Source of the DNA: a virus
Lineage: Duplodnaviria > Caudoviricetes
Reading direction: 5' to 3' (one strand)
Length of the DNA stretch: 64,000 bases
IMG/VR virus record: IMGVR_UViG_3300032116_000002
Part shown: in pieces, positions 1-64,000 of the stretch
How positions within the stretch are numbered: the stretch's first letter is position 1
Layout of the letters: each line of letters starts with the position of its first letter
The notes under the pieces: generated by a model
What the model was told of the DNA's origin: nothing
The model's database searches: none
Seen by the model: only the letters and a program-made list of their open reading frames with translations
Program-made: the position numbers and the translations under genes

Positions 1-489
1 CTTTGTTCTACCCATTACTTCTTCGGTATCAAAATCAAAATAACATTGTGTTTTACTAATAATATCTTTGTTTACCCAATCCACATCTAACAATTTGTGA
101 AACTGGGGAACCAAACTAAAACATTCATTTTTAGTAATAAACCTTGTGTAAAGTTCATTGCTAAAATTGATCACCATAATGTCTGTAGAAACTACATTTT
201 CTTTTAGAAATTTATAGTAAGGAAATTTTGTTAATTCAACATAAGCCTGATCATACAAAAAACTTTCATGAGGATGCTCAGGGTATTGCTCTTTCATATA
301 GGTAAACATACGCTCAGCCATACTACTAGGCTGAGCGTACAGTGACATTAAACTTGTACCATGTGGAGGATACTTGTTTATTAAAACATTCCCACCTGCT
401 AGGTCATATCTTCTAATTACACTTGGACTATGTAATGAATCCCATAAATCACATGCACCAAAGTGAAAAATTCTAGGTCTTAAAATCAT
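1..489 (-). CDS. Hypothetical protein, 3'-truncated by window edge (MILRPRIFHFGACDLWDS...)
   Basis: Manual translation: ATG at 489 overlaps the HNH stop (ATGA at 486-489); frame stays open for 163 codons to position 1. Not in the ORF track. Confidence 0.8.
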   Translation of the reverse strand, partial: MILRPRIFHFGACDLWDSLHSPSVIRRYDLAGGNVLINKYPPHGTSLMSLYAQPSSMAERMFTYMKEQYPEHPHESFLYDQAYVELTKFPYYKFLKENVVSTDIMVINFSNELYTRFITKNECFSLVPQFHKLLDVDWVNKDIISKTQCYFDFDTEEVMGRTK

Positions 490-1043
490 GTAAGAATTCT
501 ACTATGTTTCGGAACCCCGCTTAATAAGTATTCCATTTGATCCGCAAGAATGTTTCTATTTTGCAAAATCATACTTTCAAAGTGATTAGGTTCATAAGGC
601 ACATAAAGTAGTTCCATTCTTGCTTCTTTAAGTGTCTTATTATCTTTTTTGTTATTACACGAAACACATGCAGTAACAACATTCATCCATGTATTTACTC
701 CACCTCTACTTTTGGGTAGGATGTGATCTCGGCTTAAATGATTACTGTTAGAGAAATGCCCTCCGCAGTATGCACATACATGACGGTCACGTCCAAACAA
801 TGTTTTGTTTGTCAATGCAACTTTGCCGTGTTTAGCCGGATCGAACCCATGTCCTTTGATTGCAATGATACTAGGAGTTTCAATGTAACTCAAACGTCCG
901 TCATTCTGAATTCCACCATGAAACTTTGCAACAACTTCACCTAGCGACCATGCAACCATATCTTTTGCAAAATATGTGATTGCATTTTCGTGCGAAATCC
1001 ATTGTCTAGGGATTCCGCCGATGTCCAACGCTAGTACCGACAT
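486..1043 (-). CDS. HNH endonuclease (McrA/COG1403-like) with PLMP/RRXRR-like N-terminus; IshB-like architecture
   Basis: CAYCG, SRDHILPKSRGG and WMNVVTACVSCNNKK form a Zn-finger HNH. The N-terminus VLALDIGGIP has the same spacing as the VFVLDxxGxPLMP motif. SD AAGGAG at 1050-1055. Confidence 0.9.
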   Translation of the reverse strand: MSVLALDIGGIPRQWISHENAITYFAKDMVAWSLGEVVAKFHGGIQNDGRLSYIETPSIIAIKGHGFDPAKHGKVALTNKTLFGRDRHVCAYCGGHFSNSNHLSRDHILPKSRGGVNTWMNVVTACVSCNNKKDNKTLKEARMELLYVPYEPNHFESMILQNRNILADQMEYLLSGVPKHSRILT

Positions 1044-1067
1044 GATTTTCTCCTTAAAAGTTAAATG

Positions 1068-1073
1068 TATTTA
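1068..1073 (-). promoter_or_regulatory. T4-like late promoter motif TAAATA upstream of the HNH gene
   Basis: CTAAATACATT lies 25 nt upstream of the ATG; the same motif recurs at many operon heads. Confidence 0.5.
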
Positions 1074-1136
1074 GACACTTTCAAATATAGTACTCATCCT
1101 CTTACATTCGGAGTGTAATGATGTTTCCTCTATGTC

Positions 1137-1322
1137 AAAAAGTGTATGGTAAAGCAAACTGATCCTATGTCATCGGTCATAGGGTTACACATGTTCATCA
1201 ATTTGCTTTATCATTCCCGTTTTACTCTGCTGTTACCGCCAGCACTTTCATCAGGGGCTCCGCCCGTTCGCAGCATGTTTACAGTGCGCTGCTGAGACCT
1301 CGTTTCTCTCACACCTAAACGT
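1137..1322 (-). ncRNA. Candidate structured non-coding RNA (~185 nt), family unknown
   Basis: ORF-free, GC-enriched stretch directly behind a sigma70 promoter. Hairpins: 1293-1297/1307-1311, 1270-1274/1288-1292, 1255-1258/1262-1265, 1228-1232/1240-1244, and a 14-bp stem 1150-1163/1197-1210 with inner 1164-1169/1178-1183. The mismatches become G-U pairs only on the minus strand. Confidence 0.6.
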
Positions 1323-1323
1323 G

Positions 1324-1473
1324 TTAAGATTCTAACACGGTATTGTCTTTATTGTCAACCTTTTCGCTAAAACCATAGAATTCTCTAATCCTTTCAAACT
1401 TTTCAGTTATCAATTTGTTAAGTTGTTCTTCTGATAATATATGGTTGTCAATATTATCTTTTTGATAATTCAT
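1324..1473 (-). CDS. Small 49-aa protein MNYQKDNIDNHILSEEQLNKLITEKFERIREFYGFSEKVDNKDNTVLES
   Basis: Manual translation; GGAG SD followed by an A-run before the ATG at 1473; TAA at 1324-1326. The 3' end overlaps a sigma70 promoter. Confidence 0.6.
   Translation of the reverse strand: MNYQKDNIDNHILSEEQLNKLITEKFERIREFYGFSEKVDNKDNTVLES
1329..1358 (-). promoter_or_regulatory. sigma70-type promoter TTGACA-18-TAGAAT
   Basis: -35 at 1353-1358, -10 at 1329-1334. A 7-bp inverted repeat (1320-1326/1333-1339) overlaps the -10. Confidence 0.7.
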
Positions 1474-1490
1474 TTTTTTCTCCATATAAC

Positions 1491-1524
1491 AAAAAACCCT
1501 GGGACTTTTTCAGTACCAGGGTTT
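1491..1524 (-). terminator. Intrinsic terminator (attenuator-type)
   Basis: AAACCCTGG-TACTGAAAAAGTC-CCAGGGTTT followed by TTTGTT on the minus strand. Confidence 0.85.
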
Positions 1525-1545
1525 AGATAATCTTACTATGAAACT

Positions 1546-1674
1546 TTACTTACCTAAACCCCCCAAGCCCTCAATAATATTGCGATCACTTGTTAAGGCA
1601 TAAAACCCTACAGGTGACCAAACCATTAGTGTTGGCTGATTAAAGGATATATGTTTACAAGTTAAGTTTCTCAT
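1546..1674 (-). CDS. Putative leader peptide, 42 aa (MRNLTCKHISFNQPTLMVWSPVGFYALTSDRNIIEGLGGLGK)
   Basis: ATG at 1674 lies 8 nt after TAAATA (1683-1688). The last codons (1552-1561) are complementary to the 5' arm of the downstream terminator (1519-1528). Confidence 0.6.
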   Translation of the reverse strand: MRNLTCKHISFNQPTLMVWSPVGFYALTSDRNIIEGLGGLGK

Positions 1675-1746
1675 AGTAAATCTATTTAGTCCTGATGATA
1701 ATATTGTACTATTTATCGCATTAAAATGCAAGTTTTCATTTGCCCA

Positions 1747-1935
1747 TTAATTCTTTTTAAAACTAGAACACATCATCTCAAAATCCTGTTGTCTGGACTG
1801 GATTTGACTATATGACGCTTTTGGGTTTCGTTCTCTGTACGAAGTTTTTTCTTTTTCAATACATTCGTTGTATGGATCGGAGCATCCCGCCAATGACATT
1901 AAAATTAACAATCCAATTAATATTGCTTGTAACAT
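1747..1935 (-). CDS. Small lipoprotein
   Basis: Hydrophobic N-terminus with lipobox LAGC; SD upstream. Confidence 0.7.
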   Translation of the reverse strand: MLQAILIGLLILMSLAGCSDPYNECIEKEKTSYRERNPKASYSQIQSRQQDFEMMCSSFKKN

Positions 1936-1943
1936 AATTTCTC

Positions 1944-2198
1944 CTACTCAATTACCCATGGCCTAAAAGTTGTGTCTATTTTAATAGGCTTTTTGGGCTT
2001 CTCATGATTATTTATGACAACAACTTCGGGAATTTCATTGTTATAAAGTACAGAAAAACCAGTAAACTGATTGTCCTTAATGTTTGCTGTTATTTTCTGT
2101 ACAGTTTTGCCAGTTTTATCTTCTACGTATTGTTTTAATATACCTTCAACTAGTTCCTTTGTGAGGGTGGAAGTACTCTCAATGACTATATCATCCAT
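1944..2198 (-). CDS. Hypothetical protein, 84 aa
   Basis: ORF with GGAG SD, co-oriented with its neighbours. Confidence 0.7.
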   Translation of the reverse strand: MDDIVIESTSTLTKELVEGILKQYVEDKTGKTVQKITANIKDNQFTGFSVLYNNEIPEVVVINNHEKPKKPIKIDTTFRPWVIE

Positions 2199-2222
2199 AT
2201 ATTTCTCCGTTATTAAGTGTAC

Positions 2223-2408
2223 TTATTCGCTAGAAATTTTGCCCCAATTAAATTTCAACCACAGTCTTTCATGTATGTAATGTGCTATGGTCATAAAGAT
2301 GTTTATAACTATTGCTCCACTTAGTCCTGTCCATATTGCAGTAACCAATGTAGCTACGATTCTCCAAGTTATTGCTCTAATGATTGTTCTTTTGTGTGTT
2401 TCTGTCAT
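2223..2408 (-). CDS. Small membrane protein, DUF2061-like
   Basis: RTIIRAITWRIVATL...HYIHERLW pattern typical of DUF2061. Confidence 0.7.
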   Translation of the reverse strand: MTETHKRTIIRAITWRIVATLVTAIWTGLSGAIVINIFMTIAHYIHERLWLKFNWGKISSE

Positions 2409-2417
2409 TGTATCTCC

Positions 2418-2441
2418 AAAATAAAAGCCCCTTTCGGGGCT
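2418..2441 (-). terminator. Intrinsic terminator after ahpD
   Basis: AGCCCC-GAAA-GGGGCT followed by TTTATTTT on the minus strand. Confidence 0.85.
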
Positions 2442-2444
2442 ATG

Positions 2445-2963
2445 TTAATTACTCAATAACCTTGCTACAGAGGTCATAACCGCTGCTATTCGCCCTATAT
2501 CTCGTAATTGTTCTACTGTATATCCTTCTTTTTTAAGTGTTTCATAATGTGCCTTAACACAAAAATGACACTTACCTACTATACTTGCTGCAAGACTATA
2601 TGCCTCAAATCTTGCTTTGGTTGTACCACCATGCGTTGCAATCGCATTCATACGCAACTGTGCTGGCAAACCTTTTAATTGTTCATCATCTGCCATTTCA
2701 ACATATGGATACCATACATTGTTTTGTGCCATAATACTAGCTGCTGTTAGTGCTGCATCAGCCTCTTTACGATCACTTAATTGGCTGTGAACCCATGTCC
2801 AAAATTTTGAATTGCCAGTTGCAAATGCTGCTGCAAGTGCCACTGCCTCTGCTTCTTCAACTGGTAACGTACTACGTTTAATTACTGCATCTATGTTTAG
2901 TTTTGTATCCTTAGCGTATTCAGGAATACTTTGTTCTTTTAATGCGTCTACCCATGCTGTCAT
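2445..2963 (-). CDS. ahpD: Alkylhydroperoxidase AhpD
   Basis: YAKDTKLN, AQNNVWYPY, LRMN and EAYSLAASIVGKCHFCVKAH (CxxC..H) motifs. Confidence 0.92.
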   Translation of the reverse strand: MTAWVDALKEQSIPEYAKDTKLNIDAVIKRSTLPVEEAEAVALAAAFATGNSKFWTWVHSQLSDRKEADAALTAASIMAQNNVWYPYVEMADDEQLKGLPAQLRMNAIATHGGTTKARFEAYSLAASIVGKCHFCVKAHYETLKKEGYTVEQLRDIGRIAAVMTSVARLLSN

Positions 2964-3355
2964 TTTGTTAAAACTCCTAGTTGTCTATATCCTTTATATG
3001 TAGGATGGACCTTATCGGGAGATAGTTCAGGAATAATAATAAAAGTATCACCAAAATGTCTAGCAATTTTTTTAACCAACTCTTGTTTCTCTGGTTTAAT
3101 TGCAGGTACTATCCAAAATACTTGATCTGAATTAACATGAGTTCTTAATGCGACCAATTCTATTTCAGTGTTTAAGTTTTTAAAATCATTACTCCCTAAA
3201 CTAATAATTGTAGTTTTGGCAGGCTTGATTTTTTTAACATATGCATCATTCCAGTCTTTGCTATTGATACCACTCTGAGCATAAGCCACGCACTCAGTAC
3301 GTACTTGGCTTATACCCTTTGCTATGCTATCTCCTAAGATAAGGCACTCTATCAT
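2960..3355 (-). CDS. Minimal SGNH/GDSL-like hydrolase
   Basis: ILGDSI (block I), SLGSND (block III), DKVHP (block V). Confidence 0.75.
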   Translation of the reverse strand: MIECLILGDSIAKGISQVRTECVAYAQSGINSKDWNDAYVKKIKPAKTTIISLGSNDFKNLNTEIELVALRTHVNSDQVFWIVPAIKPEKQELVKKIARHFGDTFIIIPELSPDKVHPTYKGYRQLGVLTK

Positions 3356-3888
3356 TATAGTGTCTCGCCACCAACTGAACGGTTACATGCACATAATTCA
3401 CCTGTTTGTAGTGCATCTAGTACACGCAATGTTTCTTCTGGGCTACGACCAACATTTAGGTTATTAACAGTAACGTGTTGGATTACATTGTCTGGATCAA
3501 CAATAAATGTTGCACGGAGTGCTGCACCTGCAGGGGCGTAGAAAATGCCAAGCTGATTGATTAAGCTTAGTTCACCGCGCTGTGTATCTGCAAATTGTAC
3601 ATGTGTAATTTTTGCTAGATCAGGGTGTGCTTTCTGCCATGCTAATTTGCAGAATTCATTGTCTGTTGAACCAGTCAATAATACTGCATCACGGTCTTTG
3701 AAATCATTTGCCAACTTATCGTATGCTACGATTTCTGTTGGGCAAACAAATGTGAAATCTTTTGGGTAGTAAACGATAACTTTCCATTTACCTTCAAAAC
3801 TTGTGTCGGTAATGTCAAAAAACTGATCACTACCTGGGTTGACGCCGGTTACGGCAAATTTTTCAATGGTATCACCAACTGTTTTCAT
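3355..3888 (-). CDS. ahpC: 2-Cys peroxiredoxin AhpC
   Basis: YPKDFTFVCPTEI peroxidatic motif, ALRATFIVDP, GELCACN resolving Cys. Confidence 0.95.
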   Translation of the reverse strand: MKTVGDTIEKFAVTGVNPGSDQFFDITDTSFEGKWKVIVYYPKDFTFVCPTEIVAYDKLANDFKDRDAVLLTGSTDNEFCKLAWQKAHPDLAKITHVQFADTQRGELSLINQLGIFYAPAGAALRATFIVDPDNVIQHVTVNNLNVGRSPEETLRVLDALQTGELCACNRSVGGETL

Positions 3889-3984
3889 TTGTGTCTCCTT
3901 ATGTGTGAATGAAATTATAATAAGCTATCTATTATAATCTAGTTATTTAGCTTTTTTAAATAGTTTGGGTAAATACTTTTCGAT

Positions 3985-3990
3985 TAAATA
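3985..3990 (+). promoter_or_regulatory. Late promoter motif TAAATA heading the enzyme cluster
   Basis: 5 nt upstream of ATG 3996 with no SD. A divergent minus-strand copy lies at 3944-3949. Confidence 0.55.
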
Positions 3991-3995
3991 CATAG

Positions 3996-5576
3996 ATGAG
4001 TGGATTAGCGTTTAACCCAAATGCATATGATATCGTGTTTTTAAGCTACGATGAACCAAACGCCGACGAAAACTATCAGCATTTACTCTCAATAAAACCC
4101 AAAGCAAAACGTGTGCATTGTGTCAAGGGTAGTGACGCAGCGCATAAAGCCTGTGCGGAGTTAGCTACTACAGATAGAGTTGTAATTGTAGACGGTGATA
4201 ACAAAGTTCTACCATCATTATTCAAACGTAATGTTTGGATAAAGCAAGGATATTTTGACTGGGATGATAAAGTTTTTAGCTATAGTAGTCTAAACTCAAT
4301 CAATGGCACAAGTTATGGAAACGGTGGCGTTAAGTGTTGGCCCGTGGAAAAAATTTTGGCTATGCGAACTCACGAAATCAGTGAGGATGAAAATGTAAGT
4401 GTAGATTTTGATTTTGATAGTTATCTACAATTGAACACTATCGGCAGTCATACTGTCGTTAATAGTAATCCATTACAAGCATGGCGTGCAGGATTCCGTG
4501 ATGCAGTGAAGTTATTCATGAGTGGCAATGGTACGTTTGATGACGTAGATTGGCGCAATATGGATAGATTGTATAGTTGGATGCATATAGGTGCTGATGT
4601 TGAGAATGGATTATGGGCATGTTATGGTGCAAGATTAGGATGCTATTTGATACAGCGTGGTTATGACCATCATGAATTGTGCGATTTTGATAGATTAAAT
4701 GATACATTTAAAATGTATTACGCAGCATCACACAATAACTTAGAAAAGGCATGCAATAATTTATCTATATTGCTTAATCATAGATATGTAGGTAAGGTGT
4801 TCAGTCCTGAACAAAGTATTGAATACAAAGAAAATATTAAACCACCTGTTCGTAGTCCTGAACATTTTGTAGCAGGGAATAAAGATCCTGAGTATGACAT
4901 AGTTTTTATAAGTTATGATGAATCAAATGCTGATGAGAATTATGAAAAATTATTATGTAGGTTTCCTAGAGCAAAAAGAGTACATGGAGTAAAAGGTATA
5001 CACAATGCACACAAAGAGGCTGCATTGTTATGTTCTACTGATTACTTTTGGGTAGTAGATGCAGACGCAGAGATAGTAGATAGTTTTAATTTTGATTATG
5101 TTGTACCTTTCTTTGACTTAGCAAGAGTTAGAGTATGGCGTTGTAAGAATCCTATCAATGATCTTGTATATGGATACGGTGGTGTTAAGTTGTTACCTAG
5201 ATGTTTAGTAAATAAAATGGATGTTAACACTACTGATATGACAAGTAGCATAAGCAAACATTATGAACCAGTGCAAGAGTTAAGCAACATCACAAAATTT
5301 AACACTGATCCATTTACTACATGGCGCAGTGCATTTAGAGAATGTGTTAAGTTAAGTAGTCAAACTATTCAAGGGCAGGTATCACAAGAAACATTAGAAA
5401 GATTAGACATTTGGTGCAGTGTAGGTATAGATAAAGAATATGGCAAGTATGCTATTCAAGGTGCCAAACAAGGTAGAGAATACGGTTTAGAAAACAAAAA
5501 TAATAATGAAGCATTAAGAAAGATTAATGATTATAGTTGGTTAAAAGAATTATATGAAAGAACAGTTAGCGTTTAG
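3996..5576 (+). CDS. Tandem two-domain GT-A-like glycosyltransferase/nucleotidyl-sugar-binding protein
   Basis: Two homologous halves, each with YDIVF(L/I)SYDE..ADENY, RVH.VKG, a DxD motif (VDGD / VDAD), YG.GGVK and AW..FR..VKL. Confidence 0.65.
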   Translation: MSGLAFNPNAYDIVFLSYDEPNADENYQHLLSIKPKAKRVHCVKGSDAAHKACAELATTDRVVIVDGDNKVLPSLFKRNVWIKQGYFDWDDKVFSYSSLNSINGTSYGNGGVKCWPVEKILAMRTHEISEDENVSVDFDFDSYLQLNTIGSHTVVNSNPLQAWRAGFRDAVKLFMSGNGTFDDVDWRNMDRLYSWMHIGADVENGLWACYGARLGCYLIQRGYDHHELCDFDRLNDTFKMYYAASHNNLEKACNNLSILLNHRYVGKVFSPEQSIEYKENIKPPVRSPEHFVAGNKDPEYDIVFISYDESNADENYEKLLCRFPRAKRVHGVKGIHNAHKEAALLCSTDYFWVVDADAEIVDSFNFDYVVPFFDLARVRVWRCKNPINDLVYGYGGVKLLPRCLVNKMDVNTTDMTSSISKHYEPVQELSNITKFNTDPFTTWRSAFRECVKLSSQTIQGQVSQETLERLDIWCSVGIDKEYGKYAIQGAKQGREYGLENKNNNEALRKINDYSWLKELYERTVSV

Positions 5577-6549
5577 CGATATACCTTTCAATGACATTGT
5601 TAGATTTGGTCAGGCAACTATGCTTGATGACACACTGTTTTCTATAAGTTGGATATTAGGAAGATTTTGTAACTATAAATGCAGTTATTGTTGGCCATAC
5701 GCAAGAAATGATACACCAGATCATCAAGAACTAGAAACATATTTAAAAACAATAGATGAAATAAAAAGACAAGCCAGACAAAATGGCTTCAATAAATTTC
5801 ATTGGTCATTCAGTGGCGGCGAACCAACAGCGTATAAACATTTACTTGAATTAGTAAAGCATGTTGATGATGGACCTGGTACTCCATATCAAAGCATCCA
5901 CATGACTACTAACTTAAGTCCTAGTAGGCGTTGGTGGAAAAATTATGCTGAGATAACTAGCATGTTACAAAGGCGTAGTATCACTGCAAGCTTTCATGAT
6001 GAGTTCGCAAAAGAAATTGAGTTTGGTGATAAGATATTACAATTAACCGAAGATGATGTATTCGTAACTATTAATCAAGTTATGGTTCCGTCAAAGTTTT
6101 ATGAGTTATACGAAAGATTGTGTCGTTTTGCAGCACGTGGAATTAATGTCACACTCAAGCCACAAAGCGATCCTACAGCTAGTTTTGTAGTTGACGGATA
6201 CAGTGAAGATATGATAAAATTAATGCGTGATGGCTTCCCTCAACATGCAAAAAATCAAGAAGTAATGCAAGTAAAACTTATTGATAAAGATAATAAAGTT
6301 TGGTATATGGATCAAGCAGAAAGATTTAATGCGTTTGGTTTCAACAAATTTAAAGATTGGATGTGTAATTCAGGGTATCAAGGTTTAGTTATTAGAGAGA
6401 ATGAAGTAAAACGAAGCTATAGTTGTAGAGATGAAATATTAGGGACATTAGACGGTGGATTTAAATTATTTGATAGTCCTAAAATATGTATCACAGACAG
6501 TTGTGTGAGTTCCGCAGATAGTAAATTACCAAAATGCAAATCGATTTAG
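5554..6549 (+). CDS. Radical SAM enzyme with Cys-rich C-terminal (twitch-like) domain
   Basis: CNYKCSYC, FSGGEPT; C-terminal CNSG...SC...C..DSC. Confidence 0.9.
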   Translation: MKEQLAFSDIPFNDIVRFGQATMLDDTLFSISWILGRFCNYKCSYCWPYARNDTPDHQELETYLKTIDEIKRQARQNGFNKFHWSFSGGEPTAYKHLLELVKHVDDGPGTPYQSIHMTTNLSPSRRWWKNYAEITSMLQRRSITASFHDEFAKEIEFGDKILQLTEDDVFVTINQVMVPSKFYELYERLCRFAARGINVTLKPQSDPTASFVVDGYSEDMIKLMRDGFPQHAKNQEVMQVKLIDKDNKVWYMDQAERFNAFGFNKFKDWMCNSGYQGLVIRENEVKRSYSCRDEILGTLDGGFKLFDSPKICITDSCVSSADSKLPKCKSI

Positions 6550-7124
6550 AACACATATTATTTTGGATGGATGCTATTCGCAATAGCGAAGATCCTAAAC
6601 GCACTTTAGAAAGTTTCTGGAAAGGTCAGATCAAAAGCAAAGCCTGGCTGATAAGAGAAATGGGTGTGTTTATAGGTAAGCCAGTTACTATAGATATATT
6701 TGGTGGCTGGAACGGAGTGCTTGCTAGTATGTTGTTTCATGCTGCATATCCTGTAAAGTCTATTCGTAGTATTGACATTGATCCAAAATGCGAAGAAACT
6801 GCTAATACGATGAATAAGATTGAGCATATGGCGGGTAGATTTGTAGCAGTTACAGAGGATATGTGTGATTCTATTAGTGAGGCAGATGTAGTAATCAATA
6901 CTAGTTGCGAACATATTTCTCAAGACCAGTACAAAAGTTGGCTAAATAGATTACCTGCCAAAAGTTTGATTGTACTGCAAAGTAACAATTACCAAATAGA
7001 TGAGCATGTACGGATAGCTAACACACTAGATGAATTCATTGAACAATCAGAATTAAATGTTTCATTTTCTGGTGAGTTAGAGTTACCATTGTACAAAAGA
7101 TTTATGATTATAGGGAGAAAATAG
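6534..7124 (+). CDS. Class I SAM-dependent methyltransferase-like protein
   Basis: DIFGGWNG (motif I variant), SIDID (acidic motif II), DVVINTSCEH. Confidence 0.65.
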   Translation: MQIDLEHILFWMDAIRNSEDPKRTLESFWKGQIKSKAWLIREMGVFIGKPVTIDIFGGWNGVLASMLFHAAYPVKSIRSIDIDPKCEETANTMNKIEHMAGRFVAVTEDMCDSISEADVVINTSCEHISQDQYKSWLNRLPAKSLIVLQSNNYQIDEHVRIANTLDEFIEQSELNVSFSGELELPLYKRFMIIGRK

Positions 7125-7657
7125 TGCTAAAAAAGGTTCACTTAGATTTTGACTTTAGTAAACTATTGTCAGCGGATTATACTCAGCACTGCGGTAGCTG
7201 TATTAAACATCAGGTTCATGAATTGAATGATATACATGAGCAATATGGTGGCTTCCCTGAATCATACTCGTTTGAAAATACTAAGATACATCAACTATGG
7301 TGGGATGATACACAAATAGATTATAAAGAATTGGGTGAGAAGTTAGGTATGGAAGTAATCACAGTGAGTACAATCATGCAGCCACCTGGTTGTACTGTGC
7401 CATTACACCGTGATACTTTTTATCAAATCAATACACGTTATCCAGATAGAAAAGAATTAAAAGTTCGTGCAAACATATATCTAGAGGACTATAAAATAGG
7501 TCAATTCATTCAATACCAAGAAAACAATGGCTATACAACTAGTGTAGATTGGGTAACAGGTGATGGCTTCATTTGGGATAGCGAAGTTTTACATTTAAGC
7601 ACCAACGGTGGTATGCAAAACAAATATACAATGCAAGTGTCAGGATTTTTATTGTGA
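7124..7657 (+). CDS. 2OG-Fe(II)/cupin oxygenase-like protein
   Basis: QPPGCTVPLHRD and distal LHLSTNGG (HxD...H triad); GTG start with SD. Confidence 0.7.
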   Translation: MLKKVHLDFDFSKLLSADYTQHCGSCIKHQVHELNDIHEQYGGFPESYSFENTKIHQLWWDDTQIDYKELGEKLGMEVITVSTIMQPPGCTVPLHRDTFYQINTRYPDRKELKVRANIYLEDYKIGQFIQYQENNGYTTSVDWVTGDGFIWDSEVLHLSTNGGMQNKYTMQVSGFLL

Positions 7658-8685
7658 GATATCCAAGAAATTATACAAGCATTCACATAGAGTTAACAGA
7701 CAAGTGTCAAGCAAGTTGTCCAATGTGCGCACGTAACTACAATGGTGGTGCTGAAAGACCCTTTGTTGGTCAATCAGAGATTACACTAGAAGATTTTAAA
7801 CGTTGGGTAGATGTTGAGATATTAGAAAATTTATATTATTTTTACGCTTGTGGTAATTACGGAGATCCTATTATCGCTAAAGATTGTTTAGAAATTTTTA
7901 GATATGTTAGGGAAAATAGTGACACACGGTTGAGCATCCATACTAACGGTGGTGCAAGAAATACTAAATGGTGGCATGATTTAGCTGATGCAATGCGTGG
8001 CGATCATGAAGTTACATTTGGAATAGATGGATTTGCAGATAGTCATGTACTATATCGTAGAGGAACTGATTATAATAAAATTATCGACAACGCAAAGGCA
8101 TTTATTGATAACGGTGGATATGCTACAGTAGATACACTTATCTTCAAACACAATGAAGATGAAGCTAAGGCATTCGAAGAAGAAATGCTACGTATAGGAT
8201 TTAAATCTGTAAACTTCAAATCTACCCAACGTTTCTATGATATGGATAAGTTTCCTGTACAGGATACTAAAGGTAACTTAGAATATTATCTTGAACCTCC
8301 AACTAAAGAACCATTTAAAAGGATGAACTTCTTAAAGTTAGAAGATATTAGCAAAGATATTTCTATTTGGGAGAACATCGTTGCTACTACTAACGTTGAT
8401 CCTAAATGTATGAATAAGAATGAAATTTATATTGATAGCAGAGGCAATGTACTGCCCTGTTGTTGGGTAGGTTCAGATATGCTTGAAGAACCGTTAGACG
8501 TAAGTTTAACTATTCATAATCTTAGAAACAAATTAGTAGATAACACAAAAGAACATTTTGGTAAGTTTACAGGTCTTAATTTAAATGACTTGCCATTAGA
8601 TTATATTTTAGAAAGTGAAGCTTGGGCACTATTACATGATAAAGATATTAAGCCATGGATATGTACTAAGAATTGTTCAGCATGA
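7654..8685 (+). CDS. Radical SAM enzyme with SPASM/twitch-like C-terminus
   Basis: CQASCPMC, CGNYGDP, HTNGG; C-terminal PKC...PCC...C...C. Confidence 0.9.
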   Translation: MRYPRNYTSIHIELTDKCQASCPMCARNYNGGAERPFVGQSEITLEDFKRWVDVEILENLYYFYACGNYGDPIIAKDCLEIFRYVRENSDTRLSIHTNGGARNTKWWHDLADAMRGDHEVTFGIDGFADSHVLYRRGTDYNKIIDNAKAFIDNGGYATVDTLIFKHNEDEAKAFEEEMLRIGFKSVNFKSTQRFYDMDKFPVQDTKGNLEYYLEPPTKEPFKRMNFLKLEDISKDISIWENIVATTNVDPKCMNKNEIYIDSRGNVLPCCWVGSDMLEEPLDVSLTIHNLRNKLVDNTKEHFGKFTGLNLNDLPLDYILESEAWALLHDKDIKPWICTKNCSA

Positions 8686-9935
8686 TTAATTTATTCTACG
8701 ACAATTTAATTACAGGAAATGGTTCAAGTGAAATTGATAATCCAGTTCGCCCCACAATTAGCATTACACACCATTTAACTCAGTTGGGCGTAGAATTCAC
8801 AACTCATCAAATCAATTCAGAAACCAAACTAGACCACAATCAAACTAATTTATACGTTATTGAATTAATGTATGGGAATAAGATTGATGAGATATTTAAA
8901 AATTTAAGTGAGCAGGCACTAACATTTTTACGCAATGACATAAAGCTATTAGTTTATTTTCCATATGAGGGTTTTGAACTCAAATTATACGAAAATTGGT
9001 TTTATAAATTACACAAAGGGTTTATAAACCATAATATCACTTGCAAAAAATACTTTGTATTTAATAACTTGTATATGGAAGACCATTACAAGCATTTTTT
9101 ATTAGAAAATACGATAGGTGAACAGTTTCAATTCAACAACGTGTTCGGGTTCCCCTATTTTCAATTCGAATACTATCACACAGTAAAAGAACAAGTTGAA
9201 GAAGGACTTCCACAAGTTAAAGTAGAAAACCTTTTTAACAAAGATAAAGATTATTTGTGCTTAAATTCTAAAATAAGAGCCCATAGAGTGTTTTTAGTAA
9301 GTGAGTTGGAACGTAGAGAAATAGAAAAAAATTGTTATCTAAGTATGATGGGTAGCACATTTAAGTACGACGAAACTACAATAGAATTTGCCAAAAATGT
9401 ATTATCGCAATACATGAAAAACTCCGAGATGGTTAGTCAACCAATGATTGATGGGGTGCGTAAATACGTTGATGATTGGAAAGAACGACTTTTAGATAGT
9501 GATGCTAATAACTTAAACGACAGAGTATTAGATCCAAAATACTATGAGTCAAGTTTCTTCAGTATAGTAAGCGAAACTGGAATGAGTCATCATTTAAGAT
9601 TGACTGAAAAGCCATTCAGAGCGATAGTAAACTATCACCCATATATTATTGTGGGATGTAACGGTACTTTAGAATATCTAAAGTCATTAGGTTTTGAAAC
9701 TTTCCCTGAATTGTTTGATGAAAGTTATGATAATGAACCAGATATGGCTAAACGATTATTAATGGTAATTAATGAGGTAGAAAAGTTTGTCAATCTTACA
9801 TTCGACGAAAAAATGTCGAGATATAGAATGGTACACGATAAAGTATTACACAACAGAGAAGTATTTTTTAATAAAGTCGCAGTTGATACTATTAATGACT
9901 TTAAAAAGATTTTTGAGTATATAAAAAATGACTGA
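8682..9935 (+). CDS. Glycosyltransferase-like protein (GT10/fucosyltransferase-like C-terminal motif)
   Basis: FSIVSET..LTEKPF.AI....PYIIVG..GTL.YL.SLGF.TF pattern. The start is more likely the ATG at 8682 (ATGA overlap) than the TTG at 8673. Confidence 0.55.
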   Translation: MINLFYDNLITGNGSSEIDNPVRPTISITHHLTQLGVEFTTHQINSETKLDHNQTNLYVIELMYGNKIDEIFKNLSEQALTFLRNDIKLLVYFPYEGFELKLYENWFYKLHKGFINHNITCKKYFVFNNLYMEDHYKHFLLENTIGEQFQFNNVFGFPYFQFEYYHTVKEQVEEGLPQVKVENLFNKDKDYLCLNSKIRAHRVFLVSELERREIEKNCYLSMMGSTFKYDETTIEFAKNVLSQYMKNSEMVSQPMIDGVRKYVDDWKERLLDSDANNLNDRVLDPKYYESSFFSIVSETGMSHHLRLTEKPFRAIVNYHPYIIVGCNGTLEYLKSLGFETFPELFDESYDNEPDMAKRLLMVINEVEKFVNLTFDEKMSRYRMVHDKVLHNREVFFNKVAVDTINDFKKIFEYIKND

Positions 9936-11340
9936 ACAATTTTGGAAAACACACAACAGCCCTAAACTGGCTGAACTACAGACAAACATAGAGCAACTAG
10001 CCGGTACAGATACATTCTGTGTATTACCTTGGATACACTTTGCTACTAGACCAAATGGCGATATGAGATTATGCTGCTCTGCTAATGCAAGCGGTGCAGG
10101 ACTAGATCATACAGTTGGATTAGTAAAAAACGAAACAGGAAAGCCTGCTAACTTTGGTAAAGAAACTCCATTAAGTGCATGGAACAATGACTACATGAAA
10201 AGTGTACGCACAACTATGCTACGGAATGAAATACCTAGTAGTTGCAGTAAGTGCTTTGAAGAAGAAGGTAAAGGTGTAGTCAGTAAGCGTATGTGGGAAA
10301 GCAACACATGGATGGCTGATGGTTTAGATATACCTGAACTCGTAAGACAAACACAAGAAGATGGCACTATACCTGACAAACTTGTTTACTTAGACTTGCG
10401 TTTAGGTCATACGTGTAATCTTAAATGTATTATGTGTAGCCCACATGATAGTAGTAAATGGGTACAAGATTACAAAAAAGTGTTTCCTATACTACAAAGT
10501 GAGGTAGTTAAATCACAAATTGCATGGGAGCAATCAGAGTTTAATAATCAATGGTATGAGAATCCATCGTTCTGGGAACAGATGTTTGAGCAGATTCCTA
10601 ATCTCAAACAAGTGTACTTTGCAGGTGGTGAACCACTAATGATCAAAGAACACAAAATGTTTTTAGAAGAAATCATACGCAGAGGATATGCTGATAAGAT
10701 ATTAATTCGTTACAACAGTAATGGATTGTTATTAGATCAGGATACAATTGATTTATGGAAACAGTTTAAGAAAGTTAAATTCGCAGTAAGTATTGATGAC
10801 ATTGGAGATAGAAATTACTTCATACGTTATCCAGCAGATTGGGCCACACTTGAAAAGAACATGCACATTCTAGATCAGACACCTAGCAACATTCATGTGA
10901 GTATCGCAACTGCTATTCAAATACTTAATATTAAAACGTTACCTGAACTAGCAAAGTGGAAGATTAATCAAGGATTCAAAAAGATTAATTTAGAAAATGT
11001 ATACGACGGTGTACAAGCAGGTGGCGGTATATTCAATATGCATTTGCTCTATATACCAACATTCTTAAGTTGTAGACTATTGCCTGAAGAAGATAAACGT
11101 GAAGTTCGTAAGATATACGGTGAGTTTGCTACATGGCTACATGAGAATTATAGACAAGATGAAGATTTTTGGAAGATAAATCCATATGGCTGGAAGCGTT
11201 GGCAAGCTATACTAGACTTTATGGATGCAGAAGATCATACGCATTTATTACCAGACTTTAAAGAATACATTCACAAAATGGATAATATTCGTGGCACTGA
11301 CTTTAAACAAATATTCCCTGGATTAGCACACTTACTATGA
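9928..11340 (+). CDS. Radical SAM enzyme with N-terminal twitch-like domain
   Basis: N-terminal CVLPW..RLCC..CSKC; CNLKCIMC; FAGGEP. Confidence 0.9.
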   Translation: MTEQFWKTHNSPKLAELQTNIEQLAGTDTFCVLPWIHFATRPNGDMRLCCSANASGAGLDHTVGLVKNETGKPANFGKETPLSAWNNDYMKSVRTTMLRNEIPSSCSKCFEEEGKGVVSKRMWESNTWMADGLDIPELVRQTQEDGTIPDKLVYLDLRLGHTCNLKCIMCSPHDSSKWVQDYKKVFPILQSEVVKSQIAWEQSEFNNQWYENPSFWEQMFEQIPNLKQVYFAGGEPLMIKEHKMFLEEIIRRGYADKILIRYNSNGLLLDQDTIDLWKQFKKVKFAVSIDDIGDRNYFIRYPADWATLEKNMHILDQTPSNIHVSIATAIQILNIKTLPELAKWKINQGFKKINLENVYDGVQAGGGIFNMHLLYIPTFLSCRLLPEEDKREVRKIYGEFATWLHENYRQDEDFWKINPYGWKRWQAILDFMDAEDHTHLLPDFKEYIHKMDNIRGTDFKQIFPGLAHLL

Positions 11341-12344
11341 AAAAGATCATTAAGATAATAAACGTACAAGAAAACAATGTACTGGACATACGCTTTTGGC
11401 CTACGGATATATGTAATTATGATTGCAGTTATTGCTTTCCAAATAGTAAAGATGCCATATATAGATATCCAAAAAATGTTGACACCGTAGTCAGAAACTT
11501 TAGAAAACTTTTTAATGTTTACAATGAAAAGTTTGGTAAAGACACATTCTATATTAACTTAGTAGGTGGTGGTGAACCAACACTATGGCCTCAGTTCAGT
11601 TATTTTTGTGAACACATTAAGAAAGAACACAATGTAAGACTACAAGTTACTACAAATGGTAGCAGAACACTACGTTGGTGGGAAGAAAATATACAGTACC
11701 TAGATAAAGTTGTGTTAAGTTGCCACAATGAATTTGTAGATTTAGAAAATTTTATTAATGTTGCGGATTATGTGTATGAGCAAGGCAAAGTTATAAATGC
11801 ACTTGTTCTTATGGATGCGCCTAACTTTGATAAGTGTGTAAACATAGTAGAAACTATGAAGTCTACTAGCAAACATCCATGGCTGATTGAAGTAAAAACT
11901 GTTGTAGATAGTCCTGGACACGATGTTGGTTCGTACACAGAAGAACAATTAAAATATATGCGTATGGGACTTAAGAGAATACCAGATGGAGAGTGGATAC
12001 TTAAGCACATGGATCAATTAGTTCCATTCAAAAGCATTGGAATGTTTGATGATGGTTCTGTAAAGCCATTTAAACCTGATGACTATATTAGTCAACAAAT
12101 AAACAATTTTTACAATTGGAAATGTAACGTGTCAATTGAAAATCTTGTTATCAGCTATGATGGTAAAGTAACCGGTAGCTGTCAGGAAGAAGTATTCACT
12201 AATACGAATCTTAATATGTTTAGTGAAAACTTTGAAGAAGAATTCAATAGTGAGGCACTTGCACTGAAACCAATTATATGTCCTAGATTACACTGTGGAT
12301 GTACGCCAGATACGCATATCACTAAAGAGAAGGTGCAAACTTAG
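11337..12344 (+). CDS. Radical SAM enzyme
   Basis: CNYDCSYC, GGGEPT, TTNGS; C-terminal C...GSC...CPRLHCGC. Confidence 0.9.
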   Translation: MKKIIKIINVQENNVLDIRFWPTDICNYDCSYCFPNSKDAIYRYPKNVDTVVRNFRKLFNVYNEKFGKDTFYINLVGGGEPTLWPQFSYFCEHIKKEHNVRLQVTTNGSRTLRWWEENIQYLDKVVLSCHNEFVDLENFINVADYVYEQGKVINALVLMDAPNFDKCVNIVETMKSTSKHPWLIEVKTVVDSPGHDVGSYTEEQLKYMRMGLKRIPDGEWILKHMDQLVPFKSIGMFDDGSVKPFKPDDYISQQINNFYNWKCNVSIENLVISYDGKVTGSCQEEVFTNTNLNMFSENFEEEFNSEALALKPIICPRLHCGCTPDTHITKEKVQT

Positions 12345-13209
12345 TAATAGGAATGTCAGCCGCACATGTGCAGAACTCTCTTGTACATGTGATAGGCTCT
12401 TTGGGTATATCAAAAGTACCATTGTAGATATTACCCAAACTACCGCCTACTCTGCAAGTCGCACGATGTACTTCACCATCCCAGTTAATCATCAAGCTTT
12501 CTAATCCTATATTACAAGTCCAATCTTTGAACTTGTTGAGGTGTAATTTAATAATTTCATTAGCATGATACTTGTGTTCATCATCTACAACGGTGTTAGG
12601 TTGCGTTTTAGCCTCGTACCCTTTTATCCAATCTAAATCATTCTGATCGTATTTCATATCATCAAACAAATCATGATCACCTTCAGTCCAACGAACACGA
12701 CGGATGATATGATGAACTCCGTGCTGCTGTAGTATATCAACTGCTTCTCTAACATCTTTCATTAGGTCTTGATGAGCCATTACATGTACGACAGTAGTTC
12801 TAAACTTGCTTACTTCAACAATTGTTTTTAGTACTCTTCTCCAATCATATTCAAAGTGTAAACTGAAAACAAATTGATCGGCTTTTTGTTGTAGATACCA
12901 TGAGTAAGGTCTAGTACCATTTGTAGTAACGCTTACCCATTCTACTTTATTATCTTTTGCATGTTTAATTATTTCTTCAAAGTTGGGATGTACTGTTGGT
13001 TCACCACCCGTAAAACTTAACCTAATAGGTCTACCTATATCAAGTAATTTATTAATAGAACGTTTAATTATTTCAATATCAGTATGTGGACTGGTGTTGT
13101 CATGTATAACCGCAGGACAATAACTACAATCGTAATTGCACCGCTTACCTAAATTCCATTCTACTTTAATAGAATTTTGATGCGACCATCTGCTAGTAAC
13201 TTTAAACAT
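12322..13209 (-). CDS. Radical SAM enzyme
   Basis: CNYDCSYC, FTGGEPT, TTNGT; C-terminal CNIG...ATC...CTREFCTC. Confidence 0.9.
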   Translation of the reverse strand: MFKVTSRWSHQNSIKVEWNLGKRCNYDCSYCPAVIHDNTSPHTDIEIIKRSINKLLDIGRPIRLSFTGGEPTVHPNFEEIIKHAKDNKVEWVSVTTNGTRPYSWYLQQKADQFVFSLHFEYDWRRVLKTIVEVSKFRTTVVHVMAHQDLMKDVREAVDILQQHGVHHIIRRVRWTEGDHDLFDDMKYDQNDLDWIKGYEAKTQPNTVVDDEHKYHANEIIKLHLNKFKDWTCNIGLESLMINWDGEVHRATCRVGGSLGNIYNGTFDIPKEPITCTREFCTCAADIPITKFAPSL

Positions 13210-14476
13210 ATGGTGCGAACTCTTTAATTACGCTTTCTAGAGGACCTTGATTTCTTGTTTTATCTAATCTACGATTGAATTCTACAAACTCTGACCATAA
13301 ATTATGTTGATCTCTAGCTTCCAAATAGTTTATATTATCTCTTATCTGTTGTCTAGTTATTCTTTCTAACAAAGGATGCTTTTTAATATTTTCAAATGTC
13401 CACAATCTTTTTTCAACAGATTCTAATCTATCTATAGCTAACTCTTTTAACTCAGTAGGCAATACCTGAGCAGATAAACAATTAGGATAACTGACTCTAT
13501 GACTGTAGAATACAATATTCATTTCATTGATAAAGTAATCTATACATTCTGCTGCTTGTAATATGTTACCTGCTTGTGCAGTGAATGCGCCAACTATTCT
13601 ACTAATGTTAGGTAGTGTTTGCATCTCTTTAATGTTCTTCTCTACCTCAGCAAAGTTGCTATTGCTTCTAATATAGTTGTAAACATCATGTATGCCGTCT
13701 AAGCTAACATTGACTGCGATACTCTTAAAGTGTGGCCAATAATCATGTATCGTTCTATTCTTGCTGATGCCTAATGTTGTTCCGTTAGTAGCATACTTCA
13801 ACTCCATGTTCTTACCATATGGCTTTAGCATATCTAATATCTTATAATGCTGTGGATCCATTAATGGCTCGCCACCTGCAAACTCAACACGACGGAAATG
13901 TGGTATTAGTTTTTCAAAGCTGTTCCACCAATTCTCTGTATCGTCAAATGGGCCTATATATTGTCCGGGCTTGTCAACAAGTTTTGCTACAGTTGGTACA
14001 AGATAATTATTTTCTTTTTCATAGAATGGTTTTACTTCATTCCAATCTTGCCAACTTGTACTATCAAGTGGGTTACACATTCTACACTTAAGATTACATA
14101 GATTATTCAATTTGATTTCCATTGTAGGGAACTCAAATGGCATTGAGTAATCATCATTTAAATTGTCTAGTGCGTTTGGGTATAAATTAATTCTAGCTTC
14201 TGGTATAACACCATTGATGTGTCGTTGTCTTAAACTCTCTACACCTTGATCTTCTAAATCAAAGCAAGGCTTACAAACATCAGGTCTTTCACCATTCAAT
14301 ATTTGTTGTCTCACTTTTTTCATTTCATCGTTGTTCCACGCTGATTCTAAACTTTCGTTCTGAATCCAACCTATGGGTAGACTACGACAACAAATTTTTA
14401 TCGCACCATCTTCTCTAGTAGCAAGCCCTGTAAAGGGATGCATACAAAATGTTTTACTTTGATTGTTCAACTGCAT
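13202..14476 (-). CDS. Radical SAM enzyme with N-terminal twitch-like domain (paralog of 9928-11340)
   Basis: CMHPF..ICC..CKPC; CNLKCRMC; FAGGEP. Start placed at ATG 14476 rather than 14536. Confidence 0.9.
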   Translation of the reverse strand: MQLNNQSKTFCMHPFTGLATREDGAIKICCRSLPIGWIQNESLESAWNNDEMKKVRQQILNGERPDVCKPCFDLEDQGVESLRQRHINGVIPEARINLYPNALDNLNDDYSMPFEFPTMEIKLNNLCNLKCRMCNPLDSTSWQDWNEVKPFYEKENNYLVPTVAKLVDKPGQYIGPFDDTENWWNSFEKLIPHFRRVEFAGGEPLMDPQHYKILDMLKPYGKNMELKYATNGTTLGISKNRTIHDYWPHFKSIAVNVSLDGIHDVYNYIRSNSNFAEVEKNIKEMQTLPNISRIVGAFTAQAGNILQAAECIDYFINEMNIVFYSHRVSYPNCLSAQVLPTELKELAIDRLESVEKRLWTFENIKKHPLLERITRQQIRDNINYLEARDQHNLWSEFVEFNRRLDKTRNQGPLESVIKEFAPYV

Positions 14477-15233
14477 ACTCTCTTTCTTTGCACCAAAAGC
14501 ATTCACCGCATACAGGAACATGTTGACCCCGCACATAGGTTTTGTAGTCTAACTCTGGAAACTCGCCCTCACAACTTCTGGTTAAATTAAATAATCTCAT
14601 TATTCCTAATATTCTATATTGTAACACAACCCATGACTTATCTATGAATCTAAAGGGATGACATGCCAATATATCTAAATGGTTCATTACCATTAATCTA
14701 AAATTTTCTTCATTTGGTTCAACATCTCTTGCTGATAAGCTATAATCATGCAAATTTACTTCTGGGTTTTTAGTTACCGCGTTAAAATATGCGTCAACCT
14801 TATTGTGAAAACTTACATACTCAGCCCATGCTCGTAATTCCATTGTATCACCACTGACTGTTTTACCATATTCATCAGTCAAGTTCTGACCACTAAAGCC
14901 ATGTTCTAATTCAGGTGGTACGAAATTTTCATGTATAGTAAAATGTATTTCTGGGAAATGTTTTTCAAAGTAATCAACAACAATATCTCTTACAGGACCT
15001 TGCCAAGGTCTAGTTTTCCAACATCTTATATTACATACTAAGTGTATGTCAATTTTGGCTTTTGTATCTAGTATTTTCTTGCATAGTAAATAGAGCAATA
15101 ATGCTGAATCAGCACCACCGCTTAATGCTAAACTGATTCTGCGCCATCTAGGGTCAAATGGTATAATTAATCCATTAAAGTTATCTACAGGTCCTGTATA
15201 ATTTTTGTAGAGTTCATTGATTTTTTCTAACAT
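14454..15233 (-). CDS. QueC-like PP-loop ATPase
   Basis: LSGGADS PP-loop, HPF...K, TRSC, CGECFWCKER Zn motif; matches the QueC pattern. Confidence 0.75.
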   Translation of the reverse strand: MLEKINELYKNYTGPVDNFNGLIIPFDPRWRRISLALSGGADSALLLYLLCKKILDTKAKIDIHLVCNIRCWKTRPWQGPVRDIVVDYFEKHFPEIHFTIHENFVPPELEHGFSGQNLTDEYGKTVSGDTMELRAWAEYVSFHNKVDAYFNAVTKNPEVNLHDYSLSARDVEPNEENFRLMVMNHLDILACHPFRFIDKSWVVLQYRILGIMRLFNLTRSCEGEFPELDYKTYVRGQHVPVCGECFWCKEREYAVEQSK

Positions 15234-15240
15234 AACAAGC

Positions 15241-15256
15241 TATTTATAACTAAATA
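15241..15256. promoter_or_regulatory. Back-to-back late promoter motifs (TAAATA on both strands)
   Basis: Minus TAAATA at 15241-15246 (7 nt from ATG 15233) and plus TAAATA at 15251-15256 (5 nt from ATG 15262), within a 28-nt divergent gap. Confidence 0.6.
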
Positions 15257-15261
15257 CCTGT

Positions 15262-15936
15262 ATGATCAATAAAACAGAATGGTATATTCCTAGTGAGTTA
15301 CTAGAAGAAGCGATAGGCACACTCCCAAATATAGACTATAGACTAACACTAAACGAACCTACGGGTAGATTCTTTTATGACAAATGGAAAGTAAAAGAAG
15401 AATTTGTAGGTACAGTTTGGGAAGAAATACTTAACTCATTGCCATACGAAAAGGGTGAGGCAAGATTAATTAAATTAGAACCAGGTACTACATATATGTC
15501 ACATGCTGATTTAGATGATCGTTGGCATATGTCATTAACTGGTAACCAAAGCTATCTCATTAATTTGTCAGATGACATTATGTATAAATTAGATATTGAT
15601 GGTTATTGGCATAGTATGAATGCAGGAAAACTACATGTAGCCGCTAACTTTGGTGAGATACCAAGAGTACAATTAGTTGTAAGACAATTACTAAAACAAC
15701 CTAAATATACATCAGATTTTGTTCAATTAAAAATAATTCCAGCTATAGAAAGATTTGATAGTAGGTACCAATTTGATAAAACAATTAGTCCATGGTTAAA
15801 TCAACATATTAAGACAGGTGATATCAGCGATTTATCAGTAGAGAATGGAATCGTTAGTATGAAACTATTTGATGGTTTTCTGATTAAATTAAATGAAATT
15901 GTGAAACCTTATTTTAAGGTAGTTCTTTCCAACTAG
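15262..15936 (+). CDS. Asp/Asn beta-hydroxylase-like (2OG-Fe(II)) protein with extra C-terminal domain
   Basis: RLIKLEPG...HAD.D.RWH and LHVAAN. Confidence 0.7.
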   Translation: MINKTEWYIPSELLEEAIGTLPNIDYRLTLNEPTGRFFYDKWKVKEEFVGTVWEEILNSLPYEKGEARLIKLEPGTTYMSHADLDDRWHMSLTGNQSYLINLSDDIMYKLDIDGYWHSMNAGKLHVAANFGEIPRVQLVVRQLLKQPKYTSDFVQLKIIPAIERFDSRYQFDKTISPWLNQHIKTGDISDLSVENGIVSMKLFDGFLIKLNEIVKPYFKVVLSN

Positions 15937-16483
15937 GGTATTTACTTAAACTCTCGTAAAACTTGTCAGGGAATATCTGCCATACAGTCTGATCTATTCC
16001 CCTATAGAATACATCTTTGACTTTCTTAGCGATACCCATTTCTTGCAAAGTAGGAAAGTAAACTTTATGTACTAAACTTTGTTTACCTACTTTACTATCA
16101 TTACTTGTAGCATATAACCTGTCCGTATCAGCCCACTCAATACACTGTGGCATATAATACTGATCTGTAACATGTTGATGCGTTTGTATTCTTTTATAAG
16201 GACTTATTAATCCTTTTTCCAATGCTGTAATCTCAGGAAACACACAAACTCTACTTAGTATCCTATAACTACCATCGCCCATAACATCGTCAAATGTATG
16301 TGCTGCTACTGATCCAACTGCTTTATCATCTTGATATAGTACCCAAACATTCCATCGTTCTTCTTTGCGGAAGCAATCAACCATAACATGTTGACTGCTA
16401 TTGTTTAGAAAGCCTTTACTTTCAGCAGTTCTATAAAAATCATTAAGATTGAGCTTAGGATCCCATTCTACAAGTTTAAGCAT
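15914..16483 (-). CDS. GNAT-fold acetyltransferase-like protein
   Basis: WVLYQDDKAVGSVAA..YRILSRVCVFP; GNAT beta-strand order. Confidence 0.5.
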   Translation of the reverse strand: MLKLVEWDPKLNLNDFYRTAESKGFLNNSSQHVMVDCFRKEERWNVWVLYQDDKAVGSVAAHTFDDVMGDGSYRILSRVCVFPEITALEKGLISPYKRIQTHQHVTDQYYMPQCIEWADTDRLYATSNDSKVGKQSLVHKVYFPTLQEMGIAKKVKDVFYRGIDQTVWQIFPDKFYESLSKYPSWKELP

Positions 16484-17165
16484 ATATCTCTTTAGCCTTG
16501 TTTATAAAATCTATAGGATAGTTGTTACTAAAACTATCAAAGCATAATATCTGTGCTTTTTGTAGGGGTGTAGGTTCGTCCCAACTTATACCTTTACTTT
16601 CACTGTATTTTTGTAACTCTAGTCTACGGTTACTACTAATATGACTTAGTACATCACTTATCTTTATTGTTTCTTCATCACCGCTGTATGTGAAAAAATA
16701 ATTGATGCTTTTTAATTTACCATCAACAATAAAGTAACTACTAGGATGCATACTAAATTTATATAAGTTTAAACTTCTGTGTGCTTTGATTATCTCTAGC
16801 ATTTGTTCTTGCCAGTCGGGTAATATATTATTATAGTTTTCTTCCAAACAGCCTGATTGTTCCCAAAAATCATCACCATCTACTTCTAAGTAAATCTTCT
16901 TATTAATTAAATCTATTTCTCTAATATTAGGAACTAAATCAGGAAACTCTTTACTCATAAGATAAATGTATTGTAGTTCTCTATCCCACTTCTCTTGCAT
17001 CTTTTCGGGATCAACGACTTCATTCATACCCTTATGATAGTCTGTATCATTGTGATACCATTTTACAAATGTTTTCTTGTCATCAGACATTAAACTTGTA
17101 TAGATTAAATTATTTCTGCACTGACCAATACCAGGCACATTATTGTAATAGTAAGAATAGCTCAT
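16476..17165 (-). CDS. Protein-kinase-like fold protein with degenerate catalytic motifs
   Basis: FVKW, WDREL, VPNI, IYLE, FSMHPSSY, SINYFF aligned by eye to kinase subdomains. Confidence 0.5.
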   Translation of the reverse strand: MSYSYYYNNVPGIGQCRNNLIYTSLMSDDKKTFVKWYHNDTDYHKGMNEVVDPEKMQEKWDRELQYIYLMSKEFPDLVPNIREIDLINKKIYLEVDGDDFWEQSGCLEENYNNILPDWQEQMLEIIKAHRSLNLYKFSMHPSSYFIVDGKLKSINYFFTYSGDEETIKISDVLSHISSNRRLELQKYSESKGISWDEPTPLQKAQILCFDSFSNNYPIDFINKAKEIYA

Positions 17166-17172
17166 ATAAATA
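17165..17172 (+). promoter_or_regulatory. Full T4 late promoter consensus TATAAATA
   Basis: Exact match 29 nt upstream of ATG 17202. Confidence 0.65.
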
Positions 17173-17201
17173 CTTATAATTCAAAATAGGGAACCAAAAA
17201 A

Positions 17202-18011
17202 ATGATCAGAGGTATCGGTGGCAGACCATATGTAAACTTAGATGAATTTATTGATATTGAAAAATTTAAAAGTTTACATCCAGAAATAATGCATGGATTT
17301 GCTACAGCAAGACAATTCGCTAAAGAAGGCACTTGGATGAAGCCAGGCTTTGATACTGCAAAAGGCAGTTATCAATATTTTTGGAAACCTATTTACAAAG
17401 CAGTTGAAGAATATCTAGCATTACCCGATGACGATCCAATTAAAGTAGGTGGTTGGGATTTATATACAAGCATTAAAGATCATCATACTAGAAATATATT
17501 CACACGATATTTAAAAATGGCAATGGGTGCATATGACCCATACATTTATTATTTCTTATGGGAAGAAGGTAGTTGGGACGATAGAACTGCACCTAGAAAA
17601 TTAACAGAAGAAGCTGTACACTTTCCTAATGTTGTGCAATGGATTGAAAGCATGGTAGGAACAGTCTTTGAAGATGTGGGTAGAGTTATTTTCTTTCATT
17701 GTGAAGCAGATGGCATACCTTTTGAACACAGAGACCTAGATGCCAAGAACGGCGTTATGGATGAAAACATGTATAGCCCACATAGAAATGAATTCATACA
17801 TCTAAGAGCAAACACAAAGAAAGGATTCTATGTATGGGATCCTGATGCTAAAAACAAATATTTCTTAAACTGTCACGCAGCTTGGTGGAACGACCAAGAC
17901 TGGCATGGTGGCGAAAGAATAATGGAACAGAGTTATAGTTTACGAATAGACGGAAAGTTTACTGAGGATTTTAGAAAACAGATTGGTGTTGATCACTTAG
18001 AATACTATTGA
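17202..18011 (+). CDS. 2OG-Fe(II)/cupin oxygenase-like protein
   Basis: GRVIFF..PFEHRD and DWHGG (HxD...H). Confidence 0.6.
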   Translation: MIRGIGGRPYVNLDEFIDIEKFKSLHPEIMHGFATARQFAKEGTWMKPGFDTAKGSYQYFWKPIYKAVEEYLALPDDDPIKVGGWDLYTSIKDHHTRNIFTRYLKMAMGAYDPYIYYFLWEEGSWDDRTAPRKLTEEAVHFPNVVQWIESMVGTVFEDVGRVIFFHCEADGIPFEHRDLDAKNGVMDENMYSPHRNEFIHLRANTKKGFYVWDPDAKNKYFLNCHAAWWNDQDWHGGERIMEQSYSLRIDGKFTEDFRKQIGVDHLEYY

Positions 18012-18614
18012 TTTAGCTTCTTCTAACACTGTTTCTATTTTGTCGCTACCTGTAATTCTTTTTATTTCATTGATTGTTTTTTCAGTTAATTTAACTTTGT
18101 ATTCAATCTGATGAATTTTAGGGTGTTGTAGCCAAAATTCAATACTATCTATAATATCTTTGTAGGTAATGCTGTAATCACTATCAATTCTAGCAGGACT
18201 ATGATCACTGAGTGTTGATTCAGCAAATGCTATTTTTAATAGCAAGATATTAGCGATTCGTTCATCATCAATTATACCAATTTTTCTACTAGTTTCTTCT
18301 AATTCTAATTTATTAATTATATTTTTTCTACCTAATACTTCTTCATAATCTGTAACAGCACTGCCCATAACAACAATATTAGGTGTAATAGTTGATGCCT
18401 TAATTAATAAATCTATTTGACTTGATAAGCCATCAAATGCGTTATTGATGAATAAATCTGCTGTCATTACATGATCTAATATTTTATCAATATCAGCTTT
18501 TATATCGTAGCCGTTACTACGTGATAATCCTATTACTTCATGTCCGACATTCTCAAAATAATCGTAACATGCTTTACCTATACCCTTTGTGTGTCCTGTA
18601 ATTACTATTTTCAT
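17997..18614 (-). CDS. Atypical short-chain dehydrogenase/reductase
   Basis: TGHTKGIG Rossmann motif, INNA, MGS; no YxxxK. Confidence 0.7.
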   Translation of the reverse strand: MKIVITGHTKGIGKACYDYFENVGHEVIGLSRSNGYDIKADIDKILDHVMTADLFINNAFDGLSSQIDLLIKASTITPNIVVMGSAVTDYEEVLGRKNIINKLELEETSRKIGIIDDERIANILLLKIAFAESTLSDHSPARIDSDYSITYKDIIDSIEFWLQHPKIHQIEYKVKLTEKTINEIKRITGSDKIETVLEEAKSIVF

Positions 18615-19147
18615 TCGTATGCCAAATAATTAAATTGATATTTTACTGTGTATCCGAAGTTAGCACTACCATGCCAATCTTTGTAACTATGCCAACGATA
18701 CACATCCCCTTGTTGCCCACCTACTATGGCATAGTTACTGACTACTGCAACTTGCCCAGTTCCATCTTTGTTGATTCTTGCTGTATATCTCACTAATGAG
18801 CCTTTGTTTTCATACTCATCCGCAAAATCATCTATGTCCCAATGCCATGGTGCAGTACAACCAGGATTGATTCTGCTTATCCATGCTCTTGCATAATTAG
18901 TATTACCTACAAACTCTCCAAATAGCTTATCTATATTTGAATCATAATCTTTGTTTGGATAGTAATTAATCCACTCTGCACTTTCTTTTAGATAGTTACT
19001 GTCGATTGATAGTTGTTTAATTTTTATAAACTCAGGGTGATCCCAATCCCAACGTGGTAGTGCAACACCTGGTTTGTTTTCTATACTGTTGATGACTTCA
19101 TCCCAGTTGATTATATTACTACAATTTCCTATGTGGGTTGGACTCAT
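18611..19147 (-). CDS. 2OG-Fe(II)/cupin oxygenase-like protein
   Basis: ISRINPGCTAPWHWD and WHGSAN. Confidence 0.7.
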   Translation of the reverse strand: MSPTHIGNCSNIINWDEVINSIENKPGVALPRWDWDHPEFIKIKQLSIDSNYLKESAEWINYYPNKDYDSNIDKLFGEFVGNTNYARAWISRINPGCTAPWHWDIDDFADEYENKGSLVRYTARINKDGTGQVAVVSNYAIVGGQQGDVYRWHSYKDWHGSANFGYTVKYQFNYLAYE

Positions 19148-19767
19148 AGAATTTCAGTAAGCATAACACCCCATTCAGTGATATGCTTTTTAACGCCTTG
19201 TTCGTAAAACACAGTAAGGTCTACATTGTCACCGAATGTACTTTCAAGCCAACGGTCTTGACTTTTTTGACCTATTACATGTTTCAATATATGCACGGGG
19301 ACAGTTGCTTGCGCTTTGTCAACGCAAGCATACATATCAAAGGTATGTAATGTATTATCTTTGATATAAAAACTATGCGGTTGTATAGTAAGTTTAATAA
19401 AATTATTTGATTCTAAATCTTGTATAATTTGTTTTAATTGTGATTTCCAATCTATACAATGATCTTCTAAAGCACGATTGGTAAACAATACATTGTTACA
19501 AGATTCTGTAAATTCTATAAAAATTTTCTTAGTTGAAGTATCAACATGTTTAACTACTGGTGCCCAAGAATAATTTTTAAATTGCTCTAAGTATTTTAAT
19601 TCACGATCCCAATAAAATGAATTATCAAAATCTATTCTAGCATTTCCGTAATCCATGCATAATGTGCCACTATCTTTATCTAACAATGGCACATATACAT
19701 GATTAGTATAACTGGGTACATCAAAATCTAATCTAAAAACTTCTTCCCAATTATCTGTGTTATACAT
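19144..19767 (-). CDS. Protein-kinase-like fold protein, paralog of 16476-17165
   Basis: Shared WDREL.Y, P.V...D....KI..E, W..Q...II, and S(F/Y)(Y/F)I.D..L motifs. Confidence 0.5.
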   Translation of the reverse strand: MYNTDNWEEVFRLDFDVPSYTNHVYVPLLDKDSGTLCMDYGNARIDFDNSFYWDRELKYLEQFKNYSWAPVVKHVDTSTKKIFIEFTESCNNVLFTNRALEDHCIDWKSQLKQIIQDLESNNFIKLTIQPHSFYIKDNTLHTFDMYACVDKAQATVPVHILKHVIGQKSQDRWLESTFGDNVDLTVFYEQGVKKHITEWGVMLTEIL

Positions 19768-19889
19768 TATTTCTCCGTTTTAGAAATCATTGCTCTGATT
19801 TTTGTTTCAAGCATTTTAGCCCAAAATGGTTGTGGGAAGTTCCAACCTATAAATGCTCCTACTAATATCCATAAAAGTGTATCTAACAT
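19767..19889 (-). CDS. 40-aa membrane peptide MLDTLLWILVGAFIGWNFPQPFWAKMLETKIRAMISKTEK
   Basis: Manual translation; AAGGAG SD; TAATG overlap with the next gene. Below the ORF-track cutoff. Confidence 0.75.
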   Translation of the reverse strand: MLDTLLWILVGAFIGWNFPQPFWAKMLETKIRAMISKTEK

Positions 19890-19900
19890 AATATAGCTCC

Positions 19901-20284
19901 TTATTGTAAGTTATGTTTTTGTTTATAATCGTTCACTGCTGCTTTGATAGCATCCTCCGCCAGTATTGAACAGTGAATTTTGACTGGCGGTAAAGCCAAC
20001 TCCTCTGCAATTTCCGTGTTCTTAATTTCTGTAGCTTCCGTAAGTGTTTTGCCTTTAAGCCATGTCGTGACCAACGACGAACTAGCAATCGCCGAACCAC
20101 ACCCATAGGTTTTGAATTTTGCATCGGTGATAGTTTCATTTTCTACCTTTATCTGAAGTTGTAGGACGTCTCCGCAAGCCGGGGCTCCAACTAAGCCTGT
20201 TCCTACACTAGGATCATTTTTATCTAACTTACCTACATTTCTAGGATTTTCATAATGATCTAATACTTGACCTGAATATGCCAT
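19901..20284 (-). CDS. iscU: Fe-S cluster scaffold IscU
   Basis: LDHYENPRNVG, GAPACGD, GCGSAIASS and LPPVKIHC; all three Cys plus the HscA-binding LPPVK. Confidence 0.97.
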   Translation of the reverse strand: MAYSGQVLDHYENPRNVGKLDKNDPSVGTGLVGAPACGDVLQLQIKVENETITDAKFKTYGCGSAIASSSLVTTWLKGKTLTEATEIKNTEIAEELALPPVKIHCSILAEDAIKAAVNDYKQKHNLQ

Positions 20285-20803
20285 TTAAAACGTTCCTTCC
20301 TTTGTTTCTACAACTAACCAACCTAATTTAAATAAATCTTCTTTTACTTCATCAGTGACTTCACCTTCACCAACATAATGTTTAGTTAAGTCACCATCAT
20401 CGTGACGTATGCCACTACAGTACCAATCCATGTAATCACCTTCTCCAGTAAGGTCAGCGACAATGCCGCCTGCATAACGCCAACTGCAAGTCCATACTTC
20501 ATCTTTTAAAATAGGCATAACATCATTGCGTTGGAACTCATTATTGCATAATGCTGCGTAAATATTTTGTGCGTAGGCTCTATTTTTGCATTTTTCTACG
20601 ATAAGTTCACTACTACGCAAATCGTATTCTAAGTTATTCTTTTGCCATTCTGGATCATTCTCTAAAGCCATTTTATCTGCTTCAAAGTTAATGTAAAAGT
20701 CTGCTAGTTTTTCCTTCATATCATCTTCATAGGTATCAGGAATTCTAGCAATTCTATTTTGTAGAGTTTGCTCTCTGTGTTTACTTATAGCTAACTTCTT
20801 CAT
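20285..20803 (-). CDS. Hypothetical protein, 172 aa
   Basis: Long ORF coupled to iscU; no recognised motif. Confidence 0.8.
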   Translation of the reverse strand: MKKLAISKHREQTLQNRIARIPDTYEDDMKEKLADFYINFEADKMALENDPEWQKNNLEYDLRSSELIVEKCKNRAYAQNIYAALCNNEFQRNDVMPILKDEVWTCSWRYAGGIVADLTGEGDYMDWYCSGIRHDDGDLTKHYVGEGEVTDEVKEDLFKLGWLVVETKEGTF

Positions 20804-21218
20804 TGTTGACTTCTATCCAAGTATGATCACCTAAATATTGCACCTGTGTTATATACTCATAACTATCAGGTACCCCTGTTGTCCAATCATTCGGTCCCAT
20901 TGGTATAAGAATATTTTTCTGTATCTTGTTATCAAATGCTAACCAATATGTTTTACCGTGAAACAATTGAAATTTATATTCCGCAGCATGTACCATATCG
21001 GTTATATCAAGTCTGCGCTTTAACTGCTCTGCTTGTTTTTGTAATACAGTAACAAGCTCCATAATTCTGTTGTATTCTTGCTGAGCATACATTCTTGCTG
21101 TATTCAGCATTAAATCTTTTTGTTGTTTTACTGGGACAAGCTCAAACTTCGGAGCCCCAATATCCATAGGATATGTTAGGCTATGATGTTTATCGGGGTC
21201 CGAAGGTTTTAGTCTCAT
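20781..21218 (-). CDS. DUF2452-like hypothetical protein
   Basis: Y...IGAP.F and AEYKFQLFHGKTYWL pattern. Start at ATG 21218 (ATGA overlap). Confidence 0.5.
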   Translation of the reverse strand: MRLKPSDPDKHHSLTYPMDIGAPKFELVPVKQQKDLMLNTARMYAQQEYNRIMELVTVLQKQAEQLKRRLDITDMVHAAEYKFQLFHGKTYWLAFDNKIQKNILIPMGPNDWTTGVPDSYEYITQVQYLGDHTWIEVNNEEVSYK

Positions 21219-21454
21219 TGTCTGTAACAAATAACGTGAAGTATTCCGCCTAGTGAAACAAAGGCTACCCACGTATTTAGTGTGTATGGTATAGCAAGAC
21301 TTGGGAACAATGTGTTAATTGCCCAAATGCCTACTATTGGACTAAGAATAAAAAAGCCCAATATTAATAACATAGTAACTACAGTGCCCAAAAGCGGACC
21401 AAACATTGCTCTTGTTCTTACTGCGTTTCTTTTCATACTAATACCTTTAAGCAT
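21215..21454 (-). CDS. Small membrane protein (2-3 TM)
   Basis: Hydrophobic segments; start position uncertain. Confidence 0.65.
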   Translation of the reverse strand: MLKGISMKRNAVRTRAMFGPLLGTVVTMLLILGFFILSPIVGIWAINTLFPSLAIPYTLNTWVAFVSLGGILHVICYRQ

Positions 21455-22106
21455 CTTTCACCCCCTTTACTTGATTAGGTTTTTTACTACGATGTTTTTC
21501 GTAGAAAATATGGTTTCCAATTTTCACTACCTTTCTATAAGGCCACATCGGATTTACCCATAAATTATGAAAGAATAAAACTGTGCTTGGCACTACGTCT
21601 TTATATGAATCATATGCTAGTACATTATATGCAATTCTTTCACTTTGTTTGTATCTTGGATCGTTGACATTCAATGGTCTTCTATCACTTTCACATACCC
21701 AACTAAATTGGCACAATTTTACCTTTTTATGACCTTCATCATCAATATATGGATCATCGTCCACTGGCATTAACTTTGTGCTAACTTGATAAACCACTGA
21801 GCAAGGATTAGCTGCGAATCCATGTGCTACACGATTCATTACTACCCTAGCAACTGCTTGTTTGCCCTTTTCAGACTCACTGCCTGCTTCATAAAAAATA
21901 TTTGTAGCCAAACATTTTAGTTGCTTTGCATCAACATATTTTGGTTTAACCGGTACTTGTACGACCTCTTCTTCTTCAGCAAGAATTTCAGGAATAACAA
22001 GCAACGTTTCTCTATTAATAATTAAAAACATACCCAAAAATAAGACGCCGAGGGTAGTTAAAAACTTCTTAATACTAATAATACGTAGGTTTGGTAGGTA
22101 ACTCAT
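21447..22106 (-). CDS. SleB-like cell wall hydrolase (Hydrolase_2) with N-terminal membrane anchor
   Basis: CLATNIFYEAGSE..GKQAVARVVMNRV, CQFSW, FFH, IGNHIFY. SD AAAGGAG before ATG 22106. Confidence 0.9.
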   Translation of the reverse strand: MSYLPNLRIISIKKFLTTLGVLFLGMFLIINRETLLVIPEILAEEEEVVQVPVKPKYVDAKQLKCLATNIFYEAGSESEKGKQAVARVVMNRVAHGFAANPCSVVYQVSTKLMPVDDDPYIDDEGHKKVKLCQFSWVCESDRRPLNVNDPRYKQSERIAYNVLAYDSYKDVVPSTVLFFHNLWVNPMWPYRKVVKIGNHIFYEKHRSKKPNQVKGVKDA

Positions 22107-22179
22107 AAATCTCCTTTCCACCCATAGTATACACTACAAGCTTAAAAAAAACAAGAATTTTGGATATAACTTAACTAAG

Positions 22180-24405
22180 TTATAAATTCTCTAAGTCGTC
22201 CCAACAATCACAGTTACAGTCTATAACCTCTTGAGCCGCTGCTTCTACTGTGTTGATATGGACAATTACATTTGAAGATATATCAAATATATCTAAATTT
22301 GAAGGGATAAGCGAAGTTTCGTTAGATCCTGCGAAACTACCTGGTTCCAATGCTGCACCTGTAACCTTTGGTACACTTAAATTCCCTGAGGGCACAATTG
22401 GTTTATCGTCTGGTACATCATTATCCAGAACACCTCCTGCTAACCCTAACCTTTTTGCGTTGCGTGCCTCTCGCATCGCCGCAATTATACTTTTTCCTCC
22501 TATAGTTGTGTCGCTTATTTTCTCAAGTGTGGCTGCAGCCATTCCATACCCGGTATCTTCAGCATAATTATCTAAATTCTCAGCAAATGAGTACAAGTCT
22601 AATTGATTTGCACTGTCATTCGCCGTTATAAAGCTATTTCTAGCATTTATCTCTATAACTAATTGTGAACCTAAATTTCTCCACAATGTATTTAACTCTT
22701 GTGCTAAGGCTGACTTAGCGTTTCTTATATTTGTTATCTCTGTGTTTGCCTGTGTAATTAAAGTAGTCAAAACACTGTCGTTGTTTCTTGCTACATTTAA
22801 TTCTGTAACCATGTTTGTATAAATTTGCTTTAACGTAGATGTTTGTAATTCCAAAACCAATGCATTTATTCTTGCAATCTTATAAGGTATTCCACTCATT
22901 GAACCAAAAAAGTCGTTGAATATATAACTACCGTCAACTCCACTTCCTTTAGCAACGTTCTGTATGATTGAATTTACGTATGCAGGATCGTTTGGTGTTG
23001 TTGTACCATTTATACCTGTTATGTCGCTAATTGATTCCATGTTAGTCACAACCTGCGCAAACTTTTCAATATCCATTGTAGTGATGTTTTTAATTTGTAG
23101 CATACTACGTTTGAATGCGTCATTTGCAACTGCTATGTTTTCTGGTAAAATAACTTTTAAATCTGTGCCATAATCTTTATTTAATAAAGCACCGTTAGTT
23201 CCCTTACCAGAAAATATAAATTGATATATCTTACTGTTCGCTCTTGCTGTTGTAGTATTATAGATTGGAGTAGTTAATGAATTTCTACTGACTGGAAATA
23301 ATTTAGCAACATCAAGTAAATCAACTAAACTATTTAAATTTTGTGTTTGAGTATTGAGTGGTATTAGTACCTCATTTAATTCTTCACCCATAACTAATTT
23401 AAATGCCTCATAGATTTTCTTTTCTTGTTCTATAGTAGGATTAACTGTTTCTTGAGTTAGGTCTAAAATTTCCTCTGTGGTTAATCCAGCTGAGACTAAA
23501 GCAATGTTTACTGATTCAGTAATAGCATTGTTCTCTTGTAATGTAATCAATAAACTATATGGACTACCAAAACTATCTAATTTCTTTAAATCTAATGCTT
23601 TACCTAATCTTATTAAGTCTTGACCAAAAGACAAAGTAGCTAATGACACGCCGGTAACATCACCAGTAATCAAATCATTCATGTTGCTGTAAGTGCCATT
23701 AAGAAAGCCAACTGAGTTAGTTATGCTATTGATAGTTTTATTCAACTGCTTAATCATACCATTAGCTTGTGTAAAGCTTGATATAAAATGAGGATAAGTG
23801 CCTCTATAATAATAAAACTCTTTACTCGCTTGTAAAGCTAAAATTCTTAAAAAGCCATAACTAGAACCTTCATCAGTAAATATTTCTACTTTACTTCCTT
23901 TAGGCGGAGATACAGTAAAACTCAAAAGATTATTATTTACATTATATGTTGATGTAGCTTGTGTTACGCCATCTATCTTGACTGTATAAGGTGATCTTCC
24001 TGTACTAGGAGTTATTGTATTATTAGTTGGTGCTAGATGATTAAATCTGAAAACATTTTGTTCGCCTAATAGCAACCAGCTATCATAGAAAAAAGGATTG
24101 TATGAAATCGTAAACGTATCTGGTGGGCTATTACCCAATGCAGGTATTGTAGTTGAACCAATAGAAATTAAATTATTATAAACACTTTGACTTACATTAC
24201 CGCCTATCTTAGTCCATGCCAATCTTATTGCATCAGACAACGAATTACTAGTAGCGAACCCACCTTTCACGTAATGGTTAGGTGAGTTACTCACACCAGC
24301 ACCGTCAGTGATACCAGGATTAATTCTAAATCCTTCGTTTTTTATTAATCCTGTTACTGCGTTGATGCTTAGGGGAGTATGTTTACCTTGAAGGCTCATG
24401 GGCAA
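22180..24405 (-). CDS. Virion/baseplate-associated protein, 741 aa
   Basis: Coupled to PAAR; contains one V.IDGV.Q..TY beta-sandwich repeat shared with the fibre genes; C-terminal CNCDC. Confidence 0.55.
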   Translation of the reverse strand: MPMSLQGKHTPLSINAVTGLIKNEGFRINPGITDGAGVSNSPNHYVKGGFATSNSLSDAIRLAWTKIGGNVSQSVYNNLISIGSTTIPALGNSPPDTFTISYNPFFYDSWLLLGEQNVFRFNHLAPTNNTITPSTGRSPYTVKIDGVTQATSTYNVNNNLLSFTVSPPKGSKVEIFTDEGSSYGFLRILALQASKEFYYYRGTYPHFISSFTQANGMIKQLNKTINSITNSVGFLNGTYSNMNDLITGDVTGVSLATLSFGQDLIRLGKALDLKKLDSFGSPYSLLITLQENNAITESVNIALVSAGLTTEEILDLTQETVNPTIEQEKKIYEAFKLVMGEELNEVLIPLNTQTQNLNSLVDLLDVAKLFPVSRNSLTTPIYNTTTARANSKIYQFIFSGKGTNGALLNKDYGTDLKVILPENIAVANDAFKRSMLQIKNITTMDIEKFAQVVTNMESISDITGINGTTTPNDPAYVNSIIQNVAKGSGVDGSYIFNDFFGSMSGIPYKIARINALVLELQTSTLKQIYTNMVTELNVARNNDSVLTTLITQANTEITNIRNAKSALAQELNTLWRNLGSQLVIEINARNSFITANDSANQLDLYSFAENLDNYAEDTGYGMAAATLEKISDTTIGGKSIIAAMREARNAKRLGLAGGVLDNDVPDDKPIVPSGNLSVPKVTGAALEPGSFAGSNETSLIPSNLDIFDISSNVIVHINTVEAAAQEVIDCNCDCWDDLENL

Positions 24406-24677
24406 AAGACGTTTGGACTTCCAGTAACAATGCTATGACCGCAACTGTTACCTGATCCAACACGTAAGACTGGACAATTCTCTGCAAACACAGTTGGGCT
24501 ACCATCTGTGGTTGTTGCTGCTGCATGTGGGGGATGTGGTTTTCCAAAGGGTGCGTGTGGTGTTATCTGACTTACATGTAATCCTACAGGAATTCCATTG
24601 GCAAAAACTGTGCCGGCTCCACGCATAATGGCTCCACCCGGTTGATCTGTATCTCCTTTTCTGCTTAGTTGTGGCAT
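24396..24677 (-). CDS. PAAR-type spike tip protein (T4 gp5.4-like)
   Basis: SRKGD, TVFANG.PV, H..PH, TVFAE..PV.R.G...CGH; TAAATA at 24692-24697. Confidence 0.9.
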   Translation of the reverse strand: MPQLSRKGDTDQPGGAIMRGAGTVFANGIPVGLHVSQITPHAPFGKPHPPHAAATTTDGSPTVFAENCPVLRVGSGNSCGHSIVTGSPNVFCP

Positions 24678-24720
24678 AACACCTCTCTAACTATTTACCT
24701 AATATTTTACTTACAATCTA

Positions 24721-25020
24721 TTACCCAAGTACTATCTTTTTCTCAGGGACTTTAATCCCTGTAGTAGCTTCTATATACTTAACTTTAACTTGCTCGTTAG
24801 TATCTCCAACGACAGCAATGCTATTAGTATTTAGTCTAAATTTACCCTCCATATCAGTAGTAAACATGCTTGGAATCATGCCTATACCGTTTTGATTAGG
24901 AGCAATGCTCACAGGCTCAGTAATTTCAATGATATTATCATTGAGATTTACCACTTTTGCCACCATTTCTTCGCCACTGTTTAATTTGAACGAATATACT
25001 TCATTTATACTAAGATTCAT
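24721..25020 (-). CDS. Small beta-barrel (Sm/SH3-like) T4-type hypothetical protein
   Basis: FKLNSGEEMVAKV...I..PV motif. Confidence 0.55.
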   Translation of the reverse strand: MNLSINEVYSFKLNSGEEMVAKVVNLNDNIIEITEPVSIAPNQNGIGMIPSMFTTDMEGKFRLNTNSIAVVGDTNEQVKVKYIEATTGIKVPEKKIVLG

Positions 25021-25022
25021 GT

Positions 25023-25247
25023 TTATCCCATTAATTTTTTCTGTAATTCTGTGTATCCACCGACTAACTCATCATCTAAGAATATCTGCGGAACTGTACG
25101 TGCGTTTGGTACTGCTTCTAATAATTGCTCTTTAGTATACTCTTTATTGATGTTTCTTTCTTCATACTGTATGCCCTTTAATTTCAACAGGGCTTTTGCT
25201 TTATCACAGAAAGGACACATGTCCTTACTCCATACTATTGCTTTCAT
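25023..25247 (-). CDS. grxC: Glutaredoxin (dithiol)
   Basis: CPFC, TVPQIF, GGY; adjacent to nrdB. Confidence 0.92.
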   Translation of the reverse strand: MKAIVWSKDMCPFCDKAKALLKLKGIQYEERNINKEYTKEQLLEAVPNARTVPQIFLDDELVGGYTELQKKLMG

Positions 25248-25260
25248 CTATTTCACCTTA

Positions 25261-26361
25261 TTATAATGTTGGCAATTCTTCAAAGTCTACAACGTCACTC
25301 ATAACTCCAATGACATAGTTAGTACTTTCGTTTTCTTGCAGTGCTGTTTGTTTTTTGTTTATATTGACATGTTTATTGAACCATGGAATAGGACTTGTTT
25401 TAGGATGATTTTCTAAATACTTTATACCAATATCTTTTAATCTGTTAAACGCAGTCCAGTCAACAAAATCTTTCAATATATCAGCATTTAGTCCTATAAC
25501 AACACCTTTACTAAAAAGATAGTCGGCCCAAAGTTTTTCTTCACGAATAACTTCTAAGTATAAATCGTAAACTTCTTTTTCGCATTCAATTTTTGCTTGT
25601 ACAAATCGTGGGTCATCTTTGACTACGTTATTGATTAGCCAGGCTGTCCATTCTGTATGCAATAATTCATCTTGTAAGATAAGGCTAATAATGTTGCCAT
25701 TACCAATATAAATCTTATTCTCAACCATCGCAAGACTTGTAGCGAACGATACCATAAAGCGCAATGCTTCCAGTGCATAGCTAGCATTTAATGCTAACCA
25801 TATTGCCTTTACATGCTCCATTTCAGGTATTACTTCACCTGTTTCTTTACGGCAATTAAGTTGATGCAAATCTTCATAGTAACGACCGATGTTAGCAGCC
25901 ATGTCTATAATTTCTTTTGTATCATGTATCTTGTTAAATTCTTCTTTAGGTACACCATACACATTACGAATAATATGACTATATGATTTGCTATGTATAT
26001 TTGTTTCAAAGAAACTCCAGTTATTAACTAATGCTTCTAGTTCTGGAATACTAATAACAGGACCAAATACTTGTGCTGGTGCACGACCTTGAATACTATC
26101 TAATGCTGTTTGTCTTAGTAAATTACTAGTAAAAATATGTTTTACTGCTTCAGTTGCTTCTTTATGGTCTATCTTATCTTTTGTCAATGTAACTTCTTCA
26201 GGCACCCAAAAGAAACCACGTGCGGTTTCTTCATACTTTGCAACTTTCGGGTACTTGACTTCTTCAAATCTTTGTACAGTTACAGGTCCTTCAGGATCTA
26301 AAAACATCGTGCGTTTTAGATAGTTTACTTGCTTGTTTAAATTATATTGTTCTCTACTCAT
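25261..26361 (-). CDS. nrdB: Class Ia ribonucleotide reductase beta subunit
   Basis: FFWVPEEV, LDSIQ, IHSKSY, LEALRF, DELLH, QENESTNY. Confidence 0.96.
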   Translation of the reverse strand: MSREQYNLNKQVNYLKRTMFLDPEGPVTVQRFEEVKYPKVAKYEETARGFFWVPEEVTLTKDKIDHKEATEAVKHIFTSNLLRQTALDSIQGRAPAQVFGPVISIPELEALVNNWSFFETNIHSKSYSHIIRNVYGVPKEEFNKIHDTKEIIDMAANIGRYYEDLHQLNCRKETGEVIPEMEHVKAIWLALNASYALEALRFMVSFATSLAMVENKIYIGNGNIISLILQDELLHTEWTAWLINNVVKDDPRFVQAKIECEKEVYDLYLEVIREEKLWADYLFSKGVVIGLNADILKDFVDWTAFNRLKDIGIKYLENHPKTSPIPWFNKHVNINKKQTALQENESTNYVIGVMSDVVDFEELPTL

Positions 26362-26560
26362 CTGTTTCTTCTTTAGAAGATTCTATAATCAAATCTCCAT
26401 TCTCCACGTAAACGCTATCTATATCTGTTTCTGACAACAACATCAGAACCATTTCCTTTTCTATTTCTGGTATATTAACTTCTTCAGTAATCCCATGTAA
26501 AAATAAAAATGATTTTATTTTCTCATCAATTGTGAGATCATTATTACTAATTAATTTCAT
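26354..26560 (-). CDS. Small acidic hypothetical protein
   Basis: 68-aa ORF coupled between aceA and nrdB. Confidence 0.65.
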   Translation of the reverse strand: MKLISNNDLTIDEKIKSFLFLHGITEEVNIPEIEKEMVLMLLSETDIDSVYVENGDLIIESSKEETDE

Positions 26561-26562
26561 AA

Positions 26563-27768
26563 TTAGAATTGATCGTGTTCGGTTGAAGTTTTGTTTGCTA
26601 CGGTTGACGTTGCACCAACAGCTTCACTAATTAAGTCAAAATAACTAACACCTACTTCACGTTGATGTTTGACTGTAGTAAATCCTCTGCTTTGTGCCGC
26701 AAACTCACGTTCTTGCATTTCACTGTAGCCAGCCATACCTCTTTCTTTGTATGCTTCTGCTAATTCGAATGTGGCGAGATTTACACTGTGGAAGCCTGCA
26801 AGTGTAATGAATTGGAACTTATAACCCATAGCACCCAATTCACGTTGGAATGTTTCGCACTCATCTTCACTTAAGAATTTACGCCAATTAAAACTTGGGC
26901 TGCAATTATATGCAAGCATTTGATCTGGATATACTGCATGTATTGCGTCAGCAAACTTCTTAGCCTGTTTCAAATCAGGTGTAGAAGTTTCAAACCACAA
27001 TAAATCTGCAAAAGGAGCATATGCAAGGCCACGACTGATGCAAGCATCAATTCCATTTCTGAATCTGTAGAATCCTTCTTCTGTTCTTTCATTAGTGACA
27101 AACTCCTTATCTAAAGGATCATGATCGCTTGTAATTAATGTAGCTGCCTCTGCATCTGTTCTTGCCATAATCACAGTGTCAACACCTGCAACATCTGCTG
27201 CTAGTCTTGCTGCATTAAGTGTACGAATCATTTGACTTGTTGGTACTAATACTTTACCACCAAGATGTCCGCATTTCTTTTCGCTTGCTAACTGATCTTC
27301 AAAGTGTACTCCTGCTGCACCTGCCTCAATCATGTGCATCATTAATTCATATGCATTTAATGCACCACCGAAGCCTGCTTCAGCATCAGCAACGATTGGC
27401 AAGAAGTAATCTACATCAGTCTTACCTTCGCTATAATCAATTTGGTCTGCTCTACGAAAAGCATTGTTAATACCTTTTACTACTCTAGGAACACTATCAA
27501 CTGGATATAAACTTTGATCTGGATAGGTAGTATTACTTGTGTTGTTTGCTGCTGCTACTTGCCATCCACTCAAGTAAATTGCTTTTAATCCTGCTTTAGC
27601 ATGTTGTACTGCCATTTGACCATTATAAGCACCCAATGTGTTAATGTATGGTTCTTTGTGAAGCAAATATCTTAATTTTTCTGCGCCTCTTTTTGCAAGG
27701 GTGTGTTCAATCTGTACTGTACCTTGTAACTTTCTTACTGTGTCCTGTGTGTAATTACGCTTAGTCAT
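26563..27768 (-). CDS. aceA: Isocitrate lyase
   Basis: [51 protein letters not shown]. Confidence 0.97.
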
Positions 27769-27777
27769 AAATTCTCC

Positions 27778-30096
27778 TTAAAGTACGCAAGCTTCACATG
27801 CTTCTTCATCTTCCAATTGTTCTAACTTAAATTCAATAATATTATCATCTTTTAATGCTGCTTTTGAACCCATTTTGTTTATTAGGCTATAGTAAATGGT
27901 CTTTAGTCCCCATTTATATCCTAGCATTAAATTTTTGGCAATTAATGTGCCACTTACTTTACCATCAGCAAAGTAGGCAGGATTATAGAAAGTATTAGTA
28001 CTAATACTTTGATCTATATATGCTGCTAAAACTGCTGCCGTTTTTAAATAATCTACACAATCACTTTGCTCCCACATCAATTGATAACGGTTCTTTAATC
28101 GTTTGTATTCTGGAACAACTTGTACAAAACTACCAGCTTTACTTTCTTTGACACTAATAAGTTCCATTGGTAATTCAATACCATTCGTAGAATTTAATAC
28201 TACACTAGAACTTTCTACGGGTGCGATAGCCATTAATGTACCATTACGAATACCATACTTTTTTAGTTTCTCTCTTAGAGGTTCCCAATCTAGGCTAGGA
28301 TTAAAGTCAGTGAGTTCATTGACACCTTCTGCTCTACGCTCCCATGGGAAAATACCTTTACCATAATATGTATGTTCGCTTCTCTTACATGGTCCTCGTT
28401 CTTGTGCAAGTTCAACACTTATTTCAGTTAGATAGTATGCCTGATGCTCCATCCAACGTTTTACTTCTGCAAGTCCTTCTGGTGTGCCATATCGTAAATG
28501 ACGCTTTGCATGCCAATATGCAAGATTAGTAATGCCTACGCCCAATGGCTCAAAATCTTCATTAGCTAGTTTGCTTTGTACGCTTAAGAAATCCTGATAA
28601 CCTAATAGATTACTTAGACTACGCACTAATACTCTACACGCCTTACGCATATCTTGTGGCGATTTAAAAGCTCCCCAATTAATGCTACCTAATGTGCAAA
28701 GTGCTATGCGACCATTTATATCTTCAATACGCTGAAATGGTTTTGTAGGTAATAGAATTTCTTGGCAGAGATTACTCTGATAGATAGGATCTGTTTTAGT
28801 ATCAAATGGTCCTTGATTAATAACATTATCAATGTTAACCATATAGATACGACCTGTATCTGTTCTTTCTTTTAGTATACCATTCTTAAATATCTCAACT
28901 GCTGGTAATACTTTCTTTTTTATATTTTTATCTTTTTCATATTTGGTATACAATTCTTCAAATAGTTCTGTATCACTATAATATGCTTCATATAAATCAG
29001 ACACTTCATGTGGATCAAATAGTGATATGTTTTCGTTATTCTTATAACGATTCCAAAACATCTTGTTGACTACTACACTGTAGTCTAATTGTCTAACACG
29101 TGTTTCTTCTGTGCCCTGATTATTTTTTAATACAATTAAATCTTCAAACTGATAATGCCAAATTGGAAATGTTACAGTGCAACTTGCATTACGAACACCA
29201 CCTTGACTGCAACTACGAAGGTCAGCGAACCATTTCTTTAAGAAAGGTATCATGCCTGTATGTTTAATTTCACCATTGCGAATAGGTGCGCCTAATGGGC
29301 GAATACGACCTATTTCTAAACCTATGCCAGCTCGTTTGCTAGCATACTTTGCCATCATCTCACCGGCTGCAAATATACTATCTAACGTATCATCAGAACT
29401 AATAAGCACACAAGAACTAAATTGCTTAGTAGTAGTACCGAGACCGGCAAGTACAGGAGTAGCAAGAGTAAAATGCCCATCACTAGCACACTCATAATAT
29501 TCTTTAACATACTTTAATCTTTTATCTTTTGGTTCGTTGTGAAACGCAGTGGCGGCAGCTATAGCATATCTTACTTGTGGTGTTTCAAATATTTGACCAG
29601 TGGCACGATTTTGTACAAGGTATTTCTCTGCTAATTGTGCGATAGCAGCATATGTATAATTCTCGTCTTTACTATGGTCAATGAATAAATCAATTACATT
29701 CCACTCATCTTCTGTATACCATTCTAGTAATTCACTAGTATACATACCTAACTCTACATTTTTCTTTACAATTTCATATATAGGAGGAGGTGTATATCTA
29801 CCATACACTTCTTTGCGTAGCATACTTACCTTTTGTCTGCCTGCAACGTACTGATAATTTACATTGTGTATGTCTGGATTTTCTGTTTCATCAATTAAAT
29901 CAACCATTGCCTTAAGCAATAATTCATCAATTGTATTTGTTGTCATGCCATCAGTAAATTGTATCTGAGCATTAATCTCAATCATACTTGCACTGACGTT
30001 ATCTATGCCTGCTGTAGCGTATGCTACTTGTCTTTGAATCTTGGATATATCTAAGGGTACTACTTCCCCGCTTCTTTTCTTTACGTGTATATTCAT
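27778..30096 (-). CDS. nrdA: Class Ia ribonucleotide reductase alpha subunit with ATP cone
   Basis: N-terminal ATP cone (VKKRSG), FSSC, SNLCQEI, LCTLG, KTIYY, C-terminal CEAC. 772 aa, with no room for an intein. Confidence 0.97.
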   Translation of the reverse strand: MNIHVKKRSGEVVPLDISKIQRQVAYATAGIDNVSASMIEINAQIQFTDGMTTNTIDELLLKAMVDLIDETENPDIHNVNYQYVAGRQKVSMLRKEVYGRYTPPPIYEIVKKNVELGMYTSELLEWYTEDEWNVIDLFIDHSKDENYTYAAIAQLAEKYLVQNRATGQIFETPQVRYAIAAATAFHNEPKDKRLKYVKEYYECASDGHFTLATPVLAGLGTTTKQFSSCVLISSDDTLDSIFAAGEMMAKYASKRAGIGLEIGRIRPLGAPIRNGEIKHTGMIPFLKKWFADLRSCSQGGVRNASCTVTFPIWHYQFEDLIVLKNNQGTEETRVRQLDYSVVVNKMFWNRYKNNENISLFDPHEVSDLYEAYYSDTELFEELYTKYEKDKNIKKKVLPAVEIFKNGILKERTDTGRIYMVNIDNVINQGPFDTKTDPIYQSNLCQEILLPTKPFQRIEDINGRIALCTLGSINWGAFKSPQDMRKACRVLVRSLSNLLGYQDFLSVQSKLANEDFEPLGVGITNLAYWHAKRHLRYGTPEGLAEVKRWMEHQAYYLTEISVELAQERGPCKRSEHTYYGKGIFPWERRAEGVNELTDFNPSLDWEPLREKLKKYGIRNGTLMAIAPVESSSVVLNSTNGIELPMELISVKESKAGSFVQVVPEYKRLKNRYQLMWEQSDCVDYLKTAAVLAAYIDQSISTNTFYNPAYFADGKVSGTLIAKNLMLGYKWGLKTIYYSLINKMGSKAALKDDNIIEFKLEQLEDEEACEACVL

Positions 30097-30108
30097 TTTC
30101 TGCCTAAA

Positions 30109-30543
30109 TTATAGTTTTTCTAGTAATCTGTTAAGATTAATACTGCGAGTGATGGTAAAGTCTTGTAGACAGTTATTTACTACGGTGTTGGGCCAGTAAT
30201 TAAGTATATATTTTGCGTCATCAACTAGGACTAATACTACATCGTTACCCATATTGTCTACTGCTTCTACCAATTCAAATTTTTTCTCTCCGATCATATG
30301 TAAAGTATAACAAATTCCCAATGCTCTTGCTACATAACAATATTGATTTTCAACCAATAATTCCCATGGGTTGGGCCAATTGTCTATATCAAATGTATGC
30401 AAATAGTGATTAACTAATGGAGTTTTTTGCCAAAAATCATCTATCTGTATACATTTTTCAAGTAAGGGTAAATCAATTACCGATTCTTTTAAATCACGCC
30501 AAGCCTTTAATCTTATCTCATACGATAATTGAAATATATTCAT
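30109..30543 (-). CDS. Possible transglutaminase-like (BTLCP-like) protein
   Basis: WPNPWELL..N.YC..ARALGICYTL resembles W.TP.E....GDCEDYAI..Y.TL. Confidence 0.4.
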   Translation of the reverse strand: MNIFQLSYEIRLKAWRDLKESVIDLPLLEKCIQIDDFWQKTPLVNHYLHTFDIDNWPNPWELLVENQYCYVARALGICYTLHMIGEKKFELVEAVDNMGNDVVLVLVDDAKYILNYWPNTVVNNCLQDFTITRSINLNRLLEKL

Positions 30544-30570
30544 TTTTATTATTATAGAATGTGTTAACCT

Positions 30571-30599
30571 ATTATAGTATTAAAAAGTTAACCTGTCAA
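30571..30599 (-). promoter_or_regulatory. Perfect sigma70 promoter TTGACA-17-TATAAT driving the nrd/aceA operon
   Basis: -35 at 30594-30599, -10 at 30571-30576; GTTAACCT direct repeats at 30563-30570 and 30587-30594. Confidence 0.85.
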
Positions 30600-30666
30600 A
30601 AGTAAAGGTAAAGTTATGAATAATTAAGATTACTAAATTGTAAGTATATAGTAACCATTTAAATTT

Positions 30667-31770
30667 TCAAAATGTTATTGAGCCATTACCTGTAAACCGA
30701 TAAGTTCTCGTTCCTGCTACGTTACCCACAGTAGGTGACCCTGTAGTTGAAGATGCTAAACTGTGAGCATTTGGATATGCAATAATAACTACTCCGGAAC
30801 CACCTGCAGCATTTGTTGCCCCGCCACCACCACCAGTGTTTGCTGTGCCTGCTGTTCCTGCAGCAGATATTGAACCATTGCCACCGCCTCCTGCACCACC
30901 TGTAGGTGCTGTGCCTGATCTTGAGGATCCTCCGCCGCCCCCCGCGTAAGTTACAGCAGAACCTGTCAGAAATGAAGTAGCTCCGGCGCCACCATTACCA
31001 CCTGTATTATTATTTGTACCACCGCCTGATTCTCCGACCGCACCTGCGCCGCCGCCTCCCCCGGATCCTCCACCATTGGAGGCACCGAAGAATGTGCCAT
31101 TACCACCATTGTTACCTTGTTGTGGATTAGTTGAGGGTGTGTTCCCGGCACCTCCTGTATATGAACCACCAAATCCGCTTCCGGCTCCCCCACCGCCCGA
31201 TCCACCTGGGGATCCATTAACAACACCGTTTGCATTAATGCCGCCAGCTCCTCCACCTGCAGCAACTATTCCCGGAGACGCAAAAGTTCCAACTGACCCC
31301 CCTACGATTAAAGAAGCCACCCCAGTAACACCTTGTGTGCCGCCTGCACCTACAGTAATTGTATATGTAGTTCCGGGAACTATGTTTACCGCCGGTCCTG
31401 TTCTAAACCCGCCTCCGCCTCCGCCTCCGCTACTACTACCACCTCCGCCACCAACGACTAAATAAGTTACCAACGTTGGGGGCTGAGAAGGTGAAAATGA
31501 TAACCAAGCTGTATTGTTATAAACTTCAAATCTTAAAGTATCAGTGTTGAATCCTATTTGACCTAAAACAGGCCTAGTAGGTCTATCCACATTAGACCAT
31601 GTAGGAGTTGATACTCTACCAAAACTAGGCATTGCTAACCATTGAGGTAAGCCATTATAGGCTATGTATTTGTATAATATTGAGACAGTAGGATTGTACC
31701 ATTCATCTCCAACATTAGGAGATACTGGTTGATTAGTATCCTGTGTAAATTGTTTAAATGTAGTGAACAT
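30667..31770 (-). CDS. Glycine-rich virion protein
   Basis: N-terminal P..P.VGDEWYNP anchor, YLVVGGGGG, long GG/GA tracts, C-terminal YRFTG.GSITF. Start at ATG 31770. Confidence 0.8.
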   Translation of the reverse strand: MFTTFKQFTQDTNQPVSPNVGDEWYNPTVSILYKYIAYNGLPQWLAMPSFGRVSTPTWSNVDRPTRPVLGQIGFNTDTLRFEVYNNTAWLSFSPSQPPTLVTYLVVGGGGGSSSGGGGGGGFRTGPAVNIVPGTTYTITVGAGGTQGVTGVASLIVGGSVGTFASPGIVAAGGGAGGINANGVVNGSPGGSGGGGAGSGFGGSYTGGAGNTPSTNPQQGNNGGNGTFFGASNGGGSGGGGGAGAVGESGGGTNNNTGGNGGAGATSFLTGSAVTYAGGGGGSSRSGTAPTGGAGGGGNGSISAAGTAGTANTGGGGGATNAAGGSGVVIIAYPNAHSLASSTTGSPTVGNVAGTRTYRFTGNGSITF

Positions 31771-31771
31771 T

Positions 31772-32071
31772 TTATGACGTTGGGAACGCAACCCATGCGT
31801 TTGATATGAACGCTTCAACTACGTTAGTAGTAGTGTTGAGTCCCAATGTTCCTGCTGCGGGAGTGGTAGGTCTTGTTGCTGTTGTCCAAGAAGGTAATAC
31901 TACTGTAGCAAAGCTAGGTGTTTCTGCCCACTGAGTGGTATTATTAAAATTAGCAAACCTATACAATTTATTTGTAGTAGGATTATACCATTCATCACCT
32001 AATGATGGATTCGGAGGTGCAGATACGTCTTGAGTAAATCTGACACCGCCCTTTGTTTGTCTTGTTGGCAT
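31772..32071 (-). CDS. 99-aa virion protein, paralog of the N-terminus of 30667-31770
   Basis: FTQD..P.P..GDEWYNP...QW...PSF...P.W....RP. Confidence 0.75.
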   Translation of the reverse strand: MPTRQTKGGVRFTQDVSAPPNPSLGDEWYNPTTNKLYRFANFNNTTQWAETPSFATVVLPSWTTATRPTTPAAGTLGLNTTTNVVEAFISNAWVAFPTS

Positions 32072-32075
32072 AACT

Positions 32076-34892
32076 TTACGCCTGTGCTTCTGTCCAACTA
32101 ATCCTAGTATTAATACTGTTTGATGCTGTTGAAGTTACATTTCTAGCAACAATTGTAATAATATCAGGGCCATCTGGATATTTGTTTAACGACCCTGTTG
32201 GGAATGCCAATGCTGTTCCACCACCAAGAATACTTGTACCCAAATCACGAACAAGAGTCAATTCTTGTTGAGTAACACCTGGTGTTGTTGTGAAGAATCC
32301 AAAAATAGCTTCACCACCTGTTACTGTACCTGTACCATTGTGGAAGCACACTTGTGCTAAACTACTACCGCCGGCAGCAGCAAAATTTCCTGAACTTACT
32401 GAGGCATTCAGTAACACTGTGATTAAGAAACAACAGTTAGTTCCTGTAGTGTAGGCATCAATCTGTCGTAAAACCAACTGCATTCGATTAATAATTTCTC
32501 TAGCACCAAGTAATCCAGTTAAACCACTATCTACGCTTGGTGCTACACGAATACTTAGTAACGGTACTGTTGCATTTTGAGCAATATTAGTAGCAGCAGT
32601 TGTTTGACCTGCAACGAAAACAAGTGATTTATCGTCATCATATCTACCATCCATAACTACTGCACTACCCCAGTGACTTAACGTACTTGAAATTTGCGGG
32701 GAATACAATTGTACTCTGATTGGTGCTGTAGCACTGTAAGTGAAGGTTTGTGCTGATGTGGCGCCACCTGTCACTGCACGACTAGTAATTGTCAGCGTAG
32801 TATTTGTTCTCGCACTATAACTAATAAATTCAATAGCTGCACCAGTAGCACCGCTAGCAGTTAACACACATGTACCTGAACTAGGCCATAGTGAAACGTC
32901 ACTTACACTTATAGTTGCGCCTGTTGTTGCACCACTTGCTAAGGTAGCAGTTAAATGAGTATAATACGGTAGTGTGTTCACTTCATATCTAGCGCACATA
33001 TTACCTGAACGCATCCAAGCTTCAGTGTTCAATAGTAAGTTGTTATTGGTAATTCTATGTGCGTATATAACTTCACCACGATTGTTTTTAAATCCAAATC
33101 TTATTGCACCTGCACCATACCAGGCATAATCAATATAAAACATTTGAATTTTTGTTAAATCAAGACTAAATCCACTTGCTCCCGTACCATCACACTTGTC
33201 AATATTCCATTCACTTTGCGGAAATCTAAAATCTCTAGTGACGCTTAATTGACAGTTAGTAGCAGTTGTGCCTCTGAATTCAGGATAAATATGCATGGAT
33301 GTGTCACTAATAATAGTTTGCACCAAATAGGTCATGCCTCGTATTACAATTGAATCACCTGGTTTAAGTTGACTGCTGAATACTGTCCCAGTACCTGTTA
33401 CGGCAGCTGCGCCGTTAGTTACTGCAATAGTACCAGTTAGCTGTAACGTTGAATTGCGCTTTACTGCATATAGTTGCTGTCCATCAAATTCAAAGAAAGC
33501 ACCGTTCTGATTATCAAATAACCCTACACGGCTTCTACTACCATGCCAACTAGTTGGCGCGGCTATTACTGGGGCACCTGTAGCAGGACTTGCACTTGGC
33601 GTACTTAATGCTGTGTAAGTAAATGTTTTTGGTGTGGGAGTTGTTGCTATAGTAAATGTACCGTTATATGCAGCTTGAGCAGCATTTTGTACAGTTATAG
33701 TTGCACCTGATATCATACCATGTGGCCATTTCGTTGTTACTGTTACTGTTGTACCACTACTTGTAACAGTATCAAGCTGAAACGGTGGTTTCATCATTGT
33801 ACCAGTACTAAATTGTGTACCTTTACCAGATTGATAACGGAAGTAACGACGGGTTTGGCGAATAGTTTGATAGCCATGATAACCATTACCTGCAGTAAAT
33901 TGTACTCCACCATCAAATGCACGGTGTGTGATATAACCTAATGCTCTTGTGTATATACTTGCATTTAACACTGCTGTAATTGTACCTGTTGCTGTACAAG
34001 CAAAAGTAAATGTGTTATTAGTTGGTGTACTTGCGACTACCCAACTACCATTCAATGTGCCAGTTGCCCCAGTTGTACCAACAATATAGATACCATTACC
34101 TACTTGTAAACCATGACCATTAGTTGTTGTTACTGTTGCTACTGTACCGCTTAGTGAGATTGCATTAGTAGCTGCTGGAATAGCAGCACCAGTGTAGAAT
34201 GTAGCTGCATTAACATATGATTTAGTGGCATCATATAATGCAGCAGCAGGAGCTGTTGTTACTCTATAAGTAAAACTTGTGTTTGTTGTTACCGTCTCAC
34301 ATACCCACCATCCATCTGCATATGCAGAATCTAATGTACCTTGAACGAATATAGGAGTACCTGCTGCTAGACCGGTCGTACTTGATGTAGTGACTGTTAC
34401 CAATGTACCCGAAGCAGTAATGTTAGAAATACCAGTTATTGGAGTAGTAACATCGAAAAACGCACTAGGACGATTGTTTAATAATGTAATACTTTCCCAC
34501 TTAGTTGGTTGTGTACCATATTCAAAGTCAGTATCAATTAACGCTTGCGGAGTTGATACACGCATTTTGCCAACTGGATCCATAAACGTTTCTGCTGGAA
34601 TCATTTCAATGTAAGTTTCTTCAACTAAAATGGCAAGTTTATCTGTGCTTGCGTGTGCTGCTGTATTATAATTCAACACGATGGATGTAGTTTCTAATCC
34701 TGAACTTGTATTAACAGAATTTGTGAAACTACTTGCCGCTAATGACGGGTCACTGAAATTATAAATTACTGTGTTTCTAGTAACATTCGTAATCAACATT
34801 AATTGTTCACGGCGTATATATTTTCCGTTAACAACTATTGTACTTGTACTTGGGGTGAAAGTATAACTTTCTAAAATTACATGCTTTGCCAT
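32076..34892 (-). CDS. Large virion structural protein with three FCCH-like beta-barrel repeats
   Basis: Three SGT..TVTT...HG...G..I.V.......NG........TFTY repeats; Thr/Ser/Gly-rich. Confidence 0.75.
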   Translation of the reverse strand: MAKHVILESYTFTPSTSTIVVNGKYIRREQLMLITNVTRNTVIYNFSDPSLAASSFTNSVNTSSGLETTSIVLNYNTAAHASTDKLAILVEETYIEMIPAETFMDPVGKMRVSTPQALIDTDFEYGTQPTKWESITLLNNRPSAFFDVTTPITGISNITASGTLVTVTTSSTTGLAAGTPIFVQGTLDSAYADGWWVCETVTTNTSFTYRVTTAPAAALYDATKSYVNAATFYTGAAIPAATNAISLSGTVATVTTTNGHGLQVGNGIYIVGTTGATGTLNGSWVVASTPTNNTFTFACTATGTITAVLNASIYTRALGYITHRAFDGGVQFTAGNGYHGYQTIRQTRRYFRYQSGKGTQFSTGTMMKPPFQLDTVTSSGTTVTVTTKWPHGMISGATITVQNAAQAAYNGTFTIATTPTPKTFTYTALSTPSASPATGAPVIAAPTSWHGSRSRVGLFDNQNGAFFEFDGQQLYAVKRNSTLQLTGTIAVTNGAAAVTGTGTVFSSQLKPGDSIVIRGMTYLVQTIISDTSMHIYPEFRGTTATNCQLSVTRDFRFPQSEWNIDKCDGTGASGFSLDLTKIQMFYIDYAWYGAGAIRFGFKNNRGEVIYAHRITNNNLLLNTEAWMRSGNMCARYEVNTLPYYTHLTATLASGATTGATISVSDVSLWPSSGTCVLTASGATGAAIEFISYSARTNTTLTITSRAVTGGATSAQTFTYSATAPIRVQLYSPQISSTLSHWGSAVVMDGRYDDDKSLVFVAGQTTAATNIAQNATVPLLSIRVAPSVDSGLTGLLGAREIINRMQLVLRQIDAYTTGTNCCFLITVLLNASVSSGNFAAAGGSSLAQVCFHNGTGTVTGGEAIFGFFTTTPGVTQQELTLVRDLGTSILGGGTALAFPTGSLNKYPDGPDIITIVARNVTSTASNSINTRISWTEAQA

Positions 34893-34896
34893 TTAA

Positions 34897-35325
34897 TTAA
34901 TCTCCTAATGCGATGGTAGTGGCTGAAAATGGGTATCTTCTTGTTTGTTTATTTGCGCTTGTGTTTGTAATGGTTACAACTGCTTGATCGCCTACACCAG
35001 GCGCATTATAAATTATCAAATTGCTACCACTCACTTTATATCCTCTAAAACTATCATAATCTACGATCCAAGGCCATGTGTACTGTGTAACATATGGGCT
35101 TAGAATTTGTCCGTTTATTATTACTTGAACATCTCTTGAATCAACTACATTACTTATACTGTTATAGTCTACTGCTAAAGTAAAGACTGCTTTTGATCCG
35201 TCAAAATATAAGCTTATGTCGTTACAAGAAATAGGCGGAATAAGGCCATTATATAAATTAGCCACATCGAAGGATACATTTCCTACAAAGTTAGTTCCGC
35301 TTGATTTTATTACTGTAAGTGCCAT
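34897..35325 (-). CDS. Virion protein, 142 aa
   Basis: V.INGQ and I..APG beta-sandwich motif; TAAATA at 35344-35349. Confidence 0.7.
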   Translation of the reverse strand: MALTVIKSSGTNFVGNVSFDVANLYNGLIPPISCNDISLYFDGSKAVFTLAVDYNSISNVVDSRDVQVIINGQILSPYVTQYTWPWIVDYDSFRGYKVSGSNLIIYNAPGVGDQAVVTITNTSANKQTRRYPFSATTIALGD

Positions 35326-35388
35326 AATTTGTCTCTAATATTATATTTATCAAGAAATTGATATCAACTGTCTTGAATTCCTAATTTT

Positions 35389-36306
35389 TTATAATGTGAT
35401 AGTTCCGGTACCGGTGAATGTATAAATTTTATAGCCAGCAGCAGCAGTAAATGTGGGAGACCCACTAGTAAAAAATGCGTCACCCAATGTATCTGAATAT
35501 CTTAATATAACCAATCCAGAACCACCATTACCTCCTAAATCAGTGGCGCCGCCGCCAGAACCACCGCCACCGCCACCCGATCCTGTGTTGGTAGTTCCTG
35601 CCACTCCTGGTGAACCTGAATTTCCTCCTCCGCCTGTTCCACCTGTTCCGGCAGAAGAGCCTCCCCCACCGCCTGCTCTTGTAGTTGCGGTACCAGTAAT
35701 ACTGGATGATGATCCTGCGCCGCCGGAAGTACCACTGCCAGCACCACCTGCACCACCGCCACCACCTCCGCCGTTACCCGGACCAGCAGCACCATTATTT
35801 CCCTGACTTGGTGAAGTTGATGGAGTATTACCTGCACCACCTGCACCACCGTCACCTCCTCCGCCTCCGCTTCCCCCACTTTTACCTACATAGTGACTAG
35901 GCGAACCAGACCATCCAATTGCGCCTCCTCCTCCACCCGTAGAAGTAATAGTAGAGAATATACTATCGGTCCCACTACTTCCTGCTGCTGTACTAGAAGT
36001 GACAAATCCTGAAGTAGTAGCTCCGGAACCGCCCCCGCCAACAGTAACGCTTAAGTTTACTCCTGTGGCTACAGTTAATGTACCGGTCCTATATCCACCT
36101 GCTCCGCCTCCGGCGCCTCTTGCACCGCCACCGCCACCTCCACCTGCAATTATTAAATACTCTACTTCATAGGTACCTGGTTTACCATAAAGTCCAGTAC
36201 TGGTAAGTTGCTGAGCATCTGCAATTGAAAAAAATCTTCCTGTAGTGCCTCCGCTAACTGCTGGTAGTGCATTTCCAATCACATTATAATTATTTCTTTG
36301 TCTCAT
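35389..36306 (-). CDS. Glycine-rich virion protein
   Basis: EYLIIAGGGGG, GGSG.VILRY, YTFTGTG.IT. Confidence 0.8.
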   Translation of the reverse strand: MRQRNNYNVIGNALPAVSGGTTGRFFSIADAQQLTSTGLYGKPGTYEVEYLIIAGGGGGGGARGAGGGAGGYRTGTLTVATGVNLSVTVGGGGSGATTSGFVTSSTAAGSSGTDSIFSTITSTGGGGGAIGWSGSPSHYVGKSGGSGGGGGDGGAGGAGNTPSTSPSQGNNGAAGPGNGGGGGGGAGGAGSGTSGGAGSSSSITGTATTRAGGGGGSSAGTGGTGGGGNSGSPGVAGTTNTGSGGGGGGSGGGATDLGGNGGSGLVILRYSDTLGDAFFTSGSPTFTAAAGYKIYTFTGTGTITL

Positions 36307-36317
36307 TTAAGTGATCC

Positions 36318-39300
36318 TTACCTTATCGCAAATGTACTTGTTGGTGCTGTAAAGTTTGCAGTGTATCTTGCAACACCTCTAGTGATACGCAGTTCGTCTA
36401 TATATCCATCAAAAGGTCTATCCTGTCCTATTGTTTGACCGATTAATAATACATTTGTTGATGTAAATGTTTGTGTCCAAGAATTAGTATTAGTTGCTAC
36501 AGAGGTTCCGTTAACGAATAAACGATTTGTTCCACTGTTTCTACTAAAGGCAATATGAGTCCATGTTGTCACACTAATAGCAGAGGAACCTGCAGCAACA
36601 GTGGCATTAGACGAAAATGATCCTGCATAAACTTCTGGAATACCACCATTAAGATAAAAACTAAACGCATCGTTGCCATATGCACCACTAACGCGGGTGT
36701 CTAAAATAGAATCTAAACCAGTTATACTATTAACGTAAATCCAACATTCTATAGTCATATCACCTGAACCAAATACTAAATTTGGGGTCATGACAACAGA
36801 AAAATAATCCCCTGTCCCATCAAAGTACAATGAGCTACTGCCAAATTTTTTCTGCACTATGCTGTATTTTGCATCACCTACAGTTTCTAAATTATTTTTA
36901 CCTGTATGATCGTATATGCCGGCGTTGATGAAGTTAGAAAGAAAAACTGTATTAGCGTCGGCAATAAATGGAGAAGTTGGTGGAGTAAATCCGATTGTAT
37001 AGCGGCGAACCGTAGAAACTCTAACCATACTCAAATAACCATTAAAATTACCCTGAGCTATTGCTCCTATTAAAAAATTATTTCCGGCTTGCGGCGATCC
37101 AGCAACCGTATATCCGCCGACATTCACACCGTTAACATACATTGTCATAACGCCATTGTTACCAACAATGGCTAAATGACTCCACTCTCTTAATTTAATA
37201 GAAGCAGAAGAAGGTTGATATATTTGTGAGCCATTATAATAATAAGAAACTACTACACCACTTGAATTAGGACCAAAATCAAAAGCTTCACTTGATGAAG
37301 TGGGGTCTCCCCACCCTATTACATTACTATAGTTGGCACTATTGACTGTACCTCCAAAAGCTAAAGGATAAATATAATATTCAAGAGTAAACTGACCAGT
37401 ATACCACAATAAAGTCGGTATTCTTGTAGAAGGCGTACTTAAATAATCCCCACTACCATCAAAATAAGCACTACCTCCTACCGTAGCTACACTATAAACC
37501 GCATCTGGTGCATAGTGTGTGAAAGGTTGTACTTGAATAGATCCAGCACCAGTTGAAACAGTATATGCATATTGACTAGCATCAAATGCACCTCTATTTC
37601 TCACAGAAAACATATAAACTGTTTGACTAGATTCAGGAGGGTCTTGTCCACCACTTGTAGCAGTTATTGTAGTAGGTGATGTAAAATTAGAGGTATATAC
37701 TGCCCGACCTTTAACAAATCTTACCATGTTGGTATACATTGTCATATATGTAGGGGAGTCTGCTGTCCAATTATTGATACTAACACCTTGCCAAAGCCCA
37801 ATTGCCCCTGATAAATCTCCTCTACTTAACCAAGGGTTAATTTGACCACTTACAGTAACAGGTGCTCCTGCTACCCCATTTAAATAAGAGGTTACAGTGG
37901 TTCCGTTATTTGATCTTACTAAGGCCCAATGACTCCATTGTCCTGTAGGCATTGTACTAGGAAAATTAGCTACACTTGATGCTTGATCTCTATTACCAGT
38001 ATCAGGTCTTACTTCTGCACCTGTCAAAGACACTGCAATAGCTATGTCTGCGTTGTATGCTGTTCTCCTTGCACCAAATATAAATATAGGTAAGTTACCG
38101 GCTACTGGAAAGGCCCACCCTTCAATCGTAAAATTTTGTCCGGAAGCAACTGTGAAAGTTGCTTGATTAGCTGTATATGCAGAGGTAGAGCCATTCAAAT
38201 AAGCACTATAACCGCCTAAATTAAAAGGAGTAAATGTGCCTTGGCTGGCATTACCGTTTCTAGCAATTATATGATTAAAAGATGAATCATCTATGAATCT
38301 ATTATTATTTTCACCTTGGTAACTCTGTAGTGTAAGTAGTCTAGTATTTGTAATGACAGTTAGTGGTGAGACTGGTGGTACAAATGTTGAGGTATATAAC
38401 ACTGTTCCTCTCAATAATCTCACATTACTCATATAGCCATTAAAAGAAGTACCAGCACTTCCGCCTCCGATGTTGAAGGTGCCTGAATTATTTGGATAAA
38501 CTGCGGTAGTGTTTGATGCAACTTGAGTTCCGTTTAAGAAAATTCTCGTTGTTGTCCCATCAAATGTGTATGCGACATGATACCAACTTCCTGCTGTTAC
38601 TAGGTTATTTGCACTTCTAATTTCATTAGTGCCGTTAATTCCTAATGCTAAACTTGCAGGATTACCTGCACTTACTTGATACACATAAAAAAGTAAATTA
38701 CCTGTTCCGCCTGTTCCTATAGTTGCAAACCAGGAAGCACTTGATCCTGCTAAACTAGATGGATACATCCAAAACTCAAGTGTGTAGCTGCCGGCGGTTG
38801 ACCAGTTATCAGAATATGATGTTGTTAAATAATCCCCAGTACCATCAAAATATCCGCTAGCTGTAACAGCAGATTCTTGACCAAAAGGATTAAAAGCAGT
38901 TACAGCAACATCACCGGTTTTTGTGATAGTATGATTGTTTGAACTAGTGTCTACAAATCTATTGCTTTGACAAGTTAATAATACTGTATCTGGTATCGCT
39001 GATAATGTAGAGGTTGGTGGGGTGAAGGTTGTTGTATAAAGTCCAGTACCTTTTAATATACGAAGATTAGATATATAACCGTTAAAAGTGTTCTCATTAA
39101 CAGGTGACGCACCGTTCCAATATGTACCAATGCCAAGTGGCGCTGATGATCCATAGTTATTAGTGTCACTGTAAGTTGATCCTGACTGAATACCATTAAC
39201 AAATAATCGAGTTGAACCCGAATTTCTACACAATGCAATATGATACCATTGTCCTGTAACTAAAGATGCACCTGTAATTCGGTCAGCATTCGCTGTATAA

Positions 39301-40259
39301 TAACGAATTGTGCTGCTGATGTAAAGGTGAGGATTGGTACTAGACGCACTAGTTAGATTACTGACTACTGTTTGTAGCCCCGTAGAATTAGGATACAACC
39401 AAAATTCAATTGTGAAGTCACCTGTGCCATATCCATAGCTTGAATTATCTGGAACAGTTAAATAATCTCCGCTACCATCAAAATTATTACTCCAAAGAGT
39501 ATAGTAAGGATTAAATCTATTTGGTCTTGCGTCACCGAATGCAGTTATATTAAAATTATTTGTGCTAGCATCACTTAACCAAACATTAGTTAACGGTTCC
39601 CCTTTTAATAATAATGTTGTATCTTTAAAGTTAGGTTCAGATACTTGAATAGTAACAGTAAACGTTCGTGTTACTGATTGACCTTCTGCATCCGATGCTA
39701 TAACATTAAAACTATAGAGCGTATCTGAAGTCAATCCAGCTACATTACCGCCTAATAATCCATCAATAGCTAGTGTTACTCCCGGTGGCAATGAACTGCC
39801 TGCTGCCACTGAGTAGTTTAAATTACTATCACTTACCGCAGAAAGATAAAGTGAGAAAACATTATCAGTAAGATATGTTCCTAAATCACTGTTTGTAGTC
39901 CAAGAAGGATTACCACTGAATCCAAAGTTACCTAAGAATACTGCTGCACTACCATCTGGATTAATAACAATAAGTTGATATAAACCTGTTGTGACTGTAC
40001 CAAACTGAACACGCAATTCAGTTGCGTTTACAAATGTTACTGTACCGGCTGTTGTTCCGGCTAAAACACTACAACCGTTAACAAATTGTGAACCTCTTAT
40101 AACAATGAACCCACCGGTATTGTTTAGTCTTGTTTGTGTAATAGGATTCCAACTACTATCAGTAATTGTTACTGAACTTACAGAACACAATGCACTCACA
40201 ACAGATGTTGCGCTGTTGTTTATTGAAACTCTTTTTCTACTGAGTAGATTAAATGACAT
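36318..40259 (-). CDS. Receptor-binding/fibre protein: IPT + Ig-like + 5 LamG-like domains
   Basis: Repeated (Y)FDG.GDYL, FTIE.W, W.H.A..R.G, NGYISN.R units. Confidence 0.85.
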   Translation of the reverse strand: MSFNLLSRKRVSINNSATSVVSALCSVSSVTITDSSWNPITQTRLNNTGGFIVIRGSQFVNGCSVLAGTTAGTVTFVNATELRVQFGTVTTGLYQLIVINPDGSAAVFLGNFGFSGNPSWTTNSDLGTYLTDNVFSLYLSAVSDSNLNYSVAAGSSLPPGVTLAIDGLLGGNVAGLTSDTLYSFNVIASDAEGQSVTRTFTVTIQVSEPNFKDTTLLLKGEPLTNVWLSDASTNNFNITAFGDARPNRFNPYYTLWSNNFDGSGDYLTVPDNSSYGYGTGDFTIEFWLYPNSTGLQTVVSNLTSASSTNPHLYISSTIRYYTANADRITGASLVTGQWYHIALCRNSGSTRLFVNGIQSGSTYSDTNNYGSSAPLGIGTYWNGASPVNENTFNGYISNLRILKGTGLYTTTFTPPTSTLSAIPDTVLLTCQSNRFVDTSSNNHTITKTGDVAVTAFNPFGQESAVTASGYFDGTGDYLTTSYSDNWSTAGSYTLEFWMYPSSLAGSSASWFATIGTGGTGNLLFYVYQVSAGNPASLALGINGTNEIRSANNLVTAGSWYHVAYTFDGTTTRIFLNGTQVASNTTAVYPNNSGTFNIGGGSAGTSFNGYMSNVRLLRGTVLYTSTFVPPVSPLTVITNTRLLTLQSYQGENNNRFIDDSSFNHIIARNGNASQGTFTPFNLGGYSAYLNGSTSAYTANQATFTVASGQNFTIEGWAFPVAGNLPIFIFGARRTAYNADIAIAVSLTGAEVRPDTGNRDQASSVANFPSTMPTGQWSHWALVRSNNGTTVTSYLNGVAGAPVTVSGQINPWLSRGDLSGAIGLWQGVSINNWTADSPTYMTMYTNMVRFVKGRAVYTSNFTSPTTITATSGGQDPPESSQTVYMFSVRNRGAFDASQYAYTVSTGAGSIQVQPFTHYAPDAVYSVATVGGSAYFDGSGDYLSTPSTRIPTLLWYTGQFTLEYYIYPLAFGGTVNSANYSNVIGWGDPTSSSEAFDFGPNSSGVVVSYYYNGSQIYQPSSASIKLREWSHLAIVGNNGVMTMYVNGVNVGGYTVAGSPQAGNNFLIGAIAQGNFNGYLSMVRVSTVRRYTIGFTPPTSPFIADANTVFLSNFINAGIYDHTGKNNLETVGDAKYSIVQKKFGSSSLYFDGTGDYFSVVMTPNLVFGSGDMTIECWIYVNSITGLDSILDTRVSGAYGNDAFSFYLNGGIPEVYAGSFSSNATVAAGSSAISVTTWTHIAFSRNSGTNRLFVNGTSVATNTNSWTQTFTSTNVLLIGQTIGQDRPFDGYIDELRITRGVARYTANFTAPTSTFAIR

Positions 40260-40260
40260 A

Positions 40261-40590
40261 TTAAGTTACCTGAGTTCCAAATAATGTAAAGCTGACACTA
40301 GCTGAGTTTGCAAATACTGTTACGATATCAGTCGCAGCTAAACTCATACCAAATGATAATGATACTGTATCGTTTGCTGGAATCGTGCTATTGTAAATTA
40401 AATAATGCTCACCAGTTAATGCTGCGCCATTTTTTCTAGCAGCAACACGGTATGAAATTCCACTAGCGTTTTGATTACAGATGACTAATGAACTTACTAT
40501 CGCACTTGTGTTTGCAGGCGTAGTGTATAAATCTGTATTTGTACTCGCTGCTACACTTGATTGCCCTAATATTTGATATGAGAATGCCAT
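40261..40590 (-). CDS. Small beta-sandwich adaptor-like virion protein
   Basis: LYT.P.....VSSL.ICN...IPAN.T..L pattern shared with the 118-123-aa paralogs. Confidence 0.75.
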   Translation of the reverse strand: MAFSYQILGQSSVAASTNTDLYTTPANTSAIVSSLVICNQNASGISYRVAARKNGAALTGEHYLIYNSTIPANDTVSLSFGMSLAATDIVTVFANSASVSFTLFGTQVT

Positions 40591-40604
40591 TTTTATTCCT
40601 TAAA

Positions 40605-41219
40605 TTATGCCATGAAGAAGAAAGGATGCGGCGTAGAATTATCTGTAATAATTGTAGTCGTTGATGTTGACGCCGGTCCTAATGTTACTACTTCAATAGG
40701 TGATAAGTTTGGTGGTTCAGTAGAAAAAGTTATTATATTGTTTGTTAAACTGTATGTACTTTTAACTTGTGTAATACCGCCCACTGTTACTAATGTATAG
40801 TTTTTATTTGCTGGTGTTGTACTTAATGTGAAATTTACTGTAGTTCCATCACCTGTAAAAGTATCATATACAACTCCAGTGATAACACCAATATTTGTGC
40901 CTGTAGTTGTGCGTACTTCTATAATTGCCCCTGGTATAGGAGTACCAGTAAATGTGATAATATTTGAATTTAAGGTATAGGCAGATTTTTGTTGAATAAC
41001 ACCATCAATATTTACAACAACATAGTCTGAGCTACCTGGTGTTACGCTTAATACGTATGATATTTTAGATCCGTCACCTGCAAATGTATCAGTGATTACG
41101 CTGAACAGTGATCCAGTTACTGGAGTTCTAGTCCAACTATTAGTTGCGCTGGAATAGGTATATGCAATACCGTTTACTACTGCTGATTGTCCATTAGTTG
41201 GTGTTGTTGGGAATGCCAT
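40605..41219 (-). CDS. Virion protein with two F.GDG...F.L beta-sandwich repeats
   Basis: MAFPTTP..G anchor; two DTF.GDG...V...G..Q...Y.L....ITF repeats; TAAATA at 41238-41243. Confidence 0.75.
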   Translation of the reverse strand: MAFPTTPTNGQSAVVNGIAYTYSSATNSWTRTPVTGSLFSVITDTFAGDGSKISYVLSVTPGSSDYVVVNIDGVIQQKSAYTLNSNIITFTGTPIPGAIIEVRTTTGTNIGVITGVVYDTFTGDGTTVNFTLSTTPANKNYTLVTVGGITQVKSTYSLTNNIITFSTEPPNLSPIEVVTLGPASTSTTTIITDNSTPHPFFFMA

Positions 41220-41240
41220 AATTATAATCTCTGCATATAT

Positions 41241-44200
41241 TTATCGTGTTAAGAAAGCTGATCCTGGTGCTGTAAAGGTAGACGTTGAGTATCGTGCTAT
41301 GCCTTTAGTTATTCGTATATCGGTCATATATCCATTAAAATCATTTGTACTAGTTGAAGTTTGGATACCCACACCTAAAGGCAGTGTGCTAGAAAGTGAT
41401 GTACTATCTGTTGCTGTTGCTACTACTGTACCATCAATAAACATTCTATTAGTAGTTCCTGATCTAGTTACTGCTATATGGTACCATTGTCCAGTTGCGA
41501 TTCTAGATGCGTTAGAGTCTTGCAGCAACACGGTTGACGCTCCTACTAGGAATGTCATTGAAGTTCCAGCACTTCTCCAATATAACTGCCAACTATTAGC
41601 ATTACCGCTTGCCCAACGATCTAGTAACAATCTACTACTAGTTAATGCACTAAAATAAACCCATAATTCTATCGTAAAATCACCAGTACCAAAATCAAGA
41701 TTAGGATTAGTTGGCATAGTTAGATAATCATCAGTACCGTCAAAGTACAATGACCCTACATCCCATTTAGCTTGTGCATTGGTTATTATTGCATTGTTCA
41801 CCGTTTCTAAATTATTCTTACCGGTACTATCGTAGATGCCAGCGTTGGTGAAGTTGAGTAGTAATTGTGTATTAGTTATAGCTGTTAATGATGATGCAGG
41901 TGGTGTGAAGGTAGCGGTGTATAGAACCGTTCCTCTTACTAATCTTAAACTAGAAATATAACCGTTAAGTAAATTAGTATTATTATATCCAGCTCCTACT
42001 TTTGGGCCACCTATAACATAGTTATTCGTATCAGTATATGTTGATCCTACTTGCACACCGTTTACAAACATTATTGTACTTGTTCCGCTTCGTGCAACTG
42101 CAATGTGGTACCATTGTCCGACAATTATTGTAGGACCAGTTATTACATTTGTTCCAACAAAATAGGTTAACACTCCGGCGTTTAAATATATCACCGGCGA
42201 TATAGAAGCTGCACTTGTCCTAGAATCATACAATGTTCCTGTAGTTCCTGAAATTAGGTATAGATAACCTTCTAACGTAAAATCTGACGTTCCTATTGTG
42301 AACGCAGCGTTACTAGGTAAATCTAAATAATCCCCTGTCCCATCAAAGTAAGCACTACCACCTACTACAGCAGAGTCATAAGCAGCAGTAGGAGCAAATG
42401 GAGAGAAGGCTTGGACGGATCTAGTTCCTAAGTTTGAACCATTGTCGCCAAACAATATCGTTTTTGTGTTTTGTGTACTGTTATCAACAAACCTATTTGA
42501 TTGTAATGTTAGTAGCTTAACGTCAGATGATGAAACGCTTTGGCTTGTTGTAGTTAATGGGCTTGTAGTTACAGTAAACGCAGATGTATAAACCGCTGAA
42601 CGAGTAAACCTAAAGTTACTAATATACCCGTCTAGTCCTCCGTTATATGAATTAGTAGTACCAATAAATAACTGTTGGTTAGCACTTGCAGAAGGCGTTC
42701 CAGTACCAGAAGTAAGCAATGCTCCATCTTTATATATTGAATAAGTAGATGACGAACGAACAAAAGCAAAATGATACCAAACACCAGTTGTTATACCAGC
42801 ATTTACATTTGTAGCTAAATCTTGGTCGGCAGCATTTCGCCAATAAATATTTGGACTAGCTCCAAAAAGAAATATCCCACCTTGATTGTTCCCTTGCAGT
42901 ATCCAATGAAAATTACTCCCGCCAGGGAGGCTATTAAAATTTACCCAAAATTCAATTGTAAAGTTACCTGCTCCGCTTCCCATATTAAAATCAGCAGAAC
43001 TAGCAACCTGTATGTTTTGATAATTCGTTCTATTAAAATAAGAACTCCACCCCGTCTGACTAAACGGCGTAAATGTTCCCTGCGTAGTATTACCAAATCT
43101 ACTAACAACAAAATTATTTCCAGACCCATCTATGAATCTATTATTGTTTTCTCCTAAACGGTATTGCAATGTTAGTAACGCTGTATTACTAACTACCAAT
43201 AAAGGTGATGCAGATGGAGTAAAGGTTGAAGTATAAAGAGCGGTGCCTTTTACCACCCTAAGATTAGAAATATATCCAGTATGATTCCTAGTACTTACTC
43301 CATCGTTTGCTCTACCTATAGTAAGACTGCCGGCTGGATAATTATATGTGTCGGTGGTGAAGCTGCTTCCAGCCTGCACTCCGTCTACAAACATTCTAGT
43401 AGTAGTGCCGAATCTAGTCACAGCTATGTGTTGCCATCCATTTAATCTTACTACTGAATTACCTGATGTTATTTTATTTACAGCCTCAACATACCAAGCA
43501 TATCCAGTACCGGACGTTAATTCAATAACAGGTTGAACCACAGATAGTCCATTGGTACCGTTACGTTGATCATATAATGTAATATTAGCTGGTATCGCAT
43601 TTAATGCTATATAAACCCAAAATTCTATCGTAAAATCCGTAGTACTCAACGCTAGATTAGCTTGGCTAGTTAATGATAGCCAATCACCGGTTCCATCAAA
43701 ATAAGCACTACCAGTTGTTGTATCTGTTTCTGTAAAGGGACCAAAAGCACTGACTGTGGTATCTCCATTTTTAGTAATGGTAAAATTATTTGTACTATTA
43801 TCAATTAAACGATTGGATTGGCAAGTTAATAAACTTGTGCCTGCTACCGCTGTAAGTGGTGTAGTGCTTGGTGTAAACGCTCCAGTGTATAGTGCTGTGC
43901 CTTTTACCACCCTCAAATTTGAAATATATCCGTTCATTATAAAACCGGAAGCGGCGAATCCATTTAACACTCCAATGTATGGAGTGGTATTTGTAATATC
44001 AGTTGCTTGTGTGCCTGAGGTGGCTAAACTGCCATTGAAAAACAATCTGACAGTTGTACCTGATCTAGTAACAGCAAAATGAGTCCACTGGTTAGTCCCC
44101 GGCGGGCTGGCATATGTTATATCTGTAGACATTCGTACTAAAAAACCAGTAGCAGAGTCTTGGAATATACCTAGCTGCCCGTTAGTACCACCGCCTCCCG

Positions 44201-45092
44201 AATCATAAAGACAGAATCTTGTTACACCAGCATTTAAATAGTACCAGCCTTCTACAGTGAAATCACCAGTTCCAAAACTAAATGCCGAAGATGACGGTAG
44301 TGTCAAATAATCGCCTGTGCCGTCAAACCTATTACTCCATACTGTTTTATACGGACTGAATGCCGTTGGTCGTGTATCACCATTTACAGTAAGTGCAAAT
44401 TTATTTGAACTATTATCATTGATCCATGTGTTAGTGCTATTAGTACCACCCAATAATAACGAAGTGTTTGGGAAATAAGTGTCATTAATAACAACAGTCA
44501 CACTAAATGTTCTTGATGTGTTTTGTAATTCTGCGTCTGTCGCAATAACAGTGAAATTATATGTGGTTGTGGCGCTTCCTGTCCAAGTTCCACTTAATGT
44601 ACCACTACTAGATAATGATAAACCAGGTGGCAGTGAACTTCCTTCAGCTAATGAATAAGTTATATTACTATCGGATGTAGCACTTAATGCCAATAAAACC
44701 GGTACTGTTAAATCTGGTAAATTACTACCTGTGCTCCAAGCAGGAAACACACTATATGTAATACCGTTAATTCTAATAGCCATGCTGCCATCAGGATTTA
44801 TAAGGTATATTACATAAGTACCTGAGCTAGATGCAGGAACTTGTACATTAACTCTTGTACTATTAACAAATGTAACGCTTGTAGAAATCGTACTATCAAT
44901 ATAAACTTGACATCCACTGACAAAGCCAGTTCCATTTACTATAATATACCCGCCTAACGTGCTGACAGCGGTGTCATCTAAGAGTGTACCATAAGTATTA
45001 TCACTTGCAATTTGCACTGAGGTTATGGTAGGCCCAGTTATTGCTGAAATAGTTGCGCTTGTAAAGTCAGTTGATTTTAATCTAGTAATCAT
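41241..45092 (-). CDS. Receptor-binding/fibre protein: IPT + Ig-like + 5 LamG-like domains
   Basis: Same repeat units as 36318-40259. Confidence 0.85.
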   Translation of the reverse strand: MITRLKSTDFTSATISAITGPTITSVQIASDNTYGTLLDDTAVSTLGGYIIVNGTGFVSGCQVYIDSTISTSVTFVNSTRVNVQVPASSSGTYVIYLINPDGSMAIRINGITYSVFPAWSTGSNLPDLTVPVLLALSATSDSNITYSLAEGSSLPPGLSLSSSGTLSGTWTGSATTTYNFTVIATDAELQNTSRTFSVTVVINDTYFPNTSLLLGGTNSTNTWINDNSSNKFALTVNGDTRPTAFSPYKTVWSNRFDGTGDYLTLPSSSAFSFGTGDFTVEGWYYLNAGVTRFCLYDSGGGGTNGQLGIFQDSATGFLVRMSTDITYASPPGTNQWTHFAVTRSGTTVRLFFNGSLATSGTQATDITNTTPYIGVLNGFAASGFIMNGYISNLRVVKGTALYTGAFTPSTTPLTAVAGTSLLTCQSNRLIDNSTNNFTITKNGDTTVSAFGPFTETDTTTGSAYFDGTGDWLSLTSQANLALSTTDFTIEFWVYIALNAIPANITLYDQRNGTNGLSVVQPVIELTSGTGYAWYVEAVNKITSGNSVVRLNGWQHIAVTRFGTTTRMFVDGVQAGSSFTTDTYNYPAGSLTIGRANDGVSTRNHTGYISNLRVVKGTALYTSTFTPSASPLLVVSNTALLTLQYRLGENNNRFIDGSGNNFVVSRFGNTTQGTFTPFSQTGWSSYFNRTNYQNIQVASSADFNMGSGAGNFTIEFWVNFNSLPGGSNFHWILQGNNQGGIFLFGASPNIYWRNAADQDLATNVNAGITTGVWYHFAFVRSSSTYSIYKDGALLTSGTGTPSASANQQLFIGTTNSYNGGLDGYISNFRFTRSAVYTSAFTVTTSPLTTTSQSVSSSDVKLLTLQSNRFVDNSTQNTKTILFGDNGSNLGTRSVQAFSPFAPTAAYDSAVVGGSAYFDGTGDYLDLPSNAAFTIGTSDFTLEGYLYLISGTTGTLYDSRTSAASISPVIYLNAGVLTYFVGTNVITGPTIIVGQWYHIAVARSGTSTIMFVNGVQVGSTYTDTNNYVIGGPKVGAGYNNTNLLNGYISSLRLVRGTVLYTATFTPPASSLTAITNTQLLLNFTNAGIYDSTGKNNLETVNNAIITNAQAKWDVGSLYFDGTDDYLTMPTNPNLDFGTGDFTIELWVYFSALTSSRLLLDRWASGNANSWQLYWRSAGTSMTFLVGASTVLLQDSNASRIATGQWYHIAVTRSGTTNRMFIDGTVVATATDSTSLSSTLPLGVGIQTSTSTNDFNGYMTDIRITKGIARYSTSTFTAPGSAFLTR

Positions 45093-45439
45093 GCGTATGT
45101 AACCGTTGTTCCTGCTGTAGTTCCGTCACTTGAAACTACAAATAATAATTTTTGTCCTGCTGTACTACTTGGCATTTGTACTCTTAACTCATTCGCACTT
45201 ATAAATGTTATATTTGATGCTAGTGCTGACACTTTAGTATTCGGTGTTCTAATAACCAATTGTGAATTATTTGTAAAAAACGAACCTACAATCTTTATAA
45301 AACCACCACTTGTACTTACAGTGTTACCAATGTTAAAATTATATGTATTATCAGTAACAACAACTCTAGATATCCTAGGTTTAAAAATTCCTGTGAATGT
45401 TGTTGGTACTAGATTATCATATGTTATCTTAGTTGACAT
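45089..45439 (-). CDS. Stand-alone IPT-like domain, paralog of the N-terminus of 41241-45092
   Basis: DNTY....VST.GG.I...G..F and TF.......VQ.P.S.AG. Confidence 0.75.
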   Translation of the reverse strand: MSTKITYDNLVPTTFTGIFKPRISRVVVTDNTYNFNIGNTVSTSGGFIKIVGSFFTNNSQLVIRTPNTKVSALASNITFISANELRVQMPSSTAGQKLLFVVSSDGTTAGTTVTYA

Positions 45440-45441
45440 TT

Positions 45442-45798
45442 TTAACTCATTAATTCATATGATGCTGAAATGTGTGCAGAATTATTTGCGCTGCAATTAG
45501 CTTGTATTGTATCATCTTCTTCTAGGTAAATAGTTGTATCTTTCGCTAGTACAACTAATGTTGAATTTGCGGGGACATTTATAGTTCCTGCAAGATAATA
45601 AGGTCCGCCTGTGCGATTGACCACTACATTAGCTGAAATTGATGAGCCGCTATAATTACATATTGATATTTCATTAATTTTATAGACGCTGTTGCTTCCT
45701 GATGCGTTTAATACAACATTTCCCGTAATTGTAGACAATGACGCATATGCTGTTCTGCCCGTTATTGCTGTTACTGTTAGTAAATTTGGTGCTGCCAT
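45442..45798 (-). CDS. 118-aa adaptor-like virion protein (MAAPNL family)
   Basis: Paralog of 53274-53645 and 60815-61171. Confidence 0.8.
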   Translation of the reverse strand: MAAPNLLTVTAITGRTAYASLSTITGNVVLNASGSNSVYKINEISICNYSGSSISANVVVNRTGGPYYLAGTINVPANSTLVVLAKDTTIYLEEDDTIQANCSANNSAHISASYELMS

Positions 45799-45799
45799 T

Positions 45800-47260
45800 T
45801 TATCCCCCGAATACGATTCCCATAATTACTGCTGCTGCTCTAGTAGCAGTAACAGATGTAAAGCTTAAATTACCATTTCCATCTGTTGATATAATTTGTC
45901 CATTAGAACCACCTGTAATTCTAACATTACCAATAGCTCCTAAATTGCTAACACCGTTAGCAACAATATTTCCTGATACTTGTAAATTACCTGTCGTAGT
46001 ATTTGCTGTAACATTTAATGTGTTTATATTTGCTGTGGTAATTACATTAATAGTACCTATCGTTTGTGTAATATCAGTAGCAGGAGGTGGCATCAATTCA
46101 CGAATGAACACCAATGTACCATTAGCAGGTGCACTATCAAACGTTAATGTTGTTCCATTTATTGTATAGTCTGTTGTTGGTAACTGTGCAATACCATTCA
46201 AGTATACTAATACATTATGAATATTAGCACCTTGTGTAACTGTATAAGTTGTACCTGAACCGTTAGCCGTATATGTTCTACTTACATAAGCAGTTGGATC
46301 AGTTGACGCTATTGTTGGGCTTTGTACATCTACCCAATAGTTACCTGTTCCATCACTAATATATTCATACAAAACATCACTTGATGTATTGTACCACATA
46401 TCGCCTCTACTATTACCACTAGCTGGTGGTGTAGTTGCTGCTGTGTATGTGCCACCGCCTCCTCCGCCACCTCCTATAACAGTATCCCAAATTAAATTAC
46501 CTGTTCCATCAGTTTTTAAGTACTGATCTGCACTACCACCTGTAATTCTAACATTGCCAACGTTGCCTAAATTTGATATTCCACCTACTGATAAATTACC
46601 TGTAACGTTTGCATAACCAGATATATTTGCGCCTGTGCCTGTAACCGTAACTATATTTGCATTTCCTGCTACACTTATCGTTGCATTTGCATTGGCAGCT
46701 ACAACAATATTACTATTACCATTTACCAAAGACACTGCTGTTACAGCAGATATACCTGTTAATTGACTACCATTACCTACAAAGAAGTTTGCGACTACTG
46801 CATTTCCTAAATTAGCATTACCTGCTGCTAAATTTCCAATGTAATTAGGTAAATAATTTGCGACCCAATCGTTTGCTGTATTACTAAACGCATTAGTGCT
46901 AAGCTTGTTTGCTAAACTGTTTGTTACTGAAGTTGAAAAACTTGCATCATTACCTAATGCATTACTTAACTCACCTAATGTGTCAAGAACCGCAGGAGCT
47001 GAATTTACTAAATTAGCTACCGCATTACTCACCTCTGTAGTTGTCGCAAAATTACTGACATCAGGCAATGATGTCCAACTAAGATTTCCTGCTCCGTCAG
47101 TTTTTAATACATAATTAGCTGTGCCACCGGATATTTTTATATTTGCTACGTTACCTAAATTAGCAACATTAGCGATTAAATTACCCGTTACGGTTACATT
47201 AGCAAATGTAAATGTTGCATTTGAATTTACACCTAATGGTTGAATCTTTGTAACTGGCAT
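45800..47260 (-). CDS. Asn-rich fibre shaft protein
   Basis: AN(V/L/I) repeats, LKTDG.GNL.W, APAVLDTL.ELSNALGND fibre motif, ends IVFGG; TAAATA at 47278-47283. Confidence 0.8.
   Translation of the reverse strand: MPVTKIQPLGVNSNATFTFANVTVTGNLIANVANLGNVANIKISGGTANYVLKTDGAGNLSWTSLPDVSNFATTTEVSNAVANLVNSAPAVLDTLGELSNALGNDASFSTSVTNSLANKLSTNAFSNTANDWVANYLPNYIGNLAAGNANLGNAVVANFFVGNGSQLTGISAVTAVSLVNGNSNIVVAANANATISVAGNANIVTVTGTGANISGYANVTGNLSVGGISNLGNVGNVRITGGSADQYLKTDGTGNLIWDTVIGGGGGGGGTYTAATTPPASGNSRGDMWYNTSSDVLYEYISDGTGNYWVDVQSPTIASTDPTAYVSRTYTANGSGTTYTVTQGANIHNVLVYLNGIAQLPTTDYTINGTTLTFDSAPANGTLVFIRELMPPPATDITQTIGTINVITTANINTLNVTANTTTGNLQVSGNIVANGVSNLGAIGNVRITGGSNGQIISTDGNGNLSFTSVTATRAAAVIMGIVFGG
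46865..47028 (-). repeat. Dispersed repeat, copy 1 (APAVLDTLGE..NALGNDASF block)
   Basis: Colinear, highly similar DNA at 56014-56177. Confidence 0.85.
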
Positions 47261-47283
47261 TATTATATCCTCTTAGCTATTTA

Positions 47284-50200
47284 TTATTTGGTAGTAAACG
47301 CACTTGTCGGTGCTGTAAAGTTTGCTGTGTATCTTGCTACACCTCGGGTGATGCGTAAATCGTCAATGTGTCCAATCCAATCTTGCGCTGTGACATCAGG
47401 ATTTCTACCAACATATGCTGCTTGATTAGAAAATCCTATAGAACCAGAATATGTCGCTGGTGTGCCGGCAACTCCATCCAAATAACAAGTCAGTGTGGAT
47501 CCGTTTCTAACAACAGCAACATGGTGCCACACATTCGCAGAAATGGTACCAGCTGTAGCTCTTGAAGCATTTGCATCAAACAAAGCTACTTGATTACTAC
47601 TGTTAATGTAAAACCTGACTCCTGTTGTTGATGATGTCCCAATAGAAAAAATAGTACGTGCTGCACCGATAGATGTAGAGTAAATCCAAGCTTCCATAGT
47701 GAAACTCAAAGTTCCAATCAAATATTGTGGATTTGGCGCAAGTTGTAAATAATCCCCAGTACCATCAAAGTACAATGACCTACTACCATACTTTGTTACA
47801 GCAGTTGAAGTTACTGCATTACCGACTGTTTCTAAATTATTCTTACCTGTATAATCAATAATGCCACCGTTAATATTACTTAATAATAGTGTAGTGTTAG
47901 CTATTTGTGTTAGTGGTGCTACTGGAGGAACAAAAGGTGCGGAATAAATTGCGCTACCATTTACTAATCTAAAATTGCTGATGTATCCATTAACACTATA
48001 TGATGCGCCGCTGCCACCTATAAATAGTGATTGTGCTTCGGATACATTTACACTGTATGTCCAAGTACCAGCACTTTGACCGTTTATATACCATCTTGTT
48101 TGATTTGTACTAGTTCCTGATCTAACTAATGCTACATGAGTCCATGCTCTTAGAGGCACTGGAATTGTAGTAGAACTACCCCCAATAAAAGTGTTATTAT
48201 TATAACTTAAGGTACCGGTATTTGACATGTCCATGCTATATCCAGTCTCTCCTACACCTTTTTCAAAAATACGTGATGGGTTGCCATATGCATTCACATA
48301 AATCCAAAATTCAATCGTAAAATTGTTAGTACCATATACTAATGCTGTAGAATGCGGCATAGACAAGTAATCACCTGAGCCATCAAACAACACACTACCA
48401 CCTACCGTAGTCACAGAGTATTCAACATCAGATGTGACAGTATTTCCGAATGGATTAAAACTTCTTGGAGCAGCATCACCGTTTATTGTTATAGTAAATC
48501 TATTTGTACTATTATCTATAAATGTACTACTTTGACATGTTAATAAACTTGTGTTTGAAATTGCTGTTAATGGTGATGTTGGTGGTGTGAAGTTAGAGGT
48601 ATAGGCTGCGGTACCGTTAACTAATCTAAAATTACTAATATATCCGTTCCAATAATTTAAAAGATTAGACTGTCTCATGAAACCAATATTCAGTGTATTT
48701 GCAGCATAAGTCATTGCAGTAGCACTAGTTGTCGTTCCAACTGAAGTGCCATTTACATAAATCGTGTAAGTATTTACATTTCTTATTGCTGCTATATGAT
48801 ACCAAGTATTGGTTGTAATGGTTCCTGAACTTGAACTTGTTGTTGTAACATCAACCGCAGAATTATTCCTTAAGTATAAAGAAATAGTTCCGTCTGTGCC
48901 AACCCAAAATTGCAATCTACCATCATTTAGTGTCGAATTTCCTATGAAGGAAATTCCAACACCTAATGAATTTGTTGACGTTAAAGTGTTTGCATAAATC
49001 CAAGCCTCAATAGTAAAGTCTCCTGTTGGCGCGACTAGAGAAGAAGTTGATGAATTTAAATAATCCCCAGTACCATCAAAATAACCACTATAGCTTGTTG
49101 GTGTTATTACTGAAGGAGAGAATGGACTAAAGCTTTGTACGCTTACATCACCGTTCCTAGTTATTGCGAAGTTATTTGCACTATTATCTACTAATCTATT
49201 ACTTTGACAAGTTAATAAACTTGTGTTTGCTATTGCTGTTAATGGTGATGTAGGTGGGGTGAAGCTTGCAGTGTAGACTGCGGTTCCCTTTACGATACGC
49301 AAATTTGAAATATAACCAGTCATGGGGTAACCAGACGTAACAACTCCAGATCCAATTTCTAAACTATAATTTCCGGGTGTGTAATTTGTGGAGTTTGTTG
49401 CTGATCCTTTAGCTATACCATTCACATAAATTGTTAATGTAGTTCCTTGTCTAACTACTGCCACGTGACTCCAAACATTGTTTATAATACCTGAATTCGT
49501 TGTCAATATTGTACTGGTACTGCCATGATACCATCGTAATTCTGGGTCCGTTTGATCTTTATATAATCTCCACCCTCCAGCATAACCATATGCTCTACTA
49601 ATAATTGTTTGCCATGTAGATGTGACGTTTGCAAGATTTAACCAAAACTCAATAGTAAAGTCCACTGGTAAGTCTAATGCTGCATTGTTAGCAACAGTTA
49701 AATAATCTCCAGTACCATCGAAAAAATTACTCCACCCTGTTAAACTATATGGACTAAATGTACCTTGTGTTGTATTACCATTTCTAGTGATAATATTATT
49801 CAATCCAGAAGTATCAACAAATCTATTATTGTTTTCACCAATACGTGATTGTAATGTTAATAAACTTGTGTTTGCTATTGCAGTTAATGGTGAAGTCGGC
49901 GGAGTAAATGTGGAGGTGTAAAGTGCTGTATCTTTAATTACACGAAGATTAGATATGTAGCCAGTAAAATAAAAACTACCGCCGATCATTTCATAACCTA
50001 CCGTAGCACCGTTTTGAATAAAATTAGTAGAATTGGTTGTGCTACCGTTTAATACACCATTTTGATAAATTGAAAGCGTGGTTCCATTTCGTACAACAGC
50101 AATATGTGTCCAAGCATTAAGAGGAATAGCATTCGTAGCTAATAAAAATTCTGTACTTGCGTTTGTGATTCTTACTCTATTTGTACTATTAATTTGAACA

Positions 50201-52044
50201 TGAAGTGAATCTCCAGTTCCTGTAGTTGAAGATAAGAAGATAATGCCAAAATTTTGAGTTGCAGTTAAATAGACCCACGCTTCTACTGTAAAACTACCCG
50301 TACCAAAAGAAAACGCAGCGTTACTAGGAAGTGTCAGAAAATCTCCTGTACCATCAAAATAACCACTACCTGTTACTACATCTGTTTCAATCAATGGTGC
50401 AAAATTACTGATAATAGGAGCATCATTAACTGTTATGGCAAGAGCGTTTGTGCTTGCATCTATAAATCTATTTCTTGCGCAAGTTAATAAACTTGTTCCG
50501 GTAACCGCTGTTAGTGGTGAAGTTGGAACAGTAAAATTACTTGTACCTGTATAGACCGCAGTACCTTTAACTACTCTAACATTGCTTATATTACCATTAA
50601 AATATCCACCAATTGGATTTGATCTACCACCTACAACATTAGTGTCTACATTTGTATGATTTGTAGAATATGTTGTACCTGATCCTGATGTTTGATAAAT
50701 GCCATCTATCCATAATCTGATAGTGTTTGATTCTCTTACAAGTGCTACGTGATGCCATACACCATCTTTAAGACTAACAGTAGACCCATCAGATAATCCA
50801 GCTACTCTCAAAGCACCGTCTGTTCCTCCATGATACGCTGTTATTCTAAGATAAAAATCAAAATCTCCAATATACATTATTGATCGTGAGTACCCACCAG
50901 GAGCTAATGAGTTATCAGTAGTCCTCATAAAACATTCTATAGTAAAATCGCCTGTACCAAAACTAAACGCAGAATTAGCTGGTGTTGAAATATAATCATT
51001 AGTACCGTCAAATTGACCACTCCATACAATTTCATATGGACTGAATGCCATTGGTCTTGTATCACCGTTTACTGTTACTACAAACTTATTCGTACTTGCA
51101 TCATCGTTCCAAACATTAGCTGTGACAGTTTCAGCATTTAACAATAATGTTGTATAATTAAAGTATGAGTCATTAGCTACAGAAATTACCCAGTTAATAG
51201 TACGTGTTGCAGTTCTATTAGTAGTTGCTGCTGTAGCAGTTAGTGTAGTTGTGGTGTTAGCTATGACTGTTGGTGTACCAGTAATGTTTGCACCACTAAT
51301 ACTTAAACCAGTTGGTAATGTATCGGCTGTGTATGTAATTCCATATCCAGCTGAGCTTGTTGCACTTAGTGTTACATTTGACAAGGCAGTATTTGTATTT
51401 GCACTAACTGTAGCATTATTTGCTGGACTACTCCATGTTACTACGTCTGGATTAATTGTTAAACTAAATTGTCTATCTGTATCTTGATTTTGTGCGTCAC
51501 TTGCACGAATTGTAAATGTATACGTTGTAGGACTTCCTGTAGCCGCAGTTGTACCACTAATTAAACCATTTGCAGAATTTAATGATGATCCAGGTGGTAG
51601 TGTACCACTTTGTAAACTATAAGAAATTGGTACATCACCTGTCGCTGTTACTGTATTACTAATTGCTTGTGTTTCAGTTATATTTCCTAAAGTTCCGGCG
51701 GCTGTACTCCAAGTAGGGGTTCCACTATAACTAATACCTGGTATAACAATAGCAGTAGCACCATCTGGATTAACAACATAAATTACATAAGTACCTGCAT
51801 TATTTGCAGGTGCGGTAAATGTTATTTCTGTACCAGAAACAAATGTAACAACACCTGCACTTACACCATTCACGATAACAGTAGGAGTCGCTTTGAATCC
51901 TACACCATTCAGTGTTATAGTTTGTCCTCCTGCAGGGTCAGCAGCAGTATCGTTGTCAGAATATACGATGGCAGAAACTTTTACACCAGAAATTACATCT
52001 AGTGTTGTTGAAGCAATATTATCCGTTGTAATCTGTGTTGTCAT
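47284..52044 (-). CDS. Receptor-binding/fibre protein: IPT + 2 Ig-like + 6 LamG-like domains
   Basis: Six FDG.(G/N)D(Y/F) units with internal DNA-level repeats. Confidence 0.85.
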   Translation of the reverse strand: MTTQITTDNIASTTLDVISGVKVSAIVYSDNDTAADPAGGQTITLNGVGFKATPTVIVNGVSAGVVTFVSGTEITFTAPANNAGTYVIYVVNPDGATAIVIPGISYSGTPTWSTAAGTLGNITETQAISNTVTATGDVPISYSLQSGTLPPGSSLNSANGLISGTTAATGSPTTYTFTIRASDAQNQDTDRQFSLTINPDVVTWSSPANNATVSANTNTALSNVTLSATSSAGYGITYTADTLPTGLSISGANITGTPTVIANTTTTLTATAATTNRTATRTINWVISVANDSYFNYTTLLLNAETVTANVWNDDASTNKFVVTVNGDTRPMAFSPYEIVWSGQFDGTNDYISTPANSAFSFGTGDFTIECFMRTTDNSLAPGGYSRSIMYIGDFDFYLRITAYHGGTDGALRVAGLSDGSTVSLKDGVWHHVALVRESNTIRLWIDGIYQTSGSGTTYSTNHTNVDTNVVGGRSNPIGGYFNGNISNVRVVKGTAVYTGTSNFTVPTSPLTAVTGTSLLTCARNRFIDASTNALAITVNDAPIISNFAPLIETDVVTGSGYFDGTGDFLTLPSNAAFSFGTGSFTVEAWVYLTATQNFGIIFLSSTTGTGDSLHVQINSTNRVRITNASTEFLLATNAIPLNAWTHIAVVRNGTTLSIYQNGVLNGSTTNSTNFIQNGATVGYEMIGGSFYFTGYISNLRVIKDTALYTSTFTPPTSPLTAIANTSLLTLQSRIGENNNRFVDTSGLNNIITRNGNTTQGTFSPYSLTGWSNFFDGTGDYLTVANNAALDLPVDFTIEFWLNLANVTSTWQTIISRAYGYAGGWRLYKDQTDPELRWYHGSTSTILTTNSGIINNVWSHVAVVRQGTTLTIYVNGIAKGSATNSTNYTPGNYSLEIGSGVVTSGYPMTGYISNLRIVKGTAVYTASFTPPTSPLTAIANTSLLTCQSNRLVDNSANNFAITRNGDVSVQSFSPFSPSVITPTSYSGYFDGTGDYLNSSTSSLVAPTGDFTIEAWIYANTLTSTNSLGVGISFIGNSTLNDGRLQFWVGTDGTISLYLRNNSAVDVTTTSSSSGTITTNTWYHIAAIRNVNTYTIYVNGTSVGTTTSATAMTYAANTLNIGFMRQSNLLNYWNGYISNFRLVNGTAAYTSNFTPPTSPLTAISNTSLLTCQSSTFIDNSTNRFTITINGDAAPRSFNPFGNTVTSDVEYSVTTVGGSVLFDGSGDYLSMPHSTALVYGTNNFTIEFWIYVNAYGNPSRIFEKGVGETGYSMDMSNTGTLSYNNNTFIGGSSTTIPVPLRAWTHVALVRSGTSTNQTRWYINGQSAGTWTYSVNVSEAQSLFIGGSGASYSVNGYISNFRLVNGSAIYSAPFVPPVAPLTQIANTTLLLSNINGGIIDYTGKNNLETVGNAVTSTAVTKYGSRSLYFDGTGDYLQLAPNPQYLIGTLSFTMEAWIYSTSIGAARTIFSIGTSSTTGVRFYINSSNQVALFDANASRATAGTISANVWHHVAVVRNGSTLTCYLDGVAGTPATYSGSIGFSNQAAYVGRNPDVTAQDWIGHIDDLRITRGVARYTANFTAPTSAFTTK

Positions 52045-52056
52045 AATATAAAACTG

Positions 52057-53274
52057 TTAAAATGTTATTGATCCGTTACCGGTAAATTGGTATATTTTAT
52101 AGCCGCTAGCAGTTGTAACTGTTGGGCTACCTGTAGTAGATGACGGATCATCAAAGCTTGATAGATATCTAAGTATAACAATACCCGAACCACCCGAACC
52201 ACCCGAAGCATAACTTCCTGCTCCATTTTGTGCGCCACCGCCACCTCCACTACCGGTGTTTGTTGTTCCGTTACCACCTGTTTGTATTGGGAAACCTGAA
52301 CCAAAACCACCGCCACCTGAGCCACCGTCTGAAGTTGCCATAGAACCATCAGTATTGGTTCCTCCGCCACCTCCACCAGCTCTTGTAACTGCCGTACCTG
52401 TTATTGAAGAAGTAGCTCCGGCGCCACCTGCTCCTCCTCGGGCTCTATTGCTACCAGTACCAGCTGAGCCTGCAGCACCTGCGCCACCACCTCCACCTCC
52501 GACAAATCCATTAAATGCTCCGCCGTTATTTCCCTCACCAGCTGTACCTGTACCTGAAGCAACGGTTCCACCGCCACCTCCCCCTCCACCTGAACCACCA
52601 CTACCTGTAGTAGCTAAAGCACTTCCTCCTCTGCCCCCGCCTGTCGATGTGATAAACAAATTGATTGGACCAAAGCTACTGTCACTTCCGTTAGAGACAC
52701 TTGGACCTCCACCTGCGCCACCGCCGCCCACACTCACGCTGTAATTAACCCCTGATGTGACAGAATAACCAGAGGCTGTTCTATAGCCGCCAGCTCCTCC
52801 GCCACCTCCACCACCACCTAAGCTGGCACCACCTCCGCCACCGCCCGCAATTATTAGATACTCAAGTGATGTAGGTGGATTACCCGGTGTTACAGATAAG
52901 CTAGAAGATGAGTCTGCTGACGCTCCTCTTGCATTAACTGATTTGACAGTAAAAGAATAGCTTGTTCCATTTGTTAATCCTGTTACGGTAATAGGACTAC
53001 TAGCGCCAGTAGCAGTAATATTACCCGGCATTGCAGTTACTATATATGAAGTAATAGCAGTTCCACCATTTGAAGCAGGGGGAGTAAATGTAATTGTGGC
53101 TTGCATGTTGCCTCTTGTTGCACTTACATTAGTTGGAGGTCCAGGCAAACCTGACCAAGTACCACTAGCAGTATATTGAATAGCTTCACTAGCAGAAAAC
53201 ATTCCGCTAGCACTACTATTAGTAACAGTAGGTCGTGTTGCAGAAATTATTCCACCAGTATATCTTTTTGGCAT
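52057..53274 (-). CDS. FN3 + glycine-rich virion protein
   Basis: P.PP.NVSA..G...A.ITFTPP..NGG..IT.Y.V FN3 domain; EYLIIAGGGGG; YQFTGNGSITF. Confidence 0.85.
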   Translation of the reverse strand: MPKRYTGGIISATRPTVTNSSASGMFSASEAIQYTASGTWSGLPGPPTNVSATRGNMQATITFTPPASNGGTAITSYIVTAMPGNITATGASSPITVTGLTNGTSYSFTVKSVNARGASADSSSSLSVTPGNPPTSLEYLIIAGGGGGGASLGGGGGGGGAGGYRTASGYSVTSGVNYSVSVGGGGAGGGPSVSNGSDSSFGPINLFITSTGGGRGGSALATTGSGGSGGGGGGGGTVASGTGTAGEGNNGGAFNGFVGGGGGGAGAAGSAGTGSNRARGGAGGAGATSSITGTAVTRAGGGGGGTNTDGSMATSDGGSGGGGFGSGFPIQTGGNGTTNTGSGGGGGAQNGAGSYASGGSGGSGIVILRYLSSFDDPSSTTGSPTVTTASGYKIYQFTGNGSITF

Positions 53275-53645
53275 TAGCTAATGTCCTCGTAGCTCACAGT
53301 AACGATTAATGCGTTTGCAGTACCTGCTGTAGCACCCAAACTGTTATTTTCTTCTAGATAGTATTGACTTGTTTTATCTATCACATTTAATGTAGAATAT
53401 GCAGGTACGCTGACACCTCCTGCAATACTAAATGATGTACCAGTTAAGTTAGCAGCATTGTTAAAATTAATTGTTACATTTGCTGCTGTTCCTGTATAAT
53501 TTGAAACATTTAGTGTATTAACTTTTAAACATTTACCTGAACTTGCTGGATTGTTTAATACTGTTGTGGCGCTAGTTGATGTTAAGTTTGCACCTGTTGT
53601 TTTACCGTTTATTGTCGTTGCGCCTATTAAATTTGGTGCAGCCAT
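53274..53645 (-). CDS. 123-aa adaptor-like virion protein (MAAPNL family)
   Basis: Paralog of 45442-45798. Confidence 0.8.
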   Translation of the reverse strand: MAAPNLIGATTINGKTTGANLTSTSATTVLNNPASSGKCLKVNTLNVSNYTGTAANVTINFNNAANLTGTSFSIAGGVSVPAYSTLNVIDKTSQYYLEENNSLGATAGTANALIVTVSYEDIS

Positions 53646-53646
53646 T

Positions 53647-56592
53647 TTATCCTCCGAATACTAAATTATAACCTACTACTCTGGCTTCACTTACGCCAGC
53701 TGAAATTCCTGTTAATTGACTACCATTACCTATGAAATTAGTTGCAGTTATGTTTCCTGCTACACTAAAACTAGATGTTGGTTTGGTATTGCGCCATGCA
53801 TTAGTTTCCCAAACATATAAAGTATTAGTATATGCATCAAAAGCTAAATCGCCATTGCTATTATCAACTAATGGCAAGTAGCTTACATCTTCTACAACTA
53901 ACACTGTTGGAACTACAGCAACACCACTAGGAGCAATTAATGTAGCAGTACCAGCTACTTCCTGAATCTTATTCTTAAAGCTTGGGGTATTTTCAATATA
54001 TGTTGCCATATCTTGTGGTACGAATTGTCCTGCTGTTGCATCGTATACAAGACACATTTGATTCACCATGCTTGGTATTGGTCTTATTTCTACTGGTGTT
54101 TTATGTCCCTCTTTCATGTGTTGGAAATAAAGAACATAATTACCATTGACATTTGTTTCAACTGCTAAGTTTTTAATCGTTATAGCACCGCGCATAGGTG
54201 CATGATTGCCGCACTGATAATATAAAGTGTCAGGAGCATTATTAGCTACAGTGAAAGTTAATGTTTCATAACCTGACTGCCCGTTTCCTCTAGAGCCAGT
54301 AACTCCTGTTGTATACTCACCTACGTACTGACCCGAAACGAATCCAGTGCCGTTATCTGTTGTTATATAGAAAGGATGACTAGCAAGTGAACTATCTAAG
54401 TTAAAGGTATAGGTAGCACCACGGTATAATGGACCTATATTTCTGTTTTCACCTACGCCACTTCCACTAATACTATAAGCACCACTTCCATTTGCAGCAA
54501 CATTATAACTGACACCTGTTGGTATAGTTAGAGTTGGAGGTGTTACAGTAGATGGCACTGAGATGTTTAATCTTTGTACAGTGGTGTTAGCACCGCCATT
54601 AATGTTAGGATGACTGTGTGTAACGTTACCTACATTGTTTGCCCAACTGACTAAATTATCTAGTCCGGCGCCATCTACCCACTTTAGGTATAACCCGTGT
54701 CTTTGATCTAAGTTACCGTGTATTTCATTTGCAAAGTTATTAACTTGATATGTTCCCTGCTTATAGAGAGGTACTTGTATTTGTTGTTGATTAGTAATAC
54801 TAGTTCTTGCATATGGCAGTGAACTTTGAGTCCATGTCCATAACCACATAATGTCGTTACCTGGGCCAGATCCATCTGTATTGATAGTAAGAACTTCAGG
54901 TTGAATTGTAAGATTAAATGGTAATACATCCTCTGATGATAATGCTGTATTACCTAAATATATTGTATTACCTTCTAAATATAAATCTTTAAATCTATTT
55001 GTAGTGTTACCTAAACTATATGTGTTTGTTGTTGCAGGTATAATGTTACCCGCCATTGTTAAACTTGTTAAATTACCTACACTAGTAATATTAGGTTGTG
55101 CATTTGTTGTAACTGTTTGTGCGCTAACTGAGGTGGCTGAGAGTAATGAGGGTAACTCACGAATTTGTATTGATATGTTATTTGCAGGGGCACCAGCAAA
55201 ATTTACTGCGCTATTTGAAACTGTGTAGTCTGTAATTGGCATCTGTAAAATGCCGTTTTCAGTTACAATTAAACTATTTGCAGTAGCGGTAGATGAAACA
55301 TTGAAAACTGTTTGTACTCCGTTACCAGTATATGACCATAAATTAATTGATGCTGCTGCGCCACTAAAGGCAAAAGCTTGTACTTCAATTGGTACTCCGT
55401 TATCAGGTGCACTTGTAAATGTTATTACATTGCCTGTTAAGCTATAAGCTGTTTTAAGTTGTAATACACCGTCAACGTTAACTACTAATTGATTTTCACC
55501 GGCAGGTGTTGTAGTAAGTGTGAAAGCTGTTTGAGATCCATCTCCAGTAAAGCTATCAAGTGATACTGAAGCTACCGGGGTTTCTTGTGCAGCCCAACTT
55601 AAATTACCTGATCCGTCAGTTTTTAAAACTTGGTTGGCAGAACCACCAGTTATTTTTAAATTACTTACATTGCCTAAACTTACATTAGCTCCAGTGAAGC
55701 TTACATTACCCGTAACACTTAAACTTGTTAATGTACCAACACTTGTAATATTTGGTTGTGCGTTTGTTGTGACAGTTTGTGCTGAGGTTGCGGTAATACC
55801 AGTAAGTTGACTACCATTACCAATAAAGAAATTAGCAGAAACATTACCTGTATAATTTGGTAAGTAAGCAGCAACATTAGTGTCAGAATAACTAGCAGGT
55901 AATCCAGTCAGTTGACTACCATTACCGATAAAGAAATTAGCTGTTACATTGCCTGTTGTAGTGAATGCATTTGCTGACAGGTTACCTGAATAGTTTGGTA
56001 AATAATTTGCGGCCCAATCATTTGCTGTATTGCTAAACGCATTTGTGTTTAACTTATTTGCTAAACTGTTTGTTATTGAAGTAGAGAAACTTGCATCGTT
56101 ACCTAACGCATTGCTTATTTCACCTAATGTATCTAGTACAGCTGGTGCAGAATTTACTAGATTCGCTATTGCATTACCAACATAAGTTTCTGTAGCGTAA
56201 CCTGTTAGACTTACTTGATTTACAAAACTTAAGTTACCATTACCGTCTGTACTTATTAGCTGAGCGTTACTGCCTCCGGTAATTTTGACATTTGATACAC
56301 TACCTAAGTTTGCTGTACCAGTTGTTGTGATATTAGTGACAGATAAAGTATTAGTAGTTTTATCAAATGTAAGATTTGCTGATCCAGCAAAACTATTTGC
56401 ATCGTTGAATTGAAGTTGAGTATTTGATCCTGCTGCCCCCTGTACAATATTGTACGGAGTGCCATTGGCGGTTAAAATATTGTTGGTTCTAATGTTTCCA
56501 GCACTTACATTGCCGGCCGTTGTCAAACTATTCGCAACGTAGTCACCAGTTGTATCAAAATTTCGGGGTTTTATGCGTCCTAATGTAGCCAT
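53647..56592 (-). CDS. Fibre shaft protein with cupredoxin-like domain
   Basis: NAQPNITSVG repeats, F.GDG repeats, SHPF...YYQCGNHAPM, ends LVFGG; TAAATA at 56630-56635. Confidence 0.8.
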   Translation of the reverse strand: MATLGRIKPRNFDTTGDYVANSLTTAGNVSAGNIRTNNILTANGTPYNIVQGAAGSNTQLQFNDANSFAGSANLTFDKTTNTLSVTNITTTGTANLGSVSNVKITGGSNAQLISTDGNGNLSFVNQVSLTGYATETYVGNAIANLVNSAPAVLDTLGEISNALGNDASFSTSITNSLANKLNTNAFSNTANDWAANYLPNYSGNLSANAFTTTGNVTANFFIGNGSQLTGLPASYSDTNVAAYLPNYTGNVSANFFIGNGSQLTGITATSAQTVTTNAQPNITSVGTLTSLSVTGNVSFTGANVSLGNVSNLKITGGSANQVLKTDGSGNLSWAAQETPVASVSLDSFTGDGSQTAFTLTTTPAGENQLVVNVDGVLQLKTAYSLTGNVITFTSAPDNGVPIEVQAFAFSGAAASINLWSYTGNGVQTVFNVSSTATANSLIVTENGILQMPITDYTVSNSAVNFAGAPANNISIQIRELPSLLSATSVSAQTVTTNAQPNITSVGNLTSLTMAGNIIPATTNTYSLGNTTNRFKDLYLEGNTIYLGNTALSSEDVLPFNLTIQPEVLTINTDGSGPGNDIMWLWTWTQSSLPYARTSITNQQQIQVPLYKQGTYQVNNFANEIHGNLDQRHGLYLKWVDGAGLDNLVSWANNVGNVTHSHPNINGGANTTVQRLNISVPSTVTPPTLTIPTGVSYNVAANGSGAYSISGSGVGENRNIGPLYRGATYTFNLDSSLASHPFYITTDNGTGFVSGQYVGEYTTGVTGSRGNGQSGYETLTFTVANNAPDTLYYQCGNHAPMRGAITIKNLAVETNVNGNYVLYFQHMKEGHKTPVEIRPIPSMVNQMCLVYDATAGQFVPQDMATYIENTPSFKNKIQEVAGTATLIAPSGVAVVPTVLVVEDVSYLPLVDNSNGDLAFDAYTNTLYVWETNAWRNTKPTSSFSVAGNITATNFIGNGSQLTGISAGVSEARVVGYNLVFGG
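53790..55116 (-). repeat. ~1.33-kb duplicated block, copy 1
   Basis: Colinear with 61722-63048; landmarks checked at four points all give a 7,932-bp offset. Confidence 0.9.
56014..56177 (-). repeat. Dispersed repeat, copy 2
   Basis: Matches 46865-47028. Confidence 0.85.
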
Positions 56593-56671
56593 TATAATGT
56601 CTCAAAAATGAATTTTTGCACCTATAATGTATTTAGCTTAAAATTACTAAGATCAGGACTGGGTCAGCTTT

Positions 56672-56899
56672 CTAGACTATTTTCATCCACCAAGATTTTT
56701 CGTCTATAAGTGTCTTTTTAATCAGAACCGTCATTGTTCCATATAGCATATATGGATTATAGTCGAATCTATTTTCTTCTTGGTAGTCGTCATGGGTCCA
56801 ATGATTTTCTGACTTATTATAAGTAAAGATGACATCCTCTATGTTTACAGTGTCACCGTCATTAGGTTCTCTAGGAATAATATTTGCTAAAGTAATCAT
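56672..56899 (-). CDS. 75-aa protein with P..P..GD.V......TY....W anchor-like motif
   Basis: ATGA overlap with the upstream gene; motif resembles the N-terminus of 40605-41219. Confidence 0.6.
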   Translation of the reverse strand: MITLANIIPREPNDGDTVNIEDVIFTYNKSENHWTHDDYQEENRFDYNPYMLYGTMTVLIKKTLIDEKSWWMKIV

Positions 56900-59800
56900 C
56901 TTGTTGGAAATGGTTTAGTTGGTAATGCTGGTATATCTGTACCATTATGACACATGGTCGCTATCCCATTTAATACTCTTGTAGAATATCTTGAAATGTT
57001 TTGCGTAAATCTAAAATCTTGCATATTTCCGCACCATTTTGAAGATTGATTGGCGTAATAATCAGCTCCTAACATCAAGTTACTCCAAGTGTACATATCC
57101 CAATCATGGTTAAGTGACAATGTTCCATTAGCTGTAGTTGGTGGACCATTCGACGAATATGTTCCCTGGTTGTTTGCCATACAAATTACTTGTTGAACTC
57201 CGTTAATCCAAAGTATCCAATTCTTTCCTGATCTGCATACAGCAACGAAATCCATATTTCCTGAACTCCTTAAGGCGACTTGAACACCTGATGTAAAAGT
57301 TGAGTAAGTTGTGTTGCTGCCTCTAACTAAAATCTGCCAATACCCAGCTGGGTTTATTCCCACCCAAAGGGCATTATTATAATGGAACAAACATGCTCCT
57401 TCAGTAGCAGTCATAAAGTTTGAACCACCTGATGCTAAATCATGCCAAGAAGCCCAACATTCAAATGTCAAATCTTCTCTGCGAACATCCTTATGTCTTG
57501 TACCCCACCAAGGTTCGTCTGAGCCAATCCTACAAACGTGTGTTGTATTGGTAGCATCGTTAGGGAATTTAATACTTGCTTTACCAAACTTTTTGTGTTG
57601 CGCATCTGGTAATACGCCATAGTAATAATAATATGCTCTATTTGATGAATCTAACATAGGGGCTGTGGCATATGAGAGGATATATGTGTTTTGATCGTAT
57701 ACCCATTTGCCCTTTGGTACAGTAATAGTTGTTGAGTCGTTGTTATATCTAGCAACATCACTAATTCTCATAGGACCGCCACCGTTATACTGTCGTATAT
57801 GATAAGTTATATCTGCACGGGTAGACTGACTAAAAGCTGTTGTTTGTTGTGCGACTCTTCTACCATTTATAAATAAAGCCATTCTGTTTGTTCTTGTTGG
57901 GTCAAATTGAACTGCCATATGATTCCAAGAATGTGGCTGAAGATTTCCTGTATTTCCACTTGTAGCAAGCTGCTGATAATTCGTTGTGCCTAAAAACATA
58001 CGGAAACTAACATCGTTTCTAGATGCAGCAGGTGTTGCAGCATTATTTAAATGGTAACTGAAATTCCAACCTGAATGACCATTAGAATCCGCACACTGAT
58101 GTTGTCCATGGGAGCTTGGACTACCTGGATTAACTTCATGCACATAAAAATATTGTTCAATAGTCCAAGCACGACTCATTCTTGGTATCCAACCTAACGT
58201 TGGTGCGAATGAGTTGTTGTTTGAGGTTTCTGGTAAATGGGCGTGCATACCATTGTTCCAATTAGGATATTGATTTGACCCCATAAATTGAGTATCATAA
58301 AAAGTTGGAAAATCAGTTTCTGGATCAAAGGGATTATACGTTGATCCACTATAAACGTCCCATGCACTTGTTAAATTTTCATTTAAATTATTCCAGCCAC
58401 CTGCAACAACATCATTTCTACCTGTTTCATCTCTTAAAGTTGCATTACATAAACTATAGAATACAGTATTTGCAGTAATATCCATTGGCTTAGTAGGAAC
58501 AAAAATTGATGATGGGTTAACTCCTACACCGCCGCTATACGCCCCGTACGCAGAAACACCTTTAACGATTCTGAAATTACTGATATGACCCCAAAACCCA
58601 TTAGCATAGCGTAAATTTATATAAGAACCATTACCGATGTGTATTCTATTTTGTGGTGCGTCAATTGAACTAGTAAAACGACTTTCTGCTTCTTTTTTAC
58701 CATTTACATATAATGCTATACTACCATTAGTTCTTTGAACAACAACGTGTGTCCATTTTCTTGTGTCTCCCCAAAGACCACGATGAGTAGTTAAAACCAT
58801 TGTATTGTTTGTTATAACTTCAAATCCACGCAAACCATCACCTGATTGAAGTACGATTCCTGCATCGTTGAACCAATTCCGTGTATCAAAGAAAGTTATG
58901 ATGAATGAATTACCTTCTGAGTTACGCCAATTTGAAGTAACAAAAAATTCTATACTAAAATCACCAGTTCCAAAACTAAAATCACCTGTTGTTGTTCTTG
59001 CCTTAATTACCTGTTGAGAACCGTTATAAAAATATGATGAGTGACCACCGTAATTACCTGTCGTACTTGTGCTTGTTCTTGATGTTATGTGTTTTTCACC
59101 AAAGTATTGATGACCTAAAACCTCTCTAAAACTATATTGTCCATATCCATCATTTATCCAACCACCATCCATTGGAATTTCTCTAGTTAGATTTCCTGCG
59201 CCGAAGGATAAAAATGATGTGTTAGCATCATTTGTTGTTGTGCAAACATTATCAATAAATGTTGATACCCCATTACTTTGAGGATTAATACCAAAAGCAG
59301 AAGTATATCTTGCAGTCTTGCTAATTTTTAAACAACACATTGAACTCGCAGCCGCTGCCAATTCAACATTTCGTGTTGCAAACATGTTTACATCATTGCT
59401 ATCATTGTAGTTAGTTGAGCATGTACCTGTATATGCTAGATAACCATTGACATAAATTTTAAATCCGTTAGTTGCTGTACTCTCTCTCACATATGCGATA
59501 TGATACCAACCACTGTGGTATATAGCATGGGTAGTTGTATTACCAGTATGCTGTGTTGCACCGTCACTCCATACAGGTCTAAAGTTACCATCTATGTATG
59601 CTGACCAGCCCGTTGAGCCTGCTGCACCTGCATTGCCTGTACCTTTGCCGCATAGTGGGAAATAACCTCTAGCATCACCCATTCTTACCCAAGCTTCAAC
59701 CGTAAAAGGACCGGTGCCAAAATTAAGATGATTTAATCCACCTGCTGTATAATCTTTCAGTCTAAACCATGTGCCATCTAACATAGACACAGAATGAAAA

Positions 59801-60813
59801 CCTCTACCTAAATATGGATTAGTGGCTTTATTCATGAATGGTGTATCGTTTAATCGCATTACCTGCGAACTATTCAGTGATATGGTTAAACCTTCTCTTT
59901 GCCATAATGGACTATTAGGATGCCATGGTTCTATAGCACCAATCGTCAACAGTGCAGGACTTGCCATTGTCAATGGAGTTGAAGGTCTTGTAAATGCTGC
60001 TGTATAAACAGCTCCACTGCTAATTCTAATGTCAGTTAATTTTCCATAATATGCAGAACTAGCGGTATCTACTCTGTCTCTGCCTATGTATAATGTATTT
60101 GTATCTGTAAAATTACCTGAAGATGTTCCTGTGGCGTAAAGTGCACCATCTACATATATTCTTGTATCGTTTGAACTTGTGCTTGTACGAACAATTGCAA
60201 TGTGATACCACTGATCTCTGTTTAATGCACTAGCACCTTGTATACTCACATTACCTACAGCATCGTAATATCCTAAAATATATGTGCTAGTTAAATATAC
60301 TACCCAACCGGTACCGGATGTTCTTCCTGCCTGCCCACCCTTACCTATGATGTAATGTTCAGTCGCATCATTTCTATGTAGGCATGCCCAAAATTCAATT
60401 GTAAATGCAGTTGTACCTAATCTTAAACTAGCTGTATCTGTGACACGATAGCATTGGTCATTAAAGTATGTGCTATGAAAGTGTTTAGGTCCTGCATGAA
60501 AGGGACTGCCATATGGCCAATCATTTCTAGGCTTTATATAATGTGCTTCGTGATTTTTACCGCTGTGGTCATGCATTGCGCCCGCAGGTTGTTCCTCAAT
60601 AGCATCAGTTAAATGCCAAACTACTTGCGAATAATATGGATCTCTATCTGGACCTGAAGGCCAAACAGTTTGGCTAGTATCATTTTGATTCGGCGCAGGC
60701 CAAGTACTTAATGATTTTCTTTTTAATGCATCTATATCATCTGCTGTAAAAACACCTGATCTGCCATCAAGTTTGTCAACAGGAAAACCACCTTTGTATC
60801 TATTATTTCTCAT
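56896..60813 (-). CDS. Divergent multi-LamG receptor-binding protein (~5 domains)
   Basis: FTIEFW, WYHIA.VR, FTVEAW, LTFECW motifs; rich in aromatic residues and His. Confidence 0.8.
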   Translation of the reverse strand: MRNNRYKGGFPVDKLDGRSGVFTADDIDALKRKSLSTWPAPNQNDTSQTVWPSGPDRDPYYSQVVWHLTDAIEEQPAGAMHDHSGKNHEAHYIKPRNDWPYGSPFHAGPKHFHSTYFNDQCYRVTDTASLRLGTTAFTIEFWACLHRNDATEHYIIGKGGQAGRTSGTGWVVYLTSTYILGYYDAVGNVSIQGASALNRDQWYHIAIVRTSTSSNDTRIYVDGALYATGTSSGNFTDTNTLYIGRDRVDTASSAYYGKLTDIRISSGAVYTAAFTRPSTPLTMASPALLTIGAIEPWHPNSPLWQREGLTISLNSSQVMRLNDTPFMNKATNPYLGRGFHSVSMLDGTWFRLKDYTAGGLNHLNFGTGPFTVEAWVRMGDARGYFPLCGKGTGNAGAAGSTGWSAYIDGNFRPVWSDGATQHTGNTTTHAIYHSGWYHIAYVRESTATNGFKIYVNGYLAYTGTCSTNYNDSNDVNMFATRNVELAAAASSMCCLKISKTARYTSAFGINPQSNGVSTFIDNVCTTTNDANTSFLSFGAGNLTREIPMDGGWINDGYGQYSFREVLGHQYFGEKHITSRTSTSTTGNYGGHSSYFYNGSQQVIKARTTTGDFSFGTGDFSIEFFVTSNWRNSEGNSFIITFFDTRNWFNDAGIVLQSGDGLRGFEVITNNTMVLTTHRGLWGDTRKWTHVVVQRTNGSIALYVNGKKEAESRFTSSIDAPQNRIHIGNGSYINLRYANGFWGHISNFRIVKGVSAYGAYSGGVGVNPSSIFVPTKPMDITANTVFYSLCNATLRDETGRNDVVAGGWNNLNENLTSAWDVYSGSTYNPFDPETDFPTFYDTQFMGSNQYPNWNNGMHAHLPETSNNNSFAPTLGWIPRMSRAWTIEQYFYVHEVNPGSPSSHGQHQCADSNGHSGWNFSYHLNNAATPAASRNDVSFRMFLGTTNYQQLATSGNTGNLQPHSWNHMAVQFDPTRTNRMALFINGRRVAQQTTAFSQSTRADITYHIRQYNGGGPMRISDVARYNNDSTTITVPKGKWVYDQNTYILSYATAPMLDSSNRAYYYYYGVLPDAQHKKFGKASIKFPNDATNTTHVCRIGSDEPWWGTRHKDVRREDLTFECWASWHDLASGGSNFMTATEGACLFHYNNALWVGINPAGYWQILVRGSNTTYSTFTSGVQVALRSSGNMDFVAVCRSGKNWILWINGVQQVICMANNQGTYSSNGPPTTANGTLSLNHDWDMYTWSNLMLGADYYANQSSKWCGNMQDFRFTQNISRYSTRVLNGIATMCHNGTDIPALPTKPFPTR

Positions 60814-60814
60814 A

Positions 60815-61171
60815 TTATGATAGAGTTTCGAAACTTACTGTTAGTACTAATGCTGAGTTTGCGCTTGCTAAACCTCGTAGTGCATCACCTTCTCCTAAGT
60901 ATATTGGTGCATCTTTTCCAACAATGACTACAGTAGAGTTTGCAGGTATTAAGATTTGCCATGCTATAGGGAAATCTGCTGCACTGCGTCTTACTTGTAA
61001 TGTGACTGAAGCAGGAGAAGTAGCTTTATTAGCTACTATTAATGCAGAGACTTTAACTAGTTGATTGCTGGCTGCTGCGTTCTCTAAAATTTGAGTGTCA
61101 GAGGTAGTTAAGTTTACAAACAATGAGTCTGCTTTTATGTTCGTTACTGATGCAAGATTTGGATTTGCCAT
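60815..61171 (-). CDS. 118-aa adaptor-like virion protein (MANPNL family)
   Basis: Paralog of 45442-45798 and 53274-53645. Confidence 0.8.
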   Translation of the reverse strand: MANPNLASVTNIKADSLFVNLTTSDTQILENAAASNQLVKVSALIVANKATSPASVTLQVRRSAADFPIAWQILIPANSTVVIVGKDAPIYLGEGDALRGLASANSALVLTVSFETLS

Positions 61172-61182
61172 CTGTGTTCCTT

Positions 61183-61395
61183 TTATATATCAATTATTGA
61201 GGATATTATTGTTGATCTAACAACATGTCTATCAATAGCATTACCAATTATATTACCAGATACTGTTAAATTTCCTGAAACTGTAATAGCGTCTGAAGCT
61301 ATTGTACAATTGCTTAAATCTAGTGTGTCACCTGCAGGAAGTTCTTGTATCTGAGATGCAGATGGGTTAACTATTAAAGGTATTCTATTAGCCAT
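61183..61395 (-). CDS. 70-aa virion protein
   Basis: RIPL.V......IQEL..GD.L motif; TAAATA at 61414-61419. Confidence 0.7.
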   Translation of the reverse strand: MANRIPLIVNPSASQIQELPAGDTLDLSNCTIASDAITVSGNLTVSGNIIGNAIDRHVVRSTIISSIIDI

Positions 61396-61437
61396 AAGTT
61401 TGTCCTATTTCTATATTTATCGGATTTTTTCCTATTC

Positions 61438-64000
61438 TTATGAATTCACTGGGACATTAAAGTTGCCTGTCGCTCTGGTCAAGATTGCTACATTACCAGC
61501 AGATATGCTAACGCTTAACGCATTACCTGTCTGTCTACCAATCGTAAGACCACCTGAACTTTGAGATACCCATGTTAAGTTTCCAGCGCCATCTGTTTTA
61601 AGAAATTGATTAGCAGCACCACCGTAAATCTTAAGATTAGCTACATTGCCTAAACTGACATTAGAGCCTGTAAAACTAACTGCTCCTGAATATGCAGCTA
61701 GATTCAATGCAGATTTTGTGCTACGCCATGAATTAGTTTCCCAAATATATAATGTATCTGTGTATGCGTCAAACGCTAAGTCACCATTTGTGTTATCAAC
61801 TAAAGGTAAGTAACTTACATCTTCAACTACCATGACTGTAGGAACAACCGCGACGCCACTCGGGGCTATTAATGTAGCTGTACCGGCTACTTCTTGAATT
61901 TTATTTTTAAAGCTTGGTGTGTTCTCAACATATGTTGCTAAGTCCTGAGGTACGAATTGACCTGAAGAAGCATCATATACAAGACACATCTGATTGACCA
62001 TACTTGGTATTGGTCTTATCTCTACTGGTGTCTTATGTCCTTCTTTACCGTGCTGAAAATAAAGCACCGGATTACCGTTAATATTGGTTTCTACAGCTAA
62101 ATTTTTAATTGTGATAGCACCACGCATACCTGAATGATGACCACATTGATAGAATAATGTGTCAGGCGCATTATTTGCTACAGTAAATGTTAGAACATTA
62201 GCACCCGAAGCACCATTACCTCTAGAACCAGTAATACCAGTGGTATATTCTCCTACATACTGATTAGCGACGAATCCAGTGCCATTATCAGTTGTAATAT
62301 AGAATGGATGATTTGATAATGAAGTATCTAGATTAAATGTATAAGTTGCGCCGCGATATAATGGTCCTATGTTTCTGTTTTCACCGACACCACTTCCACT
62401 AATACTAAATGCACTACTGCCATTTGCAGCAACGTTGTACGTTACGTTGCTTGGTAGATTTAATGTTGGTATTGTTATATTCGCTGGAACCGAAATATTT
62501 AATCGTTGAACTGTGGTGTTAGCACCACCATTGATATCAGGGTGACTGAATGTTACGTTACCTGCATTTACAGCCCAACTTACTAAATTATCTAGACCTG
62601 CACCATCTACCCATTTAAGATATAATCCATGTCTTTGATCCAAATTGCCATGTATTTCATTAGCAAAGTTGTTGACTTGGTAAGTTCCTTGTCTGTATAA
62701 AGGAACTTGTATCTGTTGTTGATTAGTAATACTAGTTCTGGCATATGGCAATGAACTCTGAGTCCATGTCCATAACCAATGTATGTCATTACCAGGACCT
62801 GATCCATTTGCATTAATCGTGAGAACTTCAGGTGCAATAGTTAAATTAAATGGTAGTACATCTTCAGACGATAATGCAGTGTTACCTAAATAAATTGTAT
62901 TACCTTCTAAAAATAAATCTTTAAATCTGTTAGTTGAATTACCTAAGCTGTATGTATTACTAACGCTAGGTATTATGTTACCTGACATTGTTAAGCTAGT
63001 TAGATTACCCACGCTCGTAATGTTTGGTTGTGCGTTTGTTGTAACTGTGCCTGAAGTACTTGCACTTGTAATAGTGCCAGGATTGTTAGTTCTAATTTCA
63101 ATTACACTGTTTGCATCAGGAGCTTCTACGAAAGTAACAGTATTCCCTGTTAATGTATAAGCTTCGTTAGGTTGATATGTACTGTCTATGTAAACACTTA
63201 TATATTTTTTTGCTTCAGGAGTCTGATTTAATGTGAAGATAGTCTGTGTTCCATTCGCAACGAATGAATCAAAATACAGATCACCTACTGTAGTTCCTGC
63301 ACTACTACCCCAACTTAAATTACCATTACCGTCTGTTTGTAATATGTATCCGTTACTACCACCTGTAATTTTAACATTGCCTATATTACCTAAATTTGAT
63401 TCACCTGTTACAGTTAAAGTTGTTAAATTACCTACACTTGTAATATTTGGTTGAGCATTAGTGTAAACAGTTCCTGCTATAGCTGCATTATTAACTTGGC
63501 CTGTGACATTTGCGCCAGCAACACTTACTGCTGTTTGTGCTGTGCCTGAATCAGTTGCATATGTTGCATTTGCAACTGCACCACTTACATTAGCACCAGA
63601 TAGTGATGACAATCCTGCACCATTAGCAGAAATTTTATCAACTGTTAATGTTTTTGTACTTGTATTAAAAACTAGATTTGCACTCGCACCTAATGCACCT
63701 GCATTATTATACTGAAGTTCTGTATTTGATCCAGCTGGGTTTGACGAAAAGGTCCAAGGATTACCATTACTATATAAAAGGTTATCTGTCTTTACATTTC
63801 CGATTGCAGCATTTGTGGTTACAGTTAAATTACCTAATGTACCAACACTAGTAATGTTAGGTTGTGCATTTGTATAAACAGTGCCTGCTACTAATGCGTT
63901 ACCTACTTGACCACTAACATTTCCGCCTGATACACTTAGTGCTGTTTGTGCGGTACCTGAATCTACAGCATATGTTGCATTGGCTACGGCACCGGTTACA
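61438..64000 (-). CDS. Fibre shaft protein with cupredoxin-like domain, 5'-truncated by window edge
   Basis: Manual translation shows the frame is open from 63999 (VTGAVANATY...), so the track start at 63612 is internal. Contains NHPF...FYQCGHHSGM. Confidence 0.85.
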   Translation of the reverse strand, partial: VTGAVANATYAVDSGTAQTALSVSGGNVSGQVGNALVAGTVYTNAQPNITSVGTLGNLTVTTNAAIGNVKTDNLLYSNGNPWTFSSNPAGSNTELQYNNAGALGASANLVFNTSTKTLTVDKISANGAGLSSLSGANVSGAVANATYATDSGTAQTAVSVAGANVTGQVNNAAIAGTVYTNAQPNITSVGNLTTLTVTGESNLGNIGNVKITGGSNGYILQTDGNGNLSWGSSAGTTVGDLYFDSFVANGTQTIFTLNQTPEAKKYISVYIDSTYQPNEAYTLTGNTVTFVEAPDANSVIEIRTNNPGTITSASTSGTVTTNAQPNITSVGNLTSLTMSGNIIPSVSNTYSLGNSTNRFKDLFLEGNTIYLGNTALSSEDVLPFNLTIAPEVLTINANGSGPGNDIHWLWTWTQSSLPYARTSITNQQQIQVPLYRQGTYQVNNFANEIHGNLDQRHGLYLKWVDGAGLDNLVSWAVNAGNVTFSHPDINGGANTTVQRLNISVPANITIPTLNLPSNVTYNVAANGSSAFSISGSGVGENRNIGPLYRGATYTFNLDTSLSNHPFYITTDNGTGFVANQYVGEYTTGITGSRGNGASGANVLTFTVANNAPDTLFYQCGHHSGMRGAITIKNLAVETNINGNPVLYFQHGKEGHKTPVEIRPIPSMVNQMCLVYDASSGQFVPQDLATYVENTPSFKNKIQEVAGTATLIAPSGVAVVPTVMVVEDVSYLPLVDNTNGDLAFDAYTDTLYIWETNSWRSTKSALNLAAYSGAVSFTGSNVSLGNVANLKIYGGAANQFLKTDGAGNLTWVSQSSGGLTIGRQTGNALSVSISAGNVAILTRATGNFNVPVNS
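61722..63048 (-). repeat. ~1.33-kb duplicated block, copy 2
   Basis: Colinear with 53790-55116. Confidence 0.9.

What the first reader, a model, noticed from the sequence alone, without database searches (positions are those of the whole stretch)
486..1358. IshB-like PLMP-HNH nuclease with an upstream structured ncRNA: candidate RNA-associated nuclease system in a phage
Seen: a 185-aa HNH whose N-terminus (VLALDIGGIP..ISHENAI) has the spacing of the PLMP/RRXRR motif, lying directly 3' of a promoter-driven multi-hairpin RNA. Established: IscB/IsrB carry a PLMP domain and an upstream omegaRNA; ~180-aa PLMP+HNH proteins without RuvC were named IshB, and I know of no characterised function or guide for them. 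Inference: this may be an IshB with its own RNA partner, domesticated by a phage (no IS ends or TnpA seen). Caveats: COG1403 HNH genes are very common, and the gene has its own TAAATA motif, so the RNA could be an unrelated neighbour.
Basis: partly seen in the sequence, partly recalled or inferred. Interest (0 to 1): 0.75.

Follow-up and report, generated by a model that had tools for sequence, protein, structure and literature searches.

The report
Phage HNH nuclease beside unrelated tRNA-array RNA
A small phage nuclease really does have the two-domain build of the "IshB" relatives of Cas9, but the structured RNA next to it is not its guide: that RNA belongs to a new, widespread family that sits at the head of transfer-RNA gene clusters in large uncultivated phages.

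Summary
Both observations are real. The 185-aa protein (486-1043, minus strand) has an intact HNH nuclease domain. In an unbiased fold search its N-terminal 70 residues best match the PLMP domains of IscB/IsrB (top 5 of 48,161 chains, Z 4.3-5.4; next 2.7). The upstream ~184-nt RNA (1136-1319) is a true structured RNA: in 40 distinct homologues 92% of cells pair, against 32-43% in slid controls, and 35 of 40 pairs show compensatory changes.

In sister phages 7-13 tRNA genes lie between the RNA and the HNH gene. In at least 32 loci the RNA is followed directly by tRNAs. Complete phage genomes with HNH homologues give no match to the RNA model. The RNA's 5' end is conserved and base-paired, so it is not guide-like. 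No Rfam family matches, HEARO/omega RNA included. The HNH gene keeps its own TAAATA motif whatever lies upstream.

Best reading: two independent neighbours. One is a stand-alone PLMP-HNH endonuclease living inside a jumbo-phage tRNA array. The array itself starts just outside the window. The other is a new tRNA-array leader RNA family, usually preceded by a ~53-aa ORF. Neither function has been tested.

The parts
486..1043 (-). Gene for the 185-aa PLMP-like + HNH nuclease (phrog_16726 'HNH endonuclease')
   Evidence: ORF list; Pfam; PHROG match over residues 4-161, E 5e-24; AF2 pLDDT 96.5; 2,951 homologue clusters.
846..1043 (-). N-terminal domain (residues 1-66): beta-beta-alpha-beta hairpin with a PLMP / IF3-N-like fold and a conserved G10-x-P12-x-x-W15
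   Evidence: Models. VIA-align wide search: the top 5 hits are the N-terminal PLMP domains of IscB/IsrB, Z 4.3-5.4; IF3-N scores Z 2.3-2.6 lower in the same list. PMC9581776 describes PLMP as IF3-N-like.
609..791 (-). HNH beta-beta-alpha-metal core (residues 85-145) with two CxxC pairs, the D106-H107 catalytic dyad, N121 and N130
   Evidence: Pfam; invariant columns; profile hits to Gme HNH 4h9d (1.8e-18), TbaIscB (1.5e-15) and type II-D Cas9.
1050..1055 (-). Shine-Dalgarno AAGGAG, 6 nt before the ATG
   Evidence: Read from the sequence; conserved in the alignment.
1068..1075 (-). TCTAAATA, a late-promoter-like TAAATA motif belonging to the HNH gene
   Evidence: TAAATA is kept ~25 nt before the ATG in all aligned loci, whether the upstream neighbour is the RNA, a tRNA or a coding gene. 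TAAATA lies at -50..-10 of 9 of 60 ORFs, against 1.9% of random 40-mers. The full octamer is not enriched.
1101..1120 (-). Covarying hairpin (5-bp stem, 7-nt loop; looks like an anticodon arm) between the RNA and the HNH promoter
   Evidence: Stem pairs change in a compensatory way in L002, L008, L009, L010, L011 and L014; the hairpin is deleted in L001. A tRNA-remnant origin is not supported.
1136..1319 (-). Structured RNA, a member of a new family that heads phage tRNA arrays. P1 closes the fold (AGUGU/ACACU). P2 has loop AACGAGG. P3 has loop CACUNNAAAC. A junction reads ACGGGCGG. P4 carries a GAUGAAA/AGUAAAA internal loop. P4b has loop GCGGUAA. P5 is long and variable.
   Evidence: CM R1 scores 193 bits here. 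No Rfam match.
1329..1358 (-). Sigma-70-type promoter TTGACA-18-TAGAAT with an extended -10 TG. It lies inside the 3' end of the small ORF and overlaps a hairpin/palindrome at 1320-1339.
   Evidence: Promoter scan: 11 of 12 matches. It is conserved only in the window clade; more distant members (L012, L044, L045) lack it.
1324..1485 (-). 53-aa ORF that precedes the RNA in many loci and is the RNA's most constant protein-coding neighbour
   Evidence: tblastn finds homologues 6-73 nt upstream of the RNA in the window clade, L076, L051/L099/L110, L073/L085, L083, L053/L061/L097 and L067. Translations were read in L012, L044 and L045. No Pfam or PHROG match.
1491..1522 (-). Terminator-like hairpin (CCCTGG...CCAGGG) plus a T-run, directly before the small ORF
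   Evidence: Read from the sequence. The same element is present in L038, L044, L045, L012 and L039.
1..489 (-). 5' part of a 301-aa ORF whose ATG overlaps the HNH stop codon (ATGA). In the full contig the tRNA array follows it.
   Evidence: ORF list. A contig with the identical HNH (L125) shows the 301-aa ORF and then tRNA-Arg(tct), Ala, Glu, Ile, Asp, Lys, Gln, Arg and His.

Best explanation
Two independent genetic elements happen to be adjacent here. (a) The 185-aa protein is a stand-alone, protein-only HNH endonuclease. Its N-terminal domain has the PLMP/IF3-N fold, giving it the same two-domain plan as IshB. It is a resident of the tRNA-gene array of a clade of freshwater jumbo phages. 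It is transcribed from its own TAAATA-type promoter and is translationally coupled to a downstream 301-aa ORF. I infer that it cuts or nicks DNA by protein-based recognition, like the free-standing HNH endonucleases that populate tRNA regions of other large phages. The PLMP-like domain would serve as a nucleic-acid-binding module. (b) The ~184-nt RNA is a separate gene. It belongs to a previously uncatalogued family of five- to six-helix RNAs that sits at the head of phage tRNA arrays, usually just after a ~53-aa ORF and just before the first tRNA. I infer that it is transcribed with the array and released by tRNA processing. It may then act as an array leader (processive antitermination or processing) or as a stable RNA with a role of its own. 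What is shown: the domain architecture, the RNA structure, and the independence of the two elements. What is inferred: both functions.
For: Independence. In L012/L013 the order is small ORF, RNA (1702-1821), seven tRNAs, then HNH (3001). In L016 it is RNA (10-186), 13 tRNAs, then HNH. L039 has the RNA inside a tRNA array, and its 84-kb contig holds no HNH. In L044 and L045 other genes follow the RNA. A same-strand tRNA starts 21-250 nt downstream of the RNA in 32 loci. HNH lies within 100 nt only in the window clade and L076. Elsewhere it lies 1.2-6 kb further into the array or is not in the locus. L017 and the complete genomes of SCTP-2, Mx1, RsoM2USA and a 315-kb DTR contig carry HNH homologues but give no match to the RNA model.

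Own promoter. TAAATA is kept before the HNH ATG in every upstream context and is about 8-fold enriched upstream of ORFs in the window.

Protein. Catalytic and zinc-binding residues are intact. The protein matches phrog_16726 'HNH endonuclease'. Homologues sit in varied contexts in PA5oct, B23, Atu_ph07 and OC and inside tRNA clusters in SCTP-2 and Mx1.

RNA. In 40 distinct sequences 92% of cells pair, against 32-43% in slid controls; 35 of 40 pairs show compensatory changes; 0 of 500 shuffles reach the observed values. The window's own genome has the tRNA array just beyond the window edge.
Against: No biochemical data exist for either element. The HNH gene keeps its place relative to the downstream tRNAs (Thr/Asn, then Arg-tct) across phages with 72-95% protein identity. 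That fits a selected phage function as well as it fits a selfish endonuclease. RNA and HNH do share arrays and strand in at least 12 loci, so a trans relationship is not excluded. The covariance model was built from a narrow clade, so 'no match' in distant complete genomes is weak evidence. The covariation counts come from alignments fitted to the model. Z about 5 for a 50-residue domain is modest.
Confidence: 0.72

Rival explanations
1. One reading: an IshB-type nuclease that uses the RNA immediately upstream as its omega-like guide or scaffold, forming a cis-encoded RNP system domesticated by a phage.
For: The PLMP-like fold and the IscB-type HNH are real. In IsrB the PLMP domain contacts the terminal hairpins of the omega RNA, next to the Shine-Dalgarno sequence (PMC9581776). 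The RNA lies 93 nt upstream on the same strand in the window clade.
Against: The adjacency is limited to one shallow clade, with HNH at least 82% identical. Elsewhere tRNAs or other genes intervene, or one partner is missing. The RNA's 5' end is conserved and paired in P1, so there is no variable guide segment. Rfam HEARO/omega RNA does not match at E<=1. The HNH gene has its own promoter motif between the RNA and the ATG. No TnpA or IS ends are present.
Confidence: 0.03
2. A trans partnership: the array-leader RNA and the PLMP-HNH protein work together as parts of one tRNA-array module, even when their genes are kilobases apart.
For: Both lie in the same array on the same strand in the window clade and in L076, L105, L085, L061, L111, L067 and L119. 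PLMP domains bind RNA hairpins in IscB/IsrB.
Against: Many arrays with 15-24 tRNAs carry the RNA but show no HNH in the sequence held, for example L086, L082, L075, L055, L071 and L101. The 84-kb contig of L039 has none. Complete genomes with HNH homologues show no RNA match.
Confidence: 0.05
3. The nuclease acts on RNA rather than DNA. It would process the phage tRNA-array transcript or cleave host tRNAs, docking on tRNA-like hairpins through its IF3-N/PLMP-like domain.
For: The gene recurs inside tRNA clusters in distant phages: the window clade, SCTP-2 (45% identity) and Mx1 (32%). The N-domain fold is shared with RNA-binding IF3-N and PLMP. IscB HNH can be turned to single-stranded RNA targets (PMC13284715).
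Against: More distant homologues are not next to tRNAs. HNH enzymes of this subfamily (4h9d, Cas9, IscB) are DNA nickases or cleavers. tRNA clusters are known landing sites for free-standing endonuclease genes (established knowledge for T4 SegB and the T5 HNH enzymes).
Confidence: 0.1
4. The RNA is a cis-acting 5' leader (riboswitch or attenuator) that controls HNH expression.
For: It lies on the same strand, directly upstream, behind a strong promoter. There is no canonical terminator between the RNA and the gene.
Against: The same RNA precedes tRNAs or unrelated genes in most loci. HNH keeps its TAAATA motif and SD without the RNA.
Confidence: 0.02

Closest known systems
IshB (OMEGA family; PLMP + HNH, ~180 aa; Altae-Tran et al. 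2021, as summarised in PMC11610941 and PMC10734217)
   Same: Size of 185 aa. An N-terminal domain with the PLMP fold. A C-terminal HNH of the IscB/Cas9 subfamily. No RuvC, bridge helix or TAM-interacting domain.
   Different: The PLMP motif is absent (G-x-P-x-x-W instead) and Pfam RRXRR does not hit. There is no IS200/605 context. No conserved upstream RNA travels with the gene. The gene lives in phage tRNA arrays and has a conserved ~40-residue C-terminal extension.
Free-standing HNH endonucleases in tRNA regions of large phages (T5 tRNA-region HNH nickases; T4 SegB as the GIY-YIG analogue). This comparison rests on my own knowledge and was not checked in papers here.
   Same: A small stand-alone nuclease gene between tRNA genes, on the same strand, with its own promoter. 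Its presence and position vary between related arrays.
   Different: It is more conserved (72-97% identity across many contigs) and more syntenic with the downstream tRNAs than typical homing endonucleases. It carries the PLMP-like domain instead of the usual DNA-binding modules.
GOLLD and ROOL RNAs (phage and prophage structured RNAs, often near tRNA islands; PMC12286853)
   Same: For the RNA: phage-encoded, highly structured, of unknown function, and located at tRNA islands.
   Different: It is 120-250 nt long rather than 500-800+ nt. It does not match either Rfam model. It sits specifically at the 5' head of the array, often after a ~53-aa ORF.
HEARO / omega RNA of IscB/IsrB (Rfam RF02033)
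   Same: A structured RNA immediately 5' of an HNH-domain gene, in this window only.
   Different: No covariance-model match at E<=1. There is no variable 5' guide. The RNA does not overlap the SD, and it is not linked to the HNH gene across relatives.

Membership tests
IshB (PLMP-HNH OMEGA nuclease) | N-terminal PLMP domain (fold) | tested here: met
   The residue 1-72 model was compared with 48,161 PDB representatives. The top five hits are IscB/IsrB residues ~1-56, Z 4.3-5.4, 49-51 residues aligned, rmsd 2.8-3.9. The next hit scores Z 2.7. The Z is modest.
IshB (PLMP-HNH OMEGA nuclease) | PLMP sequence motif / detectable sequence homology to the RRXRR (PF14239) N-terminus | tested here: not met
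   The motif here is GGIPRQW and the family consensus is G-x-P-x-x-W. No PF14239 hit at E<=1 for the query, and PF14239 is not among the 25 most frequently hit families for the 71 homologues. The N-domain profile against PDB sequences finds no IscB.
IshB (PLMP-HNH OMEGA nuclease) | HNH nuclease domain of the IscB/Cas9 type with catalytic residues, and no RuvC | tested here: met
   Pfam HNH_5/HNH/HNH_4. Profile hits to TbaIscB (1.5e-15) and type II-D Cas9. C90/C93/H107/N121/N130 invariant, C126/C129 nearly so. The protein is 185 aa with no RuvC region.
IshB (PLMP-HNH OMEGA nuclease) | Encoded in an IS200/IS605-type element (TnpA, element ends) | tested here: not met
   Neighbours are a small ORF, the RNA, a 301-aa ORF, tRNAs, and AhpC/CMD/radical-SAM genes. 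No transposase family appears in the gene tables. The position is syntenic within phage tRNA arrays.
IshB (PLMP-HNH OMEGA nuclease) | A cognate omega RNA encoded next to the gene and co-inherited with it | tested here: not met
   The upstream neighbour is the RNA, a tRNA or a coding gene, depending on the phage. The RNA model is absent from four complete HNH-bearing genomes. No HEARO match.
IshB (PLMP-HNH OMEGA nuclease) | RNA-guided target cleavage | not testable with these tools
   This needs RNP purification and a cleavage assay.
Phage free-standing HNH endonuclease (phrog_16726; Pfam HNH_5) | Match to the family profile over both domains | tested here: met
   phrog_16726 E 5.4e-24 over residues 4-161. 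HNH_5 scores 56.5 bits against a cut-off of 27.5.
Phage free-standing HNH endonuclease (homing type) | Patchy presence or absence between otherwise collinear genomes, and a cognate cleavage site in HNH-less alleles | tested here: inconclusive
   The position within arrays varies, and many arrays show no HNH in the sequence held. Within the HNH-bearing clade, however, the gene is syntenic and 72-97% conserved. No empty-site allele was identified.
HEARO / omega RNA, GOLLD, ROOL and all other Rfam 15 families (for the RNA) | Covariance-model match | tested here: not met
   cmscan at E<=1 on window 1-3000 and on six variant loci, and at E<=0.1 on four related loci, found only tRNAs and chance hits far below the gathering scores.
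Processive-antitermination leader RNAs (put, EAR, rrn leaders): considered as a working analogy only | Makes RNA polymerase resistant to terminators downstream | not testable with these tools
   Only the position at the head of long, same-strand tRNA arrays is shown.

The most novel reading that the evidence does not exclude
The PLMP-HNH protein is an RNA-associated nuclease after all, but its RNA is not the one proposed. An IshB-like enzyme kept in phage tRNA arrays would dock through its PLMP/IF3-N-like domain on tRNA or leader-RNA hairpins. It could use them as cofactors or substrates, for example in tRNA-array maintenance, in processing, or in cleaving host tRNA or DNA at tRNA genes. The small ORF, the new leader RNA and the nuclease would then form one functional tRNA-array module.
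Probability: 0.07. Interest if true: 0.8.

Novelty: new member of a known kind. Interest (0 to 1): 0.45.

Why it matters
For the original claim this is mostly a negative result. The window does not hold a phage-borne RNA-guided IshB system, so it is not a shortcut to a tiny programmable nuclease.

Two things remain of value. First, a large phage HNH family (2,951 clusters at 90% identity; at least 143 clusters at 50% identity with E<1e-30) is shown at fold level to carry the PLMP domain, which has otherwise been described only in IscB/IsrB/IshB. This bears on where that domain came from and on whether PLMP-HNH proteins need RNA at all.

Second, the neighbouring RNA defines a covariation-supported family that Rfam does not hold. 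I found 40 distinct sequences, on contigs of up to 355 kb, marking the 5' head of tRNA arrays in uncultivated large phages. Like GOLLD and ROOL, it points to unknown RNA biology tied to phage tRNA islands, and it is small enough (~150-200 nt) for direct structural and biochemical study.

Tried and rejected
- Rfam cmscan at E<=1 on the window region and on variant loci (E<=0.1 on four related loci): no family for the RNA.
- blastn of the region and of two RNA variants against 50,697 cultured-phage records: no match.
- Genome-contig scan for the RNA core pattern in 185,579 prokaryote species: no match.
- Pfam RRXRR on the protein and on 71 homologues: no hit.
- N-domain profile against PDB sequences: only a marginal Spt5 KOW-region hit (E 0.004) and no IscB.
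- Foldseek with the full-length model: dominated by the HNH domain. Foldseek with the N-domain alone: nothing at E<=0.001, though IscB/IsrB had the highest probabilities. VIA-align then resolved this.
- Search for longer, fused relatives: four proteins of 336-387 aa, none with RuvC/RRXRR.
- RRXRR family search in the 221-kb sister contig and in control genomes: nothing matched anywhere, so this was uninformative.
- The idea that the hairpin at 1101-1120 is a remnant of the tRNA-Arg(CCG) gene that precedes HNH in L012/L013: the local alignment score is no better than shuffles (z 0.36), so I rejected it.
- TCTAAATA octamer enrichment in the window: 4 found against 5.6 expected, so not enriched. 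Only the TAAATA core upstream of ORFs is enriched.
- RNA-library contigs from freshwater metatranscriptomes laid on 400-1600: a few low-depth pieces over the HNH gene and flanks, none spanning the RNA. DNA carry-over cannot be excluded, so nothing can be concluded about expression or transcript ends.
- Single-sequence folding: z -1.9, not convincing alone.
- RNAalifold on the MAFFT alignment proposed pairing the 5' GUGU with GCGC. I preferred the P1 closing helix with the 3' ACAC, which covaries in the wider set. The 5' AGUG is also complementary to the conserved CACU in the P3 loop, so an alternative pairing or pseudoknot remains open.
- No whole genome is held for this window.
Full report
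**What is at the coordinates**

On the minus strand, window 486-1043 is an ORF of 185 aa. Pfam places HNH_5, HNH and HNH_4 at residues 90-145. Reading upstream on the same strand the features are:
- an AAGGAG ribosome-binding site;
- a TCTAAATA motif at 1068-1075;
- a small hairpin at 1101-1120;
- a GC-rich stretch, 50-52% GC against about 30% around it;
- a near-consensus sigma-70 promoter, TTGACA-18-TAGAAT with a TG, 11 of 12 matches, at 1358-1329.

The promoter lies inside the 3' end of a 53-aa ORF (1324-1485). That ORF follows a terminator-like hairpin.

**The protein**

The family is very large. There are 2,951 clusters at 90% identity, and the best 120 are 74-97% identical to the query. 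Among clusters at 50% identity, 143 score below E 1e-30, and most of the best-scoring ones align over the whole length. An alignment of 71 diverse full-length members keeps the following:
- R85, D86, the first CxxC pair (C90/C93), H107, N121, N130 and K133 invariant, and the second pair (C126/C129) nearly so. This is an intact beta-beta-alpha-metal site with its zinc ligands.
- In the N-terminal part, L4 invariant and G10, P12, W15, G35, G43 and G44 nearly so.

AlphaFold2 gives a very confident model, pLDDT 96.5. Sequence-profile matches in the PDB fall only on the HNH part. The best are the Geobacter HNH nickase 4h9d, TbaIscB, and type II-D and other Cas9 HNH domains.

I folded the N-terminal 72 residues alone (pLDDT 91). 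Foldseek gave nothing significant, though IscB/IsrB chains had the highest probabilities in its list. VIA-align against 48,161 PDB representatives, run without any Foldseek prefilter, gave these results:
- The top five hits are residues ~1-56 of five IscB/IsrB structures, Z 4.3-5.4, with 49-51 residues aligned.
- The next hit scores Z 2.7.
- IF3 N-terminal domains appear a little lower, at Z 2.3-2.6.

This fits the published observation that the PLMP domain resembles IF3-N (PMC9581776). The literal PLMP motif and HMM-level similarity to Pfam RRXRR are absent.

Published summaries define IshB as a ~180-aa protein with PLMP and HNH domains and no RuvC (PMC11610941, PMC10734217). In architecture this protein is IshB-like. 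PHROGs already holds the family as phrog_16726, 'HNH endonuclease'.

**The RNA**

Seventeen closely related viral contigs carry the HNH gene. In thirteen of them the upstream region aligns with the window and shows obvious compensatory changes.

Two pattern scans of IMG/VR and a looser one were followed by a covariance model built on my helix assignment (R1). Together they recovered 40 distinct sequences.

On the model-fitted alignment the counts are as follows (a smaller set gave the same picture):
- 92% of cells form standard pairs, against 32-43% when the partners are slid by 1-3 columns.
- 35 of 40 pairs show changes on both sides.
- No shuffle out of 500 reaches the observed values.

These counts lean towards the model because the alignment was fitted to it. 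Even so, the compensatory changes in P2, P3, P4, P4b and P5 are visible by eye in unaligned sequences.

The fold has these elements:
- P1, a closing helix (5' AGUGU with 3' ACACU);
- P2, with a conserved AACGAGG loop;
- P3, with a CACUNNAAAC loop;
- an invariant ACGGGCGG junction;
- P4, enclosing an internal loop (GAUGAAA/AGUAAAA in the window type) that has the look of an S-turn;
- P4b, capped by GCGGUAA;
- a long and variable P5, replaced by two hairpins in another subtype.

No Rfam 15 family matches any variant. No cultured-phage record or prokaryote genome holds it.

**Are the two linked?**

They are not.
- In L012/L013 the order is terminator, small ORF, RNA, seven tRNAs, HNH. In L016 it is RNA, thirteen tRNAs, HNH.
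- In L039 the RNA sits inside a tRNA array on an 84-kb contig that holds no HNH homologue.
- In L044 and L045 unrelated genes follow the RNA.
- Across all RNA-bearing loci, a script using ARAGORN and tblastn finds a same-strand tRNA 21-250 nt downstream in 32 loci. There is usually no tRNA upstream.
- HNH lies within 100 nt of the RNA only in the window clade and L076. In six other contigs it lies 1.2-6 kb further into the array, and in the rest it is not in the sequence held.
- Conversely, L017 and the complete genomes of Salicola phage SCTP-2, Myxococcus phage Mx1, Ralstonia phage RsoM2USA and a 315-kb terminal-repeat contig carry HNH homologues but give no match to R1. The caveat is that R1 comes from a narrow clade.

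The RNA's 5' end is conserved and paired, so it is not a variable guide. The variable part is the tip of P5.

The HNH gene keeps a TAAATA motif about 25 nt before its ATG whether the upstream neighbour is the RNA, a tRNA or a coding gene. TAAATA is about eight-fold enriched at -50..-10 of ORFs in the window.

The element that most constantly accompanies the RNA is the ~53-aa ORF just upstream.

**Context of the window itself**

The window holds no tRNA gene, but only because it is cut there. A 118-kb contig carrying the identical HNH protein and the same neighbours shows this order: HNH, a 301-aa ORF whose ATG overlaps the HNH stop codon, and then 35 nt later tRNA-Arg(tct), Ala, Glu, Ile, Asp, Lys, Gln, Arg and His.

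The local order is therefore: small ORF, leader RNA, hairpin, HNH, ORF301, tRNA array.

The part downstream of HNH (Thr/Asn, then Arg-tct and onwards) is syntenic among HNH-bearing relatives. HNH homologues at 45% and 32% identity also lie between tRNA genes, in SCTP-2 (where those tRNAs are unannotated) and in Mx1. More distant homologues do not.

**Mechanism**

For the protein, the best-supported reading is a protein-only HNH endonuclease that resides in tRNA arrays. This parallels the free-standing endonucleases of T4 and T5 tRNA regions, a comparison that rests on my own knowledge. The PLMP/IF3-N-like domain would act as a nucleic-acid-binding module. A role on tRNA or other RNA is a minority possibility.

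For the RNA, what is shown is its position at the 5' head of long same-strand tRNA arrays and the lack of a canonical terminator after it. This suggests it is co-transcribed with the tRNAs and freed by tRNA-processing enzymes. Whether it then acts as an antitermination or processing leader, or as a stable RNA with its own role (compare GOLLD and ROOL near tRNA islands; PMC12286853), is inference only.

RNA-library contigs were too sparse to say anything about expression.

**Verdict**

The architecture is IshB-like, but there is no RNA partner, no IS element and no guide.
- The protein is a new member of a known kind.
- The RNA is an uncatalogued family, and it is the more interesting object here. 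The scan had already noted the same stretch separately as an unannotated structured RNA.

Noticed in passing
window 1324-1485 (-); also L012:1536-1694, L044:4999-5166, L045 ~1012-1171 (-): A ~53-aa ORF with a conserved helical motif (..LS.EQL..LI..KFER.R..) directly precedes the leader RNA in many loci and follows a terminator-like hairpin. It has no Pfam or PHROG match. It is the RNA's most constant protein-coding neighbour and may be functionally tied to it.
   Followed up: partly
window 1320-1339 (both strands): A palindrome/hairpin (CGTGTTA..TAACACG) overlaps the -10 element and the likely start of the RNA. Substitutions in relatives keep pairing through G-U on the minus-strand RNA (L002, L011). 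An equivalent hairpin exists in L045, where there is no promoter. It could be an RNA processing site or an operator.
   Followed up: no
window 1101-1120 (-): A covarying 5-bp stem with a 7-nt loop (consensus CUYYGAC) lies between the leader RNA and the HNH promoter motif. It is deleted in L001. It looks like an anticodon arm, but its similarity to array tRNAs is not significant.
   Followed up: partly
window 486-489 (-) and L125:6555-7460: The HNH stop codon overlaps the start of a 301-aa ORF (ATGA), which suggests translational coupling. That ORF has only a faint DUF6270 hit and is absent from L001-type relatives, where tRNA-Arg follows HNH directly.
   Followed up: partly
L125:7495-12337 (just outside the window's left edge): The window's own phage carries an array of at least 9 tRNA genes interspersed with small ORFs, starting ~1 kb beyond window position 1. 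The window itself has no tRNA gene.
   Followed up: yes
window 2445-3888 (-), 3996-6549 (+): The phage carries redox-type auxiliary genes: AhpD-like CMD (172 aa), a 131-aa ORF, peroxiredoxin AhpC/Redoxin (177 aa), a 526-aa protein made of two similar halves, and a radical-SAM protein (331 aa).
   Followed up: no
window-wide (for example upstream of ORFs starting at 3996, 17202, 56592 and 61395): A TAAATA core (often NTAAATAC) lies at -50..-10 of 9 of 60 crude ORFs, against 1.9% of random 40-mers. It is a candidate phage late-type promoter motif.
   Followed up: partly
L047 (Salicola phage SCTP-2, MF360958.1 304413-310925): ARAGORN finds six tRNA genes around the HNH homologue that do not appear among the features listed for that stretch of the GenBank record.
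   Followed up: no
L016:2846-2939, L039:8640-8730: tRNA-Ile(tat) calls of 91-94 nt, unusually long for tRNA-Ile. Possible explanations are an intron, a long extra arm or a mis-call.
   Followed up: no
L050 (G004:C1:2304-2465), the same contig as L017: A second, unrelated HNH-domain ORF (164 aa open frame; 35% identity over the HNH core) lies ~1.6 kb from the PLMP-HNH gene. The arrays seem to collect nuclease genes. L045 has a C2H2-type zinc-finger ORF after the RNA.
   Followed up: no
RNA family: 5' AGUG (window ~1311-1314) and the P3 loop CACU (~1282-1285): The conserved 5' AGUG can pair either with the 3' terminal ACACU (P1) or with the invariant CACU in the P3 loop. This is a possible pseudoknot or conformational switch.
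   Followed up: no

Follow-up and report, generated by a model that had tools for sequence, protein, structure and literature searches.

The putL and putR elements of phage HK022 and the nut-type elements of phage lambda and of rrn operons are folded or specifically recognised elements that occur in a single copy where a long transcription unit begins and act on the polymerase that made them. The put RNAs consist of two simple hairpins and measure about 70 nt, and the rrn operons, like the tRNA arrays of phages, are untranslated. In the T4-type tRNA cluster, two RNAs that are not tRNAs, rnaC and rnaD (the species 1 and 2 small stable RNAs), are encoded at the 3′ end of the array, where they adjoin the homing endonuclease gene segB. 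Other orphan structured RNAs of phages and prophages, GOLLD and ROOL (RF02032 and RF03087), are often found beside tRNA genes, and the HEARO or omega-RNAs of IscB-type nucleases lie directly 5′ of an HNH-domain protein. Lastly, a double T-loop of the form AGNNA...UGNNA docks the tRNA elbow in RNase P, in T-box leaders and in the L1 stalk (PMC3664808).

The RNA described here shares one or another trait with each of these systems and was encountered in a window of 64,000 nt of phage DNA, by which we mean the whole stretch that was analysed; coordinates throughout are positions within it, and the RNA lies on the minus strand. A sequence-only reading had noticed an ORF-free, GC-enriched island of short hairpins behind a near-consensus sigma-70 promoter and had interpreted it as a structured RNA of about 185 nt. 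That observation is partly confirmed and its interpretation partly supported: a structured non-coding RNA behind a minus-strand promoter is genuine, but its length and part of its fold had been misread. The locus is made up as follows:

1-489, minus strand: open-ended ORF of at least 163 aa without Pfam or PHROG match, overlapping the stop codon of the HNH gene by 4 nt (ATGA)
486..1043, minus strand: HNH endonuclease gene, 185 aa (Pfam HNH_5, E 2.7e-15), with a ribosome-binding site AAGGAG at 1055-1050
1044-1323, minus strand: gap of 280 nt between the 53-aa ORF and the HNH gene
1075..1322, minus strand: full structured RNA of about 248 nt, that is, a conserved core and a clade-typical 3′ extension (H5 and P6), with inferred ends
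1324-1485, minus strand: ORF of 53 aa without a known family, flanked by the upstream terminator and the RNA
1329..1358, minus strand: predicted sigma-70-type promoter, with −35 box TTGACA at 1358-1353, an 18-nt spacer and a TG-extended −10 box TAGAAT at 1334-1329
1491-1540, minus strand: intrinsic terminator 5′ of the 53-aa ORF, a strong hairpin CCCUGG...CCAGGG followed by the U-run UUUUUU

The gap is crossed by chance ORFs only (33 and 49 aa), and the GC fraction rises from 0.23-0.42 in the flanks to 0.50-0.52 at 1201-1350, so that both the ORF-free and the GC-enriched character of the island hold good. The predicted promoter matches the consensus at 11 of 12 positions, carries the TG extension, is invariant in sequence across the close clade (alignment A1) and is kept in all close relatives; promoter-like sites as a whole are no more frequent in the region than expected (8 against 8.6). 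The last codons of the 53-aa ORF encode it, so that the two overlap at the 3′ end of the ORF, and because the RNA directly follows a terminator in many other phages, the ORF and the promoter together look like a clade-specific insertion. Among 92 variants, 25 have a strong intrinsic terminator, of the same type as that at 1491-1540, a few nucleotides before the start of the RNA, and in others promoter-like sequences precede it. The 5′ end of the window's copy was assumed to lie about 7 nt past the −10 box.

The −10 box itself is wrapped by a 7-bp palindrome, CGTGTTA GAATCT TAACACG (1320-1339), which shows a compensatory change in L011 and G-U pairs on the minus strand in relatives, and the same design surrounds TAGAAT in L119, a member of a distant subfamily. 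The palindrome could be an operator, or an RNA hairpin of read-through transcripts. Farther upstream, a block of three genes on the minus strand (2445-3888) encodes an AhpC-type peroxiredoxin, a GDSL-like hydrolase and an AhpD-like (CMD) protein, which recur in 12, 20 and 20 related loci, respectively. A conserved upstream protein partner of the RNA was considered and rejected, these three being the commonest families and occurring in at most 20 of 82 loci.

The RNA is not the isolated gene of one phage that the first reading implied, but a member of a large family that heads phage tRNA arrays. A search with the HNH protein retrieved 28 IMG/VR loci, and in 13 of those 28 a homologue of the RNA lies 5′ of the HNH gene at 76-88% identity, with indels among the 13 upstream regions deleting whole sub-hairpins. 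A scan with the exact core added two more, divergent copies, one of which adjoins tRNA genes directly and has no HNH gene. A degenerate pattern (AACGAG, 20-45 nt, GGGCGG, 7 nt, GATGAAA) then returned at least 119 matches in IMG/VR, with 105 distinct variants among the matches listed, 3 of them false, and two IMG/VR scans with other anchors gave at least about 90 additional members. Since these scans are anchored on motifs and their counts are lower bounds, family size and "invariant" residues are only partly known, and part of the apparent sequence invariance is a product of the search patterns. Every relative is a metagenomic contig.

A covariance model of the core, R1, found exactly one match per source in 100 of 100 sources and in 94 of 95 further ones, and hence a single copy in 194 of the 195 phage contig pieces searched; no second copy was detected by R1 in about 1.9 Mb of sequence. 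In the window it matches 1321-1212 at 106 bits (E 1.6e-22) and on the minus strand alone, where the G-U pairs also occur, in keeping with the strand proposed from the sequence. When the family motif pattern was run against 185,579 prokaryote genomes, the matches listed were chance matches in coding sequence only, at least 120 being returned where an estimated 113 or so were expected. No match was obtained by blastn of six diverse members against 50,697 GenBank phage records, a search that is insensitive because the exact stretches are short, and no cultured phage carrier was found in it. The leader RNA family, as we call it from here on, is phage-specific.

Comparison with described RNA families gave no assignment. 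None of the 4,227 models of Rfam 15 matched the window at gathering thresholds; on positions 900-1600, with E up to 10, nothing was matched inside 1075-1322; and on ten other members, with E up to 1, nearby tRNAs alone were found. Rfam and covariation searches were what the sequence-only reading had suggested as checks; no Rfam family is matched, and conserved, covarying homologues are present in many phage contigs. GOLLD and ROOL are several times larger than the leader RNA, and neither was matched in the window or in the ten members. Neither Rfam nor the literature searched gave a description of the family, although a 2023 IMG/VR catalogue of 8,495 candidate RNAs might contain it unnamed. 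Homology to rnaC and rnaD was rejected as well: with filters off, the best score of R1 on the T4 tRNA region was 6.3 bits (E 0.29), and it did not fall on either gene. A superficial likeness was seen between the segment pair CUGAUGG...GAGUAAGG of T4 rnaD (L156 4909-5172), which is loop-E-like, and the GAUGAAA/GAGUAAAA loop of the leader RNA, with no match by R1.

Comparison among relatives predicts the following elements of the leader RNA:

1212..1321, minus strand: conserved core of 110 nt, the match to R1
1311..1315, minus strand: 5′ strand of S1, GGUGU, paired with GCACU at 1287-1283 in the H2 loop to form an H-type pseudoknot
1294..1308, minus strand: hp1, stem GAGA/UCUC with the 7-nt loop AACGAGG
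1270..1292, minus strand: H2, stem GCAGC/GCUGC, whose loop holds the S1 3′ strand and a conserved UAAACAU
1260..1265, minus strand: conserved junction GGGCGG, preceded by C1266
1216..1256, minus strand: H3 domain, in which 1256-1254 pair with 1218-1216 and close the internal loop that encloses hp4
1252-1246 and 1228-1219, minus strand: internal loop, with 5′ side GAUGAAA and 3′ side AGAGUAAAAC
1243-1229, minus strand: hp4, the hairpin inside the H3 internal loop
1149..1211, minus strand: H5, a long helix of 1211-1195 with 1162-1149 (AUAAAGCAAAUU... with ...AGUUUGCUUUAC) and a variable tip at 1163-1194
1075..1145, minus strand: P6, whose closing helix pairs ACACUUUU (1145-1138) with GAAAGUGU (1082-1075) around an optional insert at 1083-1137

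Folded singly, the sequence is unremarkable against shuffles (minus-strand z = −1.97, plus-strand z = −1.59), and the case therefore rests on comparison with relatives. Across 92 distinct sequences, 84.9% of the cells of the four modelled helices (hp1, H2, H3 and hp4) are paired, against 51.5% in shuffles, and the covariation score is 0.715 against 0.196, with none of 500 shuffles as high and slid registers reaching at most 0.138. An earlier alignment made with MAFFT only gave the same picture, RNAalifold recovers hp1, H3 and hp4 unaided, and the modelled pairs rank on top of an unsupervised mutual-information scan. The same scan pointed to a tertiary Watson-Crick pair, G1298:C1266, in which position 7 of the hp1 loop meets the residue just 5′ of GGGCGG; the pair reads G-C in 70 members, A-U in 19 and C-G in 2, with one exception. 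S1, which is not included in R1, has the general form 5′ AGUGY with RCACU of the H2 loop and occurs in several compensatory types (AGUGC/GCACU, AGUGG/CCACU, AACGU/GCGUU, ACGUGU/GCACGU, ACCGGU/GCCGGU and UACGC/GCGUA). As predicted from these comparisons, the core is an arrangement of four helices tied together by the 5′ pseudoknot S1 and the loop-to-junction pair.

Three of the four short hairpins read from the sequence, hp1, H2 and hp4, are upheld by covariation, and the fourth, GGGC-GGA-GCCC, is not: in L011 and L040 GCCC is altered and GGGC retained, GCCC being instead one strand of H3 that covaries with CGGG 35 nt downstream. Covariation is strong in both H3 and hp4, H3 being reduced to 3 G-C pairs in the window's clade. 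No pairing partner was found for the junction GGGCGG. L038 and L040, both retrieved with a pattern that left this junction free, keep it; in the other members its constancy was dictated by the search patterns.

In the 3′ extension, the 14-bp stem of the sequence-only reading corresponds to H5, which has compensatory versions in relatives (L111, L038, L151 and L047) and tips that vary or are absent, as in L002. The U-run at 1137-1141 is not a terminator, none being called there on the minus strand, but the 5′ strand of P6, a conserved helix with compensatory versions in L047, L056 and L041; the leader RNA therefore spans about 1322 to 1075, or roughly 248 nt in place of 185. The further hairpin at 1095-1123 turns out to be part of the optional insert inside P6, and in L001 P6 is kept while the insert 1083-1137 is gone. 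The 3′ domain as a whole is subfamily-specific and is absent in L073 and L085. A two-state switch between S1 and P6 was rejected, P6 being present in some subfamilies only, and so was a look-alike of the rrn boxA in the 3′ strand of H5, where covariation preserves the helix and L038, L151 and L047 no longer carry the motif. A recurrent optional insert was observed in the tips of H5 or P6 of many members (1164-1194 and 1083-1137 in the window; also L029, L041, L068, L119, L125, L130 and L081). It reads (U)AGAUGAAC followed by a hairpin with a 6-nt loop C-Y-Y-Y-G-A (CUUUGA, CUCCGA or CCCUGA) and looks like a portable RNA module.

ARAGORN predicts 1,327 tRNAs in 101 non-redundant loci, all of them on the strand of the leader RNA, and none in the window, where no tmRNA was found either. 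No tRNA lies upstream of the leader RNA in 77 of the 101 loci, or in 64 of the 87 that have at least 1 kb of upstream sequence, whereas of the 87 loci that extend 400 nt or more downstream, 85 have tRNAs there. The distance from the GAUGAAA motif to the first tRNA has a median of 219 nt and a minimum of 38-39 nt (L085 and L073), and the first tRNA is of 15 kinds (Gln in 21 loci, Arg in 13, Met in 13, Tyr in 12, and others). No terminator was found 3′ of the leader RNA. That the family exists, with this fold and this rule of position, we regard as very nearly certain.

What the leader RNA does is a separate matter. It is found as a single copy, on the sense strand and at the 5′ head of a transcription unit, which is the position that put and nut elements occupy, and these facts, taken with the knotted fold, the missing terminator of its own and the restriction to phages, lead us to infer that it is a cis-acting leader of the array transcript, a reading to which we give a probability of roughly 0.45. 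The leader RNA would be transcribed as the first element of a long untranslated tRNA-array transcript, which in many relatives would run on from an upstream terminator or attenuator and in the window's clade would start at the conserved sigma-70-type promoter. On emerging, the folded leader would engage a conserved factor, for example RNA polymerase or an enzyme of RNA processing or decay, and this engagement would secure elongation, processing or stability of the array in cis, after which the cut of RNase P at the first tRNA would release the leader.

The analogy with put and nut is one of position, and an action on the transcribing polymerase is put forward as a proposal; no likeness in sequence or structure was found, and the 110-nt knotted core is unlike the put RNAs. 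A need for antitermination is unproven, since two arrays scanned for terminator-like sites showed few on the sense strand, and those weak. Perfect sense-strand promoters of the form TTGACA-17-TATAAT were also observed inside arrays (L147 10349-10502; L103 11603-11575, 1684-1656 and 229-201), and an element at the head therefore cannot govern every polymerase. A compact knotted fold with conserved unpaired nucleotides, moreover, would be just as well suited to a trans-acting RNA, a ligand sensor or a ribozyme.

The first of these, a stable RNA that is excised by RNase P and other RNases, builds up and works in trans in the manner of a decoy, sponge, mimic or scaffold, we judge somewhat unlikely. 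The leader RNA is GC-rich and tightly folded, an RNase P site directly follows it (in L085 and L073 the first tRNA begins 38-39 nt past GAUGAAA), and its conserved unpaired motifs could serve as a binding surface. The T4 tRNA region, by its annotation, encodes small stable RNAs, and rnaC and rnaD can be assumed to behave as trans-acting RNAs carried on the array transcript. Such an RNA would have no need of first place, however, yet there is one copy per locus and it stands at the head, while rnaC and rnaD stand at the far end of their array and score at most 6.3 bits with R1. Nothing was found in particular favour of the decoy, sponge or scaffold role named in the sequence-only reading, and the strict head-of-array position favours a leader of its own transcript.

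A sensor or riboswitch-like leader that tunes array expression would account for an aptamer-like architecture placed 5′ of the genes to be controlled, and at first sight the internal loop speaks for it. In 84 of 92 variants of the first, pattern-biased set the loop reads UGAAA, hairpin, AGNN(N)A, reminiscent of the AGNNA...UGNNA double T-loop (PMC3664808) and of a segment of RNase P in which GUGAAAa precedes a hairpin whose 7-nt loop is rich in purines. In members found without demanding GAUGAAA, though, the 5′ side becomes GAUG[G/A][A/C]N (GAUGGCU, GAUGAAC, GAUGGAG) and the 3′ side is often a run of A with no G, so that the six near-invariant T-loop residues are lost; the order of the motifs is, besides, the reverse of that in RNase P. 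For these reasons the leader RNA is not filed under the double T-loop, the elbow dock was rejected, and the resemblance would be at most a subfamily feature. A T-box leader was likewise rejected: Rfam gives no T-box or riboswitch match, no conserved terminator, antiterminator or other expression platform follows (the 3′ domain varies and is missing in L073 and L085), and with 15 first-tRNA identities a codon-like specifier is unlikely. Altogether we consider a sensor distinctly improbable.

The position of the leader RNA exactly between an upstream transcript and the tRNAs would also suit a self-cleaving ribozyme that splits a leader-peptide mRNA from the tRNA precursor, and the two helix-crossing tertiary contacts (the S1 pseudoknot and the loop-to-junction pair) and conserved junction nucleotides are of a kind with such an activity. 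We think this very improbable: no Rfam ribozyme family is matched at E up to 10, RNase P already cuts at the first tRNA, and the order of helices is unlike what we take to be the fold of HDV-like ribozymes. An RNase P-like mini-ribozyme was rejected too, the likeness being local, the P4-type topology absent and the Rfam RNase P models unmatched.

This leaves the HNH gene, whose place directly 3′ of the leader RNA in the window invites a comparison with nuclease-guide systems. HNH matches occur in 27 of the 101 loci, and 23 of these are 47-95% identical over nearly the whole protein. The gene lies directly 3′ of the leader RNA in 10 of the 83 loci that have room for it; in 13 others a close homologue (47-77% identical) lies 0.4-6.3 kb deeper in the array, and 4 more have weak matches alone. 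On the contigs of L012, L013 and L016 the leader RNA stands at the head and the HNH gene behind several tRNAs, and a complete 314-kb phage carries a distant HNH homologue (49% identity) and no copy of the leader RNA. Because the two occur independently, the HNH gene behaves as a free-standing homing endonuclease of tRNA arrays, for which segB, the free-standing homing endonuclease of the T4 tRNA region, is a model (PMC2330249). Far from being an RNA-guided partner, the gene is mobile and in the window's clade has inserted itself after the leader RNA and ahead of the tRNAs, and by virtue of its insertion at that point the leader RNA also forms its 5′ untranslated region. In L001 and L037 a tRNA-Arg directly follows the HNH gene, so that the ORF at 1-489 would be one more insertion, found in the window's phage. 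In the window's clade the inserted genes put about 0.8 kb or more between the leader RNA and the tRNAs, which makes a role that needs direct contact with the first tRNA unlikely.

The idea that the leader RNA is the partner or guide of this nuclease, in the style of IshB or IscB with omega-RNA, has for it the direct 5′ placement on the same strand as the 185-aa HNH protein in the window's clade and an HNH domain that resembles those of IscB and Cas9, but it is already contradicted and hardly credible, as the arrangement is confined to one clade, the obligate adjacency of HEARO systems is absent, no HEARO or omega-RNA model of Rfam is matched, and the matches to solved structures lie in the HNH domain alone, spanning residues 73-162 at most. 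Relatives of IscB carry a PLMP-type N-terminal domain; in Pfam, as among solved structures, the protein of the window is matched over its HNH domain alone.

Within the reading preferred here, that of a cis-acting leader, a more far-reaching version can be envisioned, in which the knotted core is a new kind of cis control RNA for untranslated tRNA operons and sets the phage's tRNA yield, either by reprogramming elongation, as in put-like antitermination, or by sensing a translation-related signal together with a preceding leader-peptide attenuator. We hold this version to be unlikely.

Whatever the mechanism, the leader RNA is larger (about 248 nt) and more widespread, among many uncultivated phages, than was first thought. 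It represents a new and widespread phage RNA family, one without a match in Rfam or a description in the searched literature, for which we propose the name tRNA-array leader RNA. The family is a well-defined RNA class: its core measures 110 nt, its fold is supported, and both the targets for mutation and the genomic rule are clear. Its definition corrects a tempting misreading, in that the neighbouring HNH gene is a mobile insertion and not part of an RNA-guided nuclease system. Large phages carry arrays of 10-40 tRNA genes, and to our knowledge the expression of such arrays is almost unstudied. A strongly conserved, knotted, single-copy RNA at the heads of these arrays, in a sample of at least about 190 contig pieces, suggests that array expression or processing includes a dedicated step based on RNA.

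Follow-up and report, generated by a model that had tools for sequence, protein, structure and literature searches.

The short leader read on the minus strand at 1674-1491 of the window, the whole 64,000-nt stretch of DNA analysed here, from a T4-like phage of lake water, is probably a ribosome-mediated transcription attenuator placed at the head of a phage tRNA gene region. Sequence comparison points to this reading: about 12 lineages, represented by contigs of uncultured aquatic phages, keep an open reading frame (ORF), its start signal and a terminator in the same arrangement, and the alternative pairing that would open the terminator covaries among them. A more tentative proposal, plausible but short of likely, is that the switch senses the overall supply of charged tRNA and in this way controls the phage's own tRNA genes. 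We infer that the leader is translated, that its translation determines whether transcription terminates, and that the signal sensed is the supply of tRNA; the phage probably transcribes its tRNA genes more when decoding is slow.

The leader unit and its RNA folds

The features of the unit and of the genes behind it are as follows.

1731-1703, minus strand: sigma70-type promoter P1, TTGCAT-N17-TACAAT
1689-1683, minus strand: box CTAAATA, resembling a T4 late-type promoter, 8 nt before the leader ATG and invariant in 7/7 variants
1684-1645, minus strand: region 1 (anti-antiterminator), 5' arm of a long hairpin, spanning the start codon and codons 1-10, as placed by folding
1674-1546, minus strand: leader ORF, ATG, 42 codons and TAA
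1614-1569, minus strand: core, codons 21-35, nearly invariant in the window clade; apical hairpin of the leader
1561-1550, minus strand: region 2, antiterminator 5' strand GGGTTTAGGTAA, in the last codons of the ORF
1530-1519, minus strand: region 3, antiterminator 3' strand TTATCTAAACCC, overlapping the terminator 5' arm
1524-1491, minus strand: intrinsic terminator T1, with a 9-bp G+C-rich stem, a loop and a U6 tract
1473-1324, minus strand: 49-aa gene, with RBS GGAGA, 8 nt after T1; an optional member of the unit
1358-1329, minus strand: sigma70-type promoter P2, TTGACA-N18-TAGAAT with TG, 11/12 positions, within the 3'-terminal part of the 49-aa gene
1322-1140, minus strand: RNA2, a conserved structured RNA with compensatory changes visible in the alignment
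1075-1068, minus strand: late-type box TCTAAATA of the HNH gene
1043-486, minus strand: HNH endonuclease gene (Pfam HNH_5, E = 2.7e-15)

Regarding transcription, P1 matches 8 of the 12 consensus positions in the window and is for this reason absent from the promoter-scan listing; in the alignment, the 6 other close variants carry a perfect TTGACA-N17-TATAAT in its place. The start predicted from P1 falls at ~1696, 22 nt 5' of the leader ATG, and on such an RNA the sole motif resembling a Shine-Dalgarno (SD) sequence is 15 nt from this ATG; an SD-like 4-mer is missing from about half of the genes of the window. A spacer hairpin that would bring the SD closer, of the T4 gene 38 type, was considered and rejected by eye, the pairing of the spacer being too weak. 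Transcripts from the CTAAATA box, instead, are predicted to be near-leaderless, and [AC]TAAATA boxes also occur 5' of structural genes in the window. The original prediction, made from the letters of this DNA, had proposed a TAAATA motif (1688-1683), a 42-codon ORF, a 10-bp pairing with one G-U and a terminator, and all of these are found on the minus strand at the positions it gave. Its near-leaderless start at TAAATA gains support from the recurrence of the box in three other lineages (L143, L150 and L158) and from its resemblance to the structural-gene boxes; its description of the RNA as a late transcript holds in part, as the late-type box is present together with a sigma70-type promoter that would start the RNA 22 nt before the ATG.

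As for the ORF, the 42-aa peptide of the window contains all 20 amino acids, and a complete ATG ORF of at least 40 codons occurs in 2.4% of the shuffled versions of the 207-nt RNA. The product had no match in Pfam or PHROGs, and it retrieved its own cluster only among 5.8 billion + 1.84 billion sequences.

Within the RNA, GGGTTTAGGT (1561-1552) can pair with ATCTAAACCC (1528-1519), one of the pairs being G-U, and the full antiterminator helix has 12 bp (1561-1550 with 1530-1519). The motif AAACCC is common to the antiterminator helix and the terminator stem, so the two structures would be mutually exclusive, as the original prediction had it. Their stabilities are close: folded alone, T1 has -16.6 kcal/mol and the antiterminator hairpin -13.1 kcal/mol. 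The duplex between the 60 nt upstream and the 5' flank and arm of T1 has -17.7 kcal/mol, against -10.3 ± 2.0 kcal/mol in dinucleotide shuffles, of which 0.2% are as good (p = 0.002). The full 207-nt RNA has a minimum free energy of -66.4 kcal/mol (z = -5.2) and is predicted to fold into the terminator and one long hairpin (1:2), in which the 5' part of the ORF pairs with its 3' end. Homologues fold similarly, with z from -1 to -5.4; the leader of the L034 lineage is also strongly structured (z = -5.0), and the two states are nearly equal in energy in L003 and L009. In a covariation analysis of the long hairpin within the window clade, 91.8% of the pairs were kept and 2 were compensatory, no better than in shuffles; in the clade, it is the computed folding energy that argues for this hairpin. 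Two further readings of the inverted repeats were rejected: a lambda boxB-like loop in the terminator, because the loop is not conserved, and the end of a MITE or transposon, because no further copies exist within the window.

RNA data cover part of the leader. Two metatranscriptome contigs, from runs of two of four freshwater studies, span 1491-1659 and 1499-1661, both with 100% identity, at a depth of ~3 and from strand-less data; one of them ends exactly at 1491, the last U of T1. The contigs speak for presence in RNA libraries only, and the coincidence of the end is a weak hint of a transcript end; no contig bridges T1, which proves nothing. Rfam gave nothing at gathering score in the 64-kb window and nothing credible at E values up to 10 in 1-2300. 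Two RNA identities were tried and set aside, namely tmRNA, with no tag-like ORF end and no ARAGORN or Rfam match, and T-box, with no Rfam match. Finally, complementarity to possible trans targets in the window was not above chance.

Downstream genes, close variants and diverged lineages

The leader unit heads a block, 1760-493, conserved in synteny with the relatives; the synteny breaks ~30 nt upstream of P1. This block, the sigma70-type promoter, the long hairpin and the tRNA array that follows were absent from the original prediction. The gene next to T1 encodes 49 aa, with homologues in L034, L141 and L160 and none in L144, L148 or L155. It has a pN/pS of 0.46, the best of its three frames, its indels are in frame, and its starts are ATG, TTG or GTG. 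The gene has an RBS, and no promoter of its own was found, so its expression would need read-through of T1. RNA2 has no Rfam match; in every lineage its place is after the switch and before the first tRNA, and it starts 22 nt past the terminator in five of the leader sequences, which belong to two related lineages. P2 is invariant in the window clade, where it is predicted to drive RNA2. Among the fetched loci with a leader unit, the HNH gene is present only in the window clade; in the relatives, the tRNA array begins ~50 nt past it, and in this phage only, a 163-aa ORF (1-489) stands between the two. In every lineage the unit is on the same strand as RNA2 and the tRNA array and ahead of them.

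Because P2, the HNH gene and the 163-aa ORF intervene, the switch would gate the tRNA array of the window clade only in part: here it is predicted to gate the 49-aa gene directly and only to add to transcription further down. The genes said at the outset to be gated were the 49-aa ORF, a non-coding RNA and the HNH region; at the level of the family the gated genes would be RNA2 and the tRNA array, and not mainly the HNH gene, which is confined to the clade.

The close relatives are 7 variants, ~84% identical, from IMG/VR and JGI metagenomes. The leader ORF is open in 7/7, with one 3-nt deletion that is in frame; in two variants, 2-nt deletions shift the last leader codons. In simulations along the clade tree, the probability that the ORF stays open in all 7 is 0.05, and that all 20 amino acids are kept in all 7 is 0.001. 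Codon periodicity is not seen in the leader ORF of the clade, with 10/14/17 variable columns at codon positions 1/2/3, the corresponding counts being 26/9/106 for AhpD, a neighbouring gene, and 34/30/130 for HNH; its pN/pS of 0.64 is not the lowest of the three frames. The core (1614-1569) varies in 4 of 46 columns among the 7 variants, with third positions nearly invariant too, and its pS is 0.086 versus 0.27 in codons 2-20. Searches from the clade did not widen the sample: its covariance model (R1) returned near-identical copies only, scans with 15-mers and 23-mers of the DNA added no diversity, and BLASTN of 1000-2500 against GenBank phages gave no match. Taken alone, the close relatives left the nature of the element unsettled, and it is the diverged relatives that appear to settle it.

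Diverged leader DNA is missed by BLASTN, nhmmer and the covariance model of the close clade. One such lineage, L034, was recognized on a contig whose AhpD is 80% identical to that of the window: downstream of AhpD lies a unit with unrelated-looking leader DNA that comprises a consensus promoter, a 53-codon ORF, a homologous terminator, a 49-aa homologue, an RNA2-like region and at least 20 tRNA genes. The 49-aa family, used as a query, led to a third lineage (L141), and two conserved RNA2 blocks, used in the same way, matched 29 viral stretches. The ~12 lineages have a common layout, in the order promoter, ORF of 41-60 codons, antiterminator/terminator, optional 49-aa gene, RNA2 and tRNA array; in every lineage, the ORF ends 13-28 nt 5' of the terminator stem.

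All lineages have a start signal, which is one of three types. In the first, the ATG is 6-9 nt past TATAAT and the mRNA is predicted to be leaderless (L141, L144/151/163, L147 and L154); in the second, a [CA]TAAATA box is 7-9 nt upstream (window clade, L143, L150 and L158); in the third, GAGA or AGGA is 6-9 nt upstream (L034, L148/155, L149 and L152). In several lineages the ATG is at the predicted start of the transcript, a position hard to account for unless the RNA is translated, and a non-coding RNA would have no need of conserved start signals. In close pairs from other lineages, pN/pS is 0.34 in frame versus 0.52 and 0.94 out of frame. The leader peptide otherwise changes fast, which is the pattern expected if the act of translation outweighs its product.

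As for the antiterminator, 12 non-window sequences from 8 lineages were folded as nascent RNA, with the transcript cut before the 3' arm of the terminator, and in 12/12 of them region 3 pairs with the end of the ORF, within the last -29 to +5 nt. Duplexes between region 2 and region 3 have a mean of -17.4 kcal/mol for cognate pairs versus -12.1 ± 4.0 kcal/mol for non-cognate ones. Among the exchanges, C-G replaces U-A in two pairs, and the distal part of the helix occurs as GGAG/CUCC, GAAG/CUUC, UGA/UCA and AGUUAA/UUAACU. The comparison of homologues suggested as a check of the original prediction gave a covarying antiterminator helix, with none of 20,000 permutations reaching the cognate mean, and a terminator conserved in all lineages, with only three U in a few of them; the peptide motifs, which were to be compared as well, are reduced to one mid-peptide Trp kept in all lineages, the rest of the peptide evolving fast. 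In L144, L148 and L034 there are 11-15 nt between the end of region 2 and the stop codon, a distance at which a ribosome halted on this codon would mask no more than part of region 2.

Proposed mechanism and its rivals

The peptides of all lineages contain 19-20 kinds of amino acids in 41-60 residues. The probability of this diversity is 0.01-0.14 per lineage and combines by Fisher's method to ~1e-5 under either of two null models, a value that assumes independent lineages and overstates their independence, since they are homologous. No leader peptide has a codon run or cluster for one amino acid.

The comparison with the tRNA genes was made where contigs reach far enough, the other loci ending too early. 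The arrays downstream of the leader in L155 and L157 have 27 and 23 tRNAs, respectively, for 17 amino acids, with Asp, Glu and Tyr missing; tRNA genes for these three occur upstream of the leader in L155, L148, L151 and L163. In L155, L148 and L151, from two related leader lineages, the codons that precede region 2 specify exactly the downstream tRNA set, 17 amino acids, and the Glu and Tyr codons occur only inside or after the antiterminator strand; from this position, a stall at Glu or Tyr could not yield read-through. Elsewhere the match is imperfect: L144 and L163 have one Asp each, and the L154 leader has one Phe, with no tRNA-Phe found downstream. Overall, the leader set appears to fit the downstream tRNA set well, if not perfectly.

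In the mechanism proposed, transcription would start 22 nt 5' of the AUG from the sigma70-type promoter, or near the AUG from the CTAAATA box, and region 2, as long as it is free, could pair with region 3 to form the antiterminator. A ribosome that keeps pace with the polymerase and stands on the end of the ORF would block this pairing, so that T1 folds and transcription stops at 1491; a ribosome lagging at a slow codon would leave region 2 free, and the antiterminator would allow read-through into the 49-aa gene and RNA2 and, across the wider family, into the tRNA array. As it contains nearly every amino acid, the leader would gauge charged tRNA in general: a lack of any single tRNA could stall the ribosome before the antiterminator strand and turn on the phage tRNA array, and possible causes of such shortage are a codon-usage mismatch, host shut-off and defence nucleases that cut tRNA. 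The window clade would have one more element, the 1:2 hairpin, by which an untranslated RNA terminates, as in the trp leader (superattenuation); in the lineages devoid of this hairpin, an untranslated RNA should read through.

The initial idea of a translation-dependent attenuator is strengthened by the ORF position and start signal kept in ~12 lineages and by the covarying antiterminator, and its core, termination favoured by a ribosome at the end of the ORF, is likewise backed by the comparative evidence, at the level of prediction. That lack of translation leads to read-through is predicted for the other lineages and not for the window clade, which folds the long hairpin and the terminator. 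As for the signal, the remark that the peptide has no amino-acid run was right, and the sensed quantity is likely decoding speed or tRNA supply, given peptides with nearly every amino acid.

Other readings of the unit have been weighed against the attenuator. It might be an ordinary gene for a small protein of 41-60 aa, marked by a D-R motif and the conserved Trp, whose product has a function of its own; the terminator behind it would then be a plain one, and the complementarity between the two incidental or merely a way of tuning terminator strength. The ORF, the start signals and the Trp kept in all lineages are what such a gene would show, along with the mild purifying selection of the close pairs (pN/pS 0.34). 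However, a plain gene needs neither an antiterminator that covaries nor one that is predicted in each of the 12 sequences folded from outside the window; the peptide is for the most part nearly free to change, no family was found among 1.84 billion representatives, in Pfam or in PHROGs, and the amino-acid excess and the match with the downstream tRNAs would be left unexplained, all of which makes this reading unlikely. Marginally less probable again is an RNA switch in which the conserved part of the leader is bound by a protein, tRNA or small molecule that selects the antiterminator or the terminator, with an ORF that has no role. The near invariance of the core (1614-1569) at all codon positions, which indicates nucleotide constraint, and the strong structure of the whole leader, in the window as in L034, would suit it; yet the sequence of the core is not conserved between lineages, whereas the ORF and the start signals are, several lineages have their ATG right where the transcript is predicted to begin, which is hard to explain without translation, and no Rfam family matches, T-box included.

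The element was at first read as a stand-alone cassette for a small non-coding RNA, that is, a promoter, a structured RNA of ~205 nt and a constitutive terminator, with an ORF that is incidental, having no SD and no periodicity. This was dropped because about half of the window genes have no SD-like 4-mer either and because start signals are conserved in the diverged lineages, and it is now the most improbable of the three rivals, with very little credence left. The long hairpin (z = -5.2), the close clade devoid of codon periodicity, the neighbouring RNA2, genuinely a structured RNA and served by a separate promoter, and the RNA contigs over the leader, one ending at the terminator, all agree with such a cassette, but ~12 lineages retain a 41-60-codon ORF together with its start signal despite diverged DNA, against a chance of 2.4% per sequence; moreover, the antiterminator covaries across lineages, the next gene relies on read-through, and no complementary target above chance exists in the window.

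Significance and comparison with known systems

How large phages control their often many tRNA genes is largely unknown, and a full-text literature search returned no description of such control of tRNA genes. If the attenuator and its signal are as proposed, the timing of phage tRNA expression would be explained by a translated test ORF that opens a terminator under slow decoding, a feedback loop sustaining viral translation and a form of control for which no example with tRNA genes is described. The depletion of host tRNAs and the defence by anticodon nucleases would then be connected with tRNA arrays, and attenuation by leader peptides, a feature of amino-acid operons, would reach RNA genes and viruses as well. 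The family itself is a set of natural variants, with leaderless, late-promoter or SD-led starts, with or without the anti-antiterminator, and with different amino-acid sets.

Leader-peptide attenuators of enterobacteria comprise trpL, hisL, leuL, thrL and pheL, and the multivalent leaders of ilvGMEDA and ilvBNC. The phage unit resembles them in its promoter-proximal short ORF and in a terminator whose 5' arm has an alternative upstream partner; as predicted here, the position of the ribosome would decide the fold and arrival at the stop codon would favour termination, and the window clade has the same three-helix layout, 1:2, 2:3 and 3:4. Unlike them, it has no run of regulatory codons, nearly every amino acid being present once or a few times, its ORF is longer (41-60 codons) and often leaderless, the 1:2 helix is missing in most lineages, and the genes that would be gated are a phage structured RNA and tRNA genes instead of biosynthetic enzymes. 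Transcription attenuators based on leader peptides are described for amino-acid operons (PMC3082878, PMC11857589). In mycobacteria, leaderless short ORFs encoding polycysteine are cysteine-responsive attenuators that act on translation (Canestrari et al., bioRxiv 10.1101/834739). The phage unit shares with these a sensory short ORF, leaderless and first in the transcript, at which pausing would remodel the downstream RNA; it differs in having no tract, and a terminator/antiterminator switch ahead of RNA genes.

Regarding the T-box (RF00230), the likeness is the coupling of the state of the tRNA pool to the choice between terminator and antiterminator. T-boxes bind uncharged tRNA directly, without translation, and control aminoacyl-tRNA synthetase and amino-acid genes; the phage leaders, instead, match no T-box model and keep their ORF. 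The lambda pR'-6S RNA-tR' region with Q is similar in having a strong promoter, a terminated transcript of ~200 nt and a terminator placed before phage genes; Q is a DNA-binding protein that modifies RNA polymerase, and neither a leader ORF nor an alternative RNA pairing is involved. The unit is also to be compared with a cassette of its own phage group. PeSL cassettes of T4-type phages consist of an early promoter with the sigma70 consensus and a terminator stem-loop, and are found in plastic regions (Arbiol et al. 2010, PMC2839356). Unlike the leader unit, PeSLs are compact, with the stem-loop in or beside the promoter and with no ORF or alternative pairing; the two have in common the promoter-plus-terminator theme and, for the unit, the synteny break near P1.

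RNA2 and the small gene preceding it

Regarding the conserved structured RNA, RNA2, it lies in all lineages between the switch, namely the leader ORF with its antiterminator and terminator, and the first tRNA, and the features of this interval are as follows:

1140-1322, minus strand: RNA2, a G+C-enriched structured RNA
1329-1358, minus strand: near-consensus sigma70 promoter, TTGACA-N18-TAGAAT with TG, inside the 49-aa gene at its 3' end
1324-1473, minus strand: gene of the 49-aa protein

Compensatory changes in RNA2 are clear among relatives, for instance GCCCC/CGGG replaced by GTCGA/TTCGA in the related phage contig L003, and a scan with the two conserved blocks of RNA2 retrieved 29 viral stretches; RNA2 had no match in Rfam. 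The promoter is invariant across the clade of close variants, and it is directed into RNA2.

As for the 49-aa protein, it belongs to a family of 49-58 aa with the conserved motif KLIxEK(F/V)xR, also present in three contigs of diverged lineages, L034 (5995-6162), L141 (1456-1620) and L160; the family matched no Pfam or PHROG family, and it is an optional passenger of the interval between the terminator and RNA2.

The HNH gene and the start of the tRNA array

Past RNA2, the window has two further reading frames:

486-1075, minus strand: HNH endonuclease gene, 185 aa, with an upstream late-type box
1-489, minus strand: ORF of 163 aa, running off the window edge

The endonuclease is 88-95% identical among relatives, and its late-type box, TCTAAATA, is invariant and placed 25 nt upstream of the ATG. 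Among the fetched loci carrying the leader unit, the HNH gene is restricted to the clade of the window, and judging by this distribution it appears to have been inserted between RNA2 and the tRNA array. Relatives of the 163-aa ORF were absent from all fetched loci; its place is taken in the relatives by the first tRNA gene, about 50 nt past the HNH gene.

In the related phage contigs L013, L027, L053, L054, L060, L067, L149 and L163, tmRNA genes with ...ALAA tags were found, and several of these contigs have a CTA-anticodon tRNA near the AhpD gene; this tRNA, labelled "Pyl" by ARAGORN, is amber-suppressor-like.

Leader end, upstream boundary and other late-type boxes

In most close variants, stop codons in all three frames occur inside 11 nt (1546-1556, minus strand; UAGGUAAGUAA), within the antiterminator strand, and in two variants with 2-nt deletions the ORF terminates at the middle stop of this cluster. 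The RNA contigs that begin at positions 1491 and 1499 are compatible with transcription in either direction. Beyond the terminator, a possible antisense promoter (TTGATA-N17-TATAAC, 1462-1498, plus strand) is aimed into the leader.

Just upstream of the leader unit lie two ORFs:

1747-2198, minus strand: 62-aa lipoprotein-like ORF and 84-aa ORF

Apart from the phage of the window, only one near-identical contig, L081, has them; synteny to the remaining relatives is lost some 30 nt ahead of the leader unit's promoter, and the PeSL cassettes of T4-type phages likewise have a synteny break.

Elsewhere in the window, a perfect late box is present:

15233-15256: T4 late box, TATAAATA, 7 nt ahead of the ATG of a 259-aa gene (14454-15233)

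This short spacing suggests a near-leaderless late mRNA for the 259-aa gene. A divergent CTAAATA box is located 5 nt upstream of the ATG of the gene at 15262-15936.

Follow-up and report, generated by a model that had tools for sequence, protein, structure and literature searches.

What might a phage build or modify with an unbroken row of tailoring-type enzymes, among them six radical SAM proteins? The question is raised by positions 3996 to 20284 of a 64,000-nucleotide stretch of viral DNA (the window), whose source is an uncultured T4-like lake phage; its phage origin is evident from tail-fibre and RNR genes together with a virion protein of cyanomyovirus type (40% identity). The original prediction was of about 20 contiguous tailoring-type genes forming a cluster without a described product. 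Both statements held, as the ORF list comprises 19 tightly packed genes (g1 to g19), mostly overlapping or abutting, and one 40-codon ORF, and the literature mentions such cassettes only (PMC5332604, PMC7029224). Our preferred answer, to which we give about an even chance, is that the genes form an island expressed late in infection, whose soluble, cytoplasmic products would tailor a nucleotide-linked sugar by radical and oxidative chemistry and then transfer the glycosyl group.

Composition and conserved linkage

The island is a coherent cluster of tailoring enzymes with conserved linkage. In nearly all of the 80 IMG/VR loci, ten genes follow one another as g1-g2-g3-g5-g7-g8-g9-g10-g11-g12, with identities of 50-72%, and the proposed check for synteny in related phages thus revealed a ten-gene core rather than independent shuffling; g4, g6 and g13 to g18 vary among these loci. 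Core-bearing contigs are of marine, estuarine and lake origin, and no close copy was found in an isolated phage. Membrane segments are predicted for none of the island enzymes (g1 to g18 and IscU), the 40-codon ORF being the only hydrophobic product.

IscU and the small peptide had been counted as members of the cluster. Both are present in the window, the Fe-S scaffold IscU being encoded by g19 (19901..20284, minus strand; TIGR01999, 217 bits at a cut-off of 192) and the peptide by the ORF at 19768..19890 (minus strand), but they lie outside the conserved unit: neither occurs in any of the 80 loci (0/80), whose flanks were searched up to 10 kb on each side of g7, barely reaching the distance of IscU. 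The 40-codon ORF is unique to the window and absent from the conserved small-ORF clusters. As to a precursor peptide, small ORFs show no conservation between islands, and five near-identical loci account for the largest cluster.

Radical SAM enzymes

All six predicted radical SAM genes pass Pfam PF04055 with an intact CX3CX2C motif, and they represent three architectures. The first, with a C-terminal Cys cluster, comprises g2 (5554..6549, plus strand; E 1.3e-12, CX3CX2C at residue 39), g8 (11337..12344, plus strand; BLASTP to g9, E 4e-20) and g9 (12322..13209, minus strand; E 2.9e-15, with the invariant residues of the alignment). The second is found in g5 (7654..8685, plus strand), which ends in a CC and a CxxxC motif. 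The third is the N_Twi_rSAM type, an N-terminal twitch-type Cys domain followed by the radical SAM core, and is shared by g7 (9928..11340, plus strand) and g10 (13202..14536, minus strand; true start probably near 14476 because of homologue lengths), the two members of NF033640 (399.7 and 324.7 bits, respectively, at a cut-off of 170 bits). The most conserved island gene is g7, with at least 135 relatives in IMG/VR (63-72% identity) and more than 4000 metagenome clusters; g10 is 27% identical to g7 and 61-80% identical to its viral homologues.

In searches with family profiles, the nearest solved structures are viperin-like enzymes and MoaA for g2/g8/g9 (E 7e-15 to 1e-11), BlsE for g5 (E 2.8e-9) and SkfB for g7/g10 (E 1.6e-5), but they are weak guides to the substrate, since the matches span only the common radical SAM core (~110-180 residues). 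BlsE is the cytosylglucuronate decarboxylase of the blasticidin S pathway (PMC3715490).

Transferase, oxygenases and further enzymes

The protein encoded by g1 (3996..5576, plus strand) consists of two tandem GT-A-fold (nucleotide-diphospho-sugar transferase) domains that arose from an internal duplication, each with a DxD motif, and D64 and D66 are invariant in the alignment. It remained below the cut-off of Pfam GT2, and its AF2 model (pLDDT 89.8) matches GT-A enzymes in Foldseek and VIA, with a Z score of 11.4 to B4GALNT1. The top Foldseek matches include the glycocin S-glycosyltransferases ThuS and SunS as well as polypeptide GalNAc-transferases, in a ranking that does not discriminate among GT-A families, and PBCV-1 A64R is among the structural neighbours. 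Because GT-A and nucleotidyltransferase folds score nearly equally (Z 11.4 versus ~10.5), g1 could activate a sugar rather than transfer it. This gene is part of the invariant core. Of the two GT-like genes initially proposed, g1 stands by its fold; g6 (8673..9935, plus strand; accessory, 20/80 loci) does not, as its 420-aa product offers an E..TEK motif only and neither it nor its homologues, which have no Pfam domain, led to a Pfam, NCBIfam or PDB match. The predicted methyltransferase g3 (6534..7124, plus strand) was confirmed at the level of the fold, i.e., class I SAM-dependent, by an AF2 model (pLDDT 89.4) with Foldseek matches to NTMT1, DnrK, NodS and NAS (E 1e-9), and has an invariant GGWxG motif.

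The QueC-like PP-loop ATPase g11 (14454..15233, minus strand) is recognisable at the motif level, by the invariant SGGADS and TRSCEG...C..CFWC, the latter with the C-terminal C..CxxCxxC spacing; profile matches are weak (phrog_1550, E 1.3e-5, partial; TilS N-domain, E 1.5e-3), and no QueC family profile threshold was reached. Four HxD..H oxygenases had been proposed, and all four found support of differing kinds. The best defined is g12 (15262..15936, plus strand), an alpha-ketoglutarate/Fe(II) hydroxylase that aligns with Cpz10 (PDB 7v4f) at E 1.5e-14 including the HxD..H triad; Cpz10 hydroxylates a glycyl-uridine derivative (PMC9814697). The cupins g4 (7124..7657, plus strand; accessory, 12/80 loci), with an invariant H..D..H, and g17 (18611..19147, minus strand; invariant H102, D104 and H159) form a family that hhalign relates to g12 (E 1.3e-4, probability 54%). 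The product of g15 (17202..18011, plus strand) has no hhalign link to g12 and is probably an Asp/Asn-hydroxylase-type cupin, with an invariant HRD..H and the Atlas lead Asp_Arg_Hydrox (score 0.95).

The pseudokinase-like paralogues g14 (16476..17165, minus strand), a small protein, and g18 (19144..19767, minus strand) match the protein-kinase fold (E 7e-7) and lack the catalytic HxD, in agreement with their first assignment. Two further assignments stood in part: g13 (15914..16483, minus strand; accessory), regarded as a GNAT, gave a weak FeeM/GNAT-like lead through PF21926 in 4/10 homologues, all at E >= 0.03, and the accessory g16 (17997..18614, minus strand), regarded as an SDR, resembles PF01370 and adh_short in an N-terminal Rossmann region, but just below the cut-off.

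Late-type motifs

TAAATA was present at all four positions for which it had been reported (3985, 15241, 15251 and 17165). The 28-bp divergent intergenic region between g11 and g12 (15234..15261) contains two late-type motifs placed back to back, TATAAATA (15241-15248) on the minus strand and CTAAATA on the plus strand, and the exact TATAAATA recurs on the plus strand at 17165..17172, 29 nt ahead of the start of g15. In 18/23 distinct relatives, TAAATA precedes the g12 start by 0-7 nt, and in 8/19 relatives it lies upstream of g11, at a background of 2.1%; in the window it is found within 40 nt upstream of 10/62 genes, four of them in the tail-fibre block. This enrichment may in part reflect AT-rich start regions. 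The sigma-70 promoter claimed for the dNTP operon was also found, with a 12/12 consensus upstream of the RNR genes (30599-30571, minus strand). The T4-late-type motifs, conserved in relatives and common to the tail-fibre genes, support the predicted late expression of the island, a timing that is deduced from these motifs only. The island and the tail-fibre genes are separated by a gap of ~10 kb that includes the RNR genes.

Relatives in bacterial genomes

The core is partly common to phages and predatory Bdellovibrio-type bacteria, where it lies beside glycosyltransferases. Contigs of Bdellovibrionota, one of them a 2.9-Mb chromosome and another 936 kb long, carry clustered homologues of g1, g2, g3, g5 and g7, and the radical SAM gene arrays of this phylum adjoin GT2, GT21 (membrane-type) and PMT_2 genes. 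Of the 151 Bdellovibrionota genomes sampled, 31 encode NF033640 proteins, with a maximum of 11 scored copies, as against 0/14 control genomes. A distant member in Streptosporangium fragile is surrounded by genes for an NDP-sugar epimerase, GT1, four GT2, WbsX, PhyH, methyltransferases and a carbamoyltransferase, and a marine MAG contig combines an NDP-sugar epimerase/dehydratase, a carbamoyltransferase and a GFO_IDH_MocA-radical SAM fusion.

Proposed function and alternatives

From these enzyme classes and contexts, we infer a substrate class, an order of steps, a timing and an acceptor as follows. A nucleotide-linked sugar would be remodelled by the six radical SAM enzymes and the alpha-ketoglutarate/Fe(II) hydroxylases and further tailored by the QueC-like enzyme, acting in ATP-dependent carboxylate activation, and the methyltransferase, possibly with accessory contributions of the kinase-fold, acyltransferase-like and SDR-like proteins, before the tandem GT-A transferase g1 would move it onto an acceptor. 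With IscU and the adjacent peroxiredoxin/AhpD-like genes, this phage could plausibly maintain the loading of the many Fe-S clusters while its host is oxic. The nearest solved relatives of g5, g2/g8/g9 and g12 act on sugars of nucleosides or nucleotides, which speaks for a sugar substrate; against the proposal as a whole stand the lack of a recognisable RmlA/RmlB-type nucleotide-sugar starter enzyme in the window's island, the peptide habit of SPASM/twitch enzymes, the weak core-only matches and the gap to the tail fibres.

It is unlikely that the enzymes act on the envelope of the infected host, remodelling its LPS O-chain, capsule or glycoprotein glycans, e.g., to block superinfection, as has been suggested for glycosyltransferases of pelagimyophage hypervariable regions. 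Membrane-type GT2/GT21 and PMT_2 genes do adjoin the Bdellovibrionota versions, and Zaragoza-Solas et al. (PMC7029224), who assigned radical SAM cassettes and glycosyltransferases to the host-recognition cluster, favoured modification of the O-chain, but the profile libraries revealed no lipid-carrier priming transferase, flippase or polymerase in the phage island, its enzymes lack membrane segments, and late expression would leave little time for surface remodelling. Moreover, the core genes of marine, estuarine and lake contigs with presumably different hosts are about 60-70% identical, so that a phage-intrinsic or universal substrate fits better than host-specific glycans. We also consider it rather unlikely that the product stays free of any macromolecule and affects the host or competitors as a small molecule, i.e., as a nucleotide analogue or a heavily tailored metabolite of the hexuronyl- or peptidyl-nucleoside type. 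In blasticidin-type pathways, a GT-like synthase works with a radical SAM decarboxylase, a methyltransferase and an enzyme that forms an amide (partly PMC3715490). The island has a similar combination, four of its enzyme types have as their nearest characterised relatives enzymes of free nucleosides or nucleotides (BlsE, Cpz10, viperin/MoaA and the QueC motif set), it lacks a conserved acceptor gene, and the sugar aminotransferase, amidinotransferase and radical SAM gene of a cyanomyovirus were published as 'antibiotic synthesis genes' (PMC12801897). However, several GT2, PMT_2 and WbsX-type transferases for polymers or the envelope surround the core in cellular genomes, neither an exporter nor a self-resistance gene was seen with the island, late timing would be odd for a host-takeover metabolite, and the likeness to known enzymes is confined to common catalytic cores.

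SPASM/twitch radical SAM enzymes most often act on peptides. The six enzymes could accordingly be peptide or protein maturases (RiPP-like, or introducing cross-links, epimerisation or methylation into virion proteins) with glycosylation as a side decoration as in glycocins, a quite unlikely reading that agrees with SkfB as the best solved relative of g7/g10, with ThuS, SunS and polypeptide GalNAc-transferases among the top matches of g1, with the resemblance of g12 and g15 to Asp/Asn-hydroxylase-type cupins and with the kinase-fold proteins. The lack of a conserved precursor ORF weakens the RiPP option; furthermore, no profile library searched gave an RRE or leader-peptidase match, the cellular contexts are rich in glycosyltransferases and not in peptides, and the Foldseek ranking of g1 does not discriminate. 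Phages that hypermodify their DNA employ transferases, oxygenases and chemistry of the QueC and QueE kind, but a post-replicative modification of DNA, or of tRNA, is very unlikely: the profile libraries revealed no DpdA/TGT-type transglycosylase, DNA kinase, DNA-binding domain or hydroxymethylase in the island, g11 fails the QueC family profiles, and this option is weakened further because the same core lies in bacterial chromosomes among envelope-type glycosyltransferases and not among restriction or dpd genes. Of the earlier proposal that the island modifies virion proteins, glycans or DNA late in infection rather than supplying precursors, the timing is supported by the late-type motifs, and its DNA part has lost ground. 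For the preferred reading, sugar tailoring followed by transfer, our leading guess is that the acceptor would be virion proteins, expressed at the same late time, followed in order of preference by the host envelope, a free small molecule and DNA.

Comparison with known systems

Like QueC, the 7-cyano-7-deazaguanine synthase, g11 combines a PP-loop SGGxDS with a C-terminal four-Cys motif, but the partners QueD, QueE and FolE are absent from the island. The twitch domain-containing radical SAM proteins of NF033640 (N_Twi_rSAM) match g7 and g10 end to end (400 and 325 bits), including the N-terminal Cys-rich domain before the CX3CX2C core; literature and structure searches yielded no characterised member, solved structure or paper, and because the family is catalogued only, it names both proteins without giving a function. 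The pathways of nucleoside antibiotics (BlsE, PMC3715490; Cpz10, PMC9814697) provide the best solved relatives of g5 and g12 and a similar mix of enzyme classes, with a likeness in the catalytic cores only; no CGA synthase, aminomutase or SHMT-like Cpz14 was recognised in the island, and these pathways belong to actinomycetes, whereas the island is found in phages and predatory bacteria.

T4-like aquatic phages are also the source of the radical SAM cassettes described by Zaragoza-Solas 2020 (PMC7029224; hypervariable host-recognition cluster, pelagimyophages and cyanomyophages) and of the Fe-S gene sets described by Nishimura 2017 (PMC5332604; environmental viral genomes), and, like the present phage, they have several radical SAM genes, glycosyltransferases and Fe-S scaffold genes such as IscU. 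Both studies note genes without a conserved core, product or bacterial link, and the likeness drawn here is one of gene class. Virion glycosylation in mycobacteriophages and chlorovirus PBCV-1 differs, as far as the available accounts describe it, in having no radical SAM, QueC-like enzyme or hydroxylases and in a virion protein as the acceptor, which is putative here. The mycobacteriophage operons, as cited in PMC12801897 (Freeman 2023), nevertheless decorate virion proteins in the cytoplasm with GT-A-type transferases and methyltransferases, and the capsid of PBCV-1 is likewise glycosylated by the virus-encoded GT-A-type transferase A64R, one of the structural neighbours of g1.

Gene content and setting of the island

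Judging by its gene content, the window is part of a large T4-like phage. One of its virion proteins (938 aa) shares 40% identity with cyanomyovirus structural proteins, RNR genes and a long tail-fibre block follow, and no near DNA match to the window was found among isolated phages. The island (3996-20284) consists of 19 genes, numbered g1 to g19, and one 40-codon ORF. The gene order follows five strand-alternating blocks, with ends that overlap or abut (g1-g8, +; g9-g11, -; g12, +; g13-g14, -; g15, +), and a minus-strand block of g16-g18, the small ORF, and IscU runs on into g20 and a DUF2452 gene. The GC content of 31-35% equals that of the flanks, and a membrane segment is predicted in none of the island enzymes. 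The hydrophobic 40-codon ORF (19768-19890, -), the stop of which overlaps the start of g18, resembles a single membrane helix and has a counterpart in none of the 80 related loci. In g10 (13202-14536, -), the longest ORF shares 83 nt with g11, and the lengths of homologues suggest that the true start lies about 20 codons inside this ORF, near 14476.

Upstream of the island head and transcribed away from it lie an AhpC/TSA peroxiredoxin gene, a short GDSL-like ORF, and a CMD (AhpD-like) gene (2445-3888, -); these could protect Fe-S enzymes, but all three are missing from the flanks of the 80 related loci. Past IscU, a DUF2452 protein and a SleB-type cell-wall hydrolase (PF07486) are encoded on the same strand (20781-22121, -), with CTAAATAC located 7 nt ahead of the start of the DUF2452 gene, and the minus-strand unit carrying g16-g18 and IscU may start in this region. 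Elsewhere in the window, three paralogues (30667-31818, 35389-36306, and 52057-53274, all -) match the same part of phrog_2295, each inside the giant tail-fibre gene block. The DNA of positions 9000-16000 was recovered with 96-100% of sampled words in about 20 freshwater metagenome runs from 16 studies (2019-2025), several of them labelled "fungus metagenome."

A ten-gene core with a changeable periphery

The island is a real, strongly conserved, and widespread enzyme block. Relatives of the radical SAM protein g7 number at least 135 in IMG/VR (63-72% identity), and its metagenome variants, on contigs of up to 375 kb, fall into more than 4000 clusters at 90% identity. With thousands of variants in aquatic metagenomes, g7 is retained at 60-70% identity, which speaks for strong selection. 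Isolated phages harbor no close g7, and the protein search returned only relatives of 22-24% identity in Vibrio and Ralstonia jumbo phages. Conserved synteny, a check proposed in the original prediction, was found, with g1-g2-g3-g5-g7-g8-g9-g10-g11-g12 recurring in nearly constant order and orientation in 80 viral loci from IMG/VR. Because the order of these genes recurs, while g4, g6, and g13-g18 vary and the peroxiredoxin, the AhpD-like gene, and IscU occur in the flanks of none of the 80 loci, the island is best described as a ten-gene core with a changeable periphery. IscU and the small peptide, which had been counted as cluster members, drop out, since both are absent from these flanks, which span at most 10 kb on either side of g7 and barely extend to the distance at which IscU lies. 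The identity of g19 as IscU is certain by profile (TIGR01999, 217 bits; cut-off, 192.4), and by the same flank comparison it is a local addition in this phage. The 10 kb on either side of the 80 loci contain no homologue of the tail-fibre proteins encoded in the window.

Radical SAM enzymes

Six genes meet the radical SAM profile PF04055 (37.6-57.3 bits; cut-off, 29.5), and all six carry CX3CX2C, the motif for the SAM-binding [4Fe-4S] cluster, which is invariant in the alignments with relatives (A4, A9, and A10). They fall into three architectures, i.e., g2/g8/g9 with a Cys cluster at the C-terminal end, g5 with CC and CxxxC at this end, and g7/g10. The last pair belongs to NF033640 (N_Twi_rSAM), with 399.7 bits over profile positions 2-397 for g7 and 324.7 bits over positions 1-397 for g10 (cut-off, 170). 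In g7/g10, a Cys-rich auxiliary-cluster domain with invariant C31, C49, C50, C106, and C109 precedes C163/C167/C170, and the Pfam SPASM match, spanning residues 31-109, lies N-terminal to the radical SAM core. A studied member of NF033640 was not found, and literature searches for an N-terminal SPASM/twitch family and for giant-virus radical SAM glycan work or PDB code 9dfn returned nothing relevant.

The closest solved structures of g2/g8/g9 are viperin-like enzymes and MoaA, which act on NTPs by abstracting a ribose hydrogen. Only weak matches (SkfB, an archaeal lipid synthase, and BlsE) were obtained for g7/g10. For the g5 family, BlsE is the closest solved structure and nearly the sole match (E = 2.8e-9); this enzyme decarboxylates the glucuronic acid of cytosylglucuronate (PMC3715490).

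Glycosyltransferase-like and other enzymes

The g1 protein is an internal duplication of a 225-300-aa domain that most relatives encode as a single gene, and D64 and D66 of its DxD motif, known for metal/nucleotide-sugar binding, are invariant in both domain subfamilies. The AF2 model of the C-terminal copy (pLDDT, 89.8) has a predicted GT-A fold, aligning with B4GALNT1 at a VIA Z of 11.4 (rmsd of 3.1 over 140 residues) and, by Foldseek, with many GT2 enzymes; ThuS/SunS, polypeptide GalNAc-transferases, WrtF, TarP, and PBCV-1 A64R are among the structural neighbours. IspD- and MobA-type nucleotidyltransferases of the same superfamily reach Z values of 10-10.8, close to the glycosyltransferase scores. 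Among curated GT profiles, PF00535 stayed below its cut-off (16.9 versus 23.3 bits), and g1 has no sequence match in NCBIfam, PHROG, or PDB.

The model of g3 has a class I methyltransferase fold (Foldseek E = 1e-9; TM of up to 0.69), and G57, G58, and G61 of the Gly-rich motif I are invariant; no Pfam match lies above the cut-off. The g11 protein combines an invariant PP-loop, S38-G-G-A-D-S43, with a QueC-style C-terminal Cys4 site (C221, C242, C245, and C248). It matches none of the QueC family profiles of Pfam or NCBIfam, and its only hits are phrog_1550 (E = 1.3e-5 over 74 residues) and the TilS N-domain (E = 1.5e-3). The g12 profile matches Cpz10 (7v4f; E = 1.5e-14 over 97 residues) with the HxD..H motif aligned, and the facial triad H81, D83, and H125 is invariant. 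Cpz10 is the alpha-KG/Fe(II) beta-hydroxylase of caprazamycin biosynthesis (PMC9814697).

In the periphery, g4 and g17 are remote relatives of g12. The g15 protein, in which HRD..H is invariant and for which Atlas gave Asp_Arg_Hydrox as a lead, was also compared with the g12 profile and showed no relation to it. The paralogues g14 and g18 share a profile that matches protein kinases (E = 7e-7) and lack the catalytic HxD, g16 is of the SDR type at its N-terminus only, and g13 has a weak FeeM lead. PDB sequence-profile searches with g1, g3, and g6 returned no match, and the one with g11 returned no more than PP-loop noise; Pfam searches via homologues likewise produced no usable match for g6, g13, and g15.

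Bacterial counterparts

The best bacterial relatives of g7 (42-47% identity) stem mostly from Bdellovibrionota MAGs, including a 2.9-Mb chromosome and a 936-kb contig, and are accompanied by homologues of g1, g2, g3, and g5 and by many extra radical SAM paralogues. NF033640 is present, often in multiple copies, in 31 of 151 sampled Bdellovibrionota genomes (control genomes, 0/14). Two Bdellovibrionota genomes, G001 and G002, have 9 and 12 matches above the cut-off, respectively (13 and 15 with E <= 1e-10), spread over several sites of the chromosome; in these predators, the family is markedly expanded. Radical SAM arrays adjoin GT2, GT21, and PMT_2 genes and an FAD oxidase gene at two annotated Bdellovibrionota loci, and a third locus, on a 20-kb assembly contig, contains radical SAM genes and unassigned ORFs only. 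In Streptosporangium fragile, a distant NF033640 member is clustered with an NDP-sugar epimerase, GT1, four GT2, WbsX, PhyH, methyltransferases, a carbamoyltransferase, and two more radical SAM/SPASM genes. The marine MAG contig L117, which carries the island core, encodes an NDP-sugar epimerase/dehydratase, a carbamoyltransferase, and a nucleotide-sugar transferase; its gene at 2308-4638 (+) specifies a 776-aa protein in which a GFO_IDH_MocA sugar-type oxidoreductase domain is fused to a radical SAM domain. The genes common to phage and bacteria (g1, g2, g3, g5, and g7) represent a compact five-gene set for enzymology.

Promoter motifs and timing

The TAAATA motifs listed in the original prediction are present. 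Exact TATAAATA octamers are found at 15241-15248 (-) and 17165-17172 (+), and NTAAATA variants stand at other island unit heads and ahead of four genes of the tail-fibre block; at the motif level, the T4-type late pattern of a TATAAATA-like element at unit heads that is shared with structural genes is thus present. The exact octamer is not enriched in the whole window (5 found versus 12 expected). TAAATA occurs within 40 nt upstream of the start in 10 of 62 genes, compared with 2.1% of random 40-nt windows, a difference to be read against the AT-richness of start regions; the 10 genes include the four of the tail-fibre block and those that head blocks of the island. Among relatives, 18 of 23 distinct sequences have the motif 0-7 nt ahead of the g12 start, and 8 of 19 have it ahead of g11, with values near zero before operon-internal genes. 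Transcripts that start from such positions would have no leader or almost none. The RNR operon is preceded by a perfect TTGACA-17-TATAAT (30599-30571, -), which lies ahead of a 144-aa gene and the gene for the RNR large subunit and is the sole 12-of-12 match to the sigma-70 consensus in 12-31 kb, so the proposed contrast between TAAATA-headed island units and a sigma-70 dNTP operon holds at the motif level.

No RNA run was among those listed as containing the 7-kb stretch at 9000-16000. One metatranscriptome run contained 6% of the sampled g7 words, and its short contigs, 87-93% identical, fall on g5, g7, g8/g9, and g10. They derive from relatives, are inseparable from DNA carry-over, and lend no expression support to the window phage; three small runs from the probable source study yielded no such contigs.

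Possible products of the island

We regard it as about an even bet that the island is expressed late and that its enzymes tailor a nucleotide-linked sugar by radical and oxidative chemistry and carry out glycosyl transfer. The tailoring would take place at the nucleotide-sugar level, followed by glycosyl transfer, because the informative neighbours (BlsE, viperin/MoaA, Cpz10, and the QueC-like motif set) act on a nucleoside- or nucleotide-borne sugar or side chain, and the donors of GT-A enzymes are nucleotide sugars. This assignment of the level is inferred from similarity of the enzyme cores. By analogy with known QueC chemistry, one might speculate that the QueC-like enzyme converts a uronic acid carboxylate to an amide. 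Radical SAM enzymes carry out chemistry beyond the reach of ordinary sugar-tailoring enzymes. Should the product be a virion or envelope sugar, it would represent a new type of phage decoration, one whose synthesis within aerobic hosts depends on oxygen-sensitive enzymes, and might bear on prey encounter by T4-like phages of abundant aquatic bacteria and by Bdellovibrio-type predators.

Remodelling of the host envelope is an unlikely alternative. A free nucleoside-sugar metabolite appears a little less probable again. In its most explicit form, which we consider unlikely, BlsE-like, viperin/MoaA-like, Cpz10-like, and QueC-like chemistry would be used by the phage, in common with predatory bacteria, for a heavily tailored metabolite that poisons or reprograms the invaded cell or competitors; the outcome would be a virus-encoded natural product, not a surface decoration. 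Peptide or protein maturation is similarly unlikely. Clustering of 445 small ORFs outside large genes from the 80 loci and the window yielded none common to more than five loci, the largest cluster comprising five near-identical loci, and the RiPP form is weakened because no precursor peptide gene is kept beside the maturases; modification of a large protein encoded elsewhere is compatible with this result. DNA or tRNA modification is the least probable reading and distinctly improbable. Within the island, a DpdA/TGT transglycosylase, a DNA kinase, or a hydroxymethylase was not detected via Pfam, PHROGs, and NCBIfam, with five proteins lacking a firm assignment.

Comparison with described phage gene clusters

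Radical SAM genes of phages have previously been reported, e.g., for T4-like environmental genomes with up to 12 such genes and Fe-S scaffolds (Nishimura et al.; PMC5332604) and for cassettes in the host-recognition cluster of pelagimyophages (Zaragoza-Solas et al.; PMC7029224). In a cyanomyovirus study from 2025, a sugar aminotransferase, an amidinotransferase, and a radical SAM gene were termed "antibiotic synthesis genes" of unclear purpose (PMC12801897). The original statement that no product has been described for such a cluster agrees with these three papers, which define no core, bacterial counterpart, or product. For this window, the current study adds Cpz10, BlsE, and viperin/MoaA as structural neighbours, models of the g1 and g3 folds, a test for conservation of the late motif in relatives, and the recognition of IscU as a local addition.
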